Assembly (NCBI GenBank): GCA_021107635.1
Contig: JAIOSL010000038.1
Location: forward strand, 3,512-67,511
Origin: an archaeon
Lineage (GTDB): Archaea; B1Sed10-29; WALL01; JAGHAM01
Direction: 5' to 3'
DNA length: 64,000 bases
Part shown: one piece after another, positions 1-64,000 of the stretch
Layout of the letters: every line of letters starts with the position of its first letter
How positions within the stretch are numbered: the first letter of the stretch is position 1
Notes under the pieces: generated by a model
The model's input: only the letters and a program-made list of their open reading frames with translations
Database searches by the model: none
What the model was told of the DNA's origin: nothing
Made by a program: the position numbers and the translations under genes

Positions 1-1
1 A

Positions 2-1039
2 CAAGAAGACCTCAACGAATTCGTTATCCGACTATCACAACGCTGCGGAAGACACATCTCAGTAGCAGAACCCTTACTAGACGCAGCACTACCAGACGGA
101 TCCAGAGTACAAGCCACGTTCTCCTCTCATCGCGATATCGCAATGCATGGCTCCACGTTCACAATAAGGAAATTCACAAAAGACCCACTCACAATAATAG
201 ACATAGTCAACTTTGGAACAGTCCCCCCAATGATAGCAGCATACCTCTGGCTAGCCATAGAATACGGACACTCCCTACTCATTGCAGGAGGAACAGCAAC
301 AGGAAAAACATCATTCCTAGGCGCGCTCTCCATGTTCTTACCTGCTGACGCAAAAATAGTCAGCATAGAAGACACTCCAGAAGTCAGACTACCACACGAA
401 CACTGGGTACAAAAAGTAGTTAGAACAGGATTCGGAAGAGCAGACTTGACAGGCAGAAAACAAGGCGAAGTCACAATGTACGACTTGCTTAGAGCAGCAC
501 TACGTGAACGTCCAGACGAAATCATCGTAGGAGAAGTAAGAGGAAAAGAAGCATACGTGCTGTTCCAAGGAATGGCTACTGGACACAGTGGAATGGCCAC
601 TATCCACGGAGACTCTGTTGACTCAGTAATGCACCGTTTGCAAACCAAACCAATCAATCTTTCTCCTGGACTAATGCAACACCTAGACATAATCATTATT
701 CTAACTCGAGCAAAAGTAAAAGGCGTTGAAGTAAGACGCGCAAAACAAATCGTTGAAATACTCGGCTTGACACGTGACCAACAACCAATAGTGAACACTC
801 TATTCGAATGGACTCCAGCAGACGAAAGCTTCAAATTTTCTTCAGATAAATCATACATACTACAAGAAATCATTCATGAAAAAGGTGTTGAAGAAAGTGA
901 AGTATGGAAAGAACTTCAAAGAAGAACCAAAATCGTTGAATGGATGAGAAAAAATGATATAAGATACTACAAAGACGTTGGAAAAATAATCCAACGATAC
1001 TACTCAGATCCAGAAGCTATCCTAAGAGGAATAACGTGA
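2..1039 (+). CDS. Type IV filament/archaellum-type assembly ATPase (FlaI/PilB/VirB11 superfamily, T2SSE-like), 5' end cut by window edge
   Basis: Reading frame open from nt 2 (..LPDGSRVQATF..GSTFTIRKF); Walker A GGTATGKTS (nt 287-313), Asp box SIEDTPE, Walker B DEIIVGEVRGKEA, His box TGHSGMATIHG. Confidence 0.85.
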   Translation, partial: QEDLNEFVIRLSQRCGRHISVAEPLLDAALPDGSRVQATFSSHRDIAMHGSTFTIRKFTKDPLTIIDIVNFGTVPPMIAAYLWLAIEYGHSLLIAGGTATGKTSFLGALSMFLPADAKIVSIEDTPEVRLPHEHWVQKVVRTGFGRADLTGRKQGEVTMYDLLRAALRERPDEIIVGEVRGKEAYVLFQGMATGHSGMATIHGDSVDSVMHRLQTKPINLSPGLMQHLDIIIILTRAKVKGVEVRRAKQIVEILGLTRDQQPIVNTLFEWTPADESFKFSSDKSYILQEIIHEKGVEESEVWKELQRRTKIVEWMRKNDIRYYKDVGKIIQRYYSDPEAILRGIT

Positions 1040-1045
1040 GCTAAA

Positions 1046-1927
1046 ATGATCTCCACAAAAAAATACAGTCTCCTTGCATACTCCCTCTTCGAACCAATGA
1101 TACCATCCATACTACCATACTTCTCAAAACTTAAACAAATCCTCCACAAAACAGGAACAAAAACAACCCTAGAAGAATACGTAGCATCATTCATGCTAAC
1201 AGCAACAATACTAGTACCAGGAATATTTCTAGTAATACTAATCTACCTAAACTCCCTACTCAAAACAGGAATAGGACTAACAGTAATCTTTTCAATACTA
1301 GGAAGCCTCATAGTACTAGCAAGCATAATCGCAATATACCTAATGTATCCATCATACAAAGTCAACACACTCAAACACGAACTAGACAAACATATTCCAT
1401 TCGCAGCAATGCACATGGCAACCATTGCCGGAACCGGCGTGCCACCACACATGATATTCAAAATGATAGGAGACTTCGAAGAATACGGAGAAGTAGCCAA
1501 AGTATGCAGAAAAGTCTACAGAAACATCTCAGTGCTAGGTTATGACACCATCAGCGCACTCTCAAAAGAAGCACAAATAACACCCTCAAACAACTTCCGA
1601 GACCTACTCTGGAGTATTGTCGCAGTCACTCGCAGTGGAGGAGATCTCAGAGAAATGCTCTTGAAAAGAGCCGAAGCATTAATGGATGAAGAACGAAGAA
1701 CAGAAGCAAAATATATTGACACACTATCAATGCTAGCAGAAATCTACTCCACAATATTCGTAGCAGGAACAGTAGTAATTTTCGTGCTAGTCGCAATCAT
1801 GGGAATCATCGGAGGACTGCCACTACCAATGAGACTAGTACTACAAGCAACAACATACTTCATAATACCACTAGCATCAATAGCATTTATCCTAGTAATA
1901 GAAAGCAGCAAACCATCAGGAGTCTAA
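1046..1927 (+). CDS. Platform membrane protein, single T2SSF-like domain (FlaJ/TadB-like half)
   Basis: 293 aa; starts 6 nt after ATPase stop; N-terminal TM helices, helical domain (HIPFAAMHMATIAGTGVPP..VAVTRSGGDLREML), C-terminal TM helices. Confidence 0.7.
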   Translation: MISTKKYSLLAYSLFEPMIPSILPYFSKLKQILHKTGTKTTLEEYVASFMLTATILVPGIFLVILIYLNSLLKTGIGLTVIFSILGSLIVLASIIAIYLMYPSYKVNTLKHELDKHIPFAAMHMATIAGTGVPPHMIFKMIGDFEEYGEVAKVCRKVYRNISVLGYDTISALSKEAQITPSNNFRDLLWSIVAVTRSGGDLREMLLKRAEALMDEERRTEAKYIDTLSMLAEIYSTIFVAGTVVIFVLVAIMGIIGGLPLPMRLVLQATTYFIIPLASIAFILVIESSKPSGV

Positions 1928-1929
1928 AA

Positions 1930-3192
1930 ATGGAAGAAAAAAAATCATTCATGGACTGGTTCCTAGGGAAAAAAACCAAAAAAACAACCAAAGCAAACCT
2001 ACCGCTCAAAACCAAAATTAGATATGAACTCAGAAAAGAAAAATGGAAGCCAGTTGCAGCATCAATAGTAACAGCACTAATACTGATTGTACTAGGAACC
2101 ATCTTCTTCAGAACAAACCTTGCACTACTAGTAATAGTAGTGTTTTTCGGCACTAGCATGCCAATAGCAATATACATTTACCTGAAACAAAGAAGACTCG
2201 AAAGCATAGAAGAACAATTTCCAAATTTCCTCAGAGACATAGCAGAATTCAAAAGATCTGGCCTTCCCCTGAACAGAGCCATTCAAAACACAACCAAAAA
2301 TGATTACGGACAACTAACCTCAGAAGTCAAAAGAATGGCACTTGAACTTTCTTGGGGAGTATCATTCCAAAAAACACTCGAAAAATTTTCAGAAAGAACC
2401 AACAGTCACATAATTGAAAGAGCAGTCTCAATAATTGTAGTAGCCCAATCAAGTGGAGGAGAAGTAACCGAAGTTCTAGACACTGTCTCCGCAGACCTAA
2501 GAAAACTCAAAGAAATAGAAAAAGAACGTAAAAGCAAACTCTCAGTCTACACTCTAACAATATACGCAGTCTACCTACTCCTACTCTTCATAATAATCAT
2601 GCTAATGGGCTCCTTTGTGCCATCAATACCAAAAATCCAAGCAGCAGGCAAGTTCATGGGAGGAGGCCTAGAAGAAACTATAACAGAATTTGAGTTTAGG
2701 ACATTGTTATTCCATGTTAGCTTAATAGAAGCATTCTTCGCTGGCCTGATTTCAGGAGACATGGGAGAAGGAAAAATAACTGCAGGAATAAAACACGCCA
2801 TAATTTTAGTACTAATAACAATGCTAGCATTCCAGCTTGTCCCACCAAGTCCAGCAACATACAAAATAGCAGACTCAATATTAGACATCCCGCCATCACA
2901 AGGAACACCAACAGAAGGAATAGAAAGCATAACACATCTTACAGACACCTTCGATAACAAAGAAATAGCACGACTAGTAGGAGAAAAAGCAAAAGAACGA
3001 GGACTCGCACGGCATAAAGGAATAACCTCCGCAGACATCAGCTTCAACGCCCTGTCAGGAGAGTGCATACCATGCGCAGAAGGAAAAATAGTAGTACTAC
3101 CCAACAAAGTCACAGTACACGAACAAGTACCAATAAAATACAAAGTAAGATACTCAGGAACACAATACCAAATAATGTTTAGAACAGCATGA
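1930..3192 (+). CDS. Platform membrane protein, second T2SSF-like domain (FlaJ/TadC-like half) with ~120-aa C-terminal soluble extension
   Basis: 420 aa; FPNFLRDIAEFKRSGLPLNRAI..VVAQSSGGEVTEVL resembles a T2SSF domain; flanking TM helices; 2 nt after previous stop. Confidence 0.7.
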   Translation: MEEKKSFMDWFLGKKTKKTTKANLPLKTKIRYELRKEKWKPVAASIVTALILIVLGTIFFRTNLALLVIVVFFGTSMPIAIYIYLKQRRLESIEEQFPNFLRDIAEFKRSGLPLNRAIQNTTKNDYGQLTSEVKRMALELSWGVSFQKTLEKFSERTNSHIIERAVSIIVVAQSSGGEVTEVLDTVSADLRKLKEIEKERKSKLSVYTLTIYAVYLLLLFIIIMLMGSFVPSIPKIQAAGKFMGGGLEETITEFEFRTLLFHVSLIEAFFAGLISGDMGEGKITAGIKHAIILVLITMLAFQLVPPSPATYKIADSILDIPPSQGTPTEGIESITHLTDTFDNKEIARLVGEKAKERGLARHKGITSADISFNALSGECIPCAEGKIVVLPNKVTVHEQVPIKYKVRYSGTQYQIMFRTA

Positions 3193-3671
3193 GGATTAAA
3201 ATGAAAAAAGGAGTAAGCGGAATAGAATTTATAGTTGCAGTAACATTCTTCCTAATTGCATTCTGGTACGTGTTCATAGAAACAAGCGAAATGATAATGG
3301 ACAAACCAGTGCAAGTCGATGTCAGACAACCAGCACTACAATTCTATTCAGGATACATAATAAAAAATCCAGGTGAACCAGCAGACTGGGATGAAAACCC
3401 AGATGATTTCGCCCTAGCCTACTACGACGAAAAAACACACCGCAACATACTAGACCACACAAAACTAAACTATGCAAACCAAACCAACTGCAGCTCTTTG
3501 ACACCCGCAATAATGAACGGCATAGACATAGGATTCAAAGTAACAAGCCAATACGGAACATGGCAATGCCAAAACCCACCAAGAAAAGACGCAATGATAA
3601 CAAGACTAGTCTACATACACGTTCCCAGAAGAACTCAATACGCAGGCACTTTGGAGGTATGGGTAGCATGA
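3189..3671 (+). CDS. Pilin-like protein with class III (prepilin-type) signal peptide
   Basis: 160 aa; N-terminus MRIKMKKG-VSGIEFIVAVTFFLIAFWYVF (basic residues, Gly, hydrophobic helix, Glu at +5 after Gly); ATGA overlap with upstream gene. Confidence 0.5.
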   Translation: MRIKMKKGVSGIEFIVAVTFFLIAFWYVFIETSEMIMDKPVQVDVRQPALQFYSGYIIKNPGEPADWDENPDDFALAYYDEKTHRNILDHTKLNYANQTNCSSLTPAIMNGIDIGFKVTSQYGTWQCQNPPRKDAMITRLVYIHVPRRTQYAGTLEVWVA

Positions 3672-4111
3672 AAAACATTAAATACCATCACTCCTTCTAT
3701 AAAATAAGAAATAAAGGATTCAGCAAAATACTTGAACTTGTACTAGTGCTTGTTTTGCTATTCTCACTCGTCATAACAGTAAGCCAAAATATTCCACCCA
3801 CAACAACAAGCAAACACAACCTACAAGTACTATCACGCTACGCATCAGACATTAGAAACATGATATGTAACTCCGAGCGCGACAGAAGAATCATGATAAA
3901 AAATGCGACTATGACCACTATCAACCAATCCATCAATTACATAGCACCACCAGATCTCAAACATCGCATAGTAATCCTGAATACCACAGATGACAGCCTA
4001 ATCCAAGCCACGGGATACCCAAACCCAGATGAAGAAAATTTGATGACCGCATCATGCATCATAGTAGATGATGAAACCACAATAGAAGCAGAGGTAATGG
4101 TATGGTACTAG
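3668..4111 (+). CDS. Pilin-like protein (class III signal-like N-terminus)
   Basis: In-frame ATG 3668 forms ATGA overlap with upstream stop (alt ATG 3659 behind GGAGGT); ..KIRNKG-FSKILELVLVLVLLFSLVI; ORF-track start 3560 lies inside the upstream gene. Confidence 0.45.
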   Translation: MKNIKYHHSFYKIRNKGFSKILELVLVLVLLFSLVITVSQNIPPTTTSKHNLQVLSRYASDIRNMICNSERDRRIMIKNATMTTINQSINYIAPPDLKHRIVILNTTDDSLIQATGYPNPDEENLMTASCIIVDDETTIEAEVMVWY

Positions 4112-5379
4112 GAAAACGCGCACAATTCTTTCTCATAATACTAGTATTCATGATAATCATAATCGTCGGCCTTGCTTATTACGCAATAGAATCACGCAAC
4201 CTACCAGCAGAAACCAGTGCAACCCCAGAAAGAGGAACACCACTGCTCTCACAAATAAAATCAGAAATCCTGAATGCACTCGAACGCAAACCATACACAG
4301 GAAAAAACATCAGCGAATACTATACCACGTTTCACAGAGAAGCAAACCGAACCAACTTTGACCTAAGCATAAACTGCAACGAAACAAACACCACAACCGG
4401 AGCAAACAACTACCCAAAATATGACATTGAATGTATACTAGACTTATCCTGGAAAAACGCCAATTTAACCACCAGTTTTACTCATAGTTACACAGTCCCA
4501 TACGAAATAATAACATACTTAGATTCTGATTATACCACAGAAAGCGATTATTTCAACCTTAACGACACAATATACTATAGGATTACAGGAAGAAACAACG
4601 ACAAAATCAACTTTACAGCAACACGCCAAAACACCCAAAAAAACACTCAAAACCACACCCTTTCCGACCACTACTCAGACGGCAGCTTTACAGTAGATGC
4701 AGGAGGAGCCTGGATCCTAAAAGCAGACAACTACAACACCTCAGAAATAAGCTATAAAACAATATATGTACAAGAAATAGAAATAAAAATAACCATTGAA
4801 GGAACATGCCCAGGCTGGTGCCCAAGAAACAGTTACATAAGAGGAGAAAACTTCAGATACAACATTGAAACAATCAACGTAAAAGGTCACCCAGTAAGCG
4901 TACCAATAATGATTACAGTACAACGTCCAGACGGCACACCTCCAGTAGGAGAATACGACCTAGAAACACTAACCAACACAAGCGGCATTTTTATCAGCGA
5001 AAATCAGACAATCCATTCAAGCGAAGTAGTAACAAACCTCACAATAAAAGTCACAGAACTAGACTACTACTCATACAACACCACCACCATCCAAATACTC
5101 GCACAAAACTATGACAGATTCATAGAAGTACCTGCAGAAGACATGAACTACACAGCACTCTCAAATGAAACCTTCAGTTCAACCTGCGGATACGACACTT
5201 GGTTTACCAACAGCACCCAAAACTATTACAACGGAAGCCTCGACATACCATTCTACCGCGAAAAAACTGATGAAACCACAATCAGACTCAACCAAACCAC
5301 AAAAACCATTGACCTACCCCAAGTGCACGCAAAAGTCCTGCACATCATAGGAGCAAGACATAACATAAGTGAAGAATAA
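4102..5379 (+). CDS. Large pilin-like/exported glycoprotein (class III signal-like N-terminus)
   Basis: 425 aa; MVLGKRAQ-FFLIILVFMIIIIVGLAYY; many N-x-S/T sequons (NETNTTTGANN, NLTTS, NFTAT); short overlaps with both neighbours. Confidence 0.5.
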   Translation: MVLGKRAQFFLIILVFMIIIIVGLAYYAIESRNLPAETSATPERGTPLLSQIKSEILNALERKPYTGKNISEYYTTFHREANRTNFDLSINCNETNTTTGANNYPKYDIECILDLSWKNANLTTSFTHSYTVPYEIITYLDSDYTTESDYFNLNDTIYYRITGRNNDKINFTATRQNTQKNTQNHTLSDHYSDGSFTVDAGGAWILKADNYNTSEISYKTIYVQEIEIKITIEGTCPGWCPRNSYIRGENFRYNIETINVKGHPVSVPIMITVQRPDGTPPVGEYDLETLTNTSGIFISENQTIHSSEVVTNLTIKVTELDYYSYNTTTIQILAQNYDRFIEVPAEDMNYTALSNETFSSTCGYDTWFTNSTQNYYNGSLDIPFYREKTDETTIRLNQTTKTIDLPQVHAKVLHIIGARHNISEE

Positions 5380-8300
5380 TGAAAAAAATAGCATTAATTG
5401 CACTAGCCCTGATACTCATCTCGCCAGCACTAGCACAAAAAGAAGAAATAAAAACAATCACAGCATCACAACCCTGGATCTTCCTAGAAGAAAAATGCAT
5501 CCCAGAGACCTGTAACCTCAATGACTATTGTACCGCTTATGGCAGTTGGTCCTGTCATGATGACTGCAAACGAATAAGAAGCAAAACCTGCTACGACTAC
5601 TGCTGCAACCCTGCCTGCGTACTCTGCGACACAACCATACAATATCAATACAGCAACTGTGCAATTGAGACAGTATGCTCGGGAGGCACTTGCAGTAGTG
5701 GAACATGCGATGAAGGAACAGACTGCACAAACATCTGCACGAGACGACCATGGTTTAAAAAATGTAACGGAGTAGGCAGTTGCAGTATAGAAGGAGGCAC
5801 CAACTACTACTGTAGCGGAAACCAGCACTGCAGCGGAGGAAGCTGCGTGAGCGGAAACTGTGGAACCTGCAAGCAATGCGAAGGCCTCGGAGACTGCAAC
5901 AACGTCGCCTCAGGAACAGACCCGTACGGCGACTGCAGCACATGGGAATGCCAGACAGGAGACTGCAGCGGAGGAAGCTGCTCTGTCTACAGCGATGGAA
6001 GAAAAGACAGTTGTGGAACCTGTGAATACTGCAATGATGGCGACTCTCCTTGCGATTCCATTCCAAACGGCCAAGACCCATTCGGAGAGTGCTCGTCAAG
6101 CTCCTACCAAAGCTGCACTCCCAGCGGAGAAATAAGCGCGTGTGGGTGGCAGCAAGCCAGTGGAGATTGCAACGGAGGAGGCGCGTGCGGATGGGGCTCC
6201 TGCAATGATTGTGGCCCCCATGAAGCATCGACCAGCAGCTGTTACTCTGACCTAGCCCACTGCAACTCTGCCTGCCTCGACGGGTTCGAGTGCGACGAAC
6301 ACGCGGACTGCTCTGACGACTGTGGAGTAACCCACACAGAAGATCTAAGCATCTATCACTGTTCCGATAACTGTGATTGTTATAAACTAGACACGCTTTC
6401 TTGTAGCCCTAGAGGCGAGTACTCGCCATGCGACCAAGCATCATGCAACGGAGCCACCTACAATTGCACTGTAAGCAATGAAGGAGAATGGGCGTGGAGA
6501 CTGTCTGTACAAGCACCCGAAGCAGAAACTAACTGCACTGACGGATACGATAACGATTGTAATGGACTCTCAGACAGCCAAGAAAACATTTGCCAACCCC
6601 CAGAATGGCAAAACCAAGGACAGAACGCCTCAAGCGTTTTAATCGGAGGGCAACTGCTTTTATACGCACAAGGAAGAGACAGCATAGCATTAAACGAATC
6701 ATGGCTTTCAACCAACGAAAGCGGTTCCTGGCAAAATTATAGCACGTGGGGCAACTGCTCAGGCACACCAACCAACTGCACAAATTACACTGACACCACC
6801 AACTGCACTGGCGCAGGCTGTTCATGGGACAGCGCTGACTGTTACGGCACATGCACTGGCTGCAGCAAATTCAGTAATTCTGAGGACTGTGCCAAGCAAG
6901 GAGGATGCTCCTGGGAAGAAACAAGCAGTTGTGCAGGAACAGTAACCGCATGCTCAAGCCTCTCAGATTCAACCTCCTGTAACAATCAATACGGCTGTAG
7001 CTGGACTCCAGGAAGCTGCAGTGGTTCCTGCTTTTGTGGGCTCATTCCAAGCTGTGAATGTGACGCAATAGGCTGTGAAATTATGATAAAAATGGGACCA
7101 CCCCCAGAAGAGAAGTGTATAGGATTATGCACATGTGCCATAGCAAATGATCAAGCATGCTGTGAAGACCATTCTTGCACTTGGACTGCAGGCAGCTGCA
7201 GTGGCACGGCAACCACATGCCCAAACATAGACAACGCCACAGGCTGCGGAACACAAGAAGATTGCTCATGGAATGTCACCTGTGAATCAGGAGATGTTGA
7301 CATAGAACAAACAGCCAATGATGTGGGCTACAACCTTGCATTGTATAGTTACACAGCACAAACATTCAAAACAAATGGTGCTATAAGAGTCGACCAAGTA
7401 GATGTGAACATAAACTGCGGGAAATGCAGCGGAACCGTCTACATGGCAATAACCAACACAGATGTTTTCGGAAATCCAAGCACAACAGTATATGGAAACA
7501 CCACAGTCACCGGAATCAATGGTACACCACAATGGGTCAGCGCAGACTATACCAGTGACATACCAGAACTTGCTGCCAGCACTACGTACGCATTAGTAAT
7601 ACTCAAACCAACAACATCACTTGACTACCTTTGGTACTACAACAGCAGCAGTAGCACATATACAAACGGTTCTGCAAAATACTATAACAGCGGATGGTAC
7701 AATATTAACGGAGACTTCACATTCAAAATATACGGCAATTGTTCAGGATCCAACGGCGAATGCAACGGCACATGTACCAACTGCACCACCTATGGAACTT
7801 CTTCCCATTGCAGCAACCAAGACGGATGCACATGGGACAACGAAGACTGCTCAGGCACGCCATCTAACTGCAACACACATAACAGCACAGTCTGCGACAA
7901 GTATGGCTGCAGCATCGCGCCAGGAGAACACGGTTCACCAATGAACATGAACGAAACAGTAAACACGTGGACCTGGTCAAACTTTACATGGCAAAACGTA
8001 AGCGTTGAATTCAACAATAGTGTCTGCTGGAAAATCTGGTACTGGGACACCCACGAACTAGTCAACGGAACAAACACACTATGCTTTAACGTCACTCAAA
8101 ACACCGCACCAACAGTAATGCAAGTAGAAATAAGTCCAGAATATCCTACAGACGACCAAGCATTAACATGCAACTGGAAAACCGCTGACAACGAAACAGC
8201 CACCATCTACGCTAACGTAACCTGGCGTAAAAATGGAGGAATATGGGCAACATACAACCAACTAGAATGCTACAACGCAAGCTCATGCAGCACCAATGCA

Positions 8301-8699
8301 ACCACAGGACCAGGCAGCGCGAACACAACGCTAGGCGATGAATGGAACTGCAGCGTAACAGTCTATGACGTTCAAAGCCTTAACATGACAGGCTCAGACA
8401 ACACCACAATAATGAGAGACGTGACAGTAATATTCACTGACGGCCAATGGGAAACCTTTGCATGGGAAGACATTAAACCTCAATTATGGACCAACTCAAC
8501 AAACCAACTAGCAAACTTTACTTCAACCTGCACAGAAACAGGCAGTTCAGGAGTAACAAGATACACACCATACTGGACAATAGAACTAACAAACACAGAC
8601 AAAATAGTAAAACAAATAAAATTCGGAGACACAACAAACGCTGATTCTTATCAACTAACAGCAATAACCGTGGAAAAAGTAGAAGGAAGCACCCCCTGA
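5379..8699 (+). CDS. Cysteine-rich secreted giant protein (1105 aa), function unknown
   Basis: Sec-type signal MKKIALIALALILISPALA-QKE; very many Cys in repeated motifs (CSGGxC, G-x-DP-[YF]-G-[DE]-C, G-C-[ST]-W); CTDGYDNDCNG motif; dense N-x-S/T sequons. Confidence 0.8.
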   Translation: MKKIALIALALILISPALAQKEEIKTITASQPWIFLEEKCIPETCNLNDYCTAYGSWSCHDDCKRIRSKTCYDYCCNPACVLCDTTIQYQYSNCAIETVCSGGTCSSGTCDEGTDCTNICTRRPWFKKCNGVGSCSIEGGTNYYCSGNQHCSGGSCVSGNCGTCKQCEGLGDCNNVASGTDPYGDCSTWECQTGDCSGGSCSVYSDGRKDSCGTCEYCNDGDSPCDSIPNGQDPFGECSSSSYQSCTPSGEISACGWQQASGDCNGGGACGWGSCNDCGPHEASTSSCYSDLAHCNSACLDGFECDEHADCSDDCGVTHTEDLSIYHCSDNCDCYKLDTLSCSPRGEYSPCDQASCNGATYNCTVSNEGEWAWRLSVQAPEAETNCTDGYDNDCNGLSDSQENICQPPEWQNQGQNASSVLIGGQLLLYAQGRDSIALNESWLSTNESGSWQNYSTWGNCSGTPTNCTNYTDTTNCTGAGCSWDSADCYGTCTGCSKFSNSEDCAKQGGCSWEETSSCAGTVTACSSLSDSTSCNNQYGCSWTPGSCSGSCFCGLIPSCECDAIGCEIMIKMGPPPEEKCIGLCTCAIANDQACCEDHSCTWTAGSCSGTATTCPNIDNATGCGTQEDCSWNVTCESGDVDIEQTANDVGYNLALYSYTAQTFKTNGAIRVDQVDVNINCGKCSGTVYMAITNTDVFGNPSTTVYGNTTVTGINGTPQWVSADYTSDIPELAASTTYALVILKPTTSLDYLWYYNSSSSTYTNGSAKYYNSGWYNINGDFTFKIYGNCSGSNGECNGTCTNCTTYGTSSHCSNQDGCTWDNEDCSGTPSNCNTHNSTVCDKYGCSIAPGEHGSPMNMNETVNTWTWSNFTWQNVSVEFNNSVCWKIWYWDTHELVNGTNTLCFNVTQNTAPTVMQVEISPEYPTDDQALTCNWKTADNETATIYANVTWRKNGGIWATYNQLECYNASSCSTNATTGPGSANTTLGDEWNCSVTVYDVQSLNMTGSDNTTIMRDVTVIFTDGQWETFAWEDIKPQLWTNSTNQLANFTSTCTETGSSGVTRYTPYWTIELTNTDKIVKQIKFGDTTNADSYQLTAITVEKVEGSTP

Positions 8700-8708
8700 G
8701 GCACAATT

Positions 8709-9029
8709 ATGAAGATAAGTAAAGCAGAACTAGCAGACACGTGGTACAAAAGAGCACTAGGATTAATGTTCAGAACCAAACAAGAAAAACCATTAATATT
8801 CAAACTAGGCAGAGAAAGCCTTCTTGGAGCAAACATTCACTGCTGTTTCATGCGGTTCCCCATTGACGTGCTTTTCTTGAACGCGCAGAAGTGTGTGGTT
8901 GATAAAGCTTTGAACGTGAAGCCGTGGACTTTGAACGTGGCGCCAAGAAAACCAGCCAAGTATATCATTGAATTTCCAGTAGGACAAGGAACCGCCAAAC
9001 TCGGAGAACAAATCGAATGGAAAGAATAA
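8709..9029 (+). CDS. DUF192-family protein
   Basis: 106 aa; ..RALGLMFR..FMRFPIDVLFLN..KPW..KYIIEFPVG fits the DUF192 pattern as recalled (GLM-R, P-x-D-h-h-F, Y-h-h-E). Confidence 0.55.
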   Translation: MKISKAELADTWYKRALGLMFRTKQEKPLIFKLGRESLLGANIHCCFMRFPIDVLFLNAQKCVVDKALNVKPWTLNVAPRKPAKYIIEFPVGQGTAKLGEQIEWKE

Positions 9030-9074
9030 AGCTTTTATTCAAAGCCTGAGCAAGTACTACCAGGGGAGAGAGAA

Positions 9075-10637
9075 TTGAAGTTAGTAGTCGAGCAATGCAT
9101 AGAATGTGGAGCATGCATAGATGCCTGCCCACACGCTTTATCCACAAAAATATTAAACTGCACTCACTGCAACGCATGCGTAGAAACATGCACAAAAAAC
9201 GCTTTCTATGAAGTTATGCCTGGAATATATGCCATAGATCCAGAAAAATGCGATGGCTGCGGAGAATGCTTTTGTCCATACGATGCACTCGAAATCAAAG
9301 GATATGCAAGAAAATGCGATTTATGTCAAGGCAATCCTCGCTGCACACAAGTATGCTTGAAAGGCCTTTCTCTGGAAAAAACTAAAGAAGAAAAACAAAA
9401 AATGGCAGAAATACTAGGCTGGGAAAAAATTCAAGGAGAATATACTACTAACATAGAAGACCTTTTACCACACGAAATAACAATACTAGCCAACACCAAA
9501 GAAGTATTCAAAGAACTAATAAAAGAGAAAAACAGCAGTCTCTCACAAACACTTCAAGAATACCTTGAAGAAGAACACATAATACTGCCGAAACACAGAC
9601 AAGAAATACTAGAAAAAACATTAGAAAGAGAACTAAAAAGCTTTTCTATTCTAGACTCACTCCTAGAAGACGGACAACTAGAAGAAATAACCATAAACGG
9701 TCTAGACGCAATACGAGTATTCCATCGAGAAAAAGGATGGCAAAAAACAGACTTGAAATTCACTAAAACCGAAAAGATAATAGAACTAATCAACAAAATT
9801 GCCAGACCAATAGGAAGAAGAATAAGTCTTCAAAACCCAAGATTAAACGCAGTCCTTCCTAACGGTTCAAGATTACATGCAATTGTACCTCCACTAACAA
9901 AAGAACCAAACATGACAATACGAAAATTCAACAAACAACTATTCTCACCAAAAGAACTAGTAAAAAACAAAACCATAAGCGCAGAAGCCCTAGCATTCCT
10001 TTGGATGACCCTACAAAGCAACCTAAACATACTAATCTGTGGCTCCACAGGCTCAGGAAAAACCACTACTCTTGACTGTTTAGCAACATTCATCCCAAAA
10101 AAAGAACGCATTATCATCGTAGAAGAAATTCCAGAAGTGCAATTACCACACGCACACCAAGTAAGACTAATCGTTAACCCTTCCCTAAAAATCAGTATGA
10201 GCGACTTGATAACAGACACACTCAGAATGAGACCTGACCGCGTGATCATTGGAGAAATCAGAACAGAAAAAGAAGTCAAAGCATACATGAACTCAATCCT
10301 AGCAGGACAAGGCAAAGGATCAATAGCTACCTTCCACGCACTAGACGCAAAAGAAGCACTTCACAGACTTGAACTACTAGGAGCTAAAAAAAATGAACTC
10401 AAAGCAATAGACCTAATAATAATCCAAAAAAGATGGACTCAATACGACAAAGAAAAAAGCACTGAAAAACGAAGAATAGTAAGCATAACCGAACAAACAA
10501 ACCCCATATACAAATATGACTACAGCCAAGACACCATCAAAAAAATTCAAGAACCAAAACTCAAACAAGAACTAGAAAAAACCTTCAAAAACTATGAAAA
10601 AGAACTTCTTGAACGAGAAAAAAAACTTCAAGGATAA
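9075..10637 (+). CDS. Ferredoxin-like (4 x Cys4) domain fused to FlaI/VirB11-type secretion ATPase
   Basis: TTG start behind GGGGAGAG; residues 8-94 hold 16 Cys in four CxxCxxCxxxC-like groups; Walker A GSTGSGKTT (nt 10041-10067), Walker B PDRVIIGEIRTEKE, His box GQGKGSIATFHA. Confidence 0.8.
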   Translation: MKLVVEQCIECGACIDACPHALSTKILNCTHCNACVETCTKNAFYEVMPGIYAIDPEKCDGCGECFCPYDALEIKGYARKCDLCQGNPRCTQVCLKGLSLEKTKEEKQKMAEILGWEKIQGEYTTNIEDLLPHEITILANTKEVFKELIKEKNSSLSQTLQEYLEEEHIILPKHRQEILEKTLERELKSFSILDSLLEDGQLEEITINGLDAIRVFHREKGWQKTDLKFTKTEKIIELINKIARPIGRRISLQNPRLNAVLPNGSRLHAIVPPLTKEPNMTIRKFNKQLFSPKELVKNKTISAEALAFLWMTLQSNLNILICGSTGSGKTTTLDCLATFIPKKERIIIVEEIPEVQLPHAHQVRLIVNPSLKISMSDLITDTLRMRPDRVIIGEIRTEKEVKAYMNSILAGQGKGSIATFHALDAKEALHRLELLGAKKNELKAIDLIIIQKRWTQYDKEKSTEKRRIVSITEQTNPIYKYDYSQDTIKKIQEPKLKQELEKTFKNYEKELLEREKKLQG

Positions 10638-10639
10638 AC

Positions 10640-11179
10640 ATGCACACACAAAAAGTAGAAAAAGAACTACCACTCGCACTAAGAACACTCTCAACCGAAC
10701 TAGCAATCAACATGCCATTCGAACAAAGTCTTGAAAGCCTCTCAGAAGGACATGGAGAACTATCAAAAGACTTTCAGAAAATAACCCAAAGAATAAACGC
10801 AGGCTACACAGTAAGAGAATCACTCCTAGCCTGGACACAAGACACCCCCTCAAAACAAGTAAAAAGAGTCGCGCTCCAACTAATCTCAAACTACGAAAAC
10901 AAAGAAGACCCACTTGCTCTCAGAAAACTAAGCGAAGAACTACTCTCTCAACAAAAAACCAAAATGCGCGAATATACAAGCCAACTAGCAGTATATTCTC
11001 TTTTATTCATAGCAGTCTCAGCAATATTTCCTGCATTGTTTCAAGCATATGTAATCATAGGATCCAGTTTCATGAGCCAAACAGTCACACCAGAACAAGC
11101 ACTACTCATTCCAATAATCGGGTTTCCGCTAGCAGACATAGCCATTCTAGCAATAATTAAAAAGAGGAAACCGTTATGA
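10640..11179 (+). CDS. Small T2SSF-like platform protein
   Basis: 179 aa; LPLALRTLSTELAINMPFEQSLESL..LALRKLSEELL helical domain then 2 TM helices; 2 nt after ATPase stop. Confidence 0.6.
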   Translation: MHTQKVEKELPLALRTLSTELAINMPFEQSLESLSEGHGELSKDFQKITQRINAGYTVRESLLAWTQDTPSKQVKRVALQLISNYENKEDPLALRKLSEELLSQQKTKMREYTSQLAVYSLLFIAVSAIFPALFQAYVIIGSSFMSQTVTPEQALLIPIIGFPLADIAILAIIKKRKPL

Positions 11180-11898
11180 ACATGGAACTGCTTTTGATAG
11201 TGCCAATAATAGCAATAGCTTATGCTATTCCTAAATGGAAAAAAGCCAAAAAGATAAGAGAAATAGAAGAAAATCTTCCAGAAGCACTACTGCAAGTATC
11301 AACCCTAACAGAAATAACAAGTTTTGAACGATTAATTGAAAAAATGGCTGAAGGACAAAACCAGCTCTCACAAGAATTCAAAAAAGTAAACCGTCAAATA
11401 AAAAATGGCATCCCAGTAAAAGAATCCCTCCAAAGCCTAGAACAAGAAAGTCCGTTACTCTCAAGAACAGCCAAACTTTTAAAACAAAGCTATCGCACAG
11501 GAGCAAACATGAGCAAAGCACTACGCGAAACAGCTGAAGACATCACTCAAACACAAGAAATACTAAGAGAACGCTCTTCCAGCACAATGATAGAAAAATA
11601 CACCCTGTTGCTTGCAGGAGGCTGCATCGTACCGCTCATTTTAGGAGTGCTTGTAGCACTAATTAACAACATAGGATTCATAGACATTGGCATGGGCATG
11701 AACATTCAAACCAGACAAGCCATAGTAAACAACGCTTCTCTCGCCAACCAAATATACCTAGCAGAATATGCCCTCCTAGCATCAGTTTTTGTGAGCCTGC
11801 AAGAAACCAAACCAGAAAAAGCATTAATATACGCTTGTGTGCTAATCCCATTAAGTTTGATATTATTCCACCTAGCAAGCACTAGCATAGCTTTTTAA
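11176..11898 (+). CDS. Small T2SSF-like platform protein (second half)
   Basis: 240 aa; N-terminal TM, NLPEALLQVSTLTEITSFERLIEKM..SKALRETAEDI helical domain, C-terminal TMs; ATGA overlap with upstream gene. Confidence 0.6.
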   Translation: MNMELLLIVPIIAIAYAIPKWKKAKKIREIEENLPEALLQVSTLTEITSFERLIEKMAEGQNQLSQEFKKVNRQIKNGIPVKESLQSLEQESPLLSRTAKLLKQSYRTGANMSKALRETAEDITQTQEILRERSSSTMIEKYTLLLAGGCIVPLILGVLVALINNIGFIDIGMGMNIQTRQAIVNNASLANQIYLAEYALLASVFVSLQETKPEKALIYACVLIPLSLILFHLASTSIAF

Positions 11899-11922
11899 AC
11901 CGGTAGCGCTTATTTTTCAAGT

Positions 11923-12669
11923 ATGGGACAAGTGGAATTCAAAATAGTAGGAAAACCAAAATTAGCAGGATACACGCTAATAGAAGGATTTCCAGGCATT
12001 GGTTTGATAGGAACGATAGCAGCAGGATACCTAACAGAAAAACTAGAAACAGAATGCATTGGATACGTTTTCTCAAAAGATTTTCCGCCAATGGCATCAA
12101 TCCACAAAGGCAAACCAGTATTCCCAGCAAGAATATACATAGACAAAAAACACAAGCTAGTCATACTATTCTCAGAGCTTGTTGTACCATCAAACACAGT
12201 CTATGACATCTCCACAACCATACTAGAATGGGCTAAACAAAACAAGATAAAAAGAATCATTTCACTAGCAGGAATGACAGCCAAACCAGGAGAAGAACCA
12301 AAAAAACCAATAATATATGGAATAGCCGCAGATGATGATATCGCCAAACAAATGGTAGACAGAAACGTAAAACTAATAACAGAAGGCGTTACCACAGGTG
12401 TTTCCGGCGTTCTAATGGCACAATGCAGAGTAGAGAATTTTCCGGCAATGAGCTTGCTCATAGAATCCAAGCGAGGATATCCTGACCCGGGAGCAGCAGC
12501 TGAACTGCTAGAAAAACTAGAAGAATTCCTAGACTTTGACATCAAAACTCAAGACCTAATGGAAGAAGCAAAACAAATAGAAATCAAAATGAGACGCATG
12601 CTCAGCAGAATCAGTTCAGGCAAACGACAATACGAACGAGCAGAAAAACACTCCCTAATGTACGGGTAA
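11923..12669 (+). CDS. PAC2-family protein (proteasome assembly chaperone-like)
   Basis: 248 aa; ..YTLIEGFPGIGLIGTIAAGYL..PARIY..LAGM.. typical of the archaeal PAC2 family as recalled. Confidence 0.55.
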   Translation: MGQVEFKIVGKPKLAGYTLIEGFPGIGLIGTIAAGYLTEKLETECIGYVFSKDFPPMASIHKGKPVFPARIYIDKKHKLVILFSELVVPSNTVYDISTTILEWAKQNKIKRIISLAGMTAKPGEEPKKPIIYGIAADDDIAKQMVDRNVKLITEGVTTGVSGVLMAQCRVENFPAMSLLIESKRGYPDPGAAAELLEKLEEFLDFDIKTQDLMEEAKQIEIKMRRMLSRISSGKRQYERAEKHSLMYG

Positions 12670-13593
12670 AAAGCTCTTCTCATTATGTGAAAGAATAACA
12701 AGCGTTTCAGTATCATACACATGCCTAGTAGAATAAATGTTTCTGATATTATCAAAACAATGAGAAATATCACTAGAACGCATCACAGCAAGCAAATCAT
12801 GCCTGAAAGCCAAAGAAAACAACTCATGAACACACTCCTCTCCAACAAGCCGTTTAATCACCTGCTCTCGCTCACCTGGAATAGCATCAATAAACACACA
12901 AGAACTTACCCCAAACCCCAAATCATTATACACCTCAGGCGGAATAAAAATACTCTTCTTTAATAACACTCCATTACGCCATAACAAACCCCACTTACGC
13001 GAAACAGTATTCCTATGAAAACCCAATGCATCAGCAACCTTCTTCAAAGACGCTCCAGTATTAACAAACTTATACTTAAGAATAGCCAGGGAAGTATCAT
13101 CCAAAACATCACACTCAAGCGACAAATCATGAACCTGATTTAATTTTTCCACTCTCATGACAGGAACCAAAGAAATTCGTGAAATAGTATCCCTAAAATT
13201 AACTCCAAGCCACTCAATCAAATTCTGTAACTCCTTATGCTCAGAATAAAACACCTTAGCAAACATATCCATTTGACCAGTCAAAGTAAAAATAGAAAAC
13301 ACATTAGGATGAGACAAAATCTTCTCATCCAAATCCTTTCTATCCAAATTCCTAGTAATATCCAAAGCACACCAAGCCATATTCTTATAACCAAGCTTAT
13401 ACGGATTAACCCTATAACGATAAGAAAGAATAATCCCCTTACGCTCAAACTGCTTTATCTTATACGCAACAGTCTGAGGACTAACCCTCAAAATCTTACC
13501 AATCTCATAAATAGAATAATGCGCGCCCTTCAACATCAAAAACTTCAACAAACGATGATCCAAATCCGACAAATAAACCTTTTCACGAGCCAT
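12655..13593 (-). CDS. Transcriptional regulator with two Lrp/AsnC-type winged-HTH domains
   Basis: 312 aa; LDHRLLKFLMLKGAHYSIYEIGKILRVSPQTVAYKIKQFERKGII and LDDTSLAILKYKFVNTGASLKKVADALGFHRNTVSRKWGLLWRNGVL. Confidence 0.55.
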   Translation of the reverse strand: MAREKVYLSDLDHRLLKFLMLKGAHYSIYEIGKILRVSPQTVAYKIKQFERKGIILSYRYRVNPYKLGYKNMAWCALDITRNLDRKDLDEKILSHPNVFSIFTLTGQMDMFAKVFYSEHKELQNLIEWLGVNFRDTISRISLVPVMRVEKLNQVHDLSLECDVLDDTSLAILKYKFVNTGASLKKVADALGFHRNTVSRKWGLLWRNGVLLKKSIFIPPEVYNDLGFGVSSCVFIDAIPGEREQVIKRLVGEECVHELFSLAFRHDLLAVMRSSDISHCFDNIRNIYSTRHVYDTETLVILSHNEKSFLPVH

Positions 13594-13751
13594 ATATATT
13601 ATATTTGTATAAACCTATTTATTAGTTCCTTTTATAAAAGCATATAAATGCATATTCTTTTATGTCTTTTTGTGTGCAATATCAAGTTAACCATTAACTA
13701 GTTGTAACAAACTAGTATTAGTGTGGCTATATGCCATGGGGGTGGTAACGT

Positions 13752-13985
13752 ATGGAAAAATATGTAAAGGTTCACTCCCCCGGGATAGCCGGATTTCCAA
13801 GAGCGATGGTTGCCGCGGGGGAAGATTTGGTCTTGGGTGTAGTGCATGTGTTTTTGACTATTGTACTACTAACGGCAATATGCATGATAGCGTTCAATCC
13901 GATTTTATTCCAGAACATCCAGCTAATTTTAGTGATCGGAGGCATAGCAGTAATTGACTTGTGGATCTCTCACCAAATGAAATAG
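13752..13985 (+). CDS. Small membrane protein (2 TM), unknown
   Basis: 77 aa; ATG 6 nt after GGGGGTGGT SD-like site; two hydrophobic helices; followed by hairpin plus T8. Confidence 0.4.
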   Translation: MEKYVKVHSPGIAGFPRAMVAAGEDLVLGVVHVFLTIVLLTAICMIAFNPILFQNIQLILVIGGIAVIDLWISHQMK

Positions 13986-14014
13986 AGGGGTTAACGCCCC
14001 CTCACCTTTTTTTT
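13985..14014 (+). terminator. Hairpin plus T8 tract
   Basis: GAGGGG (13985-13990) / CCCCTC (13998-14003) stem, then TTTTTTTT 14007-14014, directly after the stop codon. Confidence 0.4.
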
Positions 14015-14071
14015 AGGAAATGTTTTTAAACCATAACAACGTAATTAGAACTTATAACCGGGGGGTTTAGA

Positions 14072-14608
14072 ATGAAAATTAATAATTTTTTTAAGTTAAT
14101 GTCACCCAAGCTTACTGTACTAGTTACTACTGTTGATGAAAAGGGACGTCCAGAGGTTTCAACGTTCTCTTTTGTTACGCCTATTTCGTTTAATCCACCT
14201 ATGTTAGGATTATCTGTGGGTCCTAACAAGCACAGTTATTGGAACATGACGCGTGTTAAAGAGTTTGTGGTTAACATTCCTAGTGAAAAAATGCTTGATC
14301 AGGTTTGGGAAGCTGGCGGCAAATATGATCAGGAGGAAAGCAAGATAGAAAAACTTGGTTTCAAGACTTTGCCTAGTGATAAAGTCAGGCCTCCAAGGCT
14401 TGCGGATTGTCCAGCACATATTGAGTGCTATGAAGAGTTTTCAAAGAAAGCAGGAGATCATGTGATGGTGCTTGGTAGGGTAGTGGCAGTGCATGCGGAT
14501 GAGGATATGGTTGATTCTAAGGGTAATCTTAAGGTTGATGTGGTCAGGCCTCCTTTGCACGTGAGCGATAATCTTTTCGCTTTTCCGTATGTAACTAAGA
14601 GTGTTTGA
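14072..14608 (+). CDS. Flavin reductase-like FMN-binding domain protein
   Basis: 178 aa; ..LTVLVTTVDEKGRPEVSTFSFVTPISFNPPMLGLSV.. and ..GDHVMVLGRVVAVH.. typical of the flavin reductase-like split-barrel family; GGGGGG SD. Confidence 0.6.
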   Translation: MKINNFFKLMSPKLTVLVTTVDEKGRPEVSTFSFVTPISFNPPMLGLSVGPNKHSYWNMTRVKEFVVNIPSEKMLDQVWEAGGKYDQEESKIEKLGFKTLPSDKVRPPRLADCPAHIECYEEFSKKAGDHVMVLGRVVAVHADEDMVDSKGNLKVDVVRPPLHVSDNLFAFPYVTKSV

Positions 14609-15533
14609 GTCTTTGCTCTACAGCTGAGATTAGCAGGGGCAGTAGCACGGTTACGTCTCCTTGTACGGTTACTTGTTTTGCGTTTTCTTTTACTTTTCCC
14701 CAGCTGATGCCTTCTCTCATTCTTGCTCCGCTCAGTGAACCGTCATATTCTCCTGCGCTAGTGATACCCACTGCATAATCTAGGCCTCCTCTGAATTGGT
14801 TCCACCAGATTGTGTGATGTTTGGAAATGCCGCCCCCTAGGATAAGCGCGCCGGCTTTTTTTGCGTCAAAGACTAGTTCTGCTAGTTTGTTTTCGTCTAG
14901 GAACAGGTCTATGTTGAAGTCTTTGTGGTCTTGCCAGAAGAAGTATAGTTGTGAGCCGAATGCTCCGTCAGTGATTCCAGGGATGATTACTGGAATTTTG
15001 TTTTTCCATGCCCAGTATGTTATTGATTCTTTAGCTTTTTTTTCTTTTGAAATGGCTTTTCCTACGTCCCAGACTAGTTCGTATGTTGAGTAGTGCTTGT
15101 TTTTTTTGTATAGTTTTGAGAGGATTGGTTGGAGTTTTTTTTCTAGGATTGTGCCGTAACTGTCGATTGGAGCAAAAATGTTGCCTATTCTGTGTATGCC
15201 TTTTCTGTGTAGTTCAATGTCATTTGCCTGGAAGCTTCCGTGATAATAGTTTTTCCATAGTTTTGATAAGTCGTAATCTAGCGTGCCACTTGCGGTGATT
15301 ATTGCTTGGACTCGTTTTTTCTTGACTAGTTCTGTTAGTATGCCGCGTGTGCCTGTGGAGGCTATGCATGCTGGGAAGGAGAGGAAGGTTGTGCATTGTG
15401 GGTCACGGAACATTTTTTCTGTGATTTGTGCTGCTTCTCCTAGGTGTTTGGCTGTGAAGCCTCCTGCGTTGTATAATTGTTTTAGTAGTTCGTCTGTGGA
15501 GTCAGTTGCATGAATATCTTTAACTGTTTTCAT
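14595..15533 (-). CDS. dys: Deoxyhypusine synthase
   Basis: 312 aa; GGGISKHH, GITSAGEYDGSLSGA and REGISWGK (catalytic-Lys motif) are DHS signatures. Confidence 0.85.
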   Translation of the reverse strand: MKTVKDIHATDSTDELLKQLYNAGGFTAKHLGEAAQITEKMFRDPQCTTFLSFPACIASTGTRGILTELVKKKRVQAIITASGTLDYDLSKLWKNYYHGSFQANDIELHRKGIHRIGNIFAPIDSYGTILEKKLQPILSKLYKKNKHYSTYELVWDVGKAISKEKKAKESITYWAWKNKIPVIIPGITDGAFGSQLYFFWQDHKDFNIDLFLDENKLAELVFDAKKAGALILGGGISKHHTIWWNQFRGGLDYAVGITSAGEYDGSLSGARMREGISWGKVKENAKQVTVQGDVTVLLPLLISAVEQRLKHS

Positions 15534-15548
15534 TTTTATCGCCTTAAG

Positions 15549-18500
15549 TTAGGGAGTGGTTCTTTTTTTTAGTCTTGTTCTTGCTAGGAATATGCCTCCT
15601 GCAAGAGCTAGAATGTATAGTAGGAATGTCCAGTCTGTTTCTTCTGGTCGTGTTGGGATTTGAATACCAGTTGGTGTTGGGGGTTTCCATGGTGGTATGC
15701 CTTCGTCTATTGCGCTTGGCTGGAGTAGTGGTGGTTCTGGTCTTCCTGTTATTGCATCGAAGCCGTGAGTTTTGAATTCGTTGTTCATTTGGATTGGTTG
15801 TCCGTTGACGAACACGTAGTTGTTGTTGTCTCTATCGTATTTTATTGATCCACCAGTGCCTATTATCCAGTCTACTATAGCTTCGCCAAGAGTTTCTCCG
15901 GTCTGTGGGTTGGTGATGTTTATTACTGTGCTTCCGTCTGGTTTTGATTCTAGGCAGACTCTGCGTATCAGATTTGCTTCCACGTGTGGCTTGCCTTTTT
16001 CGTATACTAGTATGCATCCAGAGTCTTCATCTATTTCTATTTGGTCTATGTCAAAGACTTCTGTTTGGTTTCCGTGCATTAGTTCTAGGTGCATTGTACC
16101 ATTTTCGTCTTTTGTGAATGCAAAGCCTACTGTCTGGTTCTGGTCGTCCAGTCCAAAGACTTTAGTGATTGTACCAAGCTTGTCTCCACCGGGTATGCGA
16201 GTGAGTGAACCGTTAATGCCCATGATTTGTCCTTGATCATCATATATTTCCAGTGGCAGGCCTGTGTCTGAGACCAAGGGTTTTCCTTTGGTTAGTTCAT
16301 ACCATTCTGTTCCGCTTATTGCTGGTCTGAAGTATTTTGGAACAATGTAAATGAAGTCTCCTTTTTTGATTACTACTCCGCCTTCAAATATCGCTGAACG
16401 GAACCCAAAGGTCTCATTCTCAAATTCTACTTTAGCTTTCGCGGTCACGGCAATTGGATTGAGACTATAAGCATAAGAGCCATCTGGTACGTCACGTTCC
16501 CAGCGATAATCTCCGTTATAATCAATGTTCGGGTAAATTGCGCCGCTGTCTGTTTCTATGTCTCTAAGCGCGCCCATCATTCTTTCAAGTTCTTCAAAGT
16601 GTTCGCCTTCAAAAGTGCTTATTATGTCTTGGTTGAATTTGATGTTTTTGCCGGATGGGTCTGAAGTAAATATCGCACAGTCTGTTGTTTCGTTAATGTT
16701 TATTTTTATTGCTGTGTTTGGAATGATTAGCGCGGGAAGGTTCTCATCAAGCCATTTGAATGGAACGAGTTCATGGGTAAGTATGGGCTTGTCTCCTACA
16801 TAGATTGTATCGCCTGAGACTCTTACGCACAATTCATCTTGTGGATTGCCTCCAATCATTGGGCAAAAGTGTAGGTCTAAGTCGCTTCTGAGCCAGTCGA
16901 TTACTGCATCTTTCAAGTGGAAGTAGTAGATATCTTCAAACATCATTCTTCCGGTTGCATTGTCCATTTCTGAGTGGATATTTAATTGCATTTGTGCTGG
17001 CTTTAGGAGGGAATCATCTTGTCCTATGTTTAATCCTTCTAAGAAGTTGTCTATTGGAAGTGCGTCTAGGCCTGGAAGACCTTTTATTTGTTGTGATTCT
17101 TCTATTTCTGCTTGTATGACTGATGGATCTCTGTAGTCTGATCCTCCAATAATCATGAATGATCGCTCGTTGCAGGTGAGAAGTTCTTCCATGCAATCGG
17201 TTGTCAATTCTATTTTTCCTTTCCATTCTCCAACACCTGAAAGCACAACAAAATCGGAGATTCCGAGCGCGAGGTTCAGCGCGCTGAATGCCACGGATTT
17301 TTCTGCTGCCATTTGGACTATGCCGCTTGCTCCAAGGTACATGCTCATCATGCCAATGCTTGCTTCGCATTTGGCGTGGACTGCTTCGCATGGTGGTCGT
17401 GAGGTACAGTCTATGAATTCACTTGTGTAGTTTGGTTGGACGTAGCATTGTTCAAGGTCTTTCATTGAGGTTGTCTGGGAGGTCAGGAGTTCTTCTCCTC
17501 CACCAAATACACCTCTTCCTACTATTCCTGCTATGACTGGAGCAAGAGAGTATCTGGCAATGGGTATTGAAGGCCATAGGTAGATTAGAGAGCCTAAAGC
17601 TATTGTTTCTGTTCTTGAGCCAAGTTTGCGGAGGGCAGTTGATATACCCCATGTCCAAGGGAAGACGCTTCTCACTTCGTTGGGTTGTCCGAATGAGTGC
17701 TTGTAGATGTCCATGTTGGTTGTTCGCATTCCTAGTGCAGATACTGCAGTGTCTTCTGCGAGAATTCTCATTGAGGCAGGGTCTTCTATCAGTACCATGT
17801 CATGGTTTTCCCAGTTGGTGATTCGCATTAGGTAGCCTTTGTCTGTAAGTTCTACTTCTGTTGAACCGCGTGGATTTTCTTTGTCATACATTGATATTAT
17901 CTGTGGAGTGTTGTCGTACATTATTCCGCCAAATAGAAGGTTTTGTCCTAGTTCACTGTATTTGGTTGCCATTGTCGGTTCGTATCCACCGATTGCAACC
18001 AGGAAATCTCTCACGTGCTTTCCAACAAAATATCCTCCAACACCACTCTCGTGCAACGCATCAACTTCTTTGGGTATTCCTAGGAGTATGAGTGAGGAAG
18101 TTGGAGTGAATAGGGTGTCGGTTGATTCTGGATCCCAGTGCAATGTTATTCCGGGGGATGCTAGGGTTAAGAATCCTTCTTTTTCGAACATGAGGCCGCC
18201 TAAGTGTAATCCATATGCAACTAGAGTGATTGGTCTGGCAGCAAAGTATAGTCCTTGCAGGACAGCTGCAAGGGATTTGAGCGGGAGTCGTGCTAGCCCT
18301 GCTATAGCCGGGTTTGATATTTTTAGTGCACTAACTTTTCCGCTTAGTCCTCCATGGCCTAACCAATCCATGCTTAAAATTCTTCTTTGTGTTGCAAAAG
18401 ATTTTTGGCCTTTACTGTATTTTTCTAGAGGTTTGATTTCGTATCCTTTCTTGACTATGTGATAAATTTCATCGTTAGATAATGCTCCTGCAGAGGGAAT

Positions 18501-20240
18501 TCGCATATTTTTTAGTTCGCCTATTTTAGCAGCGTATGAAACATCGCCTATAGATCCTCCAGCAGCAGCTGCTATTTGAGCATCAGATAGAAGACCTCTT
18601 TGAATCATAAGATCTTTGCGATATCGATCTAGAGGTTTAATCGTTTCAAGGAGTTCATTGGATTTAGCCTTGTGGAAAAATTTGTATTTATCCCCGTCTT
18701 TGGCAATGAATTTAGTTGTTTCTCCTTTGAAGGAAAACTGATCAAAGTTATCTAAGTGTGTAGCAAGAGCAGATAAGTCATCTGTATTAGCAACAATGTC
18801 ATCAGTACTAACAATCGCAAGTCGTGTAAAAACATCGTCAGCCGTTATTCCTGCTCTAGTATTCAATAAGGTATCATCTGCATAAGAAGGAAGTACTTTC
18901 AGGACGGACTCCTTTGAGAAACCAGTACCTATAAGATTATTGCCTACTTCTTTAACAGTATGAGACTTCTTTATATTTAGAGTTTTTTTGATAGTATAAG
19001 CAGAAGGTGAAATGCTTTTGCCTTTAACATGCTTAACAATCTCTGCATAATCTGATTTTTTGACCCCACGAACAAGTGCGGTATCAAGTTCTCTTGATGC
19101 TTTATTGTTGACATGCCTCAAGGCATCATCATGAGTGCCAATAAAGGATTTAAGTTTTTCCACAATAGAAGACCTAACTCCTCTTTTCGTGAAATCGGCT
19201 TTCATCATGCCTGTCAAAGCTTCATCCATCTTATTGAGGTTTTTAGCAGTATAAGTCATTTCTGTTGTCTCAGAGAGGAACAACCTACGCACATCATCAT
19301 GAGAACGCGAGGTGGTCTTTAGCCAGAGCGTGTCTCTTTTGAAGAGTCCGGAAATTGCTGGCTTCATTATTGTTCCGAAAGCATGAGCCATAAAGACTCC
19401 TTGAGTCGCACCATCAAACCACGCGAGTCTTTTCATTCTGGCAGTGAAATACATGTAAGTTCGTGGAATGATAAAAACAGAGCCGCTGGACGGAAACACT
19501 GCCATTGAAGTAGACCATTTTCCTGCCTTCATTCTGGAATAATCCAATGCCACATACCCCCAAGAGCCATCAACACCTTCTTCCATGTTCAAAGTGTTAA
19601 TAAGTGAAATCCAGCTTGTGCCAACAGTCTCAAAAGTCCCATTTATGATTCCAGTGGTATACCCACCAGGCTTAATATTAAAGTCATCAGTTGCCTCGCC
19701 CACACGCTTAGTGCAAACTCCATCGTCAGTATCATTTATTGGAAGTTCTGGACACATAGCAAGGTCTTCTGCCATCATCGCGCCATATTCTACTCTACCA
19801 TCAATCTTAGTGCCAATGATAATTGCATTGTCTGGTCTTAATTTTTGACCTAGTTTAGGTGCGTAAAACACCATTCCGTCAGGGCCATGAAAATATAAAT
19901 TGTATTTTTCCAATCGTTTCTGGGATTCAGTCTGAACACTTGCATTTAAGCCTAGTTCTTCTACAACCTGTGCTTCTCTGTAACGCTGTGCGCTTGTTGC
20001 AACGTCTTGTTGGACTATGCCTTGTATTGCTAGGGCTTGGTCATAGTTTAAGTTGGTGACGTTTATTCCTCCAAGAGAACAGAGTCTGGCATTGATATCA
20101 AAAGGTTCTGTGATTGGAGGGGTTGTTTCGTTAAATGTCATGTTAGCATTGTTCTGTGCCATTACGCCCACAGGCCAGAAAAGAGAGACTAGAAGTATGA
20201 GAGCGAACGTTAAAGGTATGGTTTTGTGCCTCGCGAGCAT
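15549..20240 (-). CDS. Giant exported protein (1563 aa) with N-terminal signal peptide and C-terminal TM anchor; no recognisable domain
   Basis: 4.7-kb uninterrupted ORF; ATG 20240 gives MLARHKTIPLTFALILLVSLFWPVGVMA-QNN; C-terminus ..PEETDW-TFLLYILALAGGIFLA-RTRLKKRTTP; TTG 20258 is an alternative start. Confidence 0.8.
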   Translation of the reverse strand: MLARHKTIPLTFALILLVSLFWPVGVMAQNNANMTFNETTPPITEPFDINARLCSLGGINVTNLNYDQALAIQGIVQQDVATSAQRYREAQVVEELGLNASVQTESQKRLEKYNLYFHGPDGMVFYAPKLGQKLRPDNAIIIGTKIDGRVEYGAMMAEDLAMCPELPINDTDDGVCTKRVGEATDDFNIKPGGYTTGIINGTFETVGTSWISLINTLNMEEGVDGSWGYVALDYSRMKAGKWSTSMAVFPSSGSVFIIPRTYMYFTARMKRLAWFDGATQGVFMAHAFGTIMKPAISGLFKRDTLWLKTTSRSHDDVRRLFLSETTEMTYTAKNLNKMDEALTGMMKADFTKRGVRSSIVEKLKSFIGTHDDALRHVNNKASRELDTALVRGVKKSDYAEIVKHVKGKSISPSAYTIKKTLNIKKSHTVKEVGNNLIGTGFSKESVLKVLPSYADDTLLNTRAGITADDVFTRLAIVSTDDIVANTDDLSALATHLDNFDQFSFKGETTKFIAKDGDKYKFFHKAKSNELLETIKPLDRYRKDLMIQRGLLSDAQIAAAAGGSIGDVSYAAKIGELKNMRIPSAGALSNDEIYHIVKKGYEIKPLEKYSKGQKSFATQRRILSMDWLGHGGLSGKVSALKISNPAIAGLARLPLKSLAAVLQGLYFAARPITLVAYGLHLGGLMFEKEGFLTLASPGITLHWDPESTDTLFTPTSSLILLGIPKEVDALHESGVGGYFVGKHVRDFLVAIGGYEPTMATKYSELGQNLLFGGIMYDNTPQIISMYDKENPRGSTEVELTDKGYLMRITNWENHDMVLIEDPASMRILAEDTAVSALGMRTTNMDIYKHSFGQPNEVRSVFPWTWGISTALRKLGSRTETIALGSLIYLWPSIPIARYSLAPVIAGIVGRGVFGGGEELLTSQTTSMKDLEQCYVQPNYTSEFIDCTSRPPCEAVHAKCEASIGMMSMYLGASGIVQMAAEKSVAFSALNLALGISDFVVLSGVGEWKGKIELTTDCMEELLTCNERSFMIIGGSDYRDPSVIQAEIEESQQIKGLPGLDALPIDNFLEGLNIGQDDSLLKPAQMQLNIHSEMDNATGRMMFEDIYYFHLKDAVIDWLRSDLDLHFCPMIGGNPQDELCVRVSGDTIYVGDKPILTHELVPFKWLDENLPALIIPNTAIKININETTDCAIFTSDPSGKNIKFNQDIISTFEGEHFEELERMMGALRDIETDSGAIYPNIDYNGDYRWERDVPDGSYAYSLNPIAVTAKAKVEFENETFGFRSAIFEGGVVIKKGDFIYIVPKYFRPAISGTEWYELTKGKPLVSDTGLPLEIYDDQGQIMGINGSLTRIPGGDKLGTITKVFGLDDQNQTVGFAFTKDENGTMHLELMHGNQTEVFDIDQIEIDEDSGCILVYEKGKPHVEANLIRRVCLESKPDGSTVINITNPQTGETLGEAIVDWIIGTGGSIKYDRDNNNYVFVNGQPIQMNNEFKTHGFDAITGRPEPPLLQPSAIDEGIPPWKPPTPTGIQIPTRPEETDWTFLLYILALAGGIFLARTRLKKRTTP

Positions 20241-20260
20241 GGATAGATATACTATCAATG

Positions 20261-20270
20261 CATATATAAA
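20261..20270 (-). promoter_or_regulatory. TATA-box-like element upstream of giant gene
   Basis: Minus-strand TTTATATATG centred ~26 nt upstream of ATG 20240, the spacing expected for a leaderless archaeal transcript. Confidence 0.35.
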
Positions 20271-20285
20271 GCTAATCTCATTTTT

Positions 20286-20735
20286 TTAGTATTGTAGTGG
20301 CATGTTAGAGAATAGCCCAAAGACAAAGAATATTGTCCCCCAGAATGCTGCACTTGCTATGAGACAAAGCAGAAATTGTAAGAGATGCCAGGGTAGCATG
20401 GGATATTTTTTCAAGAGTTTTTGGTAAGCTAGTGTAGCAGGTGTCACAGCTAAAAAGAATATTGCCAGGCCGTATAGCAGTGGCACTTGAAATGCTTGAG
20501 GTGTGACTCCGCTGGTTATGAAAACAAAAATCCACGCTAAGAATAGATATATTTCTAAGAGGACTAGTCTCAAGAGCCAATTGAATTCTTTCTTGATTTT
20601 TTTGAAATAGTAGCTGGTGATAGCTACGACTATAAACACTATTATGGATGTTAGGAATGAAGTTATTGCCCAACAGGAAAGTTTTCCATATTCTGAACAG
20701 GTATAAAACAGAGTTAAAAAGAGTTCTAGTAGCAT
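20286..20735 (-). CDS. Polytopic membrane protein (4-5 TM), unknown
   Basis: 149 aa, almost entirely hydrophobic helices; lies between the pilin-like genes and the giant gene on the same strand. Confidence 0.5.
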   Translation of the reverse strand: MLLELFLTLFYTCSEYGKLSCWAITSFLTSIIVFIVVAITSYYFKKIKKEFNWLLRLVLLEIYLFLAWIFVFITSGVTPQAFQVPLLYGLAIFFLAVTPATLAYQKLLKKYPMLPWHLLQFLLCLIASAAFWGTIFFVFGLFSNMPLQY

Positions 20736-20756
20736 TGTTATCTCCTTATCGCATTC

Positions 20757-21404
20757 TCAGTAATAAATCTTTGCTTCCATCATGCAAGCTATTTTTCCAC
20801 AAATCTTTCTTTGCTCGCCTGAAGAATAGTATGGGGGTTTTGGTTTGCATTTGGTTGGAACTCCGGCTTGATCTGGACAAGTATACTTTGGTGTTGGAAG
20901 AGAGTCACAAGCCATTATATTGCCATCTCCATCTCTATTGCATGCTCCTTTCTGGAAATCTTCGACCCACTTACTTATGTTTTCTCCATAAGGATCACTT
21001 GAAGAGATAGGGCAACTGAAAAGGAGAGGGTCTGCATATGTTCCAAAAACAACTGGTGTGTCTGGAGCATATACTGAAAGTTCTAGAGGATGTGGCGATT
21101 GTAAACATAGTGTATGCCATTGCATCATCATAGCCTCATAACGAGGATCAGCATTATCAAATGCTCCAATCATGTAGTAGCCTATTTCATCCAAAAAAAA
21201 GCGTTTCGCTCCTGCGGGTTGCTCGTATTCGATTTCTGTCAGTGTATTAAGAATTCCACTGTCGAATTCGCCCATGTACATGAAATAATATGCTTTAAAT
21301 GAGGTTGCTCCATAAACTGATGCTGCCCAGAATAGTAGTGCTGCTGCGGAAGCACATAACATTAGGAAAAAAATTCCATCAATTATAACTGCTTGGGCTT
21401 TCAT
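20757..21404 (-). CDS. Pilin-like protein (class III signal-like), Cys-rich
   Basis: ATG 21404 makes ATGA overlap with upstream stop; MKAQ-AVIIDGIFFLMLCASAAALLFWAA; C-terminal part has many Cys. Confidence 0.45.
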   Translation of the reverse strand: MKAQAVIIDGIFFLMLCASAAALLFWAASVYGATSFKAYYFMYMGEFDSGILNTLTEIEYEQPAGAKRFFLDEIGYYMIGAFDNADPRYEAMMMQWHTLCLQSPHPLELSVYAPDTPVVFGTYADPLLFSCPISSSDPYGENISKWVEDFQKGACNRDGDGNIMACDSLPTPKYTCPDQAGVPTKCKPKPPYYSSGEQRKICGKIACMMEAKIYY

Positions 21405-21961
21405 GTCCATGTTATCACTTCCAATTCTGCTGTAAGAGCTCGCTTGGTTCCACCATCATCAACATCAACTACAATAGGATATTTCATTGAAACAAAGTCT
21501 CTCCCGTCCATGAATTCCTGAACTGGAACATACTTACCCCAATCATCAAAAGTGGTTCCTCCTTCATAGCATACTGCTTCTGTAGTGGCATCTGAAGGAT
21601 CAAAAGAAAAGTTTTTTGATTCAAAAACATAATTTGGTGTAGATGTATCATAAGTAGTATAGTTGGTTCTGTCTATTCTCATTGCTGCATGAATACCATA
21701 ATTAGAACGAGATGTTTTGAGCAAAGGGCAAGCATAATCCTTCCAATAGTCATGATCCATGTGTTTTCTTTCACGTATTGCTCTAGATATCATGATGTTT
21801 GCACGCATTGCATTTACTCTTGAATTTTTTGCTTCATATACGTTGTAAGTGACTGTGACTGCTCCAAAAAACAGCATTAGTCCTAACAGTATTGGGAACA
21901 TTGCGGGAAAATCATCCCCTATTGGACCGATATACCCTTTTTTCATGTTTAACACAATCAT
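21401..21961 (-). CDS. Pilin-like protein
   Basis: 186 aa; MIVLNMKKG-YIGPIGDDFPAMFPILLGLMLFFGAVTV; ATGA overlap with upstream gene. Confidence 0.4.
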   Translation of the reverse strand: MIVLNMKKGYIGPIGDDFPAMFPILLGLMLFFGAVTVTYNVYEAKNSRVNAMRANIMISRAIRERKHMDHDYWKDYACPLLKTSRSNYGIHAAMRIDRTNYTTYDTSTPNYVFESKNFSFDPSDATTEAVCYEGGTTFDDWGKYVPVQEFMDGRDFVSMKYPIVVDVDDGGTKRALTAELEVITWT

Positions 21962-22668
21962 TTACAATCGATAGGAATATCTGCTGGATCAAGGAAACAA
22001 CACTCAATAAGTCTATCCATTGATTCTTTAGCATTAGTATCTAATTTTTTCTTGCTTGCGATGCAAAGCACGGGACCGTCTCTATAAAAGAGCAAACCGT
22101 CATCTCGTTTAGACCCGTCTATGGAAGGTCTTAAAACCAGGTCTTTATCAACAGTGTCTAGGAATAATGGATAAGTAGGTATATTTGTACTAGTAAGACG
22201 TCCTTTGAACATGTGAACTTTCCGAATGTCATCTGGAGGTTGACTGGGAAGTTCTAGTGCAACTGCTGCAACAAATTGTTCTATGTCATTGATTTCATCA
22301 TTGGCATAAGCATCTTCTGCTGGTTGTCCTGTTTCCCACGTAAGAAGGAATACGATTCTTTCAGAAGATGGAGACCCCTGATGAGTGATGCCTGCAGTAT
22401 AACTTCTTATTTGAGTACTTTTGCCTGTACCTCCACTAATCATAATTTTGTTTTCTATTGGCAAGATAATGCTTCCGGAGGGAAACATGACTACTGAGTT
22501 AGCTGATTCGGCCCATAGCATAATTACTGCTCGAGCATTATCTTCAATTACTCTTTCTTGATATATGCTCAACACTCCAGTTAATACTACTACAAGTCCT
22601 AACAAGAATACCATTAGAACAGTCTTTGACATAACCCACATTCCGAGACCGCGTTTAGCTTGAATCAT
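21958..22668 (-). CDS. Pilin-like protein
   Basis: ATG 22668 gives ATGA overlap with upstream stop; MIQAKRG-LGMWVMSKTVLMVFLLGLVVVLTGV. Confidence 0.4.
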   Translation of the reverse strand: MIQAKRGLGMWVMSKTVLMVFLLGLVVVLTGVLSIYQERVIEDNARAVIMLWAESANSVVMFPSGSIILPIENKIMISGGTGKSTQIRSYTAGITHQGSPSSERIVFLLTWETGQPAEDAYANDEINDIEQFVAAVALELPSQPPDDIRKVHMFKGRLTSTNIPTYPLFLDTVDKDLVLRPSIDGSKRDDGLLFYRDGPVLCIASKKKLDTNAKESMDRLIECCFLDPADIPIDCK

Positions 22669-23267
22669 GTGCATTCACTTAAAGTCCCATAACAACAAAT
22701 TCTGAACTTGTTTGCAGTGCCAGTAGAATCTTTGAGAAAAACTAGAGAGTAGGATTTAGGTTCTGTTAAGTTAAGGCCAAACATGCGTTCTCCGCCAGAA
22801 GTCATTTCAATATTCCTATAACCTCTGTCAGTATCAAGCATGGGAGCAGGACATCCTCTAGTATCTAGAGTCAAACCCATTGGAATTCTAACACATACTG
22901 GTTGTCCAACAACACTAGCAAATCCATCTTGTTCCCCTTCCGCAACAATTATTCTACATGAACCTACATTACAAAATTTAATGCAATCTTCTGCTCTAGG
23001 ATTACGTATTGTAATATTTTTTGTCATTACACTGCCACAGGAAAGATCTCCAAAGTTTAGGTTAATCATAGTTGCGTTTCCGGTTAAACCGGTTGCTATT
23101 TCTATTTCACTAGCAAATCTTTGCATGTTTGATTGAATTTTGTTTTCACATTGCAATCTGTCATAATTAGTGTACATTTGTGCAATTATTGGAAGTAGTA
23201 GCGCTAGCATTGCTGCTGCAAGAAATAGAGCAAAAGGTCCTTCTTCTTGTCCTTTAGTCCCGAACAT
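22665..23267 (-). CDS. Pilin-like protein, Cys-rich
   Basis: 200 aa; MFGTKGQ-EEGPFALFLAAAMLALLLPIIA; 10 Cys in the globular part. Confidence 0.5.
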   Translation of the reverse strand: MFGTKGQEEGPFALFLAAAMLALLLPIIAQMYTNYDRLQCENKIQSNMQRFASEIEIATGLTGNATMINLNFGDLSCGSVMTKNITIRNPRAEDCIKFCNVGSCRIIVAEGEQDGFASVVGQPVCVRIPMGLTLDTRGCPAPMLDTDRGYRNIEMTSGGERMFGLNLTEPKSYSLVFLKDSTGTANKFRICCYGTLSECT

Positions 23268-23325
23268 ATGAGAGAATACGATAAACTAGGTTATAAATGT
23301 TATCTGGAGGAAGATTACGGTATTA

Positions 23326-23454
23326 TTAGAAGCCCATGCCAAAAGATGCTGATTGAAACATAGGCTTGATAACACTTACTAAGAGAATAATGGCGATGGC
23401 AGCCAGTATCAAAAGGTAGATGGGCGTCCAGTTGACATCACCTTTAGAGTTCAC
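23326..23454 (-). CDS. Unlisted 42-aa ORF: mini pilin-like/single-TM protein
   Basis: GTG start; MNSKG-DVNWTPIYLLILAAIAIILLVSVIKPMFQSASFGMGF*; below the 60-aa ORF-track cutoff; fills the only gap in the pilin gene run. Confidence 0.3.
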   Translation of the reverse strand: MNSKGDVNWTPIYLLILAAIAIILLVSVIKPMFQSASFGMGF

Positions 23455-23463
23455 TTAAACACC

Positions 23464-23943
23464 TTATGCGTTAACGTTAAAACCAATGATATACTTTCCA
23501 TTATTGTTGTATACTCTGATTTTTCCGCTTACATCCTTAGTTGCAGTAATCACCATTGGATTATCAGCATCACCACAAGAACCAGTTAAATCAAAGAATA
23601 TGCTAGTGAAGTTATAACCAGCTGGGCAGGAAGCTAGGTCACCTGGAGTTAAAGTACCATTACAGAAACAAACGGTTCCTTGGTTGACTCCTGCTTGGTC
23701 AGCTATACCTGAAGTGGACATGACATCTCCTTTAACAAATTGTACATTTTGAGGAGATACTGTTCCAGAGCCTCTGGCCTGTTTTACTGAAGAAATGCTT
23801 TGAGTTATTACGTGCATTGGTTCTCCTACAGGCACAATAAAGCCTTGGAGCATTCCAAGAATTATTACTAGAATGGTTCCTGCTACTACAGCAGCAATCA
23901 AAAGTTTAAAAGCATCAAAAGCTTGTCCTTTTTCATTAAACAT
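23464..23943 (-). CDS. Pilin-like protein (candidate major pilin)
   Basis: 159 aa; MFNEKGQ-AFDAFKLLIAAVVAGTILVIILGML; GAGGT SD ~9 nt upstream and own TATA-like CTTTTTAAAC; 4 Cys near C-terminus. Confidence 0.55.
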   Translation of the reverse strand: MFNEKGQAFDAFKLLIAAVVAGTILVIILGMLQGFIVPVGEPMHVITQSISSVKQARGSGTVSPQNVQFVKGDVMSTSGIADQAGVNQGTVCFCNGTLTPGDLASCPAGYNFTSIFFDLTGSCGDADNPMVITATKDVSGKIRVYNNNGKYIIGFNVNA

Positions 23944-23998
23944 GGGGTATTACCTCAAAATAAACTACAGAAAAGAGGTTTAAAAAGGTTTCTGTTAT

Positions 23999-24448
23999 TT
24001 ACCAGTTGGCAGGAGAACATTCTTCTTTATCAATGTAAACTCTACACTCTCCCAAATCGTCACATGAGGAACAAACTTTTACTTCGTATCCTTTAGTCAA
24101 AGAAATAAACGTGCAACCATTGCCAGGAAGAGCACAACCAGGAAATTCACAGAATGCTGCATCACAAAATATTTTTACATTAGTTGAGGGGGGTATGCCT
24201 GATTTTATTATAAGGCTATCAGAACTGAAATCTTGATTTTTAAGCCAGGCTGTTTTAACAAAAGAGTGTCCTGTACCTCTTGCATTATACGCACTTTTTA
24301 GGACATCAGAGCTGATGGTTTGCACATCAGTGCCATGAGTGATGTAAGTAATCCATTGAACAACACCCCACAAAATTGCTAAAAAAGCCATTGCGAAGAC
24401 AGCACCTTGTAATAGCTTAAACACTGAAGAGTATTGTCCTCGATTCAT
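23999..24448 (-). CDS. Pilin-like protein, Cys-rich
   Basis: 149 aa; MNRGQ-YSSVFKLLQGAVFAMAFLAILWGVV; 8 Cys in the last ~60 aa. Confidence 0.5.
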   Translation of the reverse strand: MNRGQYSSVFKLLQGAVFAMAFLAILWGVVQWITYITHGTDVQTISSDVLKSAYNARGTGHSFVKTAWLKNQDFSSDSLIIKSGIPPSTNVKIFCDAAFCEFPGCALPGNGCTFISLTKGYEVKVCSSCDDLGECRVYIDKEECSPANW

Positions 24449-26544
24449 GCTTGCACCATTTTCAAGGAAAAGAACGCTACTATAAAGAAAATCATCATTG
24501 CTATTGGTAATGCTTTTGAAATACTAATTTTGAAAGCTAAGTCGTTCTCTCCTTCTGTGACTTGAGATGCAAAATACATTAAAATTGTCACTATTTGAAC
24601 CATGTATATTACAATCACTAAGAATAAAATGTTCTGGTCAAAGACAGGACCTCCTTCAGCTCCCCCAAACATGCTTCCAACACTGGTAAGAGGAGCAGCT
24701 AAGCCACCGACCCCTCCAGGTATTGACCCAGAAGAAGCAGGCATTTGACCTGAAACAGAACCTAAAGCATTACTTATTACTCTTTGAAGAGCTACAGTAA
24801 TTCCAAGTACTGAAGGCGCTATGAGCGTGCTCATGACGCTCATCATGCTTGTGATATCTTCTAGCATTCCTTTCAATGATCTTTCTACTTTTTGAGAGTC
24901 TTGTAATTGAAATGAAAGTGAAACTAACGATCTGGCTGCTGTTTGAACGCCTAGAGTTAATGATTCTACAACTATTTGCATGGTTCCTCTTATAAAGTCT
25001 GATGGCACGTACCTCAATGAACCATATGCTTTGTCAAACAAAGCCATTTTGAGTGTCATGCCCATTACTGTGATGTTTTGAAGTGTAGGAATGAATATTT
25101 TTTTGGTAACTGGTGAATTAGGAAGAAAGTCAGCTGTATGTTTGAGAGCTTCTTCCATGGGTTTGCCTTCTCCTAACCGTGATGCAAGAATGTATAAAGT
25201 GTCTTGAAAATCATTCTCCATTTTAACTAGTTCTAATTGGGCGTGACGTTTGTCTTTGTTGTTTGCCCAGAGATAAAAACAGATTGCAAAGACTATTCCA
25301 AGAGACCATCCCATGTATTCTATTAAAGGCATGTATGCGTCTACTTGTTCTGTTTGCCATGCTGGAGGCATTGGATTGACTATTGGATTGAATATGTACC
25401 CTGCTATTATTGTTGCAGCCATGATAGCTAAAGAAACAACAATCACGGGCAACTGATACTTGCCTATTTGGAACCATCCTCGTTTTGGGAGCCCAGGCAG
25501 GTTATCAGGAATTTTTGGTATTGGCCTGGCAGGGGGTCTTTTTCCTAGAATAGACTTGGCCATTATTAGAGCAATCAATGGAATGATAATGTTGTAGATT
25601 AGTATTAATGCGACTGGAGATCCAAGAAAACCCATTGACTCTGATGCCATCATTGAACCAACAGGAATTACAATGATTAGTAGTAGAGGAAGCAGAACAC
25701 CGAGATAGTATAGGTATATGGAAGGCTGATGCATTGCACGAGAATACATGTCCATTTTGTCTTTGATTCCTTGTAAGGCATCAGTTACTGCTTTGTCCAA
25801 GAGTTCATTGCGTTTGCCTTCATCTACTTCCATTACTGAAGAACGAATCAGCATGAGCGCGTGTTTGAATTCTTCTGAATATTCTCCCCATTTCCATGCC
25901 ATGTAATCGAGTGCTTCTTCTACTGTTCTGTATTTTCCTATGTGAATATCATAGCGTAGCTTGCGAAAGTCTTTTGCTACCCTGCCATGTCCATGATCTG
26001 CTGCAAATTTGATTGATCGTTCTAGATTGGGAGAGACTTTCATTGCCATGACGATATAGTTTATGATTTCAGGAATGTATCCAAGAGATTTTATTTTTTC
26101 TTTTTCTGCTGCTTTGAACGGATAAATTTGAATGTAGTAGCCTAGACCAAATGCTACTGCGAAAGGTACAAGATAAAGGATCATAGACATTCCTGACAGA
26201 GGATGACCAATTAGAGTGGTTCCACTCCATATAATCGGTTGTGATAGGATGTATTTGAGCAGGTAGTTGAGTAAAGCCCATCCAAAGGCTAGGACAAATC
26301 CTATGACCATGACAAACATTGGCGCAGAATTAAATTCTTGTGGAGTGAGATTCCAATCAAGAAAAGCTAGCGTGACTTCATATTTAGGATCTATTTCTTT
26401 TTTAGCGTTTTTCCCGAAGTATTTGTGCGAAAACTTACAGAGTTTAACATACCAGTGTTCTTTTTGGTCTATCCCATCCAGTTTATGTTTTCCTCCGCCA
26501 AACACGGCATCAAAAAAGGCTTTACTGCTGTTTTGCTTCTTCAC
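24445..26544 (-). CDS. FlaJ/PilC-like platform protein with two T2SSF-like domains (fused form)
   Basis: 699 aa; two helical domains (IINYIVMAMKVSPNLERSIKFAA..; DTLYILASRLGEGKPMEEALKHTA..), each followed by TM bundles; overlaps the end of the ATPase gene. Confidence 0.7.
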   Translation of the reverse strand: MKKQNSSKAFFDAVFGGGKHKLDGIDQKEHWYVKLCKFSHKYFGKNAKKEIDPKYEVTLAFLDWNLTPQEFNSAPMFVMVIGFVLAFGWALLNYLLKYILSQPIIWSGTTLIGHPLSGMSMILYLVPFAVAFGLGYYIQIYPFKAAEKEKIKSLGYIPEIINYIVMAMKVSPNLERSIKFAADHGHGRVAKDFRKLRYDIHIGKYRTVEEALDYMAWKWGEYSEEFKHALMLIRSSVMEVDEGKRNELLDKAVTDALQGIKDKMDMYSRAMHQPSIYLYYLGVLLPLLLIIVIPVGSMMASESMGFLGSPVALILIYNIIIPLIALIMAKSILGKRPPARPIPKIPDNLPGLPKRGWFQIGKYQLPVIVVSLAIMAATIIAGYIFNPIVNPMPPAWQTEQVDAYMPLIEYMGWSLGIVFAICFYLWANNKDKRHAQLELVKMENDFQDTLYILASRLGEGKPMEEALKHTADFLPNSPVTKKIFIPTLQNITVMGMTLKMALFDKAYGSLRYVPSDFIRGTMQIVVESLTLGVQTAARSLVSLSFQLQDSQKVERSLKGMLEDITSMMSVMSTLIAPSVLGITVALQRVISNALGSVSGQMPASSGSIPGGVGGLAAPLTSVGSMFGGAEGGPVFDQNILFLVIVIYMVQIVTILMYFASQVTEGENDLAFKISISKALPIAMMIFFIVAFFSLKMVQA

Positions 26545-28810
26545 TTGCCTTCCTCCTTGATAAAAGCTCTTTCAGTAATTGATTTTCTACCCAATTTGTC
26601 CACTCGTTGTATACTTTGTCGTATACTACGCTTCCATGTTCTCTTCTGCTCTGTTCTTGGAATAATAAATACATGTCATTGGCTCGCACGCTATTCACTG
26701 CTTCCAAAAGTTCTGGAATTTTGTGCGTGTTTTTTAGATCCACCAAGTGTTGTTTGCTTTTGCCTCTGTACGTTATGTCTGTCCAAATAGTATCAATGTC
26801 CATTCCACGCATTTTACGTATTTTTTTAAAGAATTCAGAATCTTCATACAACGTGTTTTTGTGAATAGTATGCTTGTCTTTTGTTGCATCGTAGGTAACA
26901 AGATCAATCAACCCGCCTTCTTTTTGAGGATCTTCATACCAATGCTTTCCTATTTCAGTAATTTCAATAAGCCTTCTCGCACGCCTTATTGAACCTTTGA
27001 AACGAATAGGCGCAGAAGTAACACACATGTCTGTAGCTTTAAATGAAGTGTTTGGCACGCCCAGATCATTCACTACCCTATCCCAAATAGAATAAGCATT
27101 CTCTCCGTGAATAGTACCCATAACAACGTTTCCTACTGCACCAACGCGCATTGCTTCATATAGTACTAAGGCTTCTCTGCTCCTGACTTCACCCATTATG
27201 AGTACGGATTCTCCAAGCCTGAGCGCGGTTCTGAGTGCGTCTTCTGGACTGACTTCTGATGCGACTGCTCCTACTGAGATTGAGGATCTTGTTTTTAGTC
27301 TGCAGATGTTGTAGCCGATTTTGCGCATTTGTTCGACTGGAATTTCTAGTGTGTCTTCTATTGTAATGATTCTTTGTGAGCGTAGGATTTCAAGCATGAG
27401 TGACATCAGCATTGAGGTTTTGCCTGAGCCTCTGCTTCCGACGACTAGCGTGGATGCTTGGGCATCCAAGAGGAATGAGAGTAGTCCTGCTACGTCTGAG
27501 GGAAACATGTTCACGTCTATGAATTGGGGGATAGTCCATGGAGTGGATTTGTGGATTCTTAGAGCAAAACCAATGCCATCCGGTGATAATGGTTTGCCGA
27601 TGGTTGCTGTTCTAGTATGATATTCTTGTAAGTCGAAGTCTATGACTGGATGTGCTTCATCGAATGGCCTGCCGCTCATTGAACGGAACCGGGATACAAT
27701 GCTTTCTGCTTCTTCGTTTGAGAAAATGACGTTGGTTTGACAAGGTCCGTATTCACTGTGTACTATGTACACTGGTTTGTATCCTAGTGGTGCATCTAGG
27801 TATACGTCAGTAAGTTTTTCGTCTGAAAGCAACAAGCCCATGATGCCAAAGCCTATGGTATACCTTACTACAATGCTTGCTAGTGCACTTACTTCTTCTG
27901 GTGAAAGAGCTATCTTGTTTTCTCTTGCTATGTCGTTTATTGTTGTTTCATAGATTTTTTTGAAATATTCTTTGCTTGTAGCTAAATCAGTGAACTCTAG
28001 TCCTTCTGGATGGTATCCGCTTACTATTTCTTTGGTTTTGGACATGAGAAAATAGTGTTCTGGGCTGAGAGCGTACTCTGGCGGATCCAGGTAATACAAG
28101 TATTCTATTTTTTCTGGATGTTTGTAAATGCTTATGTTTGTGTCTTTTACTTTGTACTGGTCAAGCAATTCTATTTCTTTCGGAAGGTCAAAAGAGATTC
28201 TTGAACCGATAAAAGAAGGTTTTAATTGTGCTTCAAACATGCTCCTGTAAAATCCTCTGCCTGGTGGCACTGTCTTAAGTTTACGAATATAGCTTTTTAG
28301 TTCTTGAATTAGTTCGGTAGATTCCAGGTTAGCGCGTAGGAATTCTAGTGTTTGAATGTACTTTTCTGTGCAGTGCTTGTATTCTGGTTGGATTATTCCA
28401 AGCTTGGCTTTTTCTAGTTCAATTGCTTCCAAGCATTTTATGTAAGAGCGTATTGGGTCTGTGCGTAGTAGGTTGCTTGCTATGTCTACTACAATGCCTC
28501 TGCGTTTTGGTAGGAATCTAGAGCATTTTTCTCCGCCTAGTAAGGAGGGTGCCCAGACTGCTGCTGCTTTAAATTTGTTGACTAGGCCTGCAATTTCTTT
28601 TAGCATTAAAGTTTGTTTTTCATCGTATACTCTTTCGTATACGTCAGAAAGAATTATTCGATCTACTTCACCAGTGGTCAGAAATTCTACAACTTGTGCC
28701 ATTCTTTGTGGATAATCTGCTATGCTTGGGCCGTGAGGAGAGTCGCTGCAGTCAATTGTCAAGTATCTTTTTCCGCCCTTGTTGACTACTTTAACTTTGT
28801 CACTAGCCAT
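26522..28810 (-). CDS. FlaI/PilB-type secretion ATPase with long N-terminal extension
   Basis: ATG 28810 (MASDKVKV..; TTG 28825 alt); Walker A GSRGSGKTS (27423-27449), Walker B SVLIMGEVRSREA, His box GNVVMGTIHGENA. Confidence 0.85.
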   Translation of the reverse strand: MASDKVKVVNKGGKRYLTIDCSDSPHGPSIADYPQRMAQVVEFLTTGEVDRIILSDVYERVYDEKQTLMLKEIAGLVNKFKAAAVWAPSLLGGEKCSRFLPKRRGIVVDIASNLLRTDPIRSYIKCLEAIELEKAKLGIIQPEYKHCTEKYIQTLEFLRANLESTELIQELKSYIRKLKTVPPGRGFYRSMFEAQLKPSFIGSRISFDLPKEIELLDQYKVKDTNISIYKHPEKIEYLYYLDPPEYALSPEHYFLMSKTKEIVSGYHPEGLEFTDLATSKEYFKKIYETTINDIARENKIALSPEEVSALASIVVRYTIGFGIMGLLLSDEKLTDVYLDAPLGYKPVYIVHSEYGPCQTNVIFSNEEAESIVSRFRSMSGRPFDEAHPVIDFDLQEYHTRTATIGKPLSPDGIGFALRIHKSTPWTIPQFIDVNMFPSDVAGLLSFLLDAQASTLVVGSRGSGKTSMLMSLMLEILRSQRIITIEDTLEIPVEQMRKIGYNICRLKTRSSISVGAVASEVSPEDALRTALRLGESVLIMGEVRSREALVLYEAMRVGAVGNVVMGTIHGENAYSIWDRVVNDLGVPNTSFKATDMCVTSAPIRFKGSIRRARRLIEITEIGKHWYEDPQKEGGLIDLVTYDATKDKHTIHKNTLYEDSEFFKKIRKMRGMDIDTIWTDITYRGKSKQHLVDLKNTHKIPELLEAVNSVRANDMYLLFQEQSRREHGSVVYDKVYNEWTNWVENQLLKELLSRRKASEEAKQQ

Positions 28811-28854
28811 GAATAAAAAACGCAAGAGTTTTATTTATAGGTGATGGTAGCCTG

Positions 28855-30591
28855 CTAGGAACAAGTAGCACTTCCTGGACTACCACTACAAGTCGTTCCT
28901 TCAACTAGACAAACAGTAGCGTTATAGCAAACGCACTTATCACTTCCGGTGCATGTACTGTCTTCTCCAGTGTTGATTTTTGTATTAAGAACTGCACTTG
29001 GATTAGTGACATCACATCGTGGTATTGAACCACTTGATTCACAGAATGCATATAGTGAACCTTCACAGAGTCCTCCTGGCAAAACAGAACAATCTGTGCA
29101 TGTGTGTGGAACGAATTCAGTTCCACATCCTGTTTCATTTGTGCATCCACACCATTTTCCATTTAGAGTGTCACAATCTGTTTGTTTCTCAAAACAAGAA
29201 CAGCTTGTGGCACAATCAACAAGGCCACCTATAGGAGGATCGCTTGATCTGTTTAATACTTGAGTATTGCCTGTGCCGCATTTTGTTTGAGCTACAGGTT
29301 CTTCACAAACTGCTAGTAAATGCCCTGCAGCGGAATCACAATGACTGAATGTTCCACCGAGAGTACAGCCAGTAGTACAATCGCCGTTTCCAAAAGTTGC
29401 ATCACAATAGCCTCCTTGACCTTCACAGTCTATTGTAGTGTAACAAGTGCAAAGTTCTGTTCCAATGCAACCAAAAACATCATCTCGAGTATCTGGCTTT
29501 GTCTTTAGGACTCCGCTTTCACATTCAGGAAGAGATGCACCAGAATCTGTTTTACACTGTGCACCTTTGCCAACTGTTGCTCCTTTACCAGTTACATCAT
29601 ATGCATAGTAATCACTACAAGCTATATCTGGAGTACAGTTAAATGAGAAGCCTGCTGCACATTCGGGCTTCAAATCATCAAGCACAAATTTAAGAGGACG
29701 CCGTTTCAGTTCAACCTTAAAACCGGAAAGTTGGTCTTCACAACAAAGATCCATCCCATCACTCAAATCGTTTCTGCAAGTAGGTTTATGGAATAGATTA
29801 GAACCACATTTAGTTGTGTCAGTAGAAACCCAAGTATCAACAAGCAGGTCAATATCATCACAATCATTTCTAGTATCCTCACAACAATGAAACTGTCCAT
29901 CTGTACACTTCTGATTATCAGCAAGATCATACCAATAAACATCAGCCCATTCGTAACGATAACATCCGCCTCCACACCATGCCCGATTCCATTTCATATA
30001 TGCTTTGAATTTTTCAATATAAACTTCAACACCATCAGGCAATGATGCAGTAAATAAGATATAATTACCACCACACCAAGCCCAACTTTGGTCAGTCATA
30101 CTTCCAGTAATACTCATACTCATAAGATCTTTTGAAGTATCTGGTTGTATTGTTCCCACTGTACTGGAAAGTTCATATGGATTGCCTAAAGCGTCTTCTA
30201 CTTCAACTACAATATGCCAAGGAGGATCTCTGCCAGTAACCATTGTTTGAACGTTCTCAACTAAGAATAGACCGTCCTCATCCAAAGTTGTTACTGTTTC
30301 AGTTCCCTCTATAGTAACTATGACTGTAGCTCCATTAATGATTCCAACTCCTTCTCTTCCATCAATTAAATCAGGATCACACACAAAACCAAGCACATCA
30401 AAATGCGTGAAATCAATATCTCTTATTGCAATATTTACTTTAGGACCTGCAGTATCCTTAGCAATATAAACAGTAATATTGGCTTGTCCTTCCTCATCAC
30501 CATCTGCAGCTGAAACTAAAGGACTGTCACCTAAAAAAAGCATTCCTGCTACAACCAACAAAACCAAAAAAGCAACGAACCACGCTCTCAT
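28855..30591 (-). CDS. Cysteine-rich secreted protein (578 aa), unknown
   Basis: ATG 30591 gives signal peptide MRAWFVAFLVLLVVAGMLFLGDSPLVSA-ADG; C-terminal two thirds packed with Cys (..CCEDTRNDCDD.., ..CTCYTTIDCEGQGGYCD..); first gene of the minus-strand block. Confidence 0.75.
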   Translation of the reverse strand: MRAWFVAFLVLLVVAGMLFLGDSPLVSAADGDEEGQANITVYIAKDTAGPKVNIAIRDIDFTHFDVLGFVCDPDLIDGREGVGIINGATVIVTIEGTETVTTLDEDGLFLVENVQTMVTGRDPPWHIVVEVEDALGNPYELSSTVGTIQPDTSKDLMSMSITGSMTDQSWAWCGGNYILFTASLPDGVEVYIEKFKAYMKWNRAWCGGGCYRYEWADVYWYDLADNQKCTDGQFHCCEDTRNDCDDIDLLVDTWVSTDTTKCGSNLFHKPTCRNDLSDGMDLCCEDQLSGFKVELKRRPLKFVLDDLKPECAAGFSFNCTPDIACSDYYAYDVTGKGATVGKGAQCKTDSGASLPECESGVLKTKPDTRDDVFGCIGTELCTCYTTIDCEGQGGYCDATFGNGDCTTGCTLGGTFSHCDSAAGHLLAVCEEPVAQTKCGTGNTQVLNRSSDPPIGGLVDCATSCSCFEKQTDCDTLNGKWCGCTNETGCGTEFVPHTCTDCSVLPGGLCEGSLYAFCESSGSIPRCDVTNPSAVLNTKINTGEDSTCTGSDKCVCYNATVCLVEGTTCSGSPGSATCS

Positions 30592-30614
30592 GACATAGCT
30601 ATAATCAAATCTTC

Positions 30615-30623
30615 TATAAAAAA
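30615..30623 (-). promoter_or_regulatory. TATA-box-like element in divergent intergenic region
   Basis: Plus TATAAAAAA = minus TTTTTTATA, ~24-27 nt upstream of ATG 30591 (leaderless spacing); a second TATA-like GTTAAATAT (30638-30646) faces the plus-strand gene. Confidence 0.35.
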
Positions 30624-30655
30624 CCGACCCTGGAAAGGTTAAATATGATTCATGC

Positions 30656-31180
30656 ATGAAGAAAAAAACAATGCAATCCAATAACCTAACCAAAGCAGTA
30701 AAATTCACACCCACTTTGATGATAGTTGGAATCATAACATACCTAGCATTTTCACTCGTAATGACTTCATTGCAATCATTCACAGCATTGACTTCAAGCT
30801 TAATTCTTTTCTTGTTTGGAATAAACTCAATAGTGATTGGTACTGCACTAACAGGGATTTTTTCAATGCCAGTAGAAGTAGCTCCTCTATGCGTTGGAGA
30901 CTTGGAAATAGCGGTGCTGGTTGGTGCTATTGCTGCAACAGAAGACAGAACTCACAGAGAACGCTTACTAGGAATAATAAGTGGAATTGCCTTTGTGCTT
31001 TTTTTGAATCCAATAAGGATAGCAATGACCATTGCAGCAGGAGTATGGTGGGGTTTTCAAACAATGGATTTTATTCATTCAATCTTGTTCAGAATAACTC
31101 TTGTGACAGTAATCATTGGCTTTTATGTTCTCTGGTACTTAGGCTGGCCATCAATAAAGCGTAAGCTTAAAAAGCATTAA
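30656..31180 (+). CDS. Exosortase/archaeosortase-family protein, short form (candidate)
   Basis: 174 aa, ~5 TM; PLC79VGD, then ~39 aa, then LNPIR121I, then DFIH141S reproduces the Cys / N-x-x-R / His order and spacing of the exosortase-archaeosortase core; ATG 30671 is an alt start. Confidence 0.5.
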   Translation: MKKKTMQSNNLTKAVKFTPTLMIVGIITYLAFSLVMTSLQSFTALTSSLILFLFGINSIVIGTALTGIFSMPVEVAPLCVGDLEIAVLVGAIAATEDRTHRERLLGIISGIAFVLFLNPIRIAMTIAAGVWWGFQTMDFIHSILFRITLVTVIIGFYVLWYLGWPSIKRKLKKH

Positions 31181-31196
31181 GTGATTATTAGAACCC

Positions 31197-33428
31197 ATGA
31201 AACGGGGGTTTAGTATATTTACTCCGATGGTGGGGACTATTTTAATCACTATTGCACTTCTTATTGTAGCATCCATACTACAAAGTGAAAGATTTGCTGT
31301 TGCTGGAACACTACAAAGCTACCAAAGCATCAAAATAGCAAATGTGATGAGAGAAGCCAAAAGCAGAATAGAAGAAGAACTTAGAACTAGCGTATTCGAA
31401 AAAGCGATGACTTCAAGAGTATGGATTAACAACTGTTATGAAGATGGAATAGTAACTGATTATTATGCTGGAACAAAATGCGAAAGGGTTATGACCGATG
31501 GAGCACTCACAGAACTAGAAACAAAAATAGCAGATTTATTGACCAAAGAAACCATGACGTCAGTGACAAACAGGTTTGAAACCGCCTACAAGTCAGAAGA
31601 CATAACACTTGAATTCAATCCTGAATTAGAAACAGGAGGAAAATATGAGGGAAATCTTTCAAAAATTTTGGTGAAACCAATAGAATTTCCGCCAGAACTT
31701 AAGGGAAGAGCTAGAATAACCCTTAATTTTAGCAAACTAGTTGACAAGGATACAGGAGAACGAATCGCCATTGCAACACTAAAAACAGAAACCATCTCAA
31801 TGAAAATATACTTAGACCCAACAGTAAAAGTGTTTGAAAGTCCCGACCCTATCAACAGTTATTCAAAAGAACTTGGAAAAGCATTCCAAGGATTCACACT
31901 AATGAACAAAGACTGGCATGAAGTTGGAGACTTAACAATGGCAGAGTACACTGGCAGTTATGGGAAGATAACTGCAGGTGTGAGCGCCCATGGAGATGGA
32001 AGCAAATGGTATCACTATGCGTATGCACTTCAAGCAAGACAGCCCAAAAAGAATAATGATGGAAGAGGACCTGGATATATCACAACAGGCTGGCAAAAAG
32101 GAACTGAGTGGGAAGAAGGACATGGATTTAGATATACCAACAACATCAAAGAACCAATAGTAATCCATGATAAAATAAGCAACCTCATGAGCAAAATAAA
32201 ATCAACCGCGATTACGCCGTTTATTGGAGACACTAGCACACCAATAGATTCTACATGTCAAATAGACATAATGAAAAAATCCGAGATGACAAAACTAAGC
32301 AAATATTTATACCAAGACCAGATATCTGGAGCTAATCCCAAAAAGGTAGAAGAATACTTTGTGGCAGGATACCTAAAACATGAAAATGATGAATTATATT
32401 TAATGAACAGCTATTACCCTACAAAAAAATTCATTGAAGATGTATATACTAAGTATACTGGAAATTGTGACGCAAATAGCGTAGCAGATCCTAACAATTA
32501 TGACATTATTCCTGGTGGACATATAACCCCAACTGCTAGTCCAGTAGACAATTGGCTCCCAACAGGAAAACCATGTGCAGATGGTACTTTAGGCGCATCC
32601 AATGCAAATGATGCTACCTTTGAAGACTGGGCACTTTACTTAAGAAACAGAGATCCTACAGATGGGGGAGCTAAAGATTTGACGGTTGTAAACACAATAG
32701 AAAAATACGATGACAAGTACGTTCCAACTGGTCTTAAAAAAACAGTAGATGACATTACAAATCACATTAAAAGCACCACAGAAGTCAAAGCAGCCATGGG
32801 TTATGGAACAGCAGATACAGTCAAATATAAAATAAATGTAACAAGCTATCAATTCTATGCAATAAACACAAACATAACTGGAGGAAACAATTGGCAATGC
32901 GGAGAATTCATGGCATATTACGTTCCACAATTTTCATTTACAGGAGTAACCTGCGCGAGTGATTTAGTAAACTACATTGGAGGGCTAACTAGTGAAAAAG
33001 ATGCGTTCTTCCTCTCACTACCATTGAATTACACATGTCCAACATTCACAATGGTAGCTGTGAAAGAAGAAATGGACCTTTTCAGAAACAACAAAACCCA
33101 TCCTGGAGAAATAATACATCCAGTTTATCATGTTACATTTACCAGAAGAAAAGCAGATTATAGTAAGGGACCTGCAGAAAATAACGTGCCAACAACAGAA
33201 TTATGGGAAGGCAGCCAACTAGACAAAACAGATGACGCATTCGCAGACAGATTCTTCCAACAAACTGAAACACTCCTAACAAATGACGTCAACAACAACT
33301 ACCGAACTAATATGACTGTAAGAAAATGCATTTACACCTATGAAACAGGGCAACCAGGAGCAGAAATATTTGGTGGGAGCTGTACTTGGCTGGCAAACAA
33401 TCCAGAAAGCTCAGAGTACATAAAATAA
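31197..33428 (+). CDS. Very large pilin-like protein (743 aa)
   Basis: MKRG-FSIFTPMVGTILITIALLIVASIL class III signal-like N-terminus followed by a ~700-aa hydrophilic domain. Confidence 0.5.
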   Translation: MKRGFSIFTPMVGTILITIALLIVASILQSERFAVAGTLQSYQSIKIANVMREAKSRIEEELRTSVFEKAMTSRVWINNCYEDGIVTDYYAGTKCERVMTDGALTELETKIADLLTKETMTSVTNRFETAYKSEDITLEFNPELETGGKYEGNLSKILVKPIEFPPELKGRARITLNFSKLVDKDTGERIAIATLKTETISMKIYLDPTVKVFESPDPINSYSKELGKAFQGFTLMNKDWHEVGDLTMAEYTGSYGKITAGVSAHGDGSKWYHYAYALQARQPKKNNDGRGPGYITTGWQKGTEWEEGHGFRYTNNIKEPIVIHDKISNLMSKIKSTAITPFIGDTSTPIDSTCQIDIMKKSEMTKLSKYLYQDQISGANPKKVEEYFVAGYLKHENDELYLMNSYYPTKKFIEDVYTKYTGNCDANSVADPNNYDIIPGGHITPTASPVDNWLPTGKPCADGTLGASNANDATFEDWALYLRNRDPTDGGAKDLTVVNTIEKYDDKYVPTGLKKTVDDITNHIKSTTEVKAAMGYGTADTVKYKINVTSYQFYAINTNITGGNNWQCGEFMAYYVPQFSFTGVTCASDLVNYIGGLTSEKDAFFLSLPLNYTCPTFTMVAVKEEMDLFRNNKTHPGEIIHPVYHVTFTRRKADYSKGPAENNVPTTELWEGSQLDKTDDAFADRFFQQTETLLTNDVNNNYRTNMTVRKCIYTYETGQPGAEIFGGSCTWLANNPESSEYIK

Positions 33429-33469
33429 TATTCAACACTTAATATAATACTATATAGAGGGGATTAAAA

Positions 33470-36400
33470 ATGGGACTTGACGAAACATACGCAAAACTTG
33501 AAGACAAATACTACGCGTTCTTAGACGGACTCGAAAAGAAAGGCATACCAATATACAGCATAGTTGACCCAATCGAGCACGCAGGCATACCATCACTTCC
33601 ACTGTTTGTGGGATTGGTAATACTTCTAATAGGACTAGCATGGTATTACATGATGCCATCAGTTGGAGGAATGCAAGACGTAACCTTTGTAATAACCTCA
33701 CAAGCTGACGGAAAATTCCTGGACGGAGCAACAATAACAGCTAAACTTGAAGGAAACGAAATAGCAACAGCAACAACCATTCAAGGTCAAGCCACACTCA
33801 GAAACGTTCCCTCAGATTCAGAAATAGACTTAATAATAAACAAGCCCGGCTGCACAGAATATCGAACAACAGTAACCCCCTCTCTAAAAAATGAACTTAA
33901 AATCAGCATGCAGTGCGGAGGCGGAGGAGGTCTAGAAGGATGTCTTGAAATCTCAAGCGACATGGAACAAACATTCCTAAAAGACGAAAACGGCAACCCT
34001 CCAGAATCATGCGAAATAAGAATCTATGACCCAATAGATCCACTTACCACAATAAACCATGGATGGCTAATCGTAGATGGTGCTCTTTATGTAGACGATA
34101 TAACAGAAGCCACATGCCCCTCAAACATCAACGCACACAAAGTTGAAATCACATGCAAAAACAGCAAATATGAAAGCACAGTATCCGCACTTTTAGATAA
34201 AATAAAAACAGAAAACGAACTCATACTAGAAACAATATCCATTGAACCAACACAACAAAATGCCACCTCAGACGTGCTAAGAGAAATAATCGTACACATA
34301 GAATCAATGGACGGCAATCCACTAGAAGGCATTATAGTAAAAGCAGTAAACGCAGAAGCCGAACCAATAACAAGCGAATTCAGCAACGTTATTCTAGAAT
34401 ACACAACAGGAAGCACAGGCAACACCCAACTAATAATCCCAGATGGACAAGCTTTTTACATTGCAGTAGAAGATCCAAAAGGAGTCTACAGAAACAAAGT
34501 TGGAGAAACCGAATATATTGCAAGCCTTGAGATGATAACCAGAGAAATCAACCTTCAAATGTCAAAAGGAGCAGGCACAATAGTCACAGTCAAAGAAAGC
34601 GGAACCCAAGACCCAATAACCAGTGCAATGGTAACAATCATCGACTCCAGCGGAAAACATGCAGGATTCCCACAAAGAACAAACTCAAAAGGAGAAGCCA
34701 GCTTTGTCCTATACAAAGGCAAAGAGTATAGCCTAGAAGTAAGACATGCAATGTACGAACCGATTAACCAAACCGTTACCGGAGGAACAGATATCACAGT
34801 ATTCCTAGAAACAGTAGACCCAACAAAAACAGGAAGCCTAGCAATTAAAACCATTAAAGCACACGGAGCAAAAGACAGGCTAGGAGGAGTAAGAATCAAA
34901 CTAATCAAAAATGGAAAAACATACACTGAAACAACAACAAGCTCTTCCGGGGAAGCCTACTTAACAGGCATACTCGCAGGAAGTTACACTCTCAAACTTT
35001 TGCCGCCAGGAGCAACAAACTATCAAGAAGGACCCACAGTAGACATTCAACCACAAAACACAACAGAAATAACCATTGAAGTCATACCAGAACAGATAAC
35101 CCTGGAACTAACAACACTAGTAAGAATAAACGGAAAAGACATCCCAAAGAAAAACGTTGAAGTACAACTATGGGACGCATACTACGAAGAACGAATAGAA
35201 ACCAAAACCTCAGGAATAGAACGCAAAGTTACATTCCAAATAGACAAATGCACAGAAGTATACTTTGTTCTAGCATACACAGAAACAGAAGAACCAAACG
35301 CAGGCAAAAAATACGGTCCACTAACAAGCACCCCAGAAGAATACTGCACAAACAAAGAAATCAAAGACCTAATCCTCAAAGAAAAACCAGACCAAACAGA
35401 ACTAAACCTAGACATATTCACACAAACAGGAGAAATAGAAGAAGAACTAATCCCAGGAACACACTATAACGCAAAACTTTCAGTTGCACTACCAGAATAC
35501 ACTCCAAACGTAATATACAAACAAATAACAGTAGAACTCTTTGTAGGCAATGACGGATACCTAGCAAGAACAGACCAAACACCACTAGTAATAGAAGACA
35601 TAGACCTAACAGACATATCCGTACAAGACCCATACATCACATCCCTACACACAGCAGATGAATACCACTATGGAGAACCAACACCACCAGAAAACGAAGA
35701 AGGAAACAGCAAATACCTAAAAGTAACCATTGGCAAATACACTCCAGGAACATACGAACTAAGCATACCCATTTATGTAAGAAGCCTAGCAGAACAAGGA
35801 AACACAATAATCAGCTACCGAGCAACCTGGATGAAACCAGACGGAGGACTAGTCTACTCACAAAGCGGAAACTGGGACGAAAAAAACATAACAATACTAC
35901 CCCCAAGCAGCTCAAACTACCACGAACTAGAAACAGGCTCCTTTTATGCATACAAAGCATGGCTCACAGCAACCAAAAGCCCAGAACCAATCCTGAACAC
36001 ATCAATAACAAAAAACGCATACTTCTACCTACACATCGACGCAATAACAAGAGACGACATCGCAGCATGGGAAGTACCACTCACAACAATACCAGACATA
36101 GCAGAAATGATAACATATGACGGAACAGTATACAGAGCAAGCGGAATGACCACAGAAATAGCCGCAACCAACATCACAGGCGACACACTAACCAACGACA
36201 ACAATATCTACAACCTCGAAAAAGACGACAAAGTAAGCCTTACAATAACACTAAAAGCAATAGGACCAGGAAAAGCATCCCTGATAACATTCAACGACAT
36301 AAGACACACACTCAGCTTCGCAGTCTCAGAAATACCAGCACTACAAAAAGAAACACTCATATCCGGAATCACAGCAACACTACAAGCACAAGCACACTTC

Positions 36401-39400
36401 ACAGGAGGAGAAGAACAATACGCAGAAAACCACTGGGGCACATTTGACATAGAAGAAGAAACCATCCCAACAAACAACAAAAAATTCAAACTAACCTTCC
36501 AATTCCAAAACACTGACACCATTGCAAAAACAGGAAAAATGATACTAGACGCAAAAGACAAAAGCCTAAGCTTCACAGGAGTAACCCAAAACGGAGCATT
36601 CTCAACAGGCACTCAAACCTACATACAAGACATAGAATTTGAAATACCTCCAGACGGAAGCGAAGTAATCATAGAAGGAACAGGCACCACCCAAACCACA
36701 AACGACATGGACATCTACATCTACGAACTAGGCACACTCAGACCCAAAGAACCATGGACTTCCATCCAATACGGCAGAATAGACTACACAGCAAGCATAA
36801 AAACATACAAAGAAGGCGGCCTACTACAAGAACCAAGCCAAGGAGCAGACGAAATCAGAGTATGGGCATACAAAGAACACGACGGAACAGAAAGCAATCT
36901 AGAAGGAGGAACAATCACTGGAGACCAAGTACAACTAGCATATCCAGGCACCAACCCAGTAGCCTACCTAAAAGAAGACCAATACTACCAACACATGATA
37001 GCCTGGGACAAACCCCTAAAAGAAACACTAAAAGCAACCCTTCTAAGCGACAAATTCGGTAAAATAATAATAGAAAAAGACGTCTCCTACCTAACATTCA
37101 ACCCAAACCCAGGAAGCGCAATAAAAACATTCACAGGAGTCTCACTCAACCCACCACAAACCAAAAGCAAAGAAATAACCCTCACAAGCTACTACGACAA
37201 AGCCATAGGAATAAACATCGGCAAAATAGAACGCATTGGATGGGAAATAACAATTAAAGCCACCACAAGAATGAAAGAAAGCGAAATATCAGGAAGTTAC
37301 GTAGACAAAGAAACCAGAGAAAACCCCTCAAGCATGATGATACCATCAAGAGGCCAACTAATAATAGAAGTCACCGCCACACCAACATCTACAGAATGCA
37401 GAGGAGAAGACTGGTACAACGGAAACGAACTCCTAGAAATAGAAGTAGACGAACTCAAAGAACCAATAGTCTATGCATTTACCCTCGACTGCACCATCCA
37501 AGGTACACCAGACATAGGCTTCCCAGGAGAACAAACATACATAGTCAGATCAGACGTAAACCCATCAAGCATAACTCACTATGACTGTTTCAACAACACG
37601 CACGAAAACCAAAAAGAAACAGCATACATCTGCGACGCAGAACAACTAGGCGCAGCACTGCTTGATGGAGCTCAAAACTTATACAGCGACCCATACACAT
37701 ACGAAACAACATTTAATTATGCACTAGGAAAAGACCGCCTAGACTACAACGTTCTATCAAAAGTACTTGAAAAACATGCAAACAGATGGACAATGGACCA
37801 CGTATACTCAAGAGAATCACTAGCAAAAGAAACAGACACCATGGACATAATTCTAGAAGATAGTATTGAATGTGGAATAACCAAAGTAAAACTAGAAAAA
37901 GTCAATTTTGACCAAGACATAAAAATCACAGTACTCAACACAGAAAATAAAGGACGCTGGTGCGAAAACACAGGTCAATCCTATATGATAGGACTACTAA
38001 ACTATGACCAAAACATTAGACCAGACAATGGACAATACTACTCCTTTGAAGGCACACAAGCAGAACGCATTCCAAAAGCAATACAATACGCTCAAACCAA
38101 AGGAAACAACATAACAATTTCCAGCCTACTAGCATACGACGCTACAGGAATAGAACCATCATCAATTGGACTCTCTCCTACTCGACTAGGAGGAACACCC
38201 CAAACATTCCTAAAATACATGGACTGTGAAATGCACGATACAACACAATGCCCAACATTCGCAATAAACGAATTCACAGGACTAAGAAAAGAATGTGAAA
38301 CAGACGGAGACTGCGGAGACCAGAATTGTATTAATGGCATATGTGCCACACCCTGTTCAGATAACACTGAATGCACAACCGGAGAAACATGCAACGGAGA
38401 ATACTGCATAACCAACGAACAAGTAACCGGAAAAGACACATCAGAAGAAGCACTAAAAGACGCATACCCAATAATAGGCTACTTCGACATAGACACCAAA
38501 GACAACATAAACCTAGGACTAATCTATGACCAAAGCAGAATAACAACAGAACAACTAGACCAATACAGAGCACTCTTCATGACAAGAATAACCCAATACG
38601 CAACCACTGGAATCGAACAAGGACAAGAAACAGCATACGGATGGTACAGCGGCTCAACAAACACCAGAATGATCTACGTTCCAACACTAGACACACACAA
38701 AGATGAAACAATAGACCTAAGCTCAATGGACATAAACGTCTACATATACTACTACGAATACAATGAAGAAGAAGACCCAATCAAAAACACTAAAATAGCA
38801 GGAGACAACAACATCTTCGTAACAATCGAAATGAATGAAAGGCCACAATACTGCATGATTGGCGACCTAATGCCCAATGGCACGATACTCTACAAAGAAC
38901 CAGAAACATCTCAAAAAGACGAAGTAGTAGACAACCCCGATCTAAGAAGACCCTATGCAATCAACAGCGAATGGGAACTACTAGGAAAAGACGGAAGAAA
39001 ACGAGTAGCAGCATACTGCGTAGACCAAAAAGGAATCACATCCAAAATTGCAATAGCAGAAATAAGACTAGACACAAGCGGCGTTGAATTCGCAAGCAGA
39101 AAACCAGAAAGAATAGCAATGTACAAACCCATGCTATTCAAAGACAACATGCCCTTCCTAGTAAGAAGCAAATACGCAGACGTCACACAATGCTGGATAA
39201 GTCTCAAAGGCAGCCCAACAGAAGGAGAAACAGACTATGAACCAAACAGACCCAGAGATGGATCAGGAAGCCTATGCTGGAACGACAAAGATGACAACAA
39301 AGGCAACCAAAGCATTCCAGAAAAATACAGAAAAGAAGACGGATGCTGTACGATCACCAAAAAAGAAGACTCCAGCTCAGGAGAACACCACTACTTTAAC

Positions 39401-42103
39401 TTATGGGAAGTCGAATGCAACAGCCCGACAATAGAAAAAGTCAATGAGGATATACCAGTCGAATTCTGGTGTGCAACAAACCTAAACCACAAAGTAATGT
39501 TAGCAGACTTTAGCATGTACAGATGGGACACAGAAAAGCCAGTATTCCCAATGCCAAGACACTTCACCCTCTCAGTAAACGGCACAGCACAATCAAGACC
39601 AATAGGAACAGTCACAACAAACACCTACAACAAAGGAGGAATAGGACTATTCTTCAACGAAGAAATCGTCTGGAAAACAAATACCACAGGAGAACTGGAA
39701 ACATATGAACCACTTAATGCAAGCGTTAATGCAGAAAAAATAACAGAAAAAGGACTATGGCTAAAATACTCTGAAGAAAACACAGCAATACTACACGACG
39801 CCAGAGACGAAAATGGCTACAAAGAATTCGAGCTAGTCAGAAAAAGCGAAAAAAGATATGACTTTAAATTCATAGCAACAGACAGCGATGGAGTAGAAGC
39901 TTGCACAGCAGAAAGCGGACTACAAGGAGAAACACACCCATACATAACATCCTGTGAAAGAACACACGCTGGAGACACCACTAAAGTAATAGTCAACTGC
40001 TCAATAGAACTGAAAGAAGGACCTAATGAAGTAAACATCTCCTGCAGAGATACCATCGGCAAAAGCGTAAACTATACTCTAAACATACTCCTAGATGAAA
40101 CACCCCCACAAGTTGACTGGAATAGTATTGCCATGACAGAAATGGGAGGAATGGTATCAGAAGACGAAAGAGAGATGATTCCGGAAATAACCTTTACAGT
40201 AAATGATACACACTCGGACGTAGAACAATGCACAGTAACAGTAGACAGCGTACTCAAAGGACTAAAATCAAGATTTTACAAGTGTACCCTAACAGATAAC
40301 CCAGACGGAAAAAACAAAAACGCAGTATGCAGACCAGAAGGAGAAATATTCTTACCTTTGCTTCTTATGAGCATAGAAGAAAACTCAGTGACAGTAAATT
40401 GTACCGACGAAGTACAAAATCTGTTCAGTGGAACTCCAATAGATGAAAGAGGAGACCCAAGAAATTTCATAGGAGAAGCATCCAGACCGATAGAAGCAAT
40501 GCCAGCAGACATAGTAAAAATGTGCGAAGTACTAAGATATGGAGCAACCCAAGACAAAATATCCTCACTAGGCTTCTCTGACCAATCAGAAGACCTAGAT
40601 GGAGTGAAAGAACTCAAAGACGACATAATAAACCAAATAGACGAAGACGGAATCTACTTTGACATGTTCTATTGTGGTGCAGACACATGCGGACAAAAAA
40701 CTAATATAACAAAAATAGAACTAGACGAGGTGTCTCACATAGTAGGAGAACAAACAAAAGAATTCAAAGTACCAATGCACGCAGAATGCCTGACAGAAGC
40801 AGCATGCGACATAGCAATAACCATACTCACCCTAGGAACAGGAAAAGTAGCACAAGCAGCTCCAAAAGCATCAAAGGCAGCTATAGCCACGGGACGTACT
40901 GCCAGAGTCCTACAAAGATTTAAACACACTCTGAAATGGATGAAACAAACAAAACTCAGTATGCTGTTCAGTAGAAGCGCGATAATACAGAAAGTAGGAA
41001 AAACAGGAAAATTAACAAAAGGCTTAGGAGGACTATCAAAGACTGCAAAGGCATGGAGCCCATTACTAAGACTAACCACAGCATATTTAGGTAAAGGAGC
41101 AACAGAAGCCCTTGGAGCAGCATACTTCAACACAGGAGCAAGCTACATGAAAGCATCATACAGCAAAATAAAAACCCCAAGCGAATGCCAACAACACCCA
41201 GGAGGAAGCATAGCAGATATAGCAGTAGATACAGTATGGCATATAGTTCCAGTACTGCCCACGCTTGCTAAAATGGCAACAGGAGACGAATTTGAAGCAC
41301 ACATATGTGCAGCAGGCAAAACAATACCCGCAGATCGCTACTACACAATCTTTGCAAAACCAGTAGCAAAAGACTCTTCCGCGGCAGGGGTTGCAGGAGC
41401 AGCATTCTCAGTATGCTTCGACTCATGTGATGACTTTGAATGTCAAGTAGTAATAGGAGAACACCCAATGCGAGAAGAAATAATAGACTTGATAAATCAA
41501 GAGATAGAGGAAGTCGAAGATGTTGAAGAAGAAGGCTGCCTAGTAAACGGCAAAGAAGATTCTGACTGTGATGGAACACCGGATGATACAGACAATTGCG
41601 TTGATGTTCCAAACGTACAGGTAAACTCAGACACAGACAAGTACGGAGACGCATGCGACAACTGCCCAGAAACCAGCAATGAAGACCAAGCAGACACAGA
41701 TGGAGATGATGTCGGGGATGTATGCGACAACTGTAAAGATGCAATCAATCCAGGACAAGTAAACTCAGATGGAGACACTCACGGAGACCTTTGTGACAAT
41801 TGTCCAGAAACCGACAATGAAGACCAAGCAGACACAGATGGAGACGGAGTAGGAGACGCATGCGACAACTGTAAAACAACCAAAAACTACTTCCAACTAG
41901 ATAATGACAACGACACATACGGAAACGCGTGTGATGGAGACATTGATGGAGATGGAACGCCCAACGAAGACGAAACAGGAGACGATGATGACCTAGATGG
42001 AGACGGAGAAAAGAACAAAGATGATCCAGACGATGACGATGATGCAGAACTAGACGAAGACGACAATACCCCATACGGGCCGACAACAACAACGGGACTC
42101 TAA
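33470..42103 (+). CDS. Giant surface protein (2877 aa): N-terminal anchor module, beta-sandwich (CarboxypepD_reg-like) repeats, C-terminal thrombospondin type-3 repeats and poly-acidic tail
   Basis: 8.6-kb uninterrupted ORF behind GAGGGG SD; TM LPLFVGLVILLIGLAWYYM near residue 43-61; motifs like GGVRIKLIKNGKTYTETTTSSSGEAYLTGILAGSYTL; C-term DNCPETxNEDQADTDGDxVGDxCDNC. Confidence 0.9.
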   Translation: MGLDETYAKLEDKYYAFLDGLEKKGIPIYSIVDPIEHAGIPSLPLFVGLVILLIGLAWYYMMPSVGGMQDVTFVITSQADGKFLDGATITAKLEGNEIATATTIQGQATLRNVPSDSEIDLIINKPGCTEYRTTVTPSLKNELKISMQCGGGGGLEGCLEISSDMEQTFLKDENGNPPESCEIRIYDPIDPLTTINHGWLIVDGALYVDDITEATCPSNINAHKVEITCKNSKYESTVSALLDKIKTENELILETISIEPTQQNATSDVLREIIVHIESMDGNPLEGIIVKAVNAEAEPITSEFSNVILEYTTGSTGNTQLIIPDGQAFYIAVEDPKGVYRNKVGETEYIASLEMITREINLQMSKGAGTIVTVKESGTQDPITSAMVTIIDSSGKHAGFPQRTNSKGEASFVLYKGKEYSLEVRHAMYEPINQTVTGGTDITVFLETVDPTKTGSLAIKTIKAHGAKDRLGGVRIKLIKNGKTYTETTTSSSGEAYLTGILAGSYTLKLLPPGATNYQEGPTVDIQPQNTTEITIEVIPEQITLELTTLVRINGKDIPKKNVEVQLWDAYYEERIETKTSGIERKVTFQIDKCTEVYFVLAYTETEEPNAGKKYGPLTSTPEEYCTNKEIKDLILKEKPDQTELNLDIFTQTGEIEEELIPGTHYNAKLSVALPEYTPNVIYKQITVELFVGNDGYLARTDQTPLVIEDIDLTDISVQDPYITSLHTADEYHYGEPTPPENEEGNSKYLKVTIGKYTPGTYELSIPIYVRSLAEQGNTIISYRATWMKPDGGLVYSQSGNWDEKNITILPPSSSNYHELETGSFYAYKAWLTATKSPEPILNTSITKNAYFYLHIDAITRDDIAAWEVPLTTIPDIAEMITYDGTVYRASGMTTEIAATNITGDTLTNDNNIYNLEKDDKVSLTITLKAIGPGKASLITFNDIRHTLSFAVSEIPALQKETLISGITATLQAQAHFTGGEEQYAENHWGTFDIEEETIPTNNKKFKLTFQFQNTDTIAKTGKMILDAKDKSLSFTGVTQNGAFSTGTQTYIQDIEFEIPPDGSEVIIEGTGTTQTTNDMDIYIYELGTLRPKEPWTSIQYGRIDYTASIKTYKEGGLLQEPSQGADEIRVWAYKEHDGTESNLEGGTITGDQVQLAYPGTNPVAYLKEDQYYQHMIAWDKPLKETLKATLLSDKFGKIIIEKDVSYLTFNPNPGSAIKTFTGVSLNPPQTKSKEITLTSYYDKAIGINIGKIERIGWEITIKATTRMKESEISGSYVDKETRENPSSMMIPSRGQLIIEVTATPTSTECRGEDWYNGNELLEIEVDELKEPIVYAFTLDCTIQGTPDIGFPGEQTYIVRSDVNPSSITHYDCFNNTHENQKETAYICDAEQLGAALLDGAQNLYSDPYTYETTFNYALGKDRLDYNVLSKVLEKHANRWTMDHVYSRESLAKETDTMDIILEDSIECGITKVKLEKVNFDQDIKITVLNTENKGRWCENTGQSYMIGLLNYDQNIRPDNGQYYSFEGTQAERIPKAIQYAQTKGNNITISSLLAYDATGIEPSSIGLSPTRLGGTPQTFLKYMDCEMHDTTQCPTFAINEFTGLRKECETDGDCGDQNCINGICATPCSDNTECTTGETCNGEYCITNEQVTGKDTSEEALKDAYPIIGYFDIDTKDNINLGLIYDQSRITTEQLDQYRALFMTRITQYATTGIEQGQETAYGWYSGSTNTRMIYVPTLDTHKDETIDLSSMDINVYIYYYEYNEEEDPIKNTKIAGDNNIFVTIEMNERPQYCMIGDLMPNGTILYKEPETSQKDEVVDNPDLRRPYAINSEWELLGKDGRKRVAAYCVDQKGITSKIAIAEIRLDTSGVEFASRKPERIAMYKPMLFKDNMPFLVRSKYADVTQCWISLKGSPTEGETDYEPNRPRDGSGSLCWNDKDDNKGNQSIPEKYRKEDGCCTITKKEDSSSGEHHYFNLWEVECNSPTIEKVNEDIPVEFWCATNLNHKVMLADFSMYRWDTEKPVFPMPRHFTLSVNGTAQSRPIGTVTTNTYNKGGIGLFFNEEIVWKTNTTGELETYEPLNASVNAEKITEKGLWLKYSEENTAILHDARDENGYKEFELVRKSEKRYDFKFIATDSDGVEACTAESGLQGETHPYITSCERTHAGDTTKVIVNCSIELKEGPNEVNISCRDTIGKSVNYTLNILLDETPPQVDWNSIAMTEMGGMVSEDEREMIPEITFTVNDTHSDVEQCTVTVDSVLKGLKSRFYKCTLTDNPDGKNKNAVCRPEGEIFLPLLLMSIEENSVTVNCTDEVQNLFSGTPIDERGDPRNFIGEASRPIEAMPADIVKMCEVLRYGATQDKISSLGFSDQSEDLDGVKELKDDIINQIDEDGIYFDMFYCGADTCGQKTNITKIELDEVSHIVGEQTKEFKVPMHAECLTEAACDIAITILTLGTGKVAQAAPKASKAAIATGRTARVLQRFKHTLKWMKQTKLSMLFSRSAIIQKVGKTGKLTKGLGGLSKTAKAWSPLLRLTTAYLGKGATEALGAAYFNTGASYMKASYSKIKTPSECQQHPGGSIADIAVDTVWHIVPVLPTLAKMATGDEFEAHICAAGKTIPADRYYTIFAKPVAKDSSAAGVAGAAFSVCFDSCDDFECQVVIGEHPMREEIIDLINQEIEEVEDVEEEGCLVNGKEDSDCDGTPDDTDNCVDVPNVQVNSDTDKYGDACDNCPETSNEDQADTDGDDVGDVCDNCKDAINPGQVNSDGDTHGDLCDNCPETDNEDQADTDGDGVGDACDNCKTTKNYFQLDNDNDTYGNACDGDIDGDGTPNEDETGDDDDLDGDGEKNKDDPDDDDDAELDEDDNTPYGPTTTTGL
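41621..41896 (+). repeat. Tandem 2 x 138-bp (46-codon) duplication inside the TSP3 region
   Basis: 41621-41758 and 41759-41896 both read GTAAACTCAGA..GACAA(C/T)TG(C/T)CCAGAAACC..AATGAAGACCAAGCAGACACAGATGGAGA..TGCGACAACTGTAAA. Confidence 0.8.
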
Positions 42104-42113
42104 AGATACAATT

Positions 42114-42149
42114 AGCGCGCTCCAAAAGCGCGCGCTCTCTTCTTTTTTT
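42114..42149 (+). terminator. GC-rich hairpin plus T7 tract after the 2877-aa gene
   Basis: AGCGCGC (42114-42120) pairs with GCGCGCT (42130-42136); TTTTTTT at 42143-42149; conspicuous in AT-rich context. Confidence 0.55.
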
Positions 42150-42188
42150 GTAGTAAAGATTAAATAAATCCTCTTCTTATCTTAGAGT

Positions 42189-45100
42189 ATGCCGGTCAAA
42201 GACTATTATTATGAAATAGAGGACCAATATTACTCTCTTCTCGACAAACTTGATGAAAAAGGGATACCCGTTTACAACTTAGTGGATCCCCTCGAGGAAA
42301 GAGGAATCCCTACATTCCCACTACTGATAGGATTAGTCCTACTACTATTGCTATTGTTCATATACTTCCTGGTAGGTGGGTTCGGACAAAGCTTAACCAT
42401 TGACTTAATGGGAAACAGTATAGGCACCTTTGACCTGCCAACAATACATAATGTTTTAGGCGGAACACTTCCGTGGATAGATGATATCATTCCTGTTCTA
42501 AACATTGGAGACGAAATAACAATTAAAGTAAATGTAAATAGTAATGATGCTCCATTAGAAGGAGCTAAAGTAAGTGTAGTACAAGGCGGTTGGGCTAGAA
42601 CAGAAACCACAGGAACAGACGGAAAAGTAGAATTCAAAAGAGTTCCACGAGGAGAAGCCACAGTTACAGCAAAAAAAGAGAACTGCAGCAAAGAAACCAA
42701 AACAATAAACGAAACCGGCGAGATTACCTTTAATCTAAAATGTGGACTCTCCTGGCCTGGTGTAGAAGGATGTATGGAAATAGATGAAACTCTTTACAAA
42801 GCTAACTTAGTAGGAACAGATAACAAGAGACCAGAACAATGCACGCTAGCGATATACGACAATCAAACAAAAACAGTCAACCTTGACTGGAGAATAGACC
42901 CAATAAAGAATATTCTGTATATAGACCCAAGCGAATGTGTAATATCAGATTATGTTGTTGTAATAGATTGTCTAGCACACGAAAGAAGAGACCAAGCTAG
43001 AATCATAATAATAGAAATGGATGGAATTGGAGACGTCAGACTAAATCCAAAAGACACAAACCCAACAGACTGTCCACCAGGAGAACAATGGGACGACGCT
43101 CTACTAGAATGTGTACCCATAACCAACCCCTGCGGAGACAATGAAATATGGAACGAAGAACTCCAAGAATGCATTCCGATAATACCAGACGATGAAGTAG
43201 CAATATACATAGTAGTGAACGACACTAACGGAGACTACCTAAGCGGGATAACAGTAAAAGCAATAGATTCAACCGGAGCAGAAATCACTGAAGGGACAAC
43301 TCAAGACGTAACCGGAACAGCAGGTACAGCTACGCTCTCACTCAAAGAAAACCAAAACTTTAGGATAACAGCAGAAGACCCAAAAGGAGACTATTCTACG
43401 ATAACCACAGGAGAATACGTTGCAGACGAAACCCAAACAATAACAATAACAATGGAAGCAGGCGCACAAACCACGATAAGAGTAATAGACAAAGAAGACA
43501 AAAGCAGAATAAGCGGAGCAGTAGTATGGCTCTATGAAATACCACACACAGAAGTAACTAACACCAATGGAGAAGTAGAACTCACCCTACCAGCAAGCGA
43601 AACATTCAAAGTACAAGTATACAAAAATTACAGTCCATACATTGGAATAGAAAGTTCCGTTAACTCAGGTGAAGTCAACATAATTGAACTAGAAAAAGTA
43701 CTTCCAATAATGAGCGGTAACCTAACACTAACCGCAAAAAATTATCACGATCACGAAGAAACAATGGAAGGAGTAACATTTAAAGTGACAACAAAAATTG
43801 GAAACGTCACCCAAAAATCATGCATCACTGACTCAAACGGAGAATGTTACATGCCATTCCTAGAAAAAGGAGATTATAACGTATATGCCACGCCAAGAAT
43901 GGGAGAAAGTCAACACGCAGGAGATGTAACAATAGTAGCAGGAACAACAACAGAAAAAACATTCTATGTTAAACCAGCAACAACCCTGCTAAAAATCTGG
44001 GTAAAACACGGCAACAACCCATACACACCAAACGCAATGGTCTCAATACTAACAGAAAACCAGTTCAACGAATGGGAAATAATGCCAGGAATGTCAGGAG
44101 AAACAGATGGATACGGCTACAAAGAATTTGAAATTCCAAAAAATACTAAAATAAAAGTAAAAGGAACCCACGACGAAAGCGGAACACACTACTCAGCAAT
44201 ATGGGGACCACAAACAATAACAGAAAGCGAAAAAGAAATAACCCTAGAACTCAAAAAAACAGAAGTCGCAATAAGCTTCTCCCCAGAAATGGAACTAACC
44301 CCAAAAGACACTAAAACAGGAAACCTCTACTTTGGCCTACCATACGTAGACGAAGTAACACAAACAAAATACGACACAATACTAATAGAACTATGGGTAG
44401 GAAGCGACGGAGAAGCAACAGACCCAATAGCAACACCAATACTCATAAATGGATTCAACTCCAACAGCCTAGAACAAGACGACGTAAGCGTACTACGCTG
44501 CAGTAAATATCCATGCTCAAGCAGTTCCTGCTGCAACATAGGAGACGGAGAACAATTCAAATACCTAAAACTTGAAATCCAAAACACAGACGAATTCTAT
44601 GAAGACATCGGAACAGCATCCATCGAACTAGAACTCTATGCAAAAGAAATCCTTTCAACAGACCACACATACGTCAACATGAAAGGAACCTGGACTTCAA
44701 CCGCAGGAGACAGAACATCAGAAAACAAAACACTCATAAACCTAACAAGCGGAAGCCCCTGGACACCCCACCCACCACCAGGAGAGGGATTCACAGGACA
44801 CAGAGCAGGATACACAGAAGACCCATTCCAAGAAAAACCATGGTCACCACAATGGAGCACATACAACGGAAGCAACTTCTACCTAATGATAGACGCAGTA
44901 GCAGCAGGAGACATGAGCACATACCAAATCAAAATAGAAGACCAACCAGACGCAAAATCCTACCTAATGATAAACAACTACAACATCTCAATCACAAAAC
45001 AAGACGGCACACAACTATCCGAATCCAAAAAAACACTCAACCAAAAACTTCCAACAGGAGGCTACAACATAAATCCAGTAGCAGACCTAGGAAACTACTA

Positions 45101-48100
45101 CGCACTAGAAATGGAAGACACACTCCACCTAAAAATAGAACTTCAAGCCATCGCACCAACAGAAGGACAATACTACGAAACATACATTTTCGAAGACTAT
45201 GACGACCTGAAATTCAAAATAATAGAACTAGACGGAGAAAACAACGAAACAACAGAAGTAACCAACATAACCTCAAGCAACAGAGCCTGGCAAACATACA
45301 TCTGCGCGCCGCCAACATTCATACCTGGATGCGGATGGGGAACAATAAACGAAACCAAAATAGAACAAGGCTACCTTCTGCCAGTCTGGTCACAACAAGG
45401 TGCACGCAACTTCCAATTCAAATTCACATTAAACAACATTGGAGACCAAGACAAAGTACTAGACTTTGCTGCAACCGGAGCAATAACACTAGATTATATC
45501 CCACAAGATATAATAGTGCCTGCAGGAAGCTCAGTCAGCACATTCATTAACGGAACAGGCCTCGCTTCCACACAAGGAACACTTGAAATATCCATGGGAT
45601 TAGATGGAGGTACAATGAAACTATGGAAAACCGCAAACTTCGGTCAAGTAGACTATGAATATACACTATGGACAACCACAAGTATGATAGAACTAGAAGA
45701 AGAAGTTCTCACAAACATCGACTCACTAAAAGCAAAGCTATCCCGAAACGGAAACGCACTAGAAGACAACGCAATAAAAGTAGAATTCCAGTGCTGGGAA
45801 GGCGGAGACTACAACAACGTCAAAACACTATGGAGAGACAACGACTACTACAAATACGAAACCGCACTCCAACTAGAACCAGGAGAAAACGCGTGCATAC
45901 TCTTCGCAGAACACCCAGAAATCGGAAGCATGGGCAAATTCTACCACGTACAAGGAATGAAAATTGAACCAATTGGAAGTGATTTCCCACTACATACATT
46001 TAGTCAAGACTATCAAGAATACAGCATTGACATAGTAATGATTAATTCCTCATGGCTAGAACCTAAAAACTTTACGCTTGACACACTTGAATTCTTTGAA
46101 CTAACAGAAGCATACGACATGACAATACAAGTAGAAACATTCAATCAAGATGGAAGCACATATGACACAAAAAGCTCCACAACACCAATAACAGAAAACA
46201 TAACCATCCCAGAACAAGGAAGCGCACTCATAACATTAATAGCAACATATGATCCCCCTTCAGTAGGAAATGAACCATTATGCAGCCAAAGCGGCTTTGA
46301 CTTCAATGGAAACATTAAAATCACACCATACTCACAGCCAACAACACAATACAACTATAATTATAACTGTACTGCAGGAGGATCTGGAGGTGGATGGGGA
46401 GACTGTGAATGTGACAGAGATGGAGACACAATTACAACAGAATTAACTGCAGCAGATTCATCCGAAATACACACAGTAAACTTAATATCAAAAACAGAAG
46501 AAGACCTAGAAGTTACCATAGATTTCTCCGAAGACTCAGATGCCACATCTAAAGGCTACACGATGACACCAAGCATAAAAATATATAATTCTACAGATGA
46601 CTTAATTGAACAACAAACCGTCTCCCCTGGAACACCAATAATAGTAACACTCCCAGCTGAAGGGACCATTAAATTCCAACTAAATGCTTCAATAGACCCC
46701 CTAGAACAAGAAGGTAATGGTTGGACATGTGAAGGAGGGCTTGGTTGGTATGCATACAACATACTAACATTTACTCCAGAAGGAAACTCAGACAAAGAAG
46801 TATACTTCATACACACATGCAGCAAAACTGGAGGAAATGGAGGAGCTACAGGAGAATTAATACTCAGAGAAACACTCACTCCAACAGAAATTCTAGGCAC
46901 AGACTACGATTATTCTTGTGATTACATAGAAGATGTAAAAACAAGACTATGCGACGCAAAACAACTAGCAAATGCAATAAAAAGATTCAAACAAGACTAT
47001 GAAGAAGACATGCCCCTAAGCCTTACAGCAACATTTGCTTTCGGAGAAGACCATCTAGACAAACCAGACATGGAAAAAGCCACAGGAAACACAGTATCAT
47101 TTAATCCGGATAACCATCAAGCAGAATTAGTTTTTGACTTACAAGGTGCTACAGCAATAACCTGCGGAGTGATATCAGTAACGGCAACAAGACAAGCAGA
47201 AGGATACACTCTCCTAACAATAAACAATGACCAAAACAAACCATGGTGTGATTCAACCCCGAAAAAACCATACTTTTTCACAGGAACTGCAAACTATGAT
47301 GAAGGACTATCAACAGACAGCGAAAACACAAAATACATGAGATTTGAAGGAGATGACACAGAACTAACCTACTTCAAAAATGCAATGCTAACCTCAATAA
47401 ATGGCATTGAAATAGAAGATGTACTAGGATATCACTACAAAGGAGGAGCAGACCTAGAAAAACCAGGAACCACAATACCTCCAATCCACGTAATATACAA
47501 TGACCTAAACTGCACAGAAGAAGGAGACAGCGGCCCAAGAGATTATCTTGACTGTCCAAAACCAGATGGAACACCAGTAGATTTAGCTTGGCTGCAACAA
47601 GCATTCAGAGAACAAGGACACGAACTAGGAGGATACTATCATTATGTACAAGACAATGGAGTAGACAAATTTTACATAGGCCTTATATACTCCAGTGCTA
47701 CCCTAACAGAAAATAGTGATCTTAACCTAATGAGGAGACTGCTAGTAGGAAACCTTATGAGTCACTGGACAATAGGAAACAACTCATGCATACAAGACGA
47801 AGAAGAAGAACTCATACTAAGAGGCTCAACAACCTGTGGATACTGCTCTTCAGGAATATATGATGAGATACTCTTAGAAGAATACACTACTACAAAACCA
47901 AGCACAACAACACCAAAAGAGTCAGTAGGAAAATCACCAGACCATAACAGTATAGGAATACACCTAAAAGTTCATTTAGATGCAGGCAAATGCAAAATAT
48001 GGAACAAACAAAAAGAAACCAACGTCCAATGGATAACCCGCGGAGACGGAAACTGGAACAGCAATGAATTCACAGAAAACTTCCCAATAGACACAACAGG

Positions 48101-49082
48101 AATGACCGAACAACACAAAGTAGAAGAAAATGACATTGCAGTAAGATGCTTCACAATTGGAGGTTCACCAGGAAAAGAACTGCCAAAAGAAAGAGAAGTC
48201 ACAATAGACTATCAAGAACCAGAAATAACAGTTAGTTCTACAAACTATAACAAAAAAGAAGGAAACCTCTATAACCTAACATTTTACGTCCAAGACAACT
48301 TTGACGTCGAAAGCTGTAGCGTCAAATACCTAAACGATACAGACCAAGACGGAACACACGAAGAATACGACTGCCCACAATGCTCATGCGAAACAATAGC
48401 ACCAAACCAGCCAGGAGACACACAAATAGAAACACAATGCGAACTCTATCTCGCACAAGAAATGGATGCAACCGAATGCGGAGGAGAACAAAAAGGCAGC
48501 GAATGCCACAACAAATTCAAAATCACATGCACAGACGAAAATGCTAACGAAATAAGTGCAGATGTATCAGTAGCAAATGGAGAATCTTCACTAAACATAA
48601 CCTTCCCCAATGAAATCTTCGCTGCATTAATAAGACTAACAGGAAACTATGGAATCGCTACAACAGAACCAGGATACATAGAACCAAAAAACGCAAGCAC
48701 TAAAGTAGTATACAAAGAATCAAACAATGTATACTATACCAACTCAGAAGTAAATGACCTAGAATTCCACATAATGGGAAACTACAATATTGACGAAACG
48801 TGTGTTATGTACTTAAGAGACCCTGATGATCCAGATGGAACAGAACTAGGAACAAGTTGGTATGACCAAGTACACTACCCCAGCACGATAACATCAATAG
48901 TAGGAGAATCAACACCAACAGATAAAAAATTCTATCTTTCAACCACCTCAGACGAAATAAAACTAAAAGAAGATGGACATTACCTCTTCAGAGTAATATG
49001 CGGAATCCCAGAAAACTATGATAATCTGCAAGCAGAGGGAGGAACCCTCAACGACCTAACAGAAGATTCACCACTTCCTTGA
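42189..49082 (+). CDS. Giant surface protein (2297 aa), paralogue of the upstream gene
   Basis: 6.9-kb uninterrupted ORF; 28 of the first 53 aa identical to the 33470 gene product without gaps; same TM position; CarboxypepD_reg-like motifs (GAKVSVVQGGWARTETTGTDGKVEFKRVPRGEATV). Confidence 0.9.
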   Translation: MPVKDYYYEIEDQYYSLLDKLDEKGIPVYNLVDPLEERGIPTFPLLIGLVLLLLLLFIYFLVGGFGQSLTIDLMGNSIGTFDLPTIHNVLGGTLPWIDDIIPVLNIGDEITIKVNVNSNDAPLEGAKVSVVQGGWARTETTGTDGKVEFKRVPRGEATVTAKKENCSKETKTINETGEITFNLKCGLSWPGVEGCMEIDETLYKANLVGTDNKRPEQCTLAIYDNQTKTVNLDWRIDPIKNILYIDPSECVISDYVVVIDCLAHERRDQARIIIIEMDGIGDVRLNPKDTNPTDCPPGEQWDDALLECVPITNPCGDNEIWNEELQECIPIIPDDEVAIYIVVNDTNGDYLSGITVKAIDSTGAEITEGTTQDVTGTAGTATLSLKENQNFRITAEDPKGDYSTITTGEYVADETQTITITMEAGAQTTIRVIDKEDKSRISGAVVWLYEIPHTEVTNTNGEVELTLPASETFKVQVYKNYSPYIGIESSVNSGEVNIIELEKVLPIMSGNLTLTAKNYHDHEETMEGVTFKVTTKIGNVTQKSCITDSNGECYMPFLEKGDYNVYATPRMGESQHAGDVTIVAGTTTEKTFYVKPATTLLKIWVKHGNNPYTPNAMVSILTENQFNEWEIMPGMSGETDGYGYKEFEIPKNTKIKVKGTHDESGTHYSAIWGPQTITESEKEITLELKKTEVAISFSPEMELTPKDTKTGNLYFGLPYVDEVTQTKYDTILIELWVGSDGEATDPIATPILINGFNSNSLEQDDVSVLRCSKYPCSSSSCCNIGDGEQFKYLKLEIQNTDEFYEDIGTASIELELYAKEILSTDHTYVNMKGTWTSTAGDRTSENKTLINLTSGSPWTPHPPPGEGFTGHRAGYTEDPFQEKPWSPQWSTYNGSNFYLMIDAVAAGDMSTYQIKIEDQPDAKSYLMINNYNISITKQDGTQLSESKKTLNQKLPTGGYNINPVADLGNYYALEMEDTLHLKIELQAIAPTEGQYYETYIFEDYDDLKFKIIELDGENNETTEVTNITSSNRAWQTYICAPPTFIPGCGWGTINETKIEQGYLLPVWSQQGARNFQFKFTLNNIGDQDKVLDFAATGAITLDYIPQDIIVPAGSSVSTFINGTGLASTQGTLEISMGLDGGTMKLWKTANFGQVDYEYTLWTTTSMIELEEEVLTNIDSLKAKLSRNGNALEDNAIKVEFQCWEGGDYNNVKTLWRDNDYYKYETALQLEPGENACILFAEHPEIGSMGKFYHVQGMKIEPIGSDFPLHTFSQDYQEYSIDIVMINSSWLEPKNFTLDTLEFFELTEAYDMTIQVETFNQDGSTYDTKSSTTPITENITIPEQGSALITLIATYDPPSVGNEPLCSQSGFDFNGNIKITPYSQPTTQYNYNYNCTAGGSGGGWGDCECDRDGDTITTELTAADSSEIHTVNLISKTEEDLEVTIDFSEDSDATSKGYTMTPSIKIYNSTDDLIEQQTVSPGTPIIVTLPAEGTIKFQLNASIDPLEQEGNGWTCEGGLGWYAYNILTFTPEGNSDKEVYFIHTCSKTGGNGGATGELILRETLTPTEILGTDYDYSCDYIEDVKTRLCDAKQLANAIKRFKQDYEEDMPLSLTATFAFGEDHLDKPDMEKATGNTVSFNPDNHQAELVFDLQGATAITCGVISVTATRQAEGYTLLTINNDQNKPWCDSTPKKPYFFTGTANYDEGLSTDSENTKYMRFEGDDTELTYFKNAMLTSINGIEIEDVLGYHYKGGADLEKPGTTIPPIHVIYNDLNCTEEGDSGPRDYLDCPKPDGTPVDLAWLQQAFREQGHELGGYYHYVQDNGVDKFYIGLIYSSATLTENSDLNLMRRLLVGNLMSHWTIGNNSCIQDEEEELILRGSTTCGYCSSGIYDEILLEEYTTTKPSTTTPKESVGKSPDHNSIGIHLKVHLDAGKCKIWNKQKETNVQWITRGDGNWNSNEFTENFPIDTTGMTEQHKVEENDIAVRCFTIGGSPGKELPKEREVTIDYQEPEITVSSTNYNKKEGNLYNLTFYVQDNFDVESCSVKYLNDTDQDGTHEEYDCPQCSCETIAPNQPGDTQIETQCELYLAQEMDATECGGEQKGSECHNKFKITCTDENANEISADVSVANGESSLNITFPNEIFAALIRLTGNYGIATTEPGYIEPKNASTKVVYKESNNVYYTNSEVNDLEFHIMGNYNIDETCVMYLRDPDDPDGTELGTSWYDQVHYPSTITSIVGESTPTDKKFYLSTTSDEIKLKEDGHYLFRVICGIPENYDNLQAEGGTLNDLTEDSPLP

Positions 49083-49098
49083 GTAACAACTCAAGGAA
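49075..49098 (+). terminator. 10-bp hairpin spanning the stop codon of the 2297-aa gene
   Basis: TTCCTTGAGT (49075-49084), loop AACA, ACTCAAGGAA (49089-49098); perfect inverted repeat. Confidence 0.35.
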
Positions 49099-49242
49099 TT
49101 TCAACAATCTCCTAGAAAACGCTCAAGAACTACTCTTAAACATATTGTCCTACTAGGCTAGAATGTATACAAATACTACACCAAGGATAAACTAGTGCGT
49201 ACATTCACCACAATAAACCTGCTAACGCGTTAACGGCAAGGC

Positions 49243-49250
49243 TTTTATAT
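49243..49250 (+). promoter_or_regulatory. TATA-box-like element for the small-membrane-protein array
   Basis: TTTTATAT centred ~25 nt upstream of GTG 49272 (leaderless spacing). Confidence 0.35.
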
Positions 49251-49271
49251 TCTAGTAGCATTGATACAAAC

Positions 49272-49583
49272 GTGGTATTTGAAATCCTAGGAGAAATAAA
49301 AAACAGTTTTGAACTCCTAATGCTAGGATTCAAAATAGTCCTCATGATATTCCTAATAGGCTGGGTAAGAGGACATCTAGGAGGAGGACTCATAGCAGCA
49401 GTAGTCATACTAATCCTAGGATACTTTGTAATATTCGAATACTTCATAATATTCGGACCAATGTTCCTATTCTACCTCATAATAATCATAGGAGGCGGAG
49501 TAGTAGTCCAAGACCTAGCATTCGGCAAAGAACACTACACTAAAGGCGGAAATGACTACAGTGAAGGATACCCACACCCATAA
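49272..49583 (+). CDS. Small membrane protein 1 of 8 (about 3 TM)
   Basis: GTG start downstream of TATA-like box; 103 aa, hydrophobic Gly-rich helices, short polar tail. Confidence 0.5.
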   Translation: MVFEILGEIKNSFELLMLGFKIVLMIFLIGWVRGHLGGGLIAAVVILILGYFVIFEYFIIFGPMFLFYLIIIIGGGVVVQDLAFGKEHYTKGGNDYSEGYPHP

Positions 49584-49681
49584 GGTGATAAAAAACGAAA
49601 ATAAATCAAAAAGGATTCCTGCCAGCCCTAGCTGGAATACCGCTAGCACTAATCGTAATAGTAACAATATTCCTATTCCTA

Positions 49682-49951
49682 ATGGTAGGACTTCCCGCAA
49701 TCATGGAATTCTTTCCTATACTCAAGCTGCTCTTCATGCTCTTCGCAGCACTAATCATATTCAACTGGATAAGAAACACAGTAGGACCCGGAACACTATC
49801 CCTAGTAATCGCAGCAATACTAATATACATATTCGTATTCCAACTCACATGGATCACCTGGGGAATATGGGTAATGTACGCACTACTAACATACGGACTA
49901 TGGTCAATACTCTTCTGGGGCATACCACTCGTATTCAAAGGAAAAACTTAA
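49682..49951 (+). CDS. Small membrane protein 2 of 8
   Basis: 89 aa from the first ATG; hydrophobic; in-frame upstream codons 49592-49681 encode a further TM helix without a canonical start. Confidence 0.5.
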   Translation: MVGLPAIMEFFPILKLLFMLFAALIIFNWIRNTVGPGTLSLVIAAILIYIFVFQLTWITWGIWVMYALLTYGLWSILFWGIPLVFKGKT

Positions 49952-49991
49952 AAAAGAAAGAATGCAAAAAATATGTAAGAGGTAGTTGGTT

Positions 49992-50231
49992 ATGGGAGAT
50001 ATATTCAACGACGTGCGACTCGCACTAACACTGATAGTACTAATATACCTATCCCAATGGGCCATATCAGGAACCGGCTCAAGAAAGATAGGAATAGTAG
50101 TAGCACTCGTGCTCGTATACCTCACAGTTTACCAACACTTCATACTACTAGTACTAGTAATGGCATTCTTCTTCGGATATGCCTTCTTTGAATCATTTGA
50201 ATCAACATTCATCCCATTAAATCCAGAATAG
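49992..50231 (+). CDS. Small membrane protein 3 of 8
   Basis: ATG 49992 8 nt after AGAGGT (TTG 49986 alt); 79 aa, 2-3 TM. Confidence 0.5.
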   Translation: MGDIFNDVRLALTLIVLIYLSQWAISGTGSRKIGIVVALVLVYLTVYQHFILLVLVMAFFFGYAFFESFESTFIPLNPE

Positions 50232-50241
50232 AGGTAAAAAA

Positions 50242-50541
50242 ATGATAGACACATTCACACTAGTGGTCTTCCTCATCCTAATAATGATAACACTGCAAGT
50301 TCAACGCCTAGAAATAGCAGCAGTAATCATACTCATATTCCTACTAACCCTCAAATCACACACAATGATATTCATAGTCCTAATCGCAGGAGCAATAGGC
50401 TACATAGTACACCAAACACTAGGAATAGAACTACAACTAGTCATGATAAGCATAGTAGTCCTCATAATCGCAGCAGCAATGTTCACAAACAAAAAAGAAG
50501 GCCCAGGCGCGTACACGCCAGGAATGTTTGGAGTGATATGA
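50242..50541 (+). CDS. Small membrane protein 4 of 8
   Basis: 99 aa; GAGGT SD; ~3 TM; tail KKEGPGAYTPGMFGVI. Confidence 0.5.
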   Translation: MIDTFTLVVFLILIMITLQVQRLEIAAVIILIFLLTLKSHTMIFIVLIAGAIGYIVHQTLGIELQLVMISIVVLIIAAAMFTNKKEGPGAYTPGMFGVI

Positions 50542-50886
50542 ATGGATGTGCTCACGCTAGTACTGCTTTTTCTCATAATAGTGATGGGCATGACAGTTCC
50601 AAACATGCAATTCATTTCATTGATTGGAGGAATAATCATGGCAACATACATTTTTGGAGCTAGAGAAGACCATCGACCTCCAGCACCTGCAGGAGGAATA
50701 AAAGTCAGGCCAATAGTAGTACAAAGAAGATATGTAGGACCAGACTCAATATACCCTCAAGAAATGAAAATGAGAGTAAATCCAGCCTGGGACAGCAGAC
50801 CATGGTTTGAACAAGCATCTGCTGCAGCAGGACAGTTCGCTGGATTCGTAGCTAACACAGGCAAACCCAGTAGACCAAAGGATTAA
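50542..50886 (+). CDS. Small membrane protein 5 of 8, PAGG-motif family
   Basis: 114 aa; ATG abuts previous TGA; 2 TM then RPPAPAGGIKVRPIVVQ..MKMRVNPAW..GQFAGFV. Confidence 0.6.
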   Translation: MDVLTLVLLFLIIVMGMTVPNMQFISLIGGIIMATYIFGAREDHRPPAPAGGIKVRPIVVQRRYVGPDSIYPQEMKMRVNPAWDSRPWFEQASAAAGQFAGFVANTGKPSRPKD

Positions 50887-50925
50887 AATACCACAAAATG
50901 TATATTTATTGCATTGGGTGTGTGA

Positions 50926-51315
50926 ATGGATAAACCGATAGGTTTAATGATAGTAGTGGCGTTGCTAGCGTTCTTTCTTAAATTAGAATGGCTGGCAATG
51001 GTCATGATAATAGGAATACTGCTCATTCTAGTTGCATCCATAGAGTTAAGAAGACCTTCTCCAGTACCAGCAGGAGGAAGAAAAGAGGAGATTCTCACTC
51101 CTGTAGTAGTTCAAGACCTAGGAGAACCACCTTATTTGTACCCACCGAACTTTGAGCTCAAATATAATCCGAACGAATCATTGATGCCACTTTATGATAT
51201 AGCAGGACAATCACTAGGCTCACTAGTAAGATTCTTCGTTAGAGCAGCAAGAGGAGACCCTCAAGCATACAGAAGCGGCAAAGGCAAAGTTGGCAGAAAG
51301 GTGAAATGGAGATAA
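50926..51315 (+). CDS. Small membrane protein 6 of 8, PAGG-motif family
   Basis: 129 aa; 2 TM then RRPSPVPAGGRKEEILTPVVVQ..FELKYNPNE..GSLVRFFV; basic tail. Confidence 0.6.
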   Translation: MDKPIGLMIVVALLAFFLKLEWLAMVMIIGILLILVASIELRRPSPVPAGGRKEEILTPVVVQDLGEPPYLYPPNFELKYNPNESLMPLYDIAGQSLGSLVRFFVRAARGDPQAYRSGKGKVGRKVKWR

Positions 51316-51319
51316 GAAC

Positions 51320-51685
51320 ATGGATTTAGATATGCTGCTTTTGTTAGTGATTTTAGGAGGACTTACTTATTACTCGCCTTATCAATGGGCAGCATACATA
51401 ATCGGAGCGATAATTCTTCTCGTCTTCTTGGTTGGAGGAACCAACAGCAAGAAACAAGACTATCGCATCCCTGTAGGGGGAGTGCGAGTGCATGGAGCTG
51501 AAATGGTTGAACCAATCATAATAGAAACGACCAAGACAGCTCCCTTCCGCATACCAAAAAGCATTGATATGAAAGTCAATCCAACCTGGAAAGCATTAAG
51601 CCAACTAGAAAAAATGAGTTATAAGGGAGGCGCAGGCTTAGCCAGGTTTGTTTACCGGAGTGTGTTTGGAGGTAGGTGGGAGTGA
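51320..51685 (+). CDS. Small membrane protein 7 of 8, PAGG-motif family (PVGG variant)
   Basis: 121 aa; 2 TM then YRIPVGGVRVHGAEMVEPIIIE..IDMKVNPTW..AGLARFVY. Confidence 0.6.
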   Translation: MDLDMLLLLVILGGLTYYSPYQWAAYIIGAIILLVFLVGGTNSKKQDYRIPVGGVRVHGAEMVEPIIIETTKTAPFRIPKSIDMKVNPTWKALSQLEKMSYKGGAGLARFVYRSVFGGRWE

Positions 51686-52104
51686 ATCCATTCCTCCTGA
51701 CAATAGCTATTGCTTTTTTTGGTTTGTTGTTCAATGCACAATGGCTTTTCTTGTTAGGTGCATTAGGACTCATCATAACAGCATTATTCAAACTTACTGC
51801 CAAGCCAATACGTGCTCCGGCAGGAGGAACCGTGGTTTCACATAAACTAATGCAGGCTCCGATAGACGCATGGGATGAAGAGAACATTGCCACGTACATG
51901 ACTGCATTGGGAGGACAGAGAACTCTTACCATGGGTAACATGGATGATCCGTTCAAAGTACTCTCAGATAGCAGTAAAGGATCAGTACCAGCTGATTTAA
52001 TACGTAATAGGCTTCCTTTCAGTAATTATGGCAGAGAAAGCCTTTTCGAACATTTTTTCATTGGTCTGCCAATTAACATGGGCACACTATTCCGAAAGAA
52101 GTGA
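51676..52104 (+). CDS. Small membrane protein 8 of 8, PAGG-motif family (divergent tail)
   Basis: GTG start overlapping previous gene; 2 TM then KPIRAPAGGTVVSHKLMQAPID; longer divergent tail. Confidence 0.5.
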   Translation: MGVNPFLLTIAIAFFGLLFNAQWLFLLGALGLIITALFKLTAKPIRAPAGGTVVSHKLMQAPIDAWDEENIATYMTALGGQRTLTMGNMDDPFKVLSDSSKGSVPADLIRNRLPFSNYGRESLFEHFFIGLPINMGTLFRKK

Positions 52105-52138
52105 AAGTTTATTAAACGGGATTGCTTTAAAGAGGTTT

Positions 52139-52747
52139 ATGCGAGCCTCTAGCGCAATTTTATTTTTGATTCTAGTTTCTGGAGCATTTGCAATAGAACC
52201 AGTAATAAACAAAGAAGATTTAACTGAACTTGGCTGCACAGTAGAAGAAAACTATGTTATGTGTCCTCAAGTAGCAACTGTCAGAAACGCTCAAATACAA
52301 TACACCAGTGACGTAGAATGCCAAACTTTGCTTGGAGAAGACCAAGGATGCATAGGCACAGCAAAAATTGGTGAAATTAAGTTCAAAGAATGTCAAGTAT
52401 ACATGCCTTTACTCCAAGGAGACGTTGATTACAGTGGAGTGCAATACAATTATAATTGCATAGACAAAGAACTGCCCGCAAACACAGAAGTCAACATTGT
52501 TACGTTTCAAGATTTGGTAACTGATTGCACGCTGGTTGAAGGCGATGAATACTATGAAGTCAAAACTTGCAAAACCAGCGGGTCAAGAATAATAGCTAAC
52601 ATTTCCGTGTCTGAAGAAGAAGGAGAAAAATATGTTCTGGTAGGAAACTCTTTTCCTGACACTGGCTTCCACTTTGAATTATGGCAATTTGCTGTACTGA
52701 TTGTCTTGGCAATAGCTTTGTGGGTATGGTACAAAAACAGAAAATAG
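52139..52747 (+). CDS. Secreted Cys-containing protein with C-terminal TM anchor (202 aa)
   Basis: ATG 52139 behind AGAGGT gives signal peptide MRASSAILFLILVSGAFA-IEP; 8 Cys; C-terminus ..FPDTGFHFELW-QFAVLIVLAIALWVW-YKNRK. Confidence 0.6.
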   Translation: MRASSAILFLILVSGAFAIEPVINKEDLTELGCTVEENYVMCPQVATVRNAQIQYTSDVECQTLLGEDQGCIGTAKIGEIKFKECQVYMPLLQGDVDYSGVQYNYNCIDKELPANTEVNIVTFQDLVTDCTLVEGDEYYEVKTCKTSGSRIIANISVSEEEGEKYVLVGNSFPDTGFHFELWQFAVLIVLAIALWVWYKNRK

Positions 52748-53209
52748 TTACTGACCGCCTAAACGAGTAAGCATTTTCTTGTTTATTTTAATCAAACTTT
52801 CATTCAACCGCTTAGTCGCTGCAATCATTGGCTTTATTTCTTCAATATCAGTTCTTATCTGCTCCAAATCTTCACGAATCTGTTTAATTTCTTCAGTAGT
52901 AAACACTTGCTTTTCATGCACTTCACCTAACTGAGTATGAACGCGCTCTATGTCATTCTTATGCTCATCTAACTTTTTTATCGCAGGTCTTAAATGATCT
53001 CCACTCTCAAGAATCTCCTTAGTTTCAACAGCCTGCTCATGCACTTCAGCCACATTTACCGTTGGCTTAGCCTCAATGATAATATCATTAATTTCCTCGT
53101 CATTCAAACCCATCTGACGCAAATTAGTCTCAATGTCTTTTCGAGGCACACCCTGCGCGCTCATTTCTTTGACTATTGACACAATTTTATTGAAAACTGA
53201 GCGCTCCAT
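52748..53209 (-). CDS. Coiled-coil protein, unknown
   Basis: ATG 53209 behind GGGGGT SD (MERSVFNKIV..); heptad-rich E/K/I/L C-terminal half; ORF-track start 53254 less likely. Confidence 0.45.
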   Translation of the reverse strand: MERSVFNKIVSIVKEMSAQGVPRKDIETNLRQMGLNDEEINDIIIEAKPTVNVAEVHEQAVETKEILESGDHLRPAIKKLDEHKNDIERVHTQLGEVHEKQVFTTEEIKQIREDLEQIRTDIEEIKPMIAATKRLNESLIKINKKMLTRLGGQ

Positions 53210-53616
53210 TGTTACCCCCAACATTTTTAAGTTATGAGGTAATAAAACAATCACTAGATATATAAAAGGTTAGGGTGATTTAACGAAGACTCTTGAACTT
53301 CCTCATGGGCCATGGAGGCAGGTATTATCCGGAATCTGGGATAACCGTGAAATATCATATCATGAAAATCCAGACAAACTCTTACTAGTAATGATCTATG
53401 ACAGGAAAGGAGAAGAAGTAAGAGGAATGGCCACCCTAATGACCAAATTTTTTTTCATTAAAGGAAACGCTTCCAGTCTAGCCAATGAACTAGAAGGAAA
53501 CATCATACTAATCCAAAAAAAAAACAAGTGAATTCAAAGGATCTTTCCTAGGATTAACCACAGACCCAGTCTACGTCGAATACAGTCCACGAAACCTCAT
53601 CAACCAAATAGACAAC

Positions 53617-54747
53617 ATGCACAAAACAATAGAACAACTAAACCAAGAAACACTCAGAAAATCAAGAGATTACAACATAGACTTAATAGACATAAAACAT
53701 GCACCTAAAGAAACACTAAGAGAACTGCTCGGCGAACCACTTGCCCTGCCCTCTGCAATAACAAGAAAAATAGGACCCCAAACAACAATGGAAAACCCAA
53801 CAGGACAAGTATTCCTAGGCATTGACCTGCAAAGAAAACCCGTGAAAGAACCAATAAAAAACTTTGCTTTAACCATACTATCAGGAGAAGACACAAAAGC
53901 AGCAGCACACGTAATAATGGAAGGATTCATACTAAATGGCATACCTGGCATCATTTTTGACGCTAAAGACGAATTCGCACGAATGGACACACCAAACCGC
54001 AAATCAACAATCCAACAATATAGCCAAGAATTAGAACCATTAAGCATGCCACTAAGAAACTTTAACCCAGGCAACGATGTGTTCATTGATTTAAGCGCAA
54101 TAAATGAAAAATTGTTCTCGGATATTGCAGGAATGAACGATAAAAAAACCGCCGAATTAATAGGAAAAGCCATATCAGGAAAAAAAATACGAAGACTAGA
54201 AGAAATAATCAAACGCATGGAAAGAGTAACAGAAGAAGAACAACGATATTATGCTTCTCGCGCATCACGCATTTGTAGACTATTAGAAGATATTCACCCC
54301 GGCTTGTTCAATGGACCAGTAGAAGCAAACGAACTAATCGCACCCTGGATGAAAAGAATAGGACGAATCGCACATATCAATTTAGTCGGCCTCGACAAAC
54401 GCATAATAAAAGGCATCCTATACTCAGTAGTACGCACTGTCTACGAAGAACTAAAAAATGAAGCATCTCCAGAACAAATTAAAATAGCTATTCTGATAGA
54501 AGGACCAGACATAGTAAGCGGAAAAGGAAACTACATAGACAAAGAGATAAACGCTTTAATCAAACTTTGTACAAGCACAGGCATAGGCATTTGCATACGC
54601 ACACCAAACGAAAACGATTTAGACAGAGATTTACTAATGAACGCAACAGCAAAAGTAACATGCCTAGAAAAAAACCAAATTTCAATAAAAACCCAGACCA
54701 ACAAACCCTACAGACTCTTATTAAGACCAACACTTAGCTCTTATTGA
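53617..54747 (+). CDS. HerA/FtsK-superfamily (DUF87-like) protein with degenerate Walker motifs
   Basis: 376 aa; order GQVFLGID..TILSGEDTKAAAHVI..GIIFDAKDEF..IAHINLVGLD..KIAILIEGPD..STGIGICIRTPN parallels HerA, but the GxxGxGK[ST] P-loop and acidic Walker B are not conserved. Confidence 0.4.
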   Translation: MHKTIEQLNQETLRKSRDYNIDLIDIKHAPKETLRELLGEPLALPSAITRKIGPQTTMENPTGQVFLGIDLQRKPVKEPIKNFALTILSGEDTKAAAHVIMEGFILNGIPGIIFDAKDEFARMDTPNRKSTIQQYSQELEPLSMPLRNFNPGNDVFIDLSAINEKLFSDIAGMNDKKTAELIGKAISGKKIRRLEEIIKRMERVTEEEQRYYASRASRICRLLEDIHPGLFNGPVEANELIAPWMKRIGRIAHINLVGLDKRIIKGILYSVVRTVYEELKNEASPEQIKIAILIEGPDIVSGKGNYIDKEINALIKLCTSTGIGICIRTPNENDLDRDLLMNATAKVTCLEKNQISIKTQTNKPYRLLLRPTLSSY

Positions 54748-55259
54748 ACCTTCTTACGCTTCCCTAATTCTTTCTCAACCTTCTTCTCAATAATATCACT
54801 AAGCTCAGTGATAGTAACATACTCCATAGGATTAACAGAAGCAAGAATATACTTCAACTCATCCACTTCCTGCTTCAAATTAGACATAGCCTTCCTTAAA
54901 CTACGCACATCATTCTCAGCATCCGCCGTCTTAAAAGATCCAGCCTCTTCAACCATCAAAGAAGTAGGAACACGCAAAGCAGCTTTACGAGAATCCGCCT
55001 TAATCTGATCCAATTCAGGACGAATAGAAGCAAGAACCTCAAGTTTAGTCTGAGATAAATCAGGCATTGCACTCCCAAAATGCTCAAGCTCCTTCAACTT
55101 TTTATTATGAGAAACCAAGGTTCTGCCAATCACCTGCTCATTCATTTCAATAATTTTCAGCCTCTGAGCCAACAATTTCATCTTTGCATCAATAGAACTA
55201 ATCGCACTGTTTACTTCAACAGCACCCTGTTCACCTGATCGCGGAGTTCTTCTAGGCAA
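54741..55259 (-). CDS. Coiled-coil protein, unknown
   Basis: 172 aa (TTG start; ATG 55181 alt); long heptad-like stretches (KMKLLAQRLKIIEMNEQ.., LRKAMSNLKQEVDELKYIL). Confidence 0.4.
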   Translation of the reverse strand: MPRRTPRSGEQGAVEVNSAISSIDAKMKLLAQRLKIIEMNEQVIGRTLVSHNKKLKELEHFGSAMPDLSQTKLEVLASIRPELDQIKADSRKAALRVPTSLMVEEAGSFKTADAENDVRSLRKAMSNLKQEVDELKYILASVNPMEYVTITELSDIIEKKVEKELGKRKKVQ

Positions 55260-55327
55260 GCCAACACCTTTAAAATATAGATTTGACTCAATTAACTACA
55301 CCTCAGTATAAAAAGCTTGTGATAAAA

Positions 55328-57604
55328 ATGAAGGGTGTCTTACTAAACGTACAAAGCGAAAACTCGCTCATAAAGCTCTTCATAAAAAATACAGAAACCG
55401 GCAAAATAGAAATACTTGAAGATGATACATTCCAACCCTACTTTTACCTTCAAACTGATGTACCAGAAGAAGCTGAAAAACTAGGACCAGGACTCAAAAA
55501 AATAGAAAAAGGCAAAATGCTTAAAATAATCACTGAAGGTCCTGGAGACGTTCCAATACTAAGAGAAAAAGCAGCAAAACTAGGCGAAATCAGAGAATAT
55601 GACATTCCATACACACAACGCTACTTGATAGATAAAGGCATCAAACCAATGAAACGCTACGAATGGCAAAGCCAAAACGGCAAACTAATCTCATACAAAG
55701 AATCACCAGGAGAATGGAAAATCACCAGACAAGCATTTGACATAGAAACATATAGTGCAGACGGCGTCTTCCGCATGGGAGAAGACCCAGTCATAATGGC
55801 ATCATTTTGGAACGACCTGCAAGGAAAAGTCCTCACATGGAAACCCTGCGACAAAGGCTTCGTCCAAATACTAAAAGATGAACAAGAACTAATAGAAGCA
55901 ATAAACAAAGAACTTGAAACCGTAGACGTAGTCTATACCTACAACGGAGACAACTTTGACCTACCATACATCAAAAAAAGAAGCGAAAAATTAGGCTTGA
56001 CCCACCAAATAAACGTCAAAAACGCAGGACCACGCCTAAAATCAATACTCAAAAAAAGCATTCACTTAGACGCATACACTGGCGTCAACTTCATGCGCGT
56101 AATCGGTTCACTACGCTTACCACGATACACCCTAGAAGACGTTTACAAAGAATTCACAGGAAAAGAAAAAATAGACATAGAAATACCAGACCTATGGGAA
56201 AACTGGGAAAAAGGACAACTAGACACAGTAACAGAATATTCCCTGCAAGACGCAGAAGCTGCCTATGTCATAGGTGAACGACTACTACAATTGTACATTG
56301 AGCTCGCTAAACTACTCAATCAAACAGTCTATGACGTCTCACGAATGAGTGCATCACAAATGGTAGAACTACTACTAGTAAAAAAAGCCTTCGAAAGAAA
56401 TGAAATCTCACCAAACAGACCAGACGAAAACGAATTCCGCACTCGCATCCGCGAACCAATCAAAGGAGCATTCGTACGCCAACCAGAAAGCGGACTCCAC
56501 GAAAACCTAGTAGTACTAGACTTCAGATCACTATACCCCTCAATAATAATCAGCCACAACGTAAGTCCTGACACACTGGACTCCAACGCAAAAGAAGCGT
56601 TTACTTCACCCAACGGATACAAATTCCGCAAAGACAAACGAGGCATCATTCCAGAAATGCTTGAAGAAGTCCTAAACAAACGTTTCGAAATAAAAACTAA
56701 ACTCAAACAAACCAAAGGAGAAGAACAAAAACGCTTAAACGCAGAACAACAAGCCCTGAAAATCCTAGCAAACGCCACATACGGCTACACACTTTACGCA
56801 AGAGCACGCTGGTACAGCCGAGAATGCGGAGAATCAATCACAGCATGGGGAAGACAATACATCCAAGATATCATAACAAAAGCAGAAGAAGCAGGATTCA
56901 AAGTACTCTATGGAGATACTGATTCGGTTTTTTTAAAGCGCGAGGGAAAAACCAAAGAAGAGGTTCTCACGTTCCTGAACGACTACAACAAGAAACTTCC
57001 CGAAGCCATGCAGCTTGAACTTGAAGGATTCTACACAAGAGGTATTTTCGTAACCAAACGCGAAGGCGGAGCAGCAAAAAAACGCTACGCACTCATCAGA
57101 GAAGACGGACAAGTAGAAATCAAAGGCCTTGAATTCGTGCGCAGAGACTGGAGCGCACTAGCAAAAAAAACCCAACGAAAAGTCATTCAAGCAGTCCTAG
57201 AAAACAAAATAGAAAAAGCCAAGGAAATAGTCTGCTCTACCATAGAAGACATTCGAGCAGAAAAAGTCCCAGTAGAAGAATTTGTCATTTACACGCAACT
57301 CAAACGCAGAATAAAACAATACACAGCCATAGGCCCACACGTCAAAGCTGCAATAAGACTTAAAGAAAGCGGTTCAAAAGTCAGAGTCGGCACAACCATT
57401 GGCTACGTAGTAACACGAGGCGCAGGAAATATTGGTGATAAAAGCCATCCAATACAATTAATCGGCTCGCGCAAACCAGATCCAGAATATTACATTTCGC
57501 ACCAAGTCTTGCCTGCAGTAATGAAAATTCTCGCAGAACTAGACATAAACGAAGACGATTTAAGCATAGGCGGAAAACAAAGCAGTTTAGATGCTTGGAC
57601 TTAA
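55328..57604 (+). CDS. polB: Family B DNA polymerase (archaeal replicative type)
   Basis: Exo I FDIET, Exo II YNGDNFDLPY, Exo III YSLQDA, motif A DFRSLYPSII (56519-56548), motif B KILANATYGY, motif C YGDTDS (56909-56926), KKRYA; ATG 55328 (MKGVLLNV..) preferred over TTG 55283. Confidence 0.92.
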   Translation: MKGVLLNVQSENSLIKLFIKNTETGKIEILEDDTFQPYFYLQTDVPEEAEKLGPGLKKIEKGKMLKIITEGPGDVPILREKAAKLGEIREYDIPYTQRYLIDKGIKPMKRYEWQSQNGKLISYKESPGEWKITRQAFDIETYSADGVFRMGEDPVIMASFWNDLQGKVLTWKPCDKGFVQILKDEQELIEAINKELETVDVVYTYNGDNFDLPYIKKRSEKLGLTHQINVKNAGPRLKSILKKSIHLDAYTGVNFMRVIGSLRLPRYTLEDVYKEFTGKEKIDIEIPDLWENWEKGQLDTVTEYSLQDAEAAYVIGERLLQLYIELAKLLNQTVYDVSRMSASQMVELLLVKKAFERNEISPNRPDENEFRTRIREPIKGAFVRQPESGLHENLVVLDFRSLYPSIIISHNVSPDTLDSNAKEAFTSPNGYKFRKDKRGIIPEMLEEVLNKRFEIKTKLKQTKGEEQKRLNAEQQALKILANATYGYTLYARARWYSRECGESITAWGRQYIQDIITKAEEAGFKVLYGDTDSVFLKREGKTKEEVLTFLNDYNKKLPEAMQLELEGFYTRGIFVTKREGGAAKKRYALIREDGQVEIKGLEFVRRDWSALAKKTQRKVIQAVLENKIEKAKEIVCSTIEDIRAEKVPVEEFVIYTQLKRRIKQYTAIGPHVKAAIRLKESGSKVRVGTTIGYVVTRGAGNIGDKSHPIQLIGSRKPDPEYYISHQVLPAVMKILAELDINEDDLSIGGKQSSLDAWT

Positions 57605-57798
57605 ATGCTTTGAACAACTTGAGCACACATTTGATTCCAAATGTACGGCTTCTCAATCTTCAAAACCTGTTGATTAGCATAACCTTTTTGCTTAGCCATT
57701 TCATCTAAACGATACAACACCCTATGCTTAGTAGCAGCATCCATCTGCTCAAACTTCTCAAGTGCCATTTGTTCCTGCAAACGCAAAGCATTTTCCAT
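57601..57798 (-). CDS. Hypothetical small protein (65 aa)
   Basis: ORF only; helical, charged; 4-nt convergent overlap with the polB stop. Confidence 0.3.
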   Translation of the reverse strand: MENALRLQEQMALEKFEQMDAATKHRVLYRLDEMAKQKGYANQQVLKIEKPYIWNQMCAQVVQSI

Positions 57799-57857
57799 TT
57801 AAATCACCTTTGTAAGTGAAATAATAATTCAAACAAGATATTTAAGACTTTGCCCGA

Positions 57858-58139
57858 TTAAAAACTCGTCTTCTTTTTGATTTCTTTTTTATGCCCAACT
57901 TTCAAAACATCTATTGTTTCCAAGGAAAAATCTATGTCCACAAGCACCCGATACTTTCCAGACCTCAACTCGTAGATTCCAAGTCCTTTCAAAAACTTAA
58001 AAAAGTGCCTTGGATTCTCTGCTGCTTCTCTCAGCTTTTCTTCAATCCTCTTTTTTGGCAATCGCTCAAACTGTTTATCCACTTTCTTTGGTATTCTCAC
58101 TAAAAAAGCCAGTGACTCCACTCTCCCCCCAATTCTCAA
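57858..58139 (-). CDS. RelE/ParE-family toxin
   Basis: ..NPRHFFKFLKGLGIYELRSGKYRVLVDIDFSLETIDVLKVGHKKEI matches the RelE/ParE C-terminal pattern; 3 nt after the RHH gene; TTG 58139 or GTG 58121 start. Confidence 0.6.
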   Translation of the reverse strand: MRIGGRVESLAFLVRIPKKVDKQFERLPKKRIEEKLREAAENPRHFFKFLKGLGIYELRSGKYRVLVDIDFSLETIDVLKVGHKKEIKKKTSF

Positions 58140-58142
58140 CTA

Positions 58143-58379
58143 TTACAACTTTCTGTATTTCCCATCTTTTATTTGCTTGCGAGAAACCATAATATCCTCA
58201 AGATCTTTCTCAGTCAAGCCATGCTCTTCCAAGAGAGACTTTTTTCTTGTCACAGCATCCCTCAGCAAGTCCCTGACCAATTCAGCCCTACTCCTGTAAA
58301 AGTTTTCTTTTTTGTACCTGTCTATCTCTTTCAGGAAATGTCCTTCAACCTCTACCTGTATCACACTCGTTTTAGTCAT
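58143..58379 (-). CDS. Ribbon-helix-helix (CopG-like) antitoxin
   Basis: 78 aa; N-terminal strand plus RSRAELVRDLLRDAV helix pattern; strong GAGGTGGTGA SD. Confidence 0.55.
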   Translation of the reverse strand: MTKTSVIQVEVEGHFLKEIDRYKKENFYRSRAELVRDLLRDAVTRKKSLLEEHGLTEKDLEDIMVSRKQIKDGKYRKL

Positions 58380-58554
58380 TTTTCACCACCTCAAAGCATA
58401 CAGTATAATTTACGATATCTCATATAAAAAGGTTATTGATTTCATATGAAAAAACAATGAACTAGATAGAATCAATCCTCTTGAAGAAGTCTATTAGCAT
58501 CCACGCGCACAATAAAAAAAACTATATAAACATTGCTTATCAAGAATAAGGATT

Positions 58555-59451
58555 ATGCCAGACAAAAAAGAAAAAACCGAAGAAGAACAATTCCACGAAG
58601 CAGGAAAAATAAGCTATTCTGCCCTACAAACAGGTGCCAAAAAAATCAAGAAAGGCGCGCGACTATTAGACGTCACAAAAGCCGTAGAAAAAAAGATTAA
58701 AGACCTAGGCGGAGAAATGGCCTTCCCAGTAAACATCTCTCAAAACGAACGCGCAGCACACTACACTTGTCCAGCAGGAGATGAAACTGTTTTTGGACTA
58801 GACTTAGTCAAACTGGACGTAGGCGCGCACATAGATGGATACATAGGAGATAACGCACTCACTGTTGACATAAGTGGAAAGAACACTAAACTTGTGAAAG
58901 CAAGTGAAGACGCACTTAAAAATGCTGTGAATGCAATTGCTCCAGGCGTTAAAAATATTGAGATAGGCACAATAATCCAAGAAACTATTGAAAAAGCAGG
59001 ATTCAAGCCAGTAGAAAACCTTTGTGGTCACGTTATACAACAAAACTTGTTACACACAGGACTTTCAATTCCAAACATGTCCTTTGGAAGTGAATTTGAA
59101 ATAGAAGAAGGCATGATTATCGCTATCGAGCCGTTCGCAACACTAGGAAGAGGACATGTAACAGAAGACCGTCAAGTAGAAATATTCTCACTTGAAAAAC
59201 CAATGCCCGTGCGTAACGCAGAAGCAAGAAAAGTACTTGCTTTTGTGATGGAAAATTATCAATTTCTTCCGTTCGCTGAACGCTGGCTGGAAAACGTTGC
59301 TTCTGGATTCAAACTAAAAGTCGCACTGAAAGAACTTGTTACTCGAGGAGTATTCGCAAGCTATCCAGTACTAAAAGATATTGATTTAGTATCGCAAACA
59401 GAATGGACTATCATAGTAACAAAAGATGGTTGCGAAAGAACGACAAAGTAG
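58555..59451 (+). CDS. map: Methionine aminopeptidase, type 2 (archaeal)
   Basis: 298 aa; FHEAGKI.., FPVNISQNERAAHY, VKLDVGAHIDGYIGDNALTV, CGHVI, IAIEPFAT, EWTIIVTKDG fit the MetAP2 pita-bread fold including metal-ligand positions. Confidence 0.85.
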   Translation: MPDKKEKTEEEQFHEAGKISYSALQTGAKKIKKGARLLDVTKAVEKKIKDLGGEMAFPVNISQNERAAHYTCPAGDETVFGLDLVKLDVGAHIDGYIGDNALTVDISGKNTKLVKASEDALKNAVNAIAPGVKNIEIGTIIQETIEKAGFKPVENLCGHVIQQNLLHTGLSIPNMSFGSEFEIEEGMIIAIEPFATLGRGHVTEDRQVEIFSLEKPMPVRNAEARKVLAFVMENYQFLPFAERWLENVASGFKLKVALKELVTRGVFASYPVLKDIDLVSQTEWTIIVTKDGCERTTK

Positions 59452-59472
59452 GTGCCAAAAAACATTGGCACC
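59451..59472. terminator. Perfect 8-bp hairpin between convergent genes
   Basis: GGTGCCAA (59451-59458), loop AAAACA, TTGGCACC (59465-59472), between the map stop (59451) and the DUF4870 gene stop (59485). Confidence 0.45.
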
Positions 59473-59484
59473 TAACTTGCTTAA

Positions 59485-59931
59485 TTAAATGTTCTTCTGT
59501 TTTTCAGCTATATTGCCAATAACAGGTAGCTTGAACATTGCTCCCTGGTATGCCTTGAACATCAAGAATATCCAAAGCAAAAAGAACACTAATACCAAGA
59601 GAAGCCAAGCTAGTAAAGTTACGAGCGAGAAAATTCCGGCGATGGCAGGAGAAATCATTGCTAAGATTATTGAAAGAATAGTTAAACCGACTCCTAAAAC
59701 AATGCTTAAAACGAACACACCTACTGCGAGCAGCATGCTTTGCATAGCATGAAATCTAACAAAAGTACTCTTTTTTTCAATGAAGAACAAGAGGAGACCG
59801 CTAACAAAACCAAAGAGATAAGCGAGTGCGCCTGCAAGGTTTTCTTCCATTCCAAGGCTTGATCCATTTTTTGCGTTTGAACCAACGCCTGAAGTTCTTT
59901 TTACGTTTGAGTTAACATTAGTAGTTTCCAT
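59485..59931 (-). CDS. DUF4870-like membrane protein
   Basis: 148 aa; EENLAGALAYLFGFVSGLLLFFIEKKSTFVRFHAMQSMLL pattern plus 3-4 TM. Confidence 0.55.
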   Translation of the reverse strand: METTNVNSNVKRTSGVGSNAKNGSSLGMEENLAGALAYLFGFVSGLLLFFIEKKSTFVRFHAMQSMLLAVGVFVLSIVLGVGLTILSIILAMISPAIAGIFSLVTLLAWLLLVLVFFLLWIFLMFKAYQGAMFKLPVIGNIAEKQKNI

Positions 59932-59989
59932 TAAAAAACACCAAGTGGATATTTGAAAAGTTTCCTTCTTAAACCTTATGGAAGAAAAG

Positions 59990-60110
59990 CGGGCCCGAGG
60001 GGATTCGAACCCCTGATCTTCTGGTATCTTCCACCCAAAAAGGGAGGTCTCGAAACTGTAGGTTCCGAAGTCCGAAGCCAGATGCCTTATCCAAGCTAGA
60101 CTACGAGCCC
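59990..60110 (-). tRNA. tRNA-Arg (anticodon UCG) with 46-nt intron at canonical 37/38 position
   Basis: Minus strand GGGCUCG-UA-GUCU..AGGC-A-UCUGG-CUUCGG[intron 60071-60026]A-CCAGA-AGAUC-AGGGG-UUCGAAU-CCCCU-CGGGCCC-G; 7-bp acceptor stem; anticodon at 60075-60073; no encoded CCA; T-rich tract follows. Confidence 0.8.
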
Positions 60111-60136
60111 AACCCGTATTTTTTGGACTAACAGAG

Positions 60137-60143
60137 TTAATAA
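60137..60143 (-). promoter_or_regulatory. TATA-like element upstream of tRNA-Arg
   Basis: Minus-strand TTATTAA ~30 nt upstream of the tRNA 5' end (60110). Confidence 0.35.
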
Positions 60144-60175
60144 GCTATTCTATAAAAAAAAGGAAGGCGGGTTTT

Positions 60176-60490
60176 TTATTGTAAATCGAGTTCTAAACCG
60201 CCAATTCTACCAGCAACAAGATTGTAAACAAAGGCATATACCGCACCCATAATAAACGAGCCGATGGCATAACCAATTGTTGCTCCAACCCAGAATACAA
60301 GACCCATTATTATAGGGAATAAGCCTAATACTGCTGCGTCTCCAGCAAATTGACTTAAAATTGCTCCTAGGAACAAAGACCAAACAAGAATAAATAGAAA
60401 GTATATTCCTCCTATAATGAAGCCCATTACTGCACCTACGACTCCAGTAATCTTTGCTAGCGACATAACTCCAATACGTTTAAGAATCAT
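60176..60490 (-). CDS. Small membrane protein (about 3 TM, Gly-rich helices)
   Basis: 104 aa; strong GGAGGTGA SD just upstream of the ATG. Confidence 0.5.
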   Translation of the reverse strand: MILKRIGVMSLAKITGVVGAVMGFIIGGIYFLFILVWSLFLGAILSQFAGDAAVLGLFPIIMGLVFWVGATIGYAIGSFIMGAVYAFVYNLVAGRIGGLELDLQ

Positions 60491-60604
60491 TTTTTCACCT
60501 CCAAAGTTGAATTAATAGAGCTTTCAGAGAACTAGTATTTAATGGTAGTACTAAAGCTCACACTAAAAAAAGATAAAAATAAGAAAAAAAGAGGGGTTGA
60601 AGCC

Positions 60605-61165
60605 TCATAGTTTAGGATATGTTTCGCCTAAAGCAGTAGCCATGTGAATGTACCCGGGTACCCAAAAGACTACACATTCTATTCCACCAATGATACCAGC
60701 AATCACATATGAGCTAATGTACTCTACAGTTAGTGCTTTACGGATGATGGTCCCAAAGGCAAACGCGCCACCCATGCTTCCATCGATTGCGTACTTCACA
60801 ATTGCAAGAGAACCAAATAAACCTCCAGCAAACAAGAGAATTCCGCCAACAGGAACTAGTAGAAATGCTATCATACCTAAATCTCCAAGAAGTAATCCTC
60901 CGGACATTCCTGCAAACATCAGTATGAAACCAGGTATCATATAAACAAACATTATTACCATGGATAGAATACCTGAAATTATCAGACCACCCCAATCACC
61001 CCATTCAGGAAGAGTGTAATCTCCTTGACTTGCGGTTTTAGCACATTTAAGCATATAACCGATTACTGCAAAATTTAGAATAGGAATAAACATGAAAACT
61101 ATCCCCATCACCAACGATTTTATATCAGTAAAAGGTCTTTTTGCTGCAACTTCAATATTATACAT
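60605..61165 (-). CDS. DUF4013-like membrane protein
   Basis: ATG 61165 (MYNIEVAAKRPF..) avoids overlap with pyrI; IPILNFAVIGYMLKCAKTASQGDYTLPEWGDW pattern and 4-5 TM. Confidence 0.5.
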   Translation of the reverse strand: MYNIEVAAKRPFTDIKSLVMGIVFMFIPILNFAVIGYMLKCAKTASQGDYTLPEWGDWGGLIISGILSMVIMFVYMIPGFILMFAGMSGGLLLGDLGMIAFLLVPVGGILLFAGGLFGSLAIVKYAIDGSMGGAFAFGTIIRKALTVEYISSYVIAGIIGGIECVVFWVPGYIHMATALGETYPKL

Positions 61166-61223
61166 TAAAAAATCACCTTGATAACTAAGAAGACAAAACT
61201 CATTTATAAAGCTAAGCCCTTTT

Positions 61224-61667
61224 TCATGCTGTGAGTAATGAAGTGCCTTCAAATTCTTTGTTGCAGTAAACACAGATGAGTCGGAGAGGCTCTTTCTCAA
61301 CAGTGAACTTGGTTGTCACTGGCTCTCTATCCTTATTAGTAATACACTTGGGATTCAAACAAGTAAGAACACCAGAAACTTCTGTCGGAAGTTTCACAGG
61401 ACGCTTTTCCACAAGCTTGCCGTTTTTAATTATGTTCACAGTAGCAGAAGGAGCAATCAATGAAATTAAATCTAATTTTCGCTCATCCACATACACCCCT
61501 TCCATCTTAAGAATGTCCTTTTTCTTGTGTTTAGTGCTCGGCACGTTAACAGCAATGACTACTGTAGAGCTATTAGGACCACCCATAAGTTTAAGCACTT
61601 CTAAAGCTTTTCCGCCATCAATATGATCTATCACAGTGCCATTCTCAATGTGCTTTACCATCATCAT
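61224..61667 (-). CDS. pyrI: Aspartate carbamoyltransferase regulatory subunit
   Basis: 147 aa; KHIENGTVIDHI allosteric-domain start and Zn domain CLNPKC .. CVYC. Confidence 0.85.
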   Translation of the reverse strand: MMMVKHIENGTVIDHIDGGKALEVLKLMGGPNSSTVVIAVNVPSTKHKKKDILKMEGVYVDERKLDLISLIAPSATVNIIKNGKLVEKRPVKLPTEVSGVLTCLNPKCITNKDREPVTTKFTVEKEPLRLICVYCNKEFEGTSLLTA

Positions 61668-62566
61668 TACTTACCACCTCTCAAAGCTAATTGAATAAGA
61701 GCCATTCTCGTTGGAACTCCATAATATGCTTGTTTGAAATATATGCAACGCGAGTCACTATCACAACGCCAATCAATTTCATTAACCCTTGGCAAAGGAT
61801 GCATCACAATCGCATCTTTTTTCATTGTTTCTAAAATTTTAGGAGTAATCTTATACACACTTTTCAATTTTTCATACTCGGTCGGATCAGCAAAACGCTC
61901 TTTCTGAATGCGCGTCATATAAACAACATCTGCATCTTCAAGCTCTAGCTTGCCAGTTTCATGATATTTCCCTTTCTTGAATTCGTTTGGAATAGCCAAT
62001 GCTTCTGGCGCGATAAAAGTGAATTCAATGCCTTTAAAGTAATTGTTAAAAGCTTTGCAGAGCGAGTGCACTGTCCTGCCGTACTTTAAGTCTCCAATCA
62101 TAGCTACTTTAAGGTTGTCTAAACGTCCTTTCTCTTTTTTGATTGTGAACAAATCAAGCATTGTTTGAGTAGGATGCTCTCTGGAGCCGTCTCCACCATT
62201 AATTATTGGCACGCTTGACACTTCACTAGCTAGCTGTGCAGCTCCAGGAAAAGGACTGCGCATTACTATCACATCAGAGTATTGTGCTACAGTGTTAACA
62301 GTGTCTGCAATGGTTTCAGCTTTTGCCATTGACGTGGAAGCTGGTTCAGCGAAACCCAGCACGCTTCCTCCAAGACGATTCATTGCAGATTCGAAGCTTA
62401 GGCGTGTTCGAGTGCTTGCCTCGAAAAACATTACTGCCATTATTTTGCCTTTCAGCGTGTCTAAAGCTTTGCCTTTCTGAAGCGCAGAATGCATTTTATC
62501 TGCTTCCGCTAAAACGTCAGTAAATTCTTTTTTAGAAAAATCACTAATTGAGATGATATCTTTCAT
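61667..62566 (-). CDS. pyrB: Aspartate carbamoyltransferase catalytic subunit
   Basis: 299 aa; FFEASTRTRLSFE, HPTQ, HPLPR motifs; 1-nt overlap with the pyrI start. Confidence 0.9.
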   Translation of the reverse strand: MKDIISISDFSKKEFTDVLAEADKMHSALQKGKALDTLKGKIMAVMFFEASTRTRLSFESAMNRLGGSVLGFAEPASTSMAKAETIADTVNTVAQYSDVIVMRSPFPGAAQLASEVSSVPIINGGDGSREHPTQTMLDLFTIKKEKGRLDNLKVAMIGDLKYGRTVHSLCKAFNNYFKGIEFTFIAPEALAIPNEFKKGKYHETGKLELEDADVVYMTRIQKERFADPTEYEKLKSVYKITPKILETMKKDAIVMHPLPRVNEIDWRCDSDSRCIYFKQAYYGVPTRMALIQLALRGGK

Positions 62567-62634
62567 TGTCTTTTCCCCCGGCCTATAGAACTAGATTCAA
62601 TCTTACGAAAGACAAGTATAAAAAACTGTTGGAA

Positions 62635-64000
62635 TTATGGCGTGTACTCATAAAAATCTGCGTAAAAACCTTGAGCCCAAGGATTGTTTGACTCGACTCG
62701 CTCAACGAACGTGAAGTGCTCGCTTGAGTTTAAGAACGAGAGATTAGGATGCATATTTCCTTCAGGTTTGTGACCATAATAAGCAAACCAGCCCGTGTGG
62801 GGCATAAATTTGTCCAAGTCAGTGTAAATTCTTTCTTCGTAAGGCATGATTGGAATTGTTTTCTTTTGGCTGTAATAAGCTAAAGCCGCATAATCATAGT
62901 TGGAGTAGAGCACATAGCCTTCCGGCAAGTTTTCTTTCGCGTATAATCCTGCTACGGACGTGGTAGGGTCTCCCCACAAGGTGTAAATCCAGCTGGGAGT
63001 GGCAAAAAGAGTGTAAAAAACAGAAAGTAATAGTATTAAAACTATAAGAACGCCTTTCCAGTTGCGAGAAAGGAAAGAAGAGAAACCCTTGGAAGCGATT
63101 AAGACTAACGGTATGGAAACAGGGATGACATACCTAACTTCCTTGTGGGATATGAGAGTCATCCCAGCCAAGAAAACAAGAGCCATAGCAAGCAGAGCCA
63201 GAGTGCTTTTATGGACTTTCCTGGCTAGAGCATATAGTGTCAATCCAATTAGAGTCACGAAACCGCAAACCGTGAAAGCAGCTAGGATGTAGTAGAATGG
63301 ATTCAAAAGAGGGGTGTGGTTGACAGCATTTGTGGCAGATATAAACGGGAGAGCAAAAAAACCGAGAGTGAGCTGAGCCCACACAAAATACGGAAAAAGT
63401 GTTGCGAAAAAACCTTTTAGGACATTGATGAGTATCTTCTTGTCAATCTTTTTGAAGTAAAAGAAAATGAGGAACGTTGGAAGAATTATCAAAGAATTGA
63501 ACCTCATTAAAACAGCTAAAGCTCCAAAAAAACCTGCCAGGAAAGCCATTTTTTCGTTATTCTTAACAAGGAAGTATAAAGAAATTATCAAAAGAGTGAC
63601 AGCGGGAAAACCTGTGAGGATGAAATCTGAGAGCGTTATCAAATAATGAGAGAATGCCAGGATGAACGCCGCTATCAAACCTGTCACATCATCGTAAAGC
63701 TCTCTTCCCAGTAAGTATATGAATGGTATTGCAAGAGAAGAGATAAATGAAACAACCATTAATGCCATGAAAGGATCGTCCCAGAAAGGGGCTATTAGGA
63801 AAGAGATAAGAGGAGGACGGTAACTAAATTCGTTGTAGACATCCTGTCCAGTCCATAGAAGCTCTGCATTCAACAAGTAGACATACTCATCCCAAAAGTG
63901 GTTGTGCTGCCAAGACTCATTCTCGTTTAAAGGAGGAGCTCTGAGCAGAAAGCCTGACAAGAAAAGGAAAGCAATAGCTAGGAATAACAAATGCTTTCTC
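62635..64000 (-). CDS. GT-C-fold glycosyltransferase (ArnT/PMT_2-like), 5' end probably beyond the window
   Basis: At least 451 aa, many TM helices; early loop motif DEYVY; frame stays open to nt 63999 upstream of the TTG at 63990. Confidence 0.5.
   Translation of the reverse strand, partial: RKHLLFLAIAFLFLSGFLLRAPPLNENESWQHNHFWDEYVYLLNAELLWTGQDVYNEFSYRPPLISFLIAPFWDDPFMALMVVSFISSLAIPFIYLLGRELYDDVTGLIAAFILAFSHYLITLSDFILTGFPAVTLLIISLYFLVKNNEKMAFLAGFFGALAVLMRFNSLIILPTFLIFFYFKKIDKKILINVLKGFFATLFPYFVWAQLTLGFFALPFISATNAVNHTPLLNPFYYILAAFTVCGFVTLIGLTLYALARKVHKSTLALLAMALVFLAGMTLISHKEVRYVIPVSIPLVLIASKGFSSFLSRNWKGVLIVLILLLSVFYTLFATPSWIYTLWGDPTTSVAGLYAKENLPEGYVLYSNYDYAALAYYSQKKTIPIMPYEERIYTDLDKFMPHTGWFAYYGHKPEGNMHPNLSFLNSSEHFTFVERVESNNPWAQGFYADFYEYTP

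What the first reader, a model, noticed from the sequence alone, without database searches (positions are those of the whole stretch)
2..52747. Fifty-kilobase cell-surface supercluster combining three type-IV-filament motors with giant exoproteins
Seen: between nt 2 and ~52.7 kb most genes fall into a few surface-related classes. These are FlaI/PilB-type ATPases (3 copies), T2SSF-like platform proteins (5 genes), class-III-signal pilin-like proteins (10-11), and giant or Cys-rich exported proteins (578, 743, 1105, 1563, 2297, 2877 aa). There is also one exosortase/archaeosortase-like protein and 8 small polytopic membrane proteins in tandem. Known: described archaeal type IV pilus loci (Aap, Ups, Epd, archaellum) have one ATPase, one platform and a few pilins. 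Inference: the density and the operon-like co-oriented blocks (2-11898 plus, 15549-30591 minus, 30656-52747 plus) suggest one integrated attachment or host-interaction apparatus. This would suit a small-genome episymbiotic archaeon. I know of no described system with this composition.
Basis: partly seen in the sequence, partly recalled or inferred. Interest (0 to 1): 0.8.

Follow-up and report, generated by a model that had tools for sequence, protein, structure and literature searches.

The report
Conserved DPANN cell-surface gene supercluster
A 50-kb stretch of a tiny (DPANN) archaeon's genome packs three pilus-type motors, a sortase-like enzyme with its likely target, and giant surface proteins, and the same package recurs in distant relatives, so it is a promising candidate for how these cells build their attachment surface.

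Summary
The window holds three FlaI/PilB-type ATPases, five T2SSF platform genes, ten class-III-signal pilin-like genes and one exosortase/archaeosortase-family gene. It also holds six large exported proteins and eight small membrane proteins.

The organism is a DPANN archaeon close to Candidatus Iainarchaeum. The whole order recurs in all four relatives I could test on long contigs, down to 58% identity of the best-conserved ATPase. The core around the third ATPase stays clustered even where gene order is rearranged.

New points:
- The sortase-like gene keeps an invariant Cys/Arg/His set.
- The 1563-aa protein carries a matching, undescribed C-terminal signal, [LIV]PxxP[ET], then a membrane helix and a basic tail.
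- The giants share a conserved ~45-residue N-terminal cytoplasmic motif, found in 934 protein clusters, mostly giants.
- The small membrane proteins are a fixed-order set, not just tandem paralogues.

Corrections:
- The interval 12.6-15.5 kb holds housekeeping genes.
- No prepilin peptidase lies in the window.
- "One integrated apparatus" and host attachment remain inference.

Verdict: a new variant of known kinds, only sketchily noted in the literature I could search.

The parts
2..1039 (+). ATPase 1, C-terminal 345 aa (gene cut by the window start); FlaI/PilB3-type
   Evidence: Pfam T2SSE E 4.3e-35, PilB3_C 29 bits. Full-length homologues are 600-802 aa.
1046..3192 (+). Two single-domain T2SSF (TadB/TadC-like) platform genes, 1046-1927 and 1930-3192
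   Evidence: PF00482 E 6.9e-16 and 2.5e-18.
3189..5379 (+). Three pilin-like genes: 3189-3671, ~3668-4111 (start uncertain) and 4102-5379
   Evidence: N-termini MKKG|VSGIEF..., NKG|FSKILEL... and GKRAQ|FFLIIL..., each followed by one hydrophobic helix. Same position in relatives. No Pfam hit.
5379..8699 (+). Secreted Cys-rich protein, 1106 aa with 105 Cys, in a variable 'cargo slot'
   Evidence: Sec-type signal peptide and 105 Cys, no family hit. The slot holds 1634 aa, 613 aa or a 4101-aa LamG protein in relatives, or nothing.
8709..9029 (+). DUF192 protein, constant partner of ATPase 2
   Evidence: PF02643 E 4e-13. Immediately upstream of the Fer4-ATPase, and one 199-aa gene away.
9075..10637 (+). 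ATPase 2: N-terminal multi-[4Fe-4S] domain fused to a TadA/FlaI-type ATPase
   Evidence: T2SSE E 6.5e-40 plus Fer4 families. 14 invariant Cys plus Walker A and B, Asp and His boxes in alignment A2.
10640..11898 (+). Two short T2SSF platform genes, 10640-11179 and 11176-11898
   Evidence: PF00482 E 5.6e-15 and 4e-13.
11923..12669 (+). PAC2-family protein, conserved directly after the ATPase-2 platform pair
   Evidence: PF09754 E 1.5e-46. Same position in L093, L094, L095, L103, L105, L171, L172, L173, L008 and L009.
12655..15533 (.). Embedded housekeeping genes (Lrp/AsnC regulator, flavin reductase, deoxyhypusine synthase); probably passengers
   Evidence: Pfam. Flavin reductase and/or DHS are retained at this place in relatives.
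15549..20240 (-). 1563-aa secreted protein with C-terminal sorting signal IPTRPE + TM helix + RTRLKKR; predicted sortase substrate
   Evidence: Sec signal peptide. The signal [LIV]PxxP[ET] + TM + basic tail is on 13 distinct proteins of 1400-1650 aa; every one whose locus reaches the ATPase3 region is in a g27-positive locus. No Pfam or PDB match.
20286..20735 (-). 4-TM membrane protein (149 aa) ending the pilin operon
   Evidence: Homologues of 142-150 aa sit at the same place in close relatives. It has no Asp, so it is not an A24 peptidase.
20757..24448 (-). Six pilin-like genes in fixed family order, reading away from the platform gene: three of one family (23999-24448, 23464-23943, 22665-23267), then 21958-22674, 21401-21961 and 20757-21410
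   Evidence: N-termini such as EKGQ|AFDAFKLLIAAVV. Families were found in 37-47 of about 50 evaluable loci and in the same order from Iainarchaeum to Micrarchaeia.
24445..26544 (-). Platform protein of ATPase 3 (699 aa, at least 9 TM), divergent T2SSF/FlaJ type
   Evidence: Present in 60 of 68 evaluable loci.
26522..28810 (-). ATPase 3 (762 aa), FlaI/GspE fold with lineage-specific N- and C-terminal extensions
   Evidence: T2SSE E 5e-21. At least 51% identity to all 120 listed relatives, spanning two phyla. AF2 pLDDT 82; Foldseek FlaI 4IHQ and GspE 2OAP at E 1e-27.
28855..30591 (-). Secreted Cys-rich protein, 578 aa with 47 Cys counted over the longer 642-aa ORF; variable insert between ATPase 3 and the sortase-like gene
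   Evidence: Present only in the closest relatives and absent in L006 and L007.
30656..31180 (+). Small exosortase/archaeosortase-family protein (174 aa)
   Evidence: TIGR04178 40.9 bits against cut-off 23; all named subfamilies below cut-off. Invariant C79, N118, R121 and H141 in 49 family members. Found in 43 of 60 loci; in the 46 tblastn hits it is always on the strand opposite ATPase 3, at a median of 368 bp from it.
31197..33428 (+). 743-aa protein with pilin-type N-terminus KRG|FSIFTPMVGT
   Evidence: Family N-terminus [KR]GF[ST][LV]FTP[LM]VGT is conserved, with lengths of 257-743 aa, and always lies next to the giant gene.
33470..49082 (+). Two paralogous giant proteins, 33470-42103 (2877 aa) and 42189-49082 (2297 aa): conserved N-terminal cytoplasmic motif, one TM helix, Ig-like and Ca-binding repeats
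   Evidence: CarboxypepD_reg and SpaA domains. Paralogy at 24% identity over 1241 aa, E 2e-51. N-motif alignment. 934 cluster representatives carry the motif. TSP3-like repeats at 41617-41934.
49272..52104 (+). Array of eight small membrane proteins: 49272-49583, 49682-49951, 49986-50231, 50242-50541, 50542-50886, 50926-51315, 51320-51685 and 51676-52104
   Evidence: The first three families keep their order right after the giant gene in six other genomes. The last four include a paralogous group with a P-x-GG motif. No Pfam hits.
52139..52747 (+). Cys-rich secreted protein with a C-terminal TM anchor (about 202 aa)
   Evidence: One weak homologue only. Membership in the cluster is uncertain.

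Best explanation
The region is a lineage-wide, co-inherited cell-surface gene neighbourhood of Iainarchaeota and Micrarchaeota (DPANN). It is built from two coupled modules.

Module A/B (2-12.7 kb):
- It encodes an Epd/Tad-like type IV pilus set: a PilB3-like ATPase, two TadC-like platform proteins, three pilins and a variable large secreted protein.
- It also encodes a second, pilin-less motor: a [4Fe-4S]-domain ATPase, two short platform proteins, DUF192 and a PAC2-family protein.

Module C (15.5-52.7 kb):
- A highly conserved FlaI/GspE-fold ATPase and a divergent platform protein assemble a fixed set of six pilin-like proteins.
- Beside them a small archaeosortase-family enzyme probably cleaves the [LIV]PxxP[ET]-TM-basic signal of the 1563-aa protein and fixes that protein to the membrane.
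- One or two giant proteins with a conserved cytoplasmic N-motif are displayed as Ig-like, Ca-binding adhesin-like stalks.
- They are accompanied by a pilin-headed 743-aa protein and a fixed-order set of small membrane proteins.

Shown: gene identities, catalytic residues, signals, and conservation of linkage.

Inferred: processing, assembly, physical cooperation, and a role in adhesion or host contact.
For: Components.

Full supercluster order in four other genomes:
- ERZ10759799 NODE_1, 1.17 Mb.
- SAG AM-311-L14.
- JGI Ga0373629_0000001: loci at 229.9-251.6 kb and 248.6-270.8 kb overlap, and it has two tandem giants.
- Micrarchaeota B47_G15.

Partial A/B-to-sorting-signal-protein linkage is seen in L102, L103 and L172.

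Core frequencies among 80 species-level loci: platform 60/68, pilin families 37-47 of about 50, sortase-like 43/60, giant with N-motif 26/39.

The same families remain clustered after rearrangement in L011, L019 and L038. In L011 the sortase-like gene sits next to its proposed substrate.

Other support:
- Sortase triad invariant in 49 sequences.
- Sorting signal on 13 distinct large proteins; every one whose locus reaches the ATPase3 region is in a sortase-positive locus.
- Giants: dN/dS about 0.35 with saturated dS, and intact in independent assemblies.
- No GC anomaly.
Against: - There are no expression, proteomic or imaging data.
- Housekeeping genes (Lrp, flavin reductase, DHS) lie inside the block, so part of the linkage may be inherited order.
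- No prepilin peptidase is in the window. One is adjacent to ATPase 1 in a single relative only.
- In AR10, I. andersonii and some Micrarchaeia the 1500-aa protein and/or the sortase-like gene and giant are not within 10 kb of ATPase 3.
- The pilin fold could not be verified (AF2 pLDDT 38).
- Nothing shows contact between the giants and the motor.
Confidence: 0.62

Rival explanations
1. Juxtaposition by descent. The region holds three independent pilus loci, an unrelated sortase system and unrelated surface proteins. They sit together only because gene order is slow to change in these small genomes, and there is no functional integration across the 50 kb.
For: - Lrp/AsnC, flavin reductase and deoxyhypusine synthase are embedded, and some travel with the block.
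- Blocks lie on different strands.
- In AR10 and I. andersonii I found no g16-family protein and no ATPase1/2-block genes within the visible flanks of module C.
Against: - Module C families stay together through at least three different rearrangements.
- All four long-contig relatives tested keep the A/B-to-C order at 58-77% ATPase identity.
- The sortase-like gene keeps a fixed divergent position next to ATPase 3.
Confidence: 0.25
2. Module C is not an adhesive pilus. It is a type II-secretion-like pseudopilus machine, essential to these lineages, that inserts, extrudes or displays the giant N-anchored proteins through the S-layer. The conserved cytoplasmic N-motif serves as the recognition handle.
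For: - A fixed-order set of about six distinct pilin-like families is conserved across phyla, as with Gsp pseudopilins (the comparison is from my own knowledge).
- ATPase 3 is unusually conserved, at 51% identity or more across the 120 listed relatives, and carries inteins in several homologues.
- The giant's N-motif is conserved in 934 clusters and always sits at residue 1 of giants.
- The G|F[ST]LFTP head of the 743-aa neighbour resembles bacterial (pseudo)pilins.
Against: - It rests purely on context.
- No archaeal T2SS-like secretion has been described (my knowledge).
- The giants have an ordinary TM helix that Sec/YidC could insert.
- The giant is missing from the visible flank in about a third of loci.
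Confidence: 0.2
3. The region is a mobile genomic island or conjugative element that carries pilus genes.
For: Golyshina et al. 2017 (PMC5498576) speculated that type IV pilus genes in genomic islands of Mia14 might be conjugative. Toxin-antitoxin genes are inserted in the pilin operon of L006.
Against: - GC content is uniform at 0.38-0.43 apart from one 2-kb bin of 0.49 inside the Cys-rich gene.
- There is no integrase, relaxase or VirB4/VirD4.
- Housekeeping genes are embedded.
- The same chromosomal context (GGR, prenyltransferase, PAC2, DHS) recurs in distant genomes.
- Relatives occur in 298 species genomes.
Confidence: 0.03

Closest known systems
Archaeal clade 1/2 type IV pili with two TadC-like platform genes (Methanococcus maripaludis Epd pili; Haloferax PilB3/PilC3), as classified by Makarova, Koonin and Albers 2016 (PMC4858521)
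   Same: It has a FlaI/TadA-type ATPase, two single-domain T2SSF proteins, several class-III-signal pilins and large adhesin-like or S-layer-like proteins in the locus. ATPase 1 carries the PilB3_C domain.
   Different: Two ATPase/platform sets sit in tandem. The second set has an N-terminal multi-[4Fe-4S] domain, no pilins of its own, and constant DUF192 and PAC2 partners. The whole set is linked to a third system.
Bacterial type II secretion and Com pseudopilus systems (GspE/F plus five pseudopilins)
   Same: One ATPase and one platform work with a fixed-order set of about six distinct pilin-like proteins. One partner has a G|F[ST]L head.
   Different: The host is an archaeon with no outer membrane or secretin. 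The ATPase is of the FlaI/GspE-archaeal fold. No secretion function is shown.
Archaeosortase/exosortase systems (ArtA with PGF-CTERM in Haloferax; ArtB with VPXXXP-CTERM; bacterial PEP-CTERM/EpsH)
   Same: The family signature model is passed and the Cys/Arg/His set is invariant. A neighbouring large secreted protein carries a motif, a TM helix and a basic tail at its C-terminus.
   Different: It scores below the cut-off of every named subfamily, the best being ArtB at 42.5 against 150 bits. The signal motif [LIV]PxxP[ET] was not found described. The gene has a fixed divergent position next to a pilus ATPase.
DPANN type IV pilus 'dark-matter islands' and Micrarchaeota pilus loci (Makarova et al. 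2019, PMC6393860, Fig. 2A; Golyshina et al. 2017, PMC5498576)
   Same: FlaI, TadC and TadB occur with surface proteins and unrecognisable pilins in DPANN genomes. Two pilus systems and LamG giants linked to them occur in Mia14.
   Different: Those papers do not describe the three-motor block, the sortase link, the giant N-motif family or the small-membrane-protein array. In Mia14 the two systems are about 80 genes apart, judging by locus tags.
Giant surface proteins of other DPANN (for example the SPEARE proteins of Nanohaloarchaeum antarcticus; my own knowledge)
   Same: They are multi-thousand-residue, repeat-rich, presumed host-contact proteins in small-genome archaea.
   Different: No sequence relationship was tested. 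The giants here are defined by a distinct N-terminal motif and by their linkage to a pilus motor.

Membership tests
Type IV filament (TFF) systems | PilB/FlaI/GspE-class ATPase with Walker A and B, Asp box and His box | tested here: met
   T2SSE hits for all three ATPases. Invariant GSGKT, EDTxE, GE(V/I)R and T-H motifs in alignments A1, A2 and A8. The ATPase 3 model matches FlaI and GspE.
Type IV filament (TFF) systems | Polytopic T2SSF (PilC/FlaJ/TadB-C) platform protein next to the ATPase | tested here: met
   Four clear PF00482 hits. The fifth is confirmed by family scan and hhalign at 97%.
Type IV filament (TFF) systems | Subunits with a class III signal peptide and the pilin fold (N-terminal helix plus a beta domain) | tested here: inconclusive
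   Sequence motifs and a single N-terminal helix are present in ten genes. There are no Pfam pilin hits. The AF2 model is unusable beyond helix 7-35 (pLDDT 38).
Type IV filament (TFF) systems | Dedicated prepilin peptidase (A24: PibD/FlaK/EppA) | tested here: not met
   No Peptidase_A24 hit among the window ORFs. One is found immediately upstream of ATPase 1 in relative L172. The window begins inside ATPase 1, so the gene may lie just outside.
Archaellum | Archaellins (FlaA/B) and FlaH, FlaF/G, FlaC/D/E or FlaX accessory genes | tested here: not met
   No such Pfam or NCBIfam hits. The FlaI equivalog model scores 144-192 bits against a cut-off of 550.
Exosortase/archaeosortase family | Family signature model and the catalytic Cys, Arg and His | tested here: met
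   TIGR04178 40.9 bits against 23. C79, R121 and H141 are invariant in 49 sequences.
Exosortase/archaeosortase family | Cognate proteins with a tripartite C-terminal signal (motif, TM helix, basic cluster) | tested here: met
   [LIV]PxxP[ET] + TM + K/R tail is on the 1563-aa protein and on 12 further distinct large homologues or analogues; every one whose locus reaches the ATPase3 region is in a sortase-positive locus. Cleavage is not testable here.
Named archaeosortase subfamilies (ArtA-ArtE and others) | Score above the subfamily's curated cut-off | tested here: not met
   ArtB 42.5 against 150, ArtD 20.7 against 125, and all others are lower.
Known Micrarchaeota S-layer protein (SLP_Mh type) | S-layer domains of the TIGR01564/TIGR01567 type | tested here: not met
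   The 1563-aa protein and 10 relatives have no Pfam, NCBIfam or PDB match. SLP_Mh is described in bioRxiv 10.1101/2021.04.28.441871.

The most novel reading that the evidence does not exclude
Module C (ATPase 3, platform, six ordered pilin-like proteins, the pilin-headed large protein, the small-membrane-protein set and the archaeosortase-like enzyme) is a previously unrecognised, near-universal and possibly essential machine of Iainarchaeota and Micrarchaeota. It uses a type IV filament motor to deploy giant proteins, recognised through their conserved ~45-residue cytoplasmic N-motif. It also builds a sortase-anchored surface layer. That would make it, in effect, an archaeal secretion or display system for host contact.
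Probability: 0.25. Interest if true: 0.85.

Novelty: new variant of a known kind. Interest (0 to 1): 0.65.

Why it matters
How DPANN archaea recognise and hold on to other cells is an open question, and few molecular candidates exist.

This work defines a concrete gene set. It is conserved in at least 298 species-level genomes for its core ATPase. It includes a new sorting signal, a new family of giant proteins marked by a diagnostic N-motif, and a fixed set of small membrane proteins.

The set can be looked for directly in the cultivated Micrarchaeota and followed by proteomics and cryo-ET.

It also gives annotation handles for several large 'dark matter' families.

Tried and rejected
- Archaellum: rejected, because there are no archaellins or accessory genes.
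- The 149-aa 4-TM protein as a hidden prepilin peptidase: rejected, because it has no Asp residues.
- The 1563-aa protein as the known Micrarchaeota S-layer protein: no shared domains.
- Mobile island: no supporting genes and no GC anomaly.
- The two Cys-rich proteins as paralogues: not supported (E 0.056).
- Homologue search with the 90-aa N-motif of the giant returned nothing, because the word index failed on a short query. It was replaced by the exhaustive profile search.
- A pilin model from three window paralogues was too poor to use.
- Papers on cultivated Micrarchaeota (PMC8784108, PMC11329633, PMC8975820) say nothing about this locus.
- dN/dS values are rough because dS is saturated.

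Full report
**Organism and gene map**

ORF listing, composition and Pfam/NCBIfam scans give a compact gene map with a purine-rich coding strand. The housekeeping genes are archaeal: deoxyhypusine synthase, PAC2, family B DNA polymerase and PyrBI.

The 762-aa ATPase is at least 51% identical to the 120 best-scoring proteins listed. Those that carry a source name are called Candidatus Diapherotrites, Iainarchaeum, Micrarchaeota, DPANN group or simply archaeon. The closest named genome is a Ca. Iainarchaeum MAG at 77%. A 77% relative sits on a 1.17-Mb contig, which fits a small genome. The same DNA occurs in two independent assemblies.

**Check of the observation**

- ATPases: 2-1039 (truncated by the window start; T2SSE plus PilB3_C), 9075-10637 (T2SSE with an N-terminal 4Fe-4S domain) and 26522-28810.
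- Platform proteins: four clear T2SSF hits. The fifth, the 699-aa protein at 24445-26544, scores below Pfam's cut-off by itself. However, 11 of 13 family members hit PF00482, and a profile-profile comparison with the window's other T2SSF proteins gives 97% probability.
- Pilin-like genes: ten show a [KR]-G/A-Q head and a single hydrophobic helix.
- Large exported proteins have the stated sizes.
- The 174-aa protein passes the exosortase/archaeosortase signature model.
- Eight small membrane ORFs follow the giants.

Corrections are as follows.

- The interval 12655-15533 holds Lrp/AsnC, flavin reductase and deoxyhypusine synthase genes.
- The ORF 49552-50028 is spurious.
- The cluster is cut at the window start.
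- No A24 prepilin peptidase is in the window.

**Synteny test**

Neighbourhoods of exact homologues were fetched, and the full order was found in every long contig tested.

The order is: ATPase 1, two T2SSF genes, small pilin-like genes, a variable large protein, DUF192, the Fer4-ATPase, two T2SSF genes, PAC2, flavin reductase and/or DHS, a 1500-1650 aa protein, pilins, the platform, ATPase 3, the sortase-like gene and the giant(s).

- ERZ10759799 NODE_1.
- SAG AM-311-L14, where the two loci lie on one contig about 15 kb apart.
- JGI Ga0373629_0000001, where the two fetched loci overlap and two giants lie in tandem as here.
- Micrarchaeota MAG B47_G15, at only 58% and 42% identity for ATPases 3 and 2.

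Shorter contigs repeat parts of this order.

- DUF192, ATPase 2, two T2SSF genes and PAC2 recur.
- A protein with the same C-terminal signal follows in L102, L103 and L172.

**Breadth of the core**

A scan of one genome per species found 298 genomes with a relative of ATPase 3. Eighty loci with up to 10 kb on each side were analysed with iterative HMM searches on their ORFs. The counts below give loci in which the family was found, out of those with enough flank to see it.

| Component | Present / evaluable loci |
|---|---|
| Platform | 60 / 68 |
| Pilin families | 37-47 of about 50 |
| Sortase-like gene | 43 / 60 |
| Giant with the conserved N-motif | 26 / 39 |
| 1563-aa protein family | 12 / 44 |

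In the 46 tblastn hits the sortase-like gene is always on the strand opposite ATPase 3, at a median of 368 bp from it.

In L011, L019 and L038 the same families are arranged differently but remain together. In L011 the sortase-like gene lies directly beside the 1544-aa protein. Retention through rearrangement argues for selection on linkage, at least within module C.

Conversely, in AR10, I. andersonii and some Micrarchaeia parts are missing from the visible flanks. The full block is therefore not universal.

**The sortase system**

All 49 family members keep C79, N118, R121 and H141. This is the Cys/Arg/His set known for exosortases and archaeosortases (my knowledge of the ArtA work). No named subfamily cut-off is reached.

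The 1563-aa protein ends in IPTRPE, a hydrophobic helix and RTRLKKR. Across loci, 13 distinct proteins of 1400-1650 aa end in [LIV]PxxP[ET], a helix and a basic tail. Every one whose locus reaches the ATPase3 region lies in a locus that also has the sortase-like gene. This family has no Pfam, NCBIfam or PDB match. It is unlike the described Micrarchaeum S-layer protein. Cleavage and lipid anchoring are inferred by analogy.

**The giants and their companions**

The two giants are paralogues: 24% identity over 1241 residues, E 2e-51. They contain CarboxypepD_reg/SpaA-type Ig-like domains. The first also carries thrombospondin-type-3-like acidic repeats.

Their first ~45 residues form a conserved motif, Y..[IL]E[DE]K[WFY][YF]..LD.L[DE].KG[IV]P[VI]Y...DP[IL]E..GIP[ST][FL]P, followed by the only TM helix. 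An exhaustive profile search of 1.84 billion cluster representatives found 934 proteins at E up to 1e-3 and 250 at E up to 1e-10. The full-length ones are mostly 1300-4300 aa with the motif at residue 1.

Next to the giant there is always a protein of 257-743 aa with the head [KR]GF[ST][LV]FTP[LM]VGT.

Downstream lies the small-membrane-protein array.

- The first three genes are distant relatives of one another.
- They keep their order in six other genomes.
- A 2-TM family with a P-x-GG motif accounts for several of the later genes.

The array is therefore a conserved multi-subunit set rather than simple tandem duplication.

The giants evolve fast (49% identity to the 77% relative) but show dN below dS.

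**The motors**

ATPase 3 was modelled with 65 homologues (pLDDT 82). It superposes on FlaI (4IHQ, 4II7) and A. fulgidus GspE (2OAP) at E about 1e-27 over about 540 columns. That leaves an N-terminal region of roughly 190 residues and a C-terminal helical extension unmatched. Several homologues carry inteins.

ATPase 2 has 14 invariant cysteines ahead of a TadA/FlaI-type core. It is accompanied by DUF192 and PAC2 but has no pilins of its own. Whether it acts on the pilins of ATPase 1 (for example in retraction or redox-gated assembly) is speculation.

**Literature**

- Makarova et al. 2016 describe archaeal clade 1/2 pili with two TadC genes, adhesins and S-layer-like proteins.
- Makarova et al. 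2019 show a DPANN 'dark-matter island' with FlaI, TadC, TadB and surface proteins.
- Golyshina et al. 2017 report two pilus systems, one FlaK and LamG proteins in Mia14.
- None of these, nor the papers on cultivated Micrarchaeota, describes the three-motor block, the sortase link, the signal, the N-motif family or the membrane array.
- The search covers open-access text only.

**Verdict**

The linkage is real and conserved. The parts belong to known kinds: type IV filament systems, an archaeosortase system and giant adhesin-like proteins. They occur in a combination, and with signals, that I did not find described.

Functional integration and a role in attachment remain inference. The main rival is inherited juxtaposition.

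Noticed in passing
window 59990-60110 (-): Rfam finds a tRNA of 121 nt (49.4 bits), presumably intron-containing. ARAGORN reported no tRNA in the window.
   Followed up: no
window 11923-12669; L093, L094, L095, L103, L105, L171, L172, L173, L008, L009: A PAC2-family (proteasome-assembly-chaperone-like) gene follows the Fer4-ATPase platform pair in nearly every relative, even at about 40% identity. It may be a dedicated partner rather than a housekeeping passenger.
   Followed up: partly
homologues P0011, P0014, P0083 and P0118 of window 26522-28810: Several ATPase 3 homologues carry intein/homing-endonuclease domains (PF14528, PF14890). These are usually seen in highly conserved, important proteins.
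   Followed up: no
window 41617-41934: Tandem 69/138-nt repeats encode thrombospondin-type-3-like acidic Cys-containing units (DxDxDGxGDxCDNC) near the C-terminus of the 2877-aa giant.
   Followed up: partly
window 5379-8699 and the equivalent slot in L008, L009, L171, L172: The gene between the ATPase-1 pilins and DUF192 is a hypervariable slot. It holds a 1106-aa Cys-rich protein here. In relatives it holds 1634 aa, 613 aa or a 4101-aa LamG/DUF2341 protein, or nothing.
   Followed up: partly
L172 4158-4901: A Peptidase_A24 / Arc_PepC_II prepilin peptidase lies directly upstream of ATPase 1 in one relative. The window starts inside ATPase 1, so the cluster probably extends beyond the window's left end.
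   Followed up: partly
window 33470-49082 (composition bins 34-48 kb): AT skew is very strong (up to +0.50) on the coding strand of the giant genes, higher than elsewhere in the window.
   Followed up: no
window 52748-55259: A HerA-like DUF87 ATPase (53617-54747, weak hit) is flanked by two coiled-coil proteins on the opposite strand, just outside the finding. Its function was not examined.
   Followed up: no
L059, L073, L076: Contigs carrying this archaeal ATPase 3 locus are deposited under bacterial names (Falkowbacteria, Chloroflexi/Chloroflexota MAGs). This is probably mis-binning.
   Followed up: no
L006 16029-16523 and 19696-20094: SocA_Panacea and PIN toxin-antitoxin-type genes are inserted inside the pilin operon of a 71% relative.
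   Followed up: no

Follow-up and report, generated by a model that had tools for sequence, protein, structure and literature searches.

A predicted four-cluster polyferredoxin domain fused to a type-IV-filament ATPase in a DPANN archaeon

Few prokaryotic motors have been studied as well as the ATPases of type-IV-filament (TFF) machines, and the inputs known to act on these ATPases are protein partners and c-di-GMP. N-terminal extensions are the usual input or docking modules in this secretion-ATPase family: the N1E domain of GspE binds GspL, MshEN binds c-di-GMP, and the N-terminus of FlaI is likewise an input/docking module. The Zn tetracysteine of GspE and PilB sits in the C-terminal lobe. 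In another ATPase class, the ABC ATPase ABCE1/Rli1 carries an N-terminal 2x[4Fe-4S] domain, which serves as a moving or docking element and not as a metabolic redox centre. DPANN archaea depend on contact with a host, which their pili are presumed to mediate. A 2026 survey of TFF systems proposes a docking role for extra domains, and reports that archaeal TFF ATPases show no fusions. An Fe-S protein, AapX, is required for assembly of the Aap pilus of Sulfolobus, in a role that is unknown (PMC11178785).

Here we describe a single open reading frame (ORF) of 520 aa from a 64,000-nt stretch of an archaeal contig (JAIOSL010000038.1; hereafter the window), in which a DmsB/NrfC-like polyferredoxin with four Cys groups is fused to an ATPase of the FlaI/VirB11 superfamily (hereafter Fd-ATPase; Table 1). 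The ORF begins with TTG, the first start codon past the upstream stop in the ORF list; a Shine-Dalgarno-like stretch, GGGGAGAGAGAA, lies directly 5' of it, and homologs starting with M-K/R-L-V at the equivalent position support this start. Public gene calls for an identical sequence (P0001) begin at the internal Met48, which halves the ferredoxin domain. In the full-length AF2 model, pLDDT is 94.4 and pTM 0.81, so that the ferredoxin and ATPase parts are predicted to form one packed unit. An assembly chimera or frameshift was rejected, because the reading frame runs on without a break and its architecture recurs in over 100 homologs of independent assemblies. Judged from sequences and models, this architecture together with its four predicted clusters is almost certainly correct.

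Table 1. Features of the Fd-ATPase locus, in nucleotide positions of the window
Feature	Coordinates	Strand	Basis
Second TFF ATPase, T2SSE + PilB3_C, cut by window start	2..1039	+	Pfam
Two T2SSF platform genes of upstream system (1046-1927, 1930-3192)	1046..3192	+	Pfam
Three pilin-like genes (3189-3671; probably 3668-4111; 4102-5379)	3189..5379	+	sequence reading
Giant secreted Cys-rich protein, 1106 aa	5379..8699	+	sequence
DUF192 gene, conserved partner directly upstream of Fd-ATPase	8709..9029	+	Pfam E = 4.3e-13
Fd-ATPase, whole ORF: polyferredoxin domain + T2SSE-family ATPase	9075..10637	+	ORF list; Pfam; AF2; homologs
Predicted N-terminal four-[4Fe-4S]-type polyferredoxin domain, residues 1-100	9075..9374	+	Fer4-family HMMs, model, Foldseek
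Cys group I, C8-x2-C11-x2-C14-x3-C18-P19	9096..9131	+	sequence
Cys group II, C29-x2-C32-x2-C35-x3-C39	9159..9191	+	sequence
Cys group III, C59-x2-C62-x2-C65-x-C67-P68	9249..9278	+	sequence
Cys group IV, K80-C81-x2-C84-x5-C90-x3-C94	9315..9356	+	sequence
Linker helix, ferredoxin to ATPase, with conserved L114-G115-W116 (nt 9414-9422)	9375..9467	+	alignment, model
T2SSE ATPase core, residues 189-453, N- and C-terminal lobes	9639..10433	+	Pfam, PDB sequence matches, Foldseek
Walker A, GSTGSGKT, residues 323-330	10041..10064	+	sequence
Walker B / Asp box, IIIVEE, residues 346-351	10110..10127	+	sequence; E350, E351 invariant
RMRPD box, residues 384-388	10224..10238	+	sequence; R384 to D388 invariant
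His box, TFH, residues 419-421	10329..10337	+	sequence; H421 invariant
Platform half-protein 1, T2SSF, 179 aa	10640..11179	+	Pfam E = 5.6e-15
Platform half-protein 2, T2SSF, 240 aa	11176..11898	+	Pfam E = 4e-13
PAC2-family gene, C-terminus ...LMYG	11923..12669	+	Pfam E = 1.5e-46
Flavin_Reduct-domain gene	14072..14608	+	Pfam E = 1.3e-28

Sixteen of the 18 Cys of Fd-ATPase fall within residues 8-94, the others being C322 and C335. They form four groups (8, 11, 14, 18; 29, 32, 35, 39; 59, 62, 65, 67; and 81, 84, 90, 94), with the motifs CxxCxxCxxxCP, CxxCxxCxxxC, CxxCxxCxCP and CxxCx5CxxxC exactly as listed in the original prediction. The check it had proposed, an HMM search with the Fer4 families and T2SSE, placed both domain types above the Pfam cut-offs. 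For the whole protein, the ferredoxin models score 30.2 bits (Fer4_7, cut-off 27), 28.8 (Fer4_9, 27), and 27.1 (Fer4, 21.1), and for the isolated N-terminal domain (N-domain) 39.1 (Fer4, 21.1), 38.2 (Fer4_7, 27), and 36.7 (Fer4_9, 27). The DmsB-type dicluster model Fer4_11 (PF13247) matches 13 of 32 aligned N-domains (best E = 4.8e-11), not including the window's own, and is also precomputed for many homologs. A model of the isolated N-domain (pLDDT 87.6) was matched by Foldseek to 6x1o_B, the WOR5 small subunit (E = 2e-5, TMq 0.67), 9mqx_G (TMq 0.66), 8c0z_C (AorA, 0.63), and 2vpw_B (PsrB, 0.60); the domain was also matched to the solved four-cluster subunit FdhB, and its family profile matches MvhB, FwdF, HycB, and 9mqx_E with E values from 1e-15 to 1e-42. 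The likeness to DmsB/NrfC-type proteins, first proposed from the motifs, is seen in fold and profile matches as well. Together, these results point to a compact polyferredoxin of the DmsB/HycB type in the first ~100 residues, with four complete predicted [4Fe-4S] sites in a chain. No further copy of the module is present elsewhere in the window (tblastn). It is joined to the ATPase by a linker with a helix at residues 104-114 (AF2 model); in this linker, all 92 aligned homologs have G115, and at least 90% of them W116.

A search for the same fusion in other archaea had been proposed as a check, and more than 100 homologs do carry it, at 38-64% identity and labelled Diapherotrites/Iainarchaeota and Micrarchaeota. 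PF27713 (UCP018868) is precomputed on many homologs of Fd-ATPase. Across the 92 aligned homologs (38-64% identity), the 16 Cys are fully or almost fully conserved: C18 is invariant in group I, C35 and C39 in group II, all four Cys in group III, and K80, C81, and C90 in group IV, and conservation is at least 90% for C8, C11, and C14, for C29 and C32, and for C84 and C94. Sixteen Cys within 87 residues, conserved to this degree in the alignment, are far beyond chance. The other N-domain residues are moderately conserved (0.47 vs 0.62-0.68 in the ATPase lobes). In most relatives, group II has the DmsB-like form CxHCxxxxCxxxCP. Group III of Fd-ATPase is an atypical CxxCxxCxCP, two residues shorter than in most homologs, and this short CxC form is also found in P0002-P0004, P0028-P0030, and the DUF362-like protein P0124; group IV of Fd-ATPase is without the usual trailing Pro.

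All four sites are complete in 90 of the ~120 family members. In canonical cross-ligation, as in NarH/DmsB and clostridial ferredoxins, a cluster is held by the first three Cys of one group and the last Cys of its partner group. In P0083, P0117, and others, Cys1-3 of group I and Cys4 of group IV are missing together and Cys4 of group I is kept, which means that exactly one canonical ferredoxin cluster has been lost. In P0158 and P0232, only the two central sites remain (IV1-3+I4 and II1-3+III4). The association of Cys losses has a Fisher p of about 8e-7 among sequences that are not phylogenetically independent, and the sets of lost Cys match canonical cross-ligation. These patterns bear on whether the Cys-rich region could instead be a Zn-ribbon-like or disulfide module that holds no Fe-S in vivo, or the fusion an assembly or frameshift artefact. 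The unusual spacing of group III, the missing Pro of group IV, and the lack of a Fer4_11 match to the window's N-domain, though the model matches 13 of 32 aligned ones, would suit such a reading. However, several Fer4 HMMs score above cut-off, the predicted fold matches solved four-cluster proteins, Cys loss obeys ferredoxin cross-ligation rules, the uninterrupted ORF is common to more than 100 independent assemblies, and the sole split case is a clean ATGA coupling and not a random frameshift. We consider it extremely improbable that the region is anything other than an Fe-S module in a genuine fusion.

A complete FlaI/VirB11-type ATPase core had been predicted in the same ORF, and it is borne out by a T2SSE match (PF00437, residues 189-453, 137.4 bits vs a cut-off of 24.9, E = 6.5e-40) and by the Walker A, Walker B, and His box motifs; in Walker A, G323, T325, G328, K329, and T330 are invariant (92 homologs). 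PDB sequence matches are to GspE2 (2oap), CpaF (8rkd), and FlaI (4ii7), with E from 1e-39 to 1e-42, and Foldseek returned 4ii7_C (E = 1.2e-31), 8rkd_A (2.3e-31), and 2oap (7.9e-31), with TMq about 0.6. The ATPase part is a FlaI/GspE2/CpaF-like member of the T2SSE superfamily, and is predicted to be catalytically intact. It is an orthologue of neither FlaI nor TadA, because it scores 192.4 bits against a cut-off of 550 for the NCBIfam FlaI equivalog (NF058587) and 180.6 bits against 373 for TadA/CpaF (TIGR03819). An archaellum motor was rejected on the FlaI equivalog score, which is far under the cut-off, and because no Pfam-recognisable archaellum gene lies nearby; the scanned parts of the window contain none, though several neighbouring ORFs match no Pfam. 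A C-terminal tetracysteine Zn site of the GspE/PilB type (CxxC...CxxC) is absent on sequence inspection, since the protein outside the N-domain has just two Cys, C322 and C335. The Cys-rich N-terminus is itself absent from 10 other archaeal T2SSE ATPases inspected and from the solved relatives, in agreement with the original prediction that canonical ATPases have no such domain. These 10 are the archaeal members of 80 loci returned by a contig scan with ATPase-core patterns, most of which were bacterial CpaF-like genes.

Comparison of 10 related loci shows a conserved order of DUF192, (Fd-)ATPase, two half-size T2SSF platform genes, and PAC2. DUF192 is upstream of the (Fd-)ATPase in eight related loci (L081-L087 and L090) and upstream of a separate ferredoxin gene in L089, and in L088 the upstream position holds a 107-aa gene with no Pfam match on record; a literature search on DUF192 gave nothing relevant. 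Platform half-protein 1 begins 2 nt past the ATPase stop, in a position conserved in all related loci, and the gene for half-protein 2 overlaps it by 4 nt, also in a conserved position. Both are without Cys or haem motifs, as read from their sequences. The PAC2 gene follows the platform pair in every related locus reaching far enough (L089 ends earlier), and this syntenic neighbour may be a part of the machine. A Flavin_Reduct gene lies at most three genes from PAC2 in the window, L081, L083, L084, L085, and L087 (6 of 9 judgeable loci), and is missing in L086, L088, and L090; its product is, speculatively, a candidate redox partner. The window locus and the related loci contain no strictly conserved redox partner, and pterin, hydrogenase, and anchor genes are absent from the window locus and all 10 related loci. 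A role as a DmsB-type oxidoreductase subunit was rejected, because catalytic and anchor genes are absent from every locus examined. In L088 and L090, no pilin gene is tightly linked to the Fd-ATPase. Rfam reports one tRNA; ARAGORN found none.

A ferredoxin-less second pilus locus with pilin-like genes usually adjoins the Fd-ATPase locus. In the window, the ATPase of this second system is 31% identical to Fd-ATPase, and its orthologs, present in L081, L084, L086, L087, and L089, are about 600-800 aa long with no Fer4 domain. The pilin-like genes match no Pfam family; their products have N-termini like class-III signal peptides (KKG/VSGIEF, NKG/FSKILE, and GKR/AQFFL, the slash marking the putative cleavage site), followed by hydrophobic helices. 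The giant protein encoded next has 105 Cys, 36 N-glycosylation sequons, and a Sec-type signal peptide, and is a candidate adhesin or cargo from its sequence. Upstream of DUF192, L081, L083, and L085 encode giant proteins of 1600-4100 aa, and L087 has a 613-aa protein there; the giant of L085 has Laminin_G/DUF2341 domains, and the giants of other loci are not obviously Cys-rich.

These neighbours are relevant to whether the four-cluster chain, which spans about 30-40 Å in solved relatives, might carry electrons from a cytoplasmic donor (reduced ferredoxin or the neighbouring Flavin_Reduct protein) to an acceptor at the membrane machine, either to mature cargo or pilins by reduction (for example, the Cys-rich giant protein) or to pass electrons to the outside or to a host. 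All of the closest folds belong to electron-transfer subunits (PsrB, WOR5-S, AorA, HycB, MvhB, FwdF), the chain is strictly conserved in most members, and both the frequent Flavin_Reduct gene (6 of 9 judgeable loci) and the 105 Cys of the window's secreted neighbour would fit. However, a catalytic oxidoreductase subunit, a quinone-binding anchor, and a haem protein are missing from all loci examined, the platform proteins have no Cys or haem motifs, and the giant neighbours elsewhere are not obviously Cys-rich, such as that of L085. In addition, the terminal clusters are lost first in some lineages, which would break a wire, and some orthologs are wholly without the ferredoxin domain. We regard an electron conduit of this kind as improbable, and it is a long shot that the six polyferredoxins of a hexameric motor (24 clusters) form a real electron pathway into the membrane machine. 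If such a pathway did exist, electron flow would power or gate the filament apparatus, or the apparatus would exchange electrons, or reducing equivalents for cargo, across the envelope, possibly towards the host of the DPANN archaeon. Such a redox-coupled motor for secretion or pili would have no described counterpart, and might explain why the unrelated Aap pilus needs AapX.

Comparison of orthologs indicates that the ferredoxin is a separable accessory module. In L089, a separate 125-aa ferredoxin gene (ending ...ILGWVKTK-stop) has an ATGA overlap with a 422-aa ATPase gene in the same context; the split gene stops just past LGW, and ATPase-only forms begin just ahead of LGW. One ortholog without ferredoxin was found in a T2SSF-T2SSF-PAC2 context, and ATPase-only and degenerate forms are present among 50%-identity representatives. 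Because one lineage encodes the module as a translationally coupled gene of its own and others have a shortened version or none, it is best described as accessory, which suits regulation or docking better than an indispensable part in catalysis. The coupling of filament assembly or secretion to redox state or electron carriers, suggested in the original prediction, is plausible.

Our preferred reading, to which we assign a probability of roughly 0.4, is that Fd-ATPase is the redox-gated cytoplasmic motor of a Tad/Epd-like TFF machine in a small DPANN archaeon of symbiotic type. The partners of the motor would be the pair of half-size T2SSF platform proteins whose genes follow directly 3'. Since N-terminal extensions in this family are usually input or docking modules, the polyferredoxin would by analogy most likely act as an input for redox state. 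Low-potential donors in the cytoplasm would reduce its clusters, exposure to electron acceptors or O2 would oxidise them or cause their loss, and the state of the domain would alter its packing against the ATPase N-lobe or the platform. The machine would then build filaments or secrete, probably to attach to a host or surface, only in a suitable redox or energy state. This gating mechanism is tentative: known Fe-S sensors of redox or O2 usually use one cluster, whereas electron wires are the usual setting of a four-cluster chain, no redox partner is strictly conserved, with the Flavin_Reduct gene in 6 of 9 judgeable loci, and a pilin gene tightly linked to this ATPase is missing in L088 and L090. 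Degenerate lineages that retain the domain yet lose clusters also fit a purely structural role. In such a role, the four clusters would rigidify an N-terminal lever or docking domain, redox would be outside the normal cycle, and nucleotide-driven lobe motion of the hexamer would shift the N-domain against the platform proteins or DUF192, as for the mobile domain of ABCE1/Rli1. This is consistent with the predicted tight packing of the N-domain on the ATPase (pTM 0.81) via the conserved LGW linker, with the retention of the fold and the two central sites in lineages without terminal clusters, with the absence of an obligate redox partner from the loci examined, and with the docking typical of N-terminal domains in this ATPase family, also hypothesised in the 2026 TFF survey. 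However, most lineages retain all 16 Cys, even with reduced genomes of ~0.7-1.2 Mb, which would be costly for rigidity alone, and the non-Cys conservation of 0.47 gives little indication that a broad docking surface has been conserved. ABCE1, moreover, is not homologous and offers an analogy only. A structural or mechanical module seems somewhat unlikely.

A conserved four-cluster module on a filament motor would make redox or iron status a direct input, and the conserved fusion suggests a link between filament assembly and the redox state of the cell. The 100-residue domain and its natural split version offer a testable handle on the timing of attachment-structure building in DPANN archaea, and natural three-, two-, and zero-cluster variants are available for comparison. 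The fusion may also bear on the unexplained AapX requirement of Sulfolobus pili. The original prediction knew of no description of the architecture; this holds for the literature searched, including Makarova 2016 (PMC4858521), the ARMAN Mia14 paper, and the 2026 TFF survey, but automatic annotation already gives many members both domains (for example, JGI 'CpaF family ATPase / Fe-S-cluster-containing hydrogenase component 2'). Members of the family can readily be overlooked, because gene calls at Met48 hide the domain and the survey reports no fusions.

Compared with known systems, Fd-ATPase has its superfamily and two-lobe fold in common with FlaI/ArlI (4ii7), A. fulgidus GspE2 (2oap), and TadA/CpaF (8rkd, 9e24), but the solved FlaI, GspE2, and CpaF relatives have no Fe-S domain. 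TadB/TadC and the archaeal 'system 1' have two platform proteins, like the T2SSF half-proteins beside Fd-ATPase, and at the level of the whole system the resemblance to TadA/CpaF lies in this two-platform-gene layout only. The N-domain has four Cys groups, 16 Cys, and its predicted fold in common with DmsB/PsrB(NrfC)/HycB/WOR5-S/AorA, MvhB, and FwdF, but is much more compact, at about 100 aa vs 150-200 aa; unlike these proteins, it forms one polypeptide with a P-loop motor and has no pterin, hydrogenase, or membrane-anchor partner. The N-terminal input domains of GspE, PilB, and MshE match it in position and in likely regulatory or docking logic, while folds and ligands differ. By analogy, ABCE1/Rli1 and Fd-ATPase would both be NTPase motors with an N-terminal ferredoxin-like Fe-S domain, but they differ in motor type (ABC fold vs RecA-like T2SSE hexamer), in cluster number (two vs four), and in cellular process. 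AapX is, like the predicted N-domain, an Fe-S protein in an archaeal type-IV pilus machine; set against the N-domain by description only, it is a separate protein (arCOG07320) of Thermoproteota and other lineages. The split version in L089 resembles the AapX arrangement, with the putative Fe-S protein as its own gene, beside that of the ATPase.

The Fd-ATPase, an N-terminal polyferredoxin fused to a T2SSE-family ATPase, appears in the ORF listing of the window as a single ORF of 520 amino acids (Table). It starts at a TTG, the earliest start codon past the upstream stop, with a purine-rich GGGGAGAGAGAA stretch ahead of it. Sixteen of its 18 cysteines lie within residues 8–94, as four groups whose positions and motifs agree exactly with the original prediction. 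A complete ATPase core had also been placed in this ORF, and Walker A, Walker B and the His box were located there, with a T2SSE match over residues 189–453 (Pfam, E = 6.5e-40). The proposed HMM check for Fer4 and T2SSE was run, and both domains exceed the Pfam gathering scores, several Fer4 families doing so in the whole protein; the isolated N-terminal domain (N-domain, residues ~1–100) scores 39.1 bits with Fer4, 38.2 with Fer4_7 and 36.7 with Fer4_9. The stop that might have separated a ferredoxin gene from an ATPase gene is absent from the window, where the ORF is uninterrupted.

Sought in other archaea, the same fusion is widespread among its relatives. A collection of 5.8 billion proteins gave at least 120 matches with 38–64% identity over 90–100% of the query, T2SSE and Fer4-type Pfam domains occur together in nearly all of the matches listed, and the organisms, where the source names one, are Candidatus Diapherotrites, Iainarchaeum or Micrarchaeota (DPANN archaea). 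The taxonomy of the family is that of the source labels on the homologs, and no rRNA was found in the 64-kb window. The JGI pipeline labels several homologs 'Flp pilus assembly CpaF family ATPase / Fe-S-cluster-containing hydrogenase component 2'. When 92 full-length members were aligned, each of the 16 cysteines proved invariant or was conserved in at least 90%, and the same holds for K80, G115, W116 and all ATPase boxes. When 1.84 billion 50%-identity representatives were compared with residues 1–250, 38 proteins were found at E ≤ 1e-10, with the fused architecture in roughly 25–30, which makes this a family of moderate size, confined to certain lineages. A Cys-rich N-terminus is absent from all ten other archaeal T2SSE ATPases compared (from Hydrothermarchaeota, Methanosarcinales, Methanomassiliicoccales, Woesearchaeota, other Micrarchaeota and DHVE2), which were drawn from a pattern scan of genome contigs, the pattern set being uninformative for the fusion. 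The fusion is real and conserved, and it is scarcely credible that the Cys-rich region is not an Fe-S domain or that the fusion is an artefact.

Gene calling has partly hidden this architecture. P0001, the one database entry with 100% identity, and a further homolog (P0010) lose half the domain because they are called from the internal Met48; such calls drop Cys groups I and II (region 9075–9215) and conceal the four-cluster domain. Homologs begin M-K/R-L-V at the TTG position, so the longer reading is correct, and Met48-type calls may account for some of the 'ATPase-only' entries in databases.

AlphaFold2 models the full-length protein with confidence (pLDDT 94.4, pTM 0.81). The ATPase part of the model matches FlaI (4ii7), TadA/CpaF (8rkd, 9e24) and A. 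fulgidus GspE2 (2oap) with Foldseek E ~1e-31, and sequence matches to the same structures reach E values of 1e-39 to 1e-42. The NCBIfam scores are far under their cut-offs for FlaI (192 against 550) and TadA (181 against 373), and the protein is therefore a member of the superfamily and an orthologue of neither. Modelled alone, the N-domain has a pLDDT of 87.6, and its best fold matches (TMq 0.60–0.67) are four-[4Fe-4S] subunits of tungsten/molybdenum enzymes: the WOR5 small subunit (6x1o_B), AorA (8c0z_C), polysulfide reductase PsrB (2vpw_B), 9mqx_G/E, pyrogallol transhydroxylase beta and FdhB (9vap_B). A profile built from 32 N-domains matches the polyferredoxin MvhB at 9e-42 and 9mqx_E over its entire length at 2e-20, and also FwdF, HycB, PsrB, FdnH and NarH. 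The fold and profile matches thus bear out the likeness to DmsB/NrfC-type proteins noted originally. The N-domain is unusually compact, with four sites in ~100 residues.

In clostridial and DmsB/NarH-type ferredoxins, a cluster is held by the first three cysteines of one group and the last cysteine of its partner group. Degenerate members of the Fd-ATPase family obey this cross-ligation rule, which supports a role of the cysteines as cluster ligands. In a subgroup of ~505 amino acids (including P0083, P0100, P0109, P0113, P0116, P0117 and P0120), the first three cysteines of group I and the fourth of group IV are both missing while the fourth of group I is kept ('VCPYE'), a pattern that is the loss of exactly one predicted cluster. 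Only IV1–3 with I4 and II1–3 with III4 remain in P0158 and P0232, and by analogy with NarH these would be the two central clusters. A crude motif count found both features in 88 proteins and neither in 7, the discordant ones being 3+3; the Fisher p of ~8e-7 for these counts is an illustration and not a probability, because the sequences are related. Four complete sites are present in 90 of the ~120 members. That some lineages retain the fold with fewer clusters would suit an N-domain serving as a redox-inert structural lever, as in ABCE1, which we regard as possible but somewhat doubtful.

The ferredoxin also occurs apart from the ATPase. In the related locus L089, a stop separating the two is a genuine natural variant: a 125-aa ferredoxin gene ends ...ILGWVKTK*, its stop overlapping the ATPase start as ATGA, and the product of the ATPase gene (P0105, 422 aa) shares 45% identity with the window protein. 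P0133 is a second stand-alone 125-aa form. The orthologous ATPase of L091 begins 'MDIGW', with stops in all three frames across the 84 upstream nt available and the T2SSF-T2SSF-PAC2 genes still downstream. Several 50%-identity representatives are ATPase-only and start just ahead of the conserved LGW linker motif, and others have degenerate Cys-rich N-termini. The split, trimmed and absent forms thus show the ferredoxin to be an accessory module, fused, split, trimmed or lost across lineages. A copy of Cys groups II–IV, 75–78% identical to that of the window and including the unusual CDGCGECFCPYDALEI motif, is found in P0124, a DUF362-like protein of 312 amino acids, and suggests that genes of a related organism recently exchanged the module; no paralogue of the module was found elsewhere in the window.

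Table. Positions of Fd-ATPase motifs and of genes in the window or, where named, in a related locus
Feature	Position	Strand	Remarks
Cys group I	C8xxC11xxC14xxxC18P
Cys group II	C29xxC32xxC35xxxC39
Cys group III	C59xxC62xxC65xC67P
Cys group IV	C81xxC84x5C90xxxC94
Walker A	residue 323		GSTGSGKT
Walker B/Asp box	residue 346		IIIVEE
RMRPD box	residue 384
His box	residue 419		TFH
Second type-IV-filament ATPase (T2SSE + PilB3_C)	2–1039	+	cut by window edge; 31% identical to Fd-ATPase
Two T2SSF genes	1046–3192
Three pilin-like genes	3189–5379		class-III-signal-peptide-like N-termini
Secreted protein	5379–8699	+	1106 aa, 105 Cys (9.5%)
DUF192	8709–9029
Fd-ATPase	9075–10637	+
Two short T2SSF genes	10640–11898		2-nt gap, then 4-nt overlap
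PAC2	11923–12669	+
AsnC-type regulator	12655–13593	-
Flavin_Reduct	14072–14608
Giant ORF	15549–20258	-	1569 aa; position conserved in L081, L082, L085
Third T2SSE ATPase	26522–28825	-	767 aa; flanking ORFs without Pfam match
Giant ORF	33470–42103	+	2877 aa
Giant ORF	42189–49082	+	2297 aa
tRNA	59990–60110	-	121 nt; Rfam match
Split ferredoxin and ATPase genes	L089 6627–8269		neighbourhood same as fused genes

Three T2SSE-family ATPases are encoded in the window, and only the middle one bears the ferredoxin domain; the edge-cut ATPase heads a pilin-containing locus. The core of DUF192, Fd-ATPase, two T2SSF genes and PAC2 recurs across the related loci L081–L091 at 38–64% identity, except that the upstream gene in L088 has no Pfam match and that in L089 and L091 PAC2 or DUF192 would lie beyond a contig end. 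A platform encoded as two half-size genes is the typical layout in Tad of bacteria and in 'system 1' of archaea. Upstream in L081, L084, L086 (pilin-like genes not called), L087 and L089 is a set of ATPase, platform and pilin genes lacking the ferredoxin, which is absent from L088 and L090. Every close structural relative of the N-domain is an electron-transfer subunit and a Flavin_Reduct gene recurs nearby (six of the nine judgeable loci, the window and eight related), both in favour of an N-domain that truly conducts electrons to an acceptor, either membrane or cargo; however, the loci examined contain neither an acceptor gene nor any catalytic subunit of an oxidoreductase, haem protein or quinone anchor, and the terminal clusters are lost first, so that such a conduit seems improbable.

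Other features of these loci are recorded here. The secreted protein between the pilin-like genes and DUF192 has 36 N-x-S/T sequons and no Pfam match. Giant proteins (1600–4100 aa) lie upstream of DUF192 in L081, L083 and L085, with Laminin_G/DUF2341 domains in L085, and a 613-aa protein does so in L087; the three giant ORFs of the window are typical of DPANN surface proteins. PAC2, which is proteasome-assembly-chaperone-like, comes after the two platform genes wherever a related locus reaches far enough (L089 ends earlier), and its C-terminus in the window (...LMYG) is similar to the HbYX proteasome-docking tail. DUF473 or Flavin_Reduct is often next in the window and related loci. In L090 (1–6036), of the three-cluster subgroup, the Fe-S assembly genes SufB, SufD and SufC, together with one for a CbiA/ParA-Fer4 protein, immediately precede DUF192 and the Fd-ATPase, which may be a coincidence of this one locus. 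Rfam matches a tRNA that is probably intron-containing (49.4 bits), whereas ARAGORN found none over the window.

Taken together, the data show a predicted, catalytically intact type-IV-filament (TFF) motor ATPase with a four-site polyferredoxin and its own platform pair. In ATPases of this family, an extension at the N-terminus serves for input or docking (GspE N1E, MshEN, the FlaI N-terminus), and the accessory behaviour of the ferredoxin, with its split, trimmed and lost forms, fits such a role. Extra N-terminal domains were proposed as interfaces for accessory components in a 2026 archaeal TFF survey. By analogy, the polyferredoxin may be a redox input to the motor, which is our preferred reading and to which we give a probability of about 0.4. 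Reduction, oxidation or loss of clusters would alter how the N-domain packs on the N-lobe of the ATPase or on the platform, and assembly of the filament, or secretion, would be permitted or prevented accordingly.

Unexpected in so well studied a motor family, the fusion shows strong conservation among host-dependent archaea with reduced genomes, and natural variants that are split or have lost clusters open the question to experiment. Each half comes from a familiar family, and automatic annotation in databases already assigns both domains. No published description of the architecture was found in the literature searched, in line with the original prediction, which knew of none. Makarova et al. 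2016 (PMC4858521) mention neither ferredoxin nor Fe-S, and the 2026 survey mentions Fe-S only for AapX, the arCOG07320 protein (Saci_2316) required for Sulfolobus Aap pilus assembly, which is the closest functional precedent for the Fd-ATPase.

Follow-up and report, generated by a model that had tools for sequence, protein, structure and literature searches.

We asked what kind of machine is encoded by a run of minus-strand genes in which an assembly ATPase and a membrane platform are followed by a series of small, pilin-like products. The run occupies positions 20286-30591 of a 64,000-nucleotide stretch from the genome of a member of the DPANN, a group of tiny symbiotic archaea (contig JAIOSL010000038.1; hereafter the window) and corresponds to GenBank K8R43_04000-04045, where every product except the ATPase is labeled "hypothetical". 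An initial annotation had read it as an unusually pilin-rich adhesion pilus with Epd-type pilins. We conclude, with a probability of roughly 70%, that these genes form the core of a conserved DPANN type IV filament (pilus) locus of the Micrarchaeota/Iainarchaeota type, with attachment as the most likely role of the neighborhood; judging from homology and lifestyle, the target would be a host cell or a surface. DPANN loci that combine FlaI/TadC genes with unrecognizable pilins were predicted earlier in general terms (PMC6393860).

The operon is part of a larger conserved neighborhood

All minus-strand ORFs listed initially are present with the order, sizes and junctions given, and the independently made gene calls of the public record agree with them; the sole exception is a 42-aa gene, p42 (small genes are named by product length), which is absent from GenBank. 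By their coordinates, the ATPase and platform genes overlap by 23 nt, and platform and p149 by an ATGA (4 nt). Overlaps of 4-10 nt, depending on the start chosen, join p200 to p238, p238 to p186 and p186 to p217, and the other gaps in the operon measure 9, 21, 44, 55 and 58 nt.

The ten-kilobase boundaries drawn at first were too narrow. A conserved giant secreted protein of ~1570 aa with a C-terminal sorting-type signal is encoded on the same strand, 27 nt downstream (15549-20258; 1569 aa with TTG as start, or 1563 aa if translation begins at the ATG at 20240). A divergent conserved unit begins 64 nt upstream of the operon; on the plus strand it comprises genes for a 174-aa exosortase/archaeosortase-family protein (30656-31180), a 743-aa class-III-signal protein (31197-33428) and two giant surface proteins of 2877 aa (33470-42103) and 2297 aa (42189-49082). 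Because the exosortase-family gene and the sorting-signal giant also flank the pilin operon in related loci, the conserved unit spans about 15549-49082. The earlier reading had overlooked these two genes and the 743-aa protein at 31197.

At least 595 species-level genomes of DPANN archaea carry the ~760-aa ATPase together with the two-domain ~700-aa platform; full-length ATPase homologs number more than 1000 across DPANN, and the platform directly follows the ATPase in 64 loci. In Micrarchaeota and Iainarchaeota, the genes downstream of the platform keep one fixed plan: one to three headed pilin paralogs (p149/p159), then the headless p42, then p200-p238-p186-p217. This four-gene block is found in 17 loci and moves as one unit in three of them (L006, L023 and L027). 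Since the same families stand in the same order in 17-27 independent loci of two phyla, the clustering far exceeds chance. In Woese-, Pace- and Nanoarchaeota, the pair of ATPase and platform genes often has neither pilins nor a sortase beside it. Both the fixed block and the headless 42-aa gene are defined in this analysis.

The pilin count, once thought unusual, is a conserved trait of the family rather than special to this genome, and is normal among type IV filaments. Their standard plan combines one to three major-type pilins with four minor ones, as in ComGC with ComGD-G, in the type II secretion system (T2SS) with GspG and GspH-K, and in the five essential Epd pilins.

The ATPase and platform are of the pilus type

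The ATPase (26522-28810, minus strand, 762 aa) falls into the FlaI/PilB/TadA superfamily. It matched Pfam T2SSE (5e-21) and the NCBIfam models FlaI (6e-42) and TadA (1e-35), the latter two far below their equivalog cut-offs; the bindosome model BasE matched at 4.6e-22, far below cut-off and much more weakly than FlaI/TadA. The nearest solved structures were 2OAP (afGspE; 3e-35), FlaI (2e-24) and CpaF (1e-22). Residues 1-255 had no sequence match among solved structures, and the N-terminal region of about 290 aa is family-specific. The Walker A motif GSRGSGKTS is conserved, with G-RG-GK-S invariant among homologs.

The platform (24445-26544, minus strand, 699 aa) is polytopic, with about nine hydrophobic segments and a Pfam T2SSF match (7e-4) at residues 161-294. 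In hhalign comparisons, its N-terminal half resembled the first split platform gene in the window (95.7%) and its C-terminal half the second split platform genes (about 81%); it is a two-domain T2SSF protein of the FlaJ/PilC type in one chain. Two further ATPase sets in the window have such split platforms. The assignment to a pilus-type machine is borne out by these matches, as is the view that it is not an archaellum, with no archaellin or ArlH/F/G/C-type match in the ORFs scanned.

The small genes encode predicted pilin-like proteins

All seven small products share a short basic leader, [KR]-[GA], in five families a Gln, and then a hydrophobic helix; [KR]-[GA]-x plus the helix is kept across loci. 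The predicted mature N-termini start with 3-8 polar residues and, unlike textbook pilins, lack Glu+5. The initial annotation had correctly given Gln after Gly for p149, p159 and p200 (NRG/QYSS, EKG/QAFD and TKG/QEEG; slash, predicted processing site), but Gln+1 is carried by five families, not three, and is at least 90% conserved over 79 sequences. The p217 site reads MKA/QAVI; that of p42 is SKG/DVNW, where its homologs have KGQ or RAQ.

Two headed major-type paralogs, p149 (23999-24448, minus strand; MNRG/QYSSVFKLL...) and p159 (23464-23943, minus strand; MFNEKG/QAFDAFKLL...), form one family (hhalign 99.8%) with the motif [KR]GQAFxxFKLLIAAVVA in 26-27 loci. No Pfam match was obtained for p149. 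In an alignment of 45 p159 sequences, G6, Q7 and two Cys are invariant, and the AlphaFold model (pLDDT 88.7) has a helix at residues 9-35 and a compact alpha/beta head. Neither sequence nor fold searches found a PDB relative of p159; the protein has 610 representative clusters among 1.84 billion proteins.

The headless p42 (23326-23454, minus strand, GTG start; SKG/DVNWTPIYLL...KPMF) is the best conserved of the small proteins, with a median identity of 46% versus 16-29% for the others. It occurs in 21 loci with the motif W[TN][PS][IV]YL...[IV]KPMF, lies unannotated between K8R43_04025 and 04020 in GenBank, and is called in the closest relative (L003). By its sequence it is a headless subunit of Flp/Epd size. 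When family members were scanned as a bundle, one of them matched Flp_Fap (0.0017).

The four-gene block opens with p200 (22665-23267, minus strand; TKG/QEEGPFALF), whose family motif is KGQESAPFELLIA. Its N-terminal 70-90 residues align with p149 and p159 at about 97% (hhalign), and its first 90 aa are paralogous to these two proteins. The next three genes, all on the minus strand, represent single-copy families present in 17 loci: p238 (21958-22674; 238 aa, 236 from the second Met; AKRG/LGMWVMSK...) with KG[LI]xxWxxSK, p186 (21401-21961; 181 aa in GenBank; MKKG/YIGPIGDDFP...) with KG[YF]IGPIGDDxP, and p217 (20757-21410; 217 or 215 aa, 9 Cys; MKA/QAVIIDGIFF...) with K[GA]QAAIxDALFF. In an Iainarchaeum subgroup, p238 lacks the leader and begins directly at MLxFILSK, so cleavage of this family may not be universal. 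AlphaFold modeled p186 (4-sequence alignment, pLDDT 73) as a helix (13-58) packed on a beta-sheet, with no significant fold match in the PDB.

The p159 and p186 models are helix-plus-head "lollipops" and, together with the N-termini conserved across loci, they uphold the earlier designation of the small genes as pilin-like. Foldseek found no significant structural match of either model to solved pilins, and comparison of the small families with Pfam pilin families gave nothing beyond isolated weak matches. Pfam Class_IIIsignal (PF04021) is missing from 78 of the 79 family members; the remaining one (7.5e-7) is an outlier, probably L036 (N-terminus AQISLEFLII). Pilin heads are notoriously hard to recognize from sequence (PMC6393860).

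Two accessory genes frame the operon. A 578-aa secreted protein (28855-30591, minus strand) has a signal-peptide-like N-terminus (MRAWFVAFLVLLVVAG...SAADG), 45 Cys (7.8%, mostly within residues 200-578), no Pfam match and a TATA-like box about 27 nt upstream of its gene. It had been listed with the operon, but it is a lineage-specific accessory outside the conserved system: the single homolog found, in L003, is diverged (25% identity), and the corresponding position is empty in Micrarchaeota loci. At the other end, a poorly conserved 149-aa polytopic membrane protein (20286-20735, minus strand) occurs in only 4 loci and has no Pfam or NCBIfam match.

No prepilin peptidase gene was found near the operon

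As initially reported, the window holds no A24 peptidase and no ArlH/F/G/C-type gene: Pfam/NCBIfam scans and a motif scan were negative, as was a search that used a bona fide DPANN A24 peptidase as probe. The 149-aa polytopic protein contains no Asp, which excludes it as an aspartyl (A24) prepilin peptidase. No A24 peptidase or EppA was found within about 80 kb in the same genome, while in a distant Pacearchaeota relative (L080) a bona fide Peptidase_A24 (Pfam 6e-13) closes the pilin run. A cultured Micrarchaeon has a single, unlinked FlaK-like peptidase (PMC5498576). The association of Gln+1 with EppA-dependent archaeal pilins, invoked in the initial annotation, agrees with the literature (PMC4371748); PibD-type peptidases, however, accept varied +1 residues (PMC4371748), so Gln+1 need not imply EppA.

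An exosortase-like gene and giant surface proteins flank the operon

The protein at 30656, labeled "archaeosortase/exosortase family protein" in GenBank, matched the NCBIfam signature TIGR04178 (40.9 bits, cut-off 23) and Pfam Exosortase_EpsH (1.4e-6). Its best subfamily was ArtB (6e-11; 42.5 bits, cut-off 150), and ArtD scored 20.7 bits (cut-off 125). Across 26 homologs, conservation of the LCxGxxE, NxxR and H...F residues is 90% or higher, and with Cys, Arg and His intact the enzyme is predicted to be catalytically intact. Its gene is present in 24 of 32 Micrarchaeota/Iainarchaeota loci versus 0 of 37 Woese-, Pace- and Nanoarchaeota loci.

The ~1570-aa giant has an N-terminal signal and a C-terminus running from IPTRPEE through a TM helix to RTRLKKR. 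A TATA-like box precedes the internal ATG, and the protein is called as 1563 aa in L002. It is homologous to Micrarchaeota giants at the equivalent operon end (HMM E = 1.8e-12), which match each other at 1e-32 to 1e-114, and [LI]PxxP[EG/x] stands ahead of the TM helix in 7 of 10 giants. Synteny and analogy suggest that this giant is a probable substrate which the exosortase-like enzyme would process and anchor. To judge from the sequences, such a gene and its probable giant substrate flank the DPANN pilus operon in most close relatives, which is new; the papers on archaeal/DPANN pilus loci that were consulted do not mention an exosortase-family gene in this neighborhood. Archaeal type IV filament (TFF) loci are known to have S-layer-like or adhesin giants next to them (preprint 10.64898/2026.04.22.720090).

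The 743-aa protein (MKRG/FSIFTPMVGTILITIAL) has no Pfam match. Its family, with the motif KKGF[ST]LFTPLVGT in 7 loci, always has a giant and the exosortase-like gene as neighbors; in L006 it is co-directional with p42 and comes after it. With its classical class-III-type N-terminus, it is a candidate large "modular pilin" or pilus-displayed protein. The N-terminally anchored 2877-aa giant, whose family adjoins the system in 10 loci, combines an N-terminal cytoplasmic motif and TM helix with Asp-rich, MtsC-like C-terminal repeats. The 2297-aa giant (family in 7 loci), likewise N-terminally anchored, has a paralogous N-terminus and shares its YYxxLDxLxxKGIPxYxxVDPxExxGIPxxPL and TM helix.

For the type IV filament, we propose that an unlinked A24 prepilin peptidase would cut the pilin-like proteins after Gly/Ala at the cytoplasmic face. 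The p200-p238-p186-p217 block may then form a priming and tip complex, like the bacterial minor pilins of type IV pili, T2SS and Com. A hexameric ATPase would drive the platform, so that p149/p159 and/or p42 are pulled from the membrane and stack beneath this complex into a thin filament, and the exosortase-like enzyme on one flank would process and anchor the ~1570-aa giant on the other.

Alternative readings

The alternative that survives best, though we regard it as improbable, is that the locus builds no long adhesive pilus but a pseudopilus or a machine for surface display, comparable to the T2SS or a bindosome, whose short filament displays the giants and the 743-aa protein or helps to export them through the S-layer. 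The conserved position beside the giants and the 743-aa protein with its textbook class III N-terminus, all of which follow p42 co-directionally in L006, would suit this, as would the BasE match of the ATPase and a layout of one major and four minor pilins, shared with T2SS; for large SPIII proteins that functionalize TFF machines, a wide archaeal distribution has been proposed (preprint 10.64898/2026.04.22.720090). However, the BasE match is much weaker than those to FlaI/TadA, neither the 743-aa protein nor the giants showed a substrate-binding-protein domain, and thin filaments that "could represent archaeal pili" are described on a DPANN (ARM-1) cell (PMC11329633).

A genuine Epd-type pilus ("system 1", EppA-dependent), of the kind known from Methanococcus maripaludis, would have a headless major pilin and Gln+1 pilins cut by a dedicated large EppA; we consider this reading unlikely too. 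The RGQ, KGQ, KGQ and KAQ sites do mirror RAQI, KGQV, KGQL and KGQI of EpdA-E (PMC4371748), p42 lacks a head, as does the primary Epd pilin (preprint 10.64898/2026.04.22.720090), one Micrarchaeota T4P system was placed in the Methanococci/Thermococci group (PMC5498576), and the one family outlier, probably L036, matches Class_IIIsignal. Yet Epd/system 1 has two single-domain platform genes and a FlaH/TadZ-type second ATPase (PMC6668835; preprint 10.64898/2026.04.22.720090), whereas the operon studied here encodes a single platform with two domains, and Pfam/NCBIfam found no second ATPase in it. The absence of Glu+5, of PF04021 in all but one sequence and of a nearby EppA also argues against it, as does the tolerance of PibD-type peptidases, and the two split-platform sets in the window are better system 1/4A candidates than the pilin-run operon. 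The original assignment to the Epd type is therefore not supported.

A Com-like DNA- or nutrient-uptake pilus serving a reduced-genome organism is very unlikely. The order ATPase, platform, major pilin and four minor pilins is that of comGA-GG, but it is generic for type IV filaments. DPANN archaea have reduced biosynthesis and depend on hosts (PMC5498576), but no DNA receptor or channel of the ComEA/ComEC kind, no nuclease and no retraction ATPase was detected among the window ORFs scanned. Least probable is that the small genes beside the ATPase/platform pair encode no pilins but unrelated membrane or secreted proteins anchored by their N-termini: the missing match to any pilin (Pfam, NCBIfam, PDB sequences, Foldseek) and nearby peptidase are outweighed by [KR]-[GA]-Q right before the helix, family by family in two phyla, the fixed place after the platform in 17-27 loci, the p159 and p186 models and the A24 peptidase ending L080's equivalent run, and pilin heads elude detection in any case (PMC6393860).

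Comparison with known systems

Like the archaeal type IV pili of the Makarova, Koonin & Albers 2016 census and the "dark-matter pilin" loci of Makarova et al. 2019 (Fig. 2A), the locus combines a FlaI/VirB11-family ATPase, a TadC/FlaJ-type platform and a fast-evolving class-III-signal run with large surface proteins close by and an unlinked prepilin peptidase. It differs in its ~760-aa ATPase, whose N-terminal ~290 aa have no solved-structure relative by sequence, in pilin families without Pfam or arCOG-style annotation, and in the fixed four-gene block, the headless 42-aa gene and the neighboring exosortase-family gene. With the M. maripaludis Epd pilus it shares KGQ/RAQ-type sites with Gln+1, several pilins including a short headless one, and a presumed adhesion role; Glu+5, DUF361/Class_IIIsignal, a large EppA, a split platform and a second ATPase were not found here.

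As in the Com pilus and the T2SS pseudopilus, ATPase, platform and major pilin(s) are followed by four minor pilin genes, the first of which (p200) is the most major-like, as are GspH and FimU. Unlike in those systems, the subunits have no detectable sequence or fold similarity and no N-methylation or Glu+5 signature, there are no secretin or DNA-uptake genes, and the organism is a single-membrane archaeon. The exosortase-like enzyme resembles archaeosortases ArtA-ArtD and bacterial exosortases in being small and polytopic, with conserved Cys, Arg and His, and in lying near a gene for a large secreted protein with a short Pro motif, TM helix and basic cluster; the best subfamily match is ArtB, which acts on VPXXXP-CTERM substrates. 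It misses every named subfamily cut-off by far, its candidate motif is [LI]PxxP[EG] rather than PGF, PEF, PIP or VPXXXP, and, unlike those enzymes, it is encoded in synteny with type IV filament genes.

Gene array and genomic setting

The gene order proposed in the initial annotation proved to be real. From 30591 to 20286 on the minus strand, ORFs of 578, 762, 699, 149, 159, 42, 200, 238 (236), 186 (181), 217 (215) and 149 aa lie head to tail and encode a Cys-rich protein, an ATPase, a platform protein, seven pilin-like proteins (p149, p159, p42, p200, p238, p186 and p217, named by length) and a membrane protein. The junctions are as tight as had been described, with a 23-nt overlap between the ATPase and platform genes, overlaps of 4-10 nt at platform/p149, p200/p238, p238/p186 and p186/p217, and gaps of 9-58 nt. 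Public gene calls, made independently, matched these ORFs with the exception of p42, which is absent from the GenBank record (the locus tags jump from K8R43_04025 to K8R43_04020), yet is called in a relative. As its conservation (below) shows, p42 is a small gene missed by annotation. GenBank lists all operon products other than the ATPase as 'hypothetical protein', and a Pfam scan assigned no domain to them, the platform giving a weak T2SSF match below the gathering score. The starts at 30591, 28810, 23267 and 20240 are preceded by TATA-like boxes at a distance of 25-30 nt. These boxes suggest several leaderless transcription starts, though in a genome of 60% A+T this is weak evidence.

The window also carries archaeal genes for deoxyhypusine synthase, a PAC2 proteasome chaperone and a family B DNA polymerase. 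A 121-nt tRNA gene (59990-60110, minus strand; Rfam match, 49 bits) was overlooked by ARAGORN in bacterial mode; judged from its length, it presumably contains an intron, which fits an archaeal genome. An unclassified 'archaeon' MAG encodes a protein with 100% identity to the operon ATPase, whose next-nearest relatives (77-51% identity) come from named Diapherotrites/Iainarchaeum and Micrarchaeota, indicating that the source is a DPANN archaeon.

The ATPase and platform are conserved across DPANN

The 762-aa ATPase belongs to the PilB/FlaI/TadA superfamily, passing the Pfam cut-off for T2SSE (5e-21). Among the NCBIfam models, FlaI (6e-42) and TadA (1e-35) matched far under their equivalog cut-offs (144 bits against 550 for FlaI). 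The closest solved structures were A. fulgidus GspE (2OAP, 3e-35), FlaI and CpaF, and residues 1-255 had no match among solved structures. In four ATPase orthologs (P0011, P0014, P0082 and P0118), inserted intein and homing-endonuclease domains (PF14528, PF14890) raise the length to 930-1300 aa.

The 699-aa platform has about nine hydrophobic segments and matched Pfam T2SSF at 7e-4, under the gathering score. Profile comparison aligned its N-terminal half with the first split platform gene of the window (95.7%) and its C-terminal half with the second ones (~81%). The term 'fused platform', used in the initial annotation, therefore holds relative to the split platforms of the neighboring sets, but the arrangement is not special, as a single two-domain platform is the usual FlaJ/PilC layout (PMC6668835).

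A pattern scan with one genome per species found a full-length relative of the ATPase in at least 595 genomes, which places this machine among the most widely conserved surface machines of DPANN. Identities were 47-61% in Micrarchaeota and Iainarchaeota, and 37-42% in Woese-, Pace-, Nano- and Undinarchaeota. For 84 loci, the sequence was fetched, ORFs were called, and iterative HMM searches seeded from each window protein were performed. The platform, in a single two-domain form, directly followed the ATPase in 64 loci. In Micrarchaeota and Iainarchaeota the downstream plan was fixed, starting with one to three p149/p159-family genes, followed by p42 and by the four-gene block p200-p238-p186-p217, which was complete in 17 loci. 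In three loci (L006, L023 and L027) this block was intact but located elsewhere, and it therefore behaves as one unit. In the distant phyla, the ATPase and platform frequently stood alone, without an adjacent gene run. Where such a run was present, as in L041, L060 and L080, manual reading showed that several N-termini were again of the KGQ type; the pilin HMMs, when extended to Woese-, Pace- and Nanoarchaeota loci, gave no match at E <= 1e-4.

The Cys-rich protein was rejected as a core component, since a homolog was found in the closest relative (L003) alone and in none of the Micrarchaeota loci. It has a signal-peptide-like N-terminus and 45 Cys (7.8%), clustered in residues 200-578.

Pilin-like families and a headless mini-pilin

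Each pilin-like family kept its own class-III-like N-terminal motif over 17-27 loci, and cleavage at these sites is a prediction. The motifs were [KR]-G-Q-A-F-x-x-F-K-L-L-I-A-A-V-V-A for p149/p159, K-G-Q-E-S-A-P-F-E-L-L-I-A for p200, K-[GA]-Q-A-A-I-x-D-A-L-F-F for p217, [KR]-[GA]-[QD]-x-x-W-T-P-I-Y-L...K-P-M-F for p42, K-G-[YF]-I-G-P-I-G-D-D-x-P for p186 and K-G-[LI]-x-x-W-x-x-S-K for p238. At the aligned +1 position, Gln conservation reached at least 90% among 79 sequences drawn from four families. The three Gln+1 proteins noted in the initial annotation are indeed present, but three is too few, and Gln+1 really occurs in five families.

Profile alignment with hhalign showed p149 and p159 to be paralogs (99.8%), and the first 90 residues of p200 to be paralogous to both (~97%); the remaining families had weak N-helix similarity at most. 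The AlphaFold model of p159 (pLDDT 88.7) consists of a helix (residues 9-35) and a compact alpha/beta head with two invariant Cys, and that of p186 (pLDDT 73) of a 46-residue helix packed on a beta-sheet; the latter is of only moderate quality because the homolog search returned only four sequences. In both models the architecture is pilin-like, a helix plus a head. No solved pilin was found by fold at E < 0.09 when the two models were searched with Foldseek (best E 0.68 for p159 and 0.09 for p186), or by sequence when the family profile was compared with the PDB (best E 0.22, membrane helix only). Likewise, 138 members of all seven families, searched one by one against Pfam, gave isolated weak matches only (Class_IIIsignal in 1/79, N_methyl in 1/59 and Flp_Fap in 1/59). 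The p159 profile retrieved 610 representative clusters among 1.84 billion proteins, a family of modest size.

The best conserved small protein of the operon is p42 (23326-23454, minus strand; GTG start), which was found in 21 loci with a median identity to the window copy of 46%, compared with 16-29% for the other small proteins and 27% for the platform. It is headless, like the primary Epd pilin and the Tad/Flp pilins (preprint 10.64898/2026.04.22.720090), and may be a genuine subunit of the filament, not an aside.

No prepilin peptidase found near the operon

The absence of an A24 prepilin peptidase from the window was borne out by family scans, a search for the GxGDxK motif and phmmer with the L080 A24 protein as query, all of which were empty. 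None was found in the flanks of ~8 kb and ~10 kb beyond the window ends (~80 kb in total), or within 10 kb on either side of the operon in 83 of the 84 loci. The exception is L080, from Pacearchaeota, in which a 280-aa Peptidase_A24 (19751-20593, plus strand; Pfam 6e-13) with the motifs SVQDLKQREV and FAGGDGK lies at the end of the pilin-like run, and the ATPase and platform upstream are orthologous to those of the operon. Similarly, the cultured Micrarchaeon Mia14 has a single FlaK-like peptidase that is unlinked to its two T4P loci (PMC5498576). The 149-aa polytopic membrane protein at the end of the operon was rejected as a cryptic prepilin peptidase: it has no family match, occurs in only four loci, and cannot be an A24 enzyme because it lacks aspartate.

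An exosortase-like gene and a giant surface protein flank the operon

A gene of the exosortase/archaeosortase family, missed by the initial annotation, lies 64 nt upstream of the operon in divergent orientation (30656-31180, plus strand; 174 aa). The protein scored 40.9 bits against TIGR04178 (cut-off 23) and 28.3 bits against Pfam Exosortase_EpsH (25.7). None of the named NCBIfam subfamilies (ArtA-D, XrtH and others) was reached, all scores being far under the cut-offs (ArtB, the best, 42.5 vs 150; XrtH 26.4 vs 86; ArtD 20.7 vs 125). The catalytic Cys (LCxGxxE), Arg (NxxR) and His (HDxLFR) residues of the family were each at least 90% conserved in 26 homologs. The gene was present in 24 of the 32 Micrarchaeota and Iainarchaeota loci with enough upstream sequence and in none of the 37 loci from other phyla, and it commonly lay less than 100 nt from the ATPase start or overlapped it.

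At the other end of the operon, 27 nt downstream on the same strand, a giant secreted protein of 1569 aa (15549-20258, minus strand) ends in ...IPTRPEETDW, a TM helix and RTRLKKRTTP. Giants of 1440-1680 aa occupy the same operon end in other loci; the Micrarchaeota giants are homologs of one another (1e-32 to 1e-114), and a profile of them matched the window giant at 1.8e-12. In 7/10 syntenic giants, [LI]-P-x-x-P-[EG/x] was found a few residues ahead of a TM helix and a basic tail. The C-terminus of the giant has the anatomy of a sortase-type sorting signal, and its processing is predicted.

Enzymes of the exosortase family work on C-terminal signals on the outer side of the membrane, but cleavage of class III leaders takes place at the cytoplasmic face. 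For this reason, the idea that the exosortase-like enzyme replaces the prepilin peptidase was set aside; moreover, a candidate substrate with a C-terminal signal is encoded in the locus and the related L080 system has a normal A24 enzyme.

Behind the exosortase-like gene lies a gene whose 743-aa product starts with a textbook class III sequence (MKRG|FSIFTPMVGT) that is conserved in seven loci; genes for two N-anchored giants come next. In L006, the 743-aa protein and the giants are co-directional behind p42. The two giants of the window, of 2877 and 2297 aa, have in common an N-terminal cytoplasmic segment of ~45 aa, YYxxLDxLxxKGIPxYxxVDPxExxGIPxxPL, followed by a TM helix (33470-33650 and 42189-42370, plus strand). 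This segment may be an uncharacterised module that anchors or targets giant surface proteins in DPANN.

A possible host-attachment organelle

DPANN archaea are ultrasmall and mostly dependent on direct contact with a host cell, and the molecules of this contact are largely uncharacterised. What is directly established here is the parts list of one machine and its conservation. From these parts, a mechanism can be proposed in which an unlinked A24 peptidase would remove the pilin leaders, the four-gene block would, like the minor pilins of bacterial T4P, T2SS and Com systems, assemble into a complex that primes the filament and forms its tip, and the ATPase and platform would polymerise p149/p159 and/or p42. 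The exosortase-like enzyme would process the giant, and the whole ensemble would mediate attachment.

A further-reaching reading, to which we assign a probability of roughly 0.3, is that the enzymes of Micrarchaeota and Iainarchaeota are a short archaeosortase subfamily, unclassified so far, that is coupled to the filament machine and recognizes a new [LI]PxxP[EG]-CTERM signal on the giant, either anchoring the giant or joining it to the filament. On this reading, a single host-attachment organelle would comprise the sortase, the giant adhesin and the pilus, and the headless p42, not the headed pilins, could be the filament core. A role in attachment fits the dependence of DPANN on cell contact, and also the thin filaments observed on a DPANN cell (PMC11329633). 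In rival readings of the locus, the machine could serve as a display device or pseudopilus, or it could be a pilus for DNA uptake; the third rival, true membership in the Epd family, is weighed with the known systems below.

DPANN loci with FlaI/TadC and unrecognisable pilins were noted earlier in general terms (PMC6393860), the T4P systems of Mia14 received one paragraph of mention (PMC5498576), and the presence of S-layer-like giants close to archaeal TFF loci is already known (preprint 10.64898/2026.04.22.720090). In the searchable part of the literature, which is incomplete, we found no account of the family composition, the four-gene block, p42 or the sortase link, and on a DPANN sortase-pilus link, Micrarchaeota pilus function and DPANN pilin families there were general statements only. 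The part worth following up is the conserved bracket formed by the exosortase-family enzyme and the giant with its sorting signal. If true, the sortase-pilus coupling would unite in a new way two surface-assembly systems that are otherwise separate, and archaeosortases would gain a new sorting signal. The parts list is now defined as two headed pilin paralogs, a headless mini-pilin, a putative four-gene tip block, a sortase-family enzyme, a sorting-signal giant and the 743-aa class-III-signal protein, which are concrete targets for proteomics, cryo-ET and antibodies in the few DPANN co-cultures.

Further filament sets in the window

Two more sets of ATPase and platform genes lie in the window, at 143-3192 and 9075-11898, and the platforms are split in both. 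The first has its own pilin-like genes at 3189-5379. Its apparent 298-aa ATPase (143-1039) is really a 606-aa protein of the PilB3_C type, cut by the window start (L085/L086 supply the preceding part). In this set, which spans 1-8699, the ATPase is followed by two split platform genes, three pilin-like genes with the N-termini MKKG|VSGIEF, NKG|FSKILE and GKRA|QFFLII (the last in a 425-aa protein), and a gene for a 1106-aa protein. Because its platform is split, this set is a stronger candidate than the operon studied here for a machine of the Epd/system 1 or 4A type.

The second set consists of a 520-aa ATPase and two short single-domain T2SSF platform genes, with no pilin genes adjoining it. 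An N-terminal 2x[4Fe-4S] ferredoxin-type domain is fused to the T2SSE domain of this ATPase; a secretion ATPase bearing a redox cluster seems unusual. In the Iainarchaeum-type loci L031 and L032, a second, shorter ATPase homolog (516-522 aa) lies a few genes past the platform, a position similar to that of this set in the window, which lies ~10 kb from the operon.

Comparison with known systems

The operon is not an archaellum, as the initial annotation had stated: Pfam and NCBIfam scans of the operon and the other scanned window ORFs gave no match to ArlH, ArlF/G, ArlC/D/E, ArlX or archaellin. The Tad/Flp pilus combines a split TadB/TadC with TadZ, whereas the operon has a single platform and no TadZ, and Flp_Fap matched only 1/59 and 3/79 members (E 0.0017-0.14).

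Epd (TFF system 1), the EppA-dependent pilus of Methanococcus maripaludis, has Gln+1 in common with the operon. The background given on this in the initial annotation is correct: Gln is conserved at +1 of the EppA substrates and is needed by EppA, and Epd processing sites read RAQI, KGQV, KGQL and KGQI (PMC4371748). PibD-type peptidases, however, are tolerant at +1 (PMC4371748), so that Gln+1 alone does not imply EppA, and no EppA was found within ~80 kb around the operon. The defining features of Epd/system 1 are a pair of single-domain platform genes, a second ATPase of the FlaH/TadZ type, short pilins and a large dedicated peptidase (PMC6668835; preprint 10.64898/2026.04.22.720090). Where Epd has two contiguous one-T2SSF platform genes, the operon has one 699-aa two-domain platform, and Pfam and NCBIfam gave no KaiC/FlaH/TadZ-like match to a second ATPase among its proteins. 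The PF04021 signature (DUF361/Class_IIIsignal, QxSxEFxxL) was found in 1/79 members, and an acidic residue occurs at +4, +6 or +7, not at +5. The proposed Epd-type membership therefore fails, because the single platform and the lack of a second ATPase, of +5 Glu and of the DUF361 signature all speak against it. For this narrower claim, the value of the present analysis is corrective: the operon is neither a bona fide Epd system nor unusually pilin-rich, as had also been proposed. It follows an ordinary type IV filament plan that resembles Epd in Gln+1 at the cleavage site only, and perhaps in p42.
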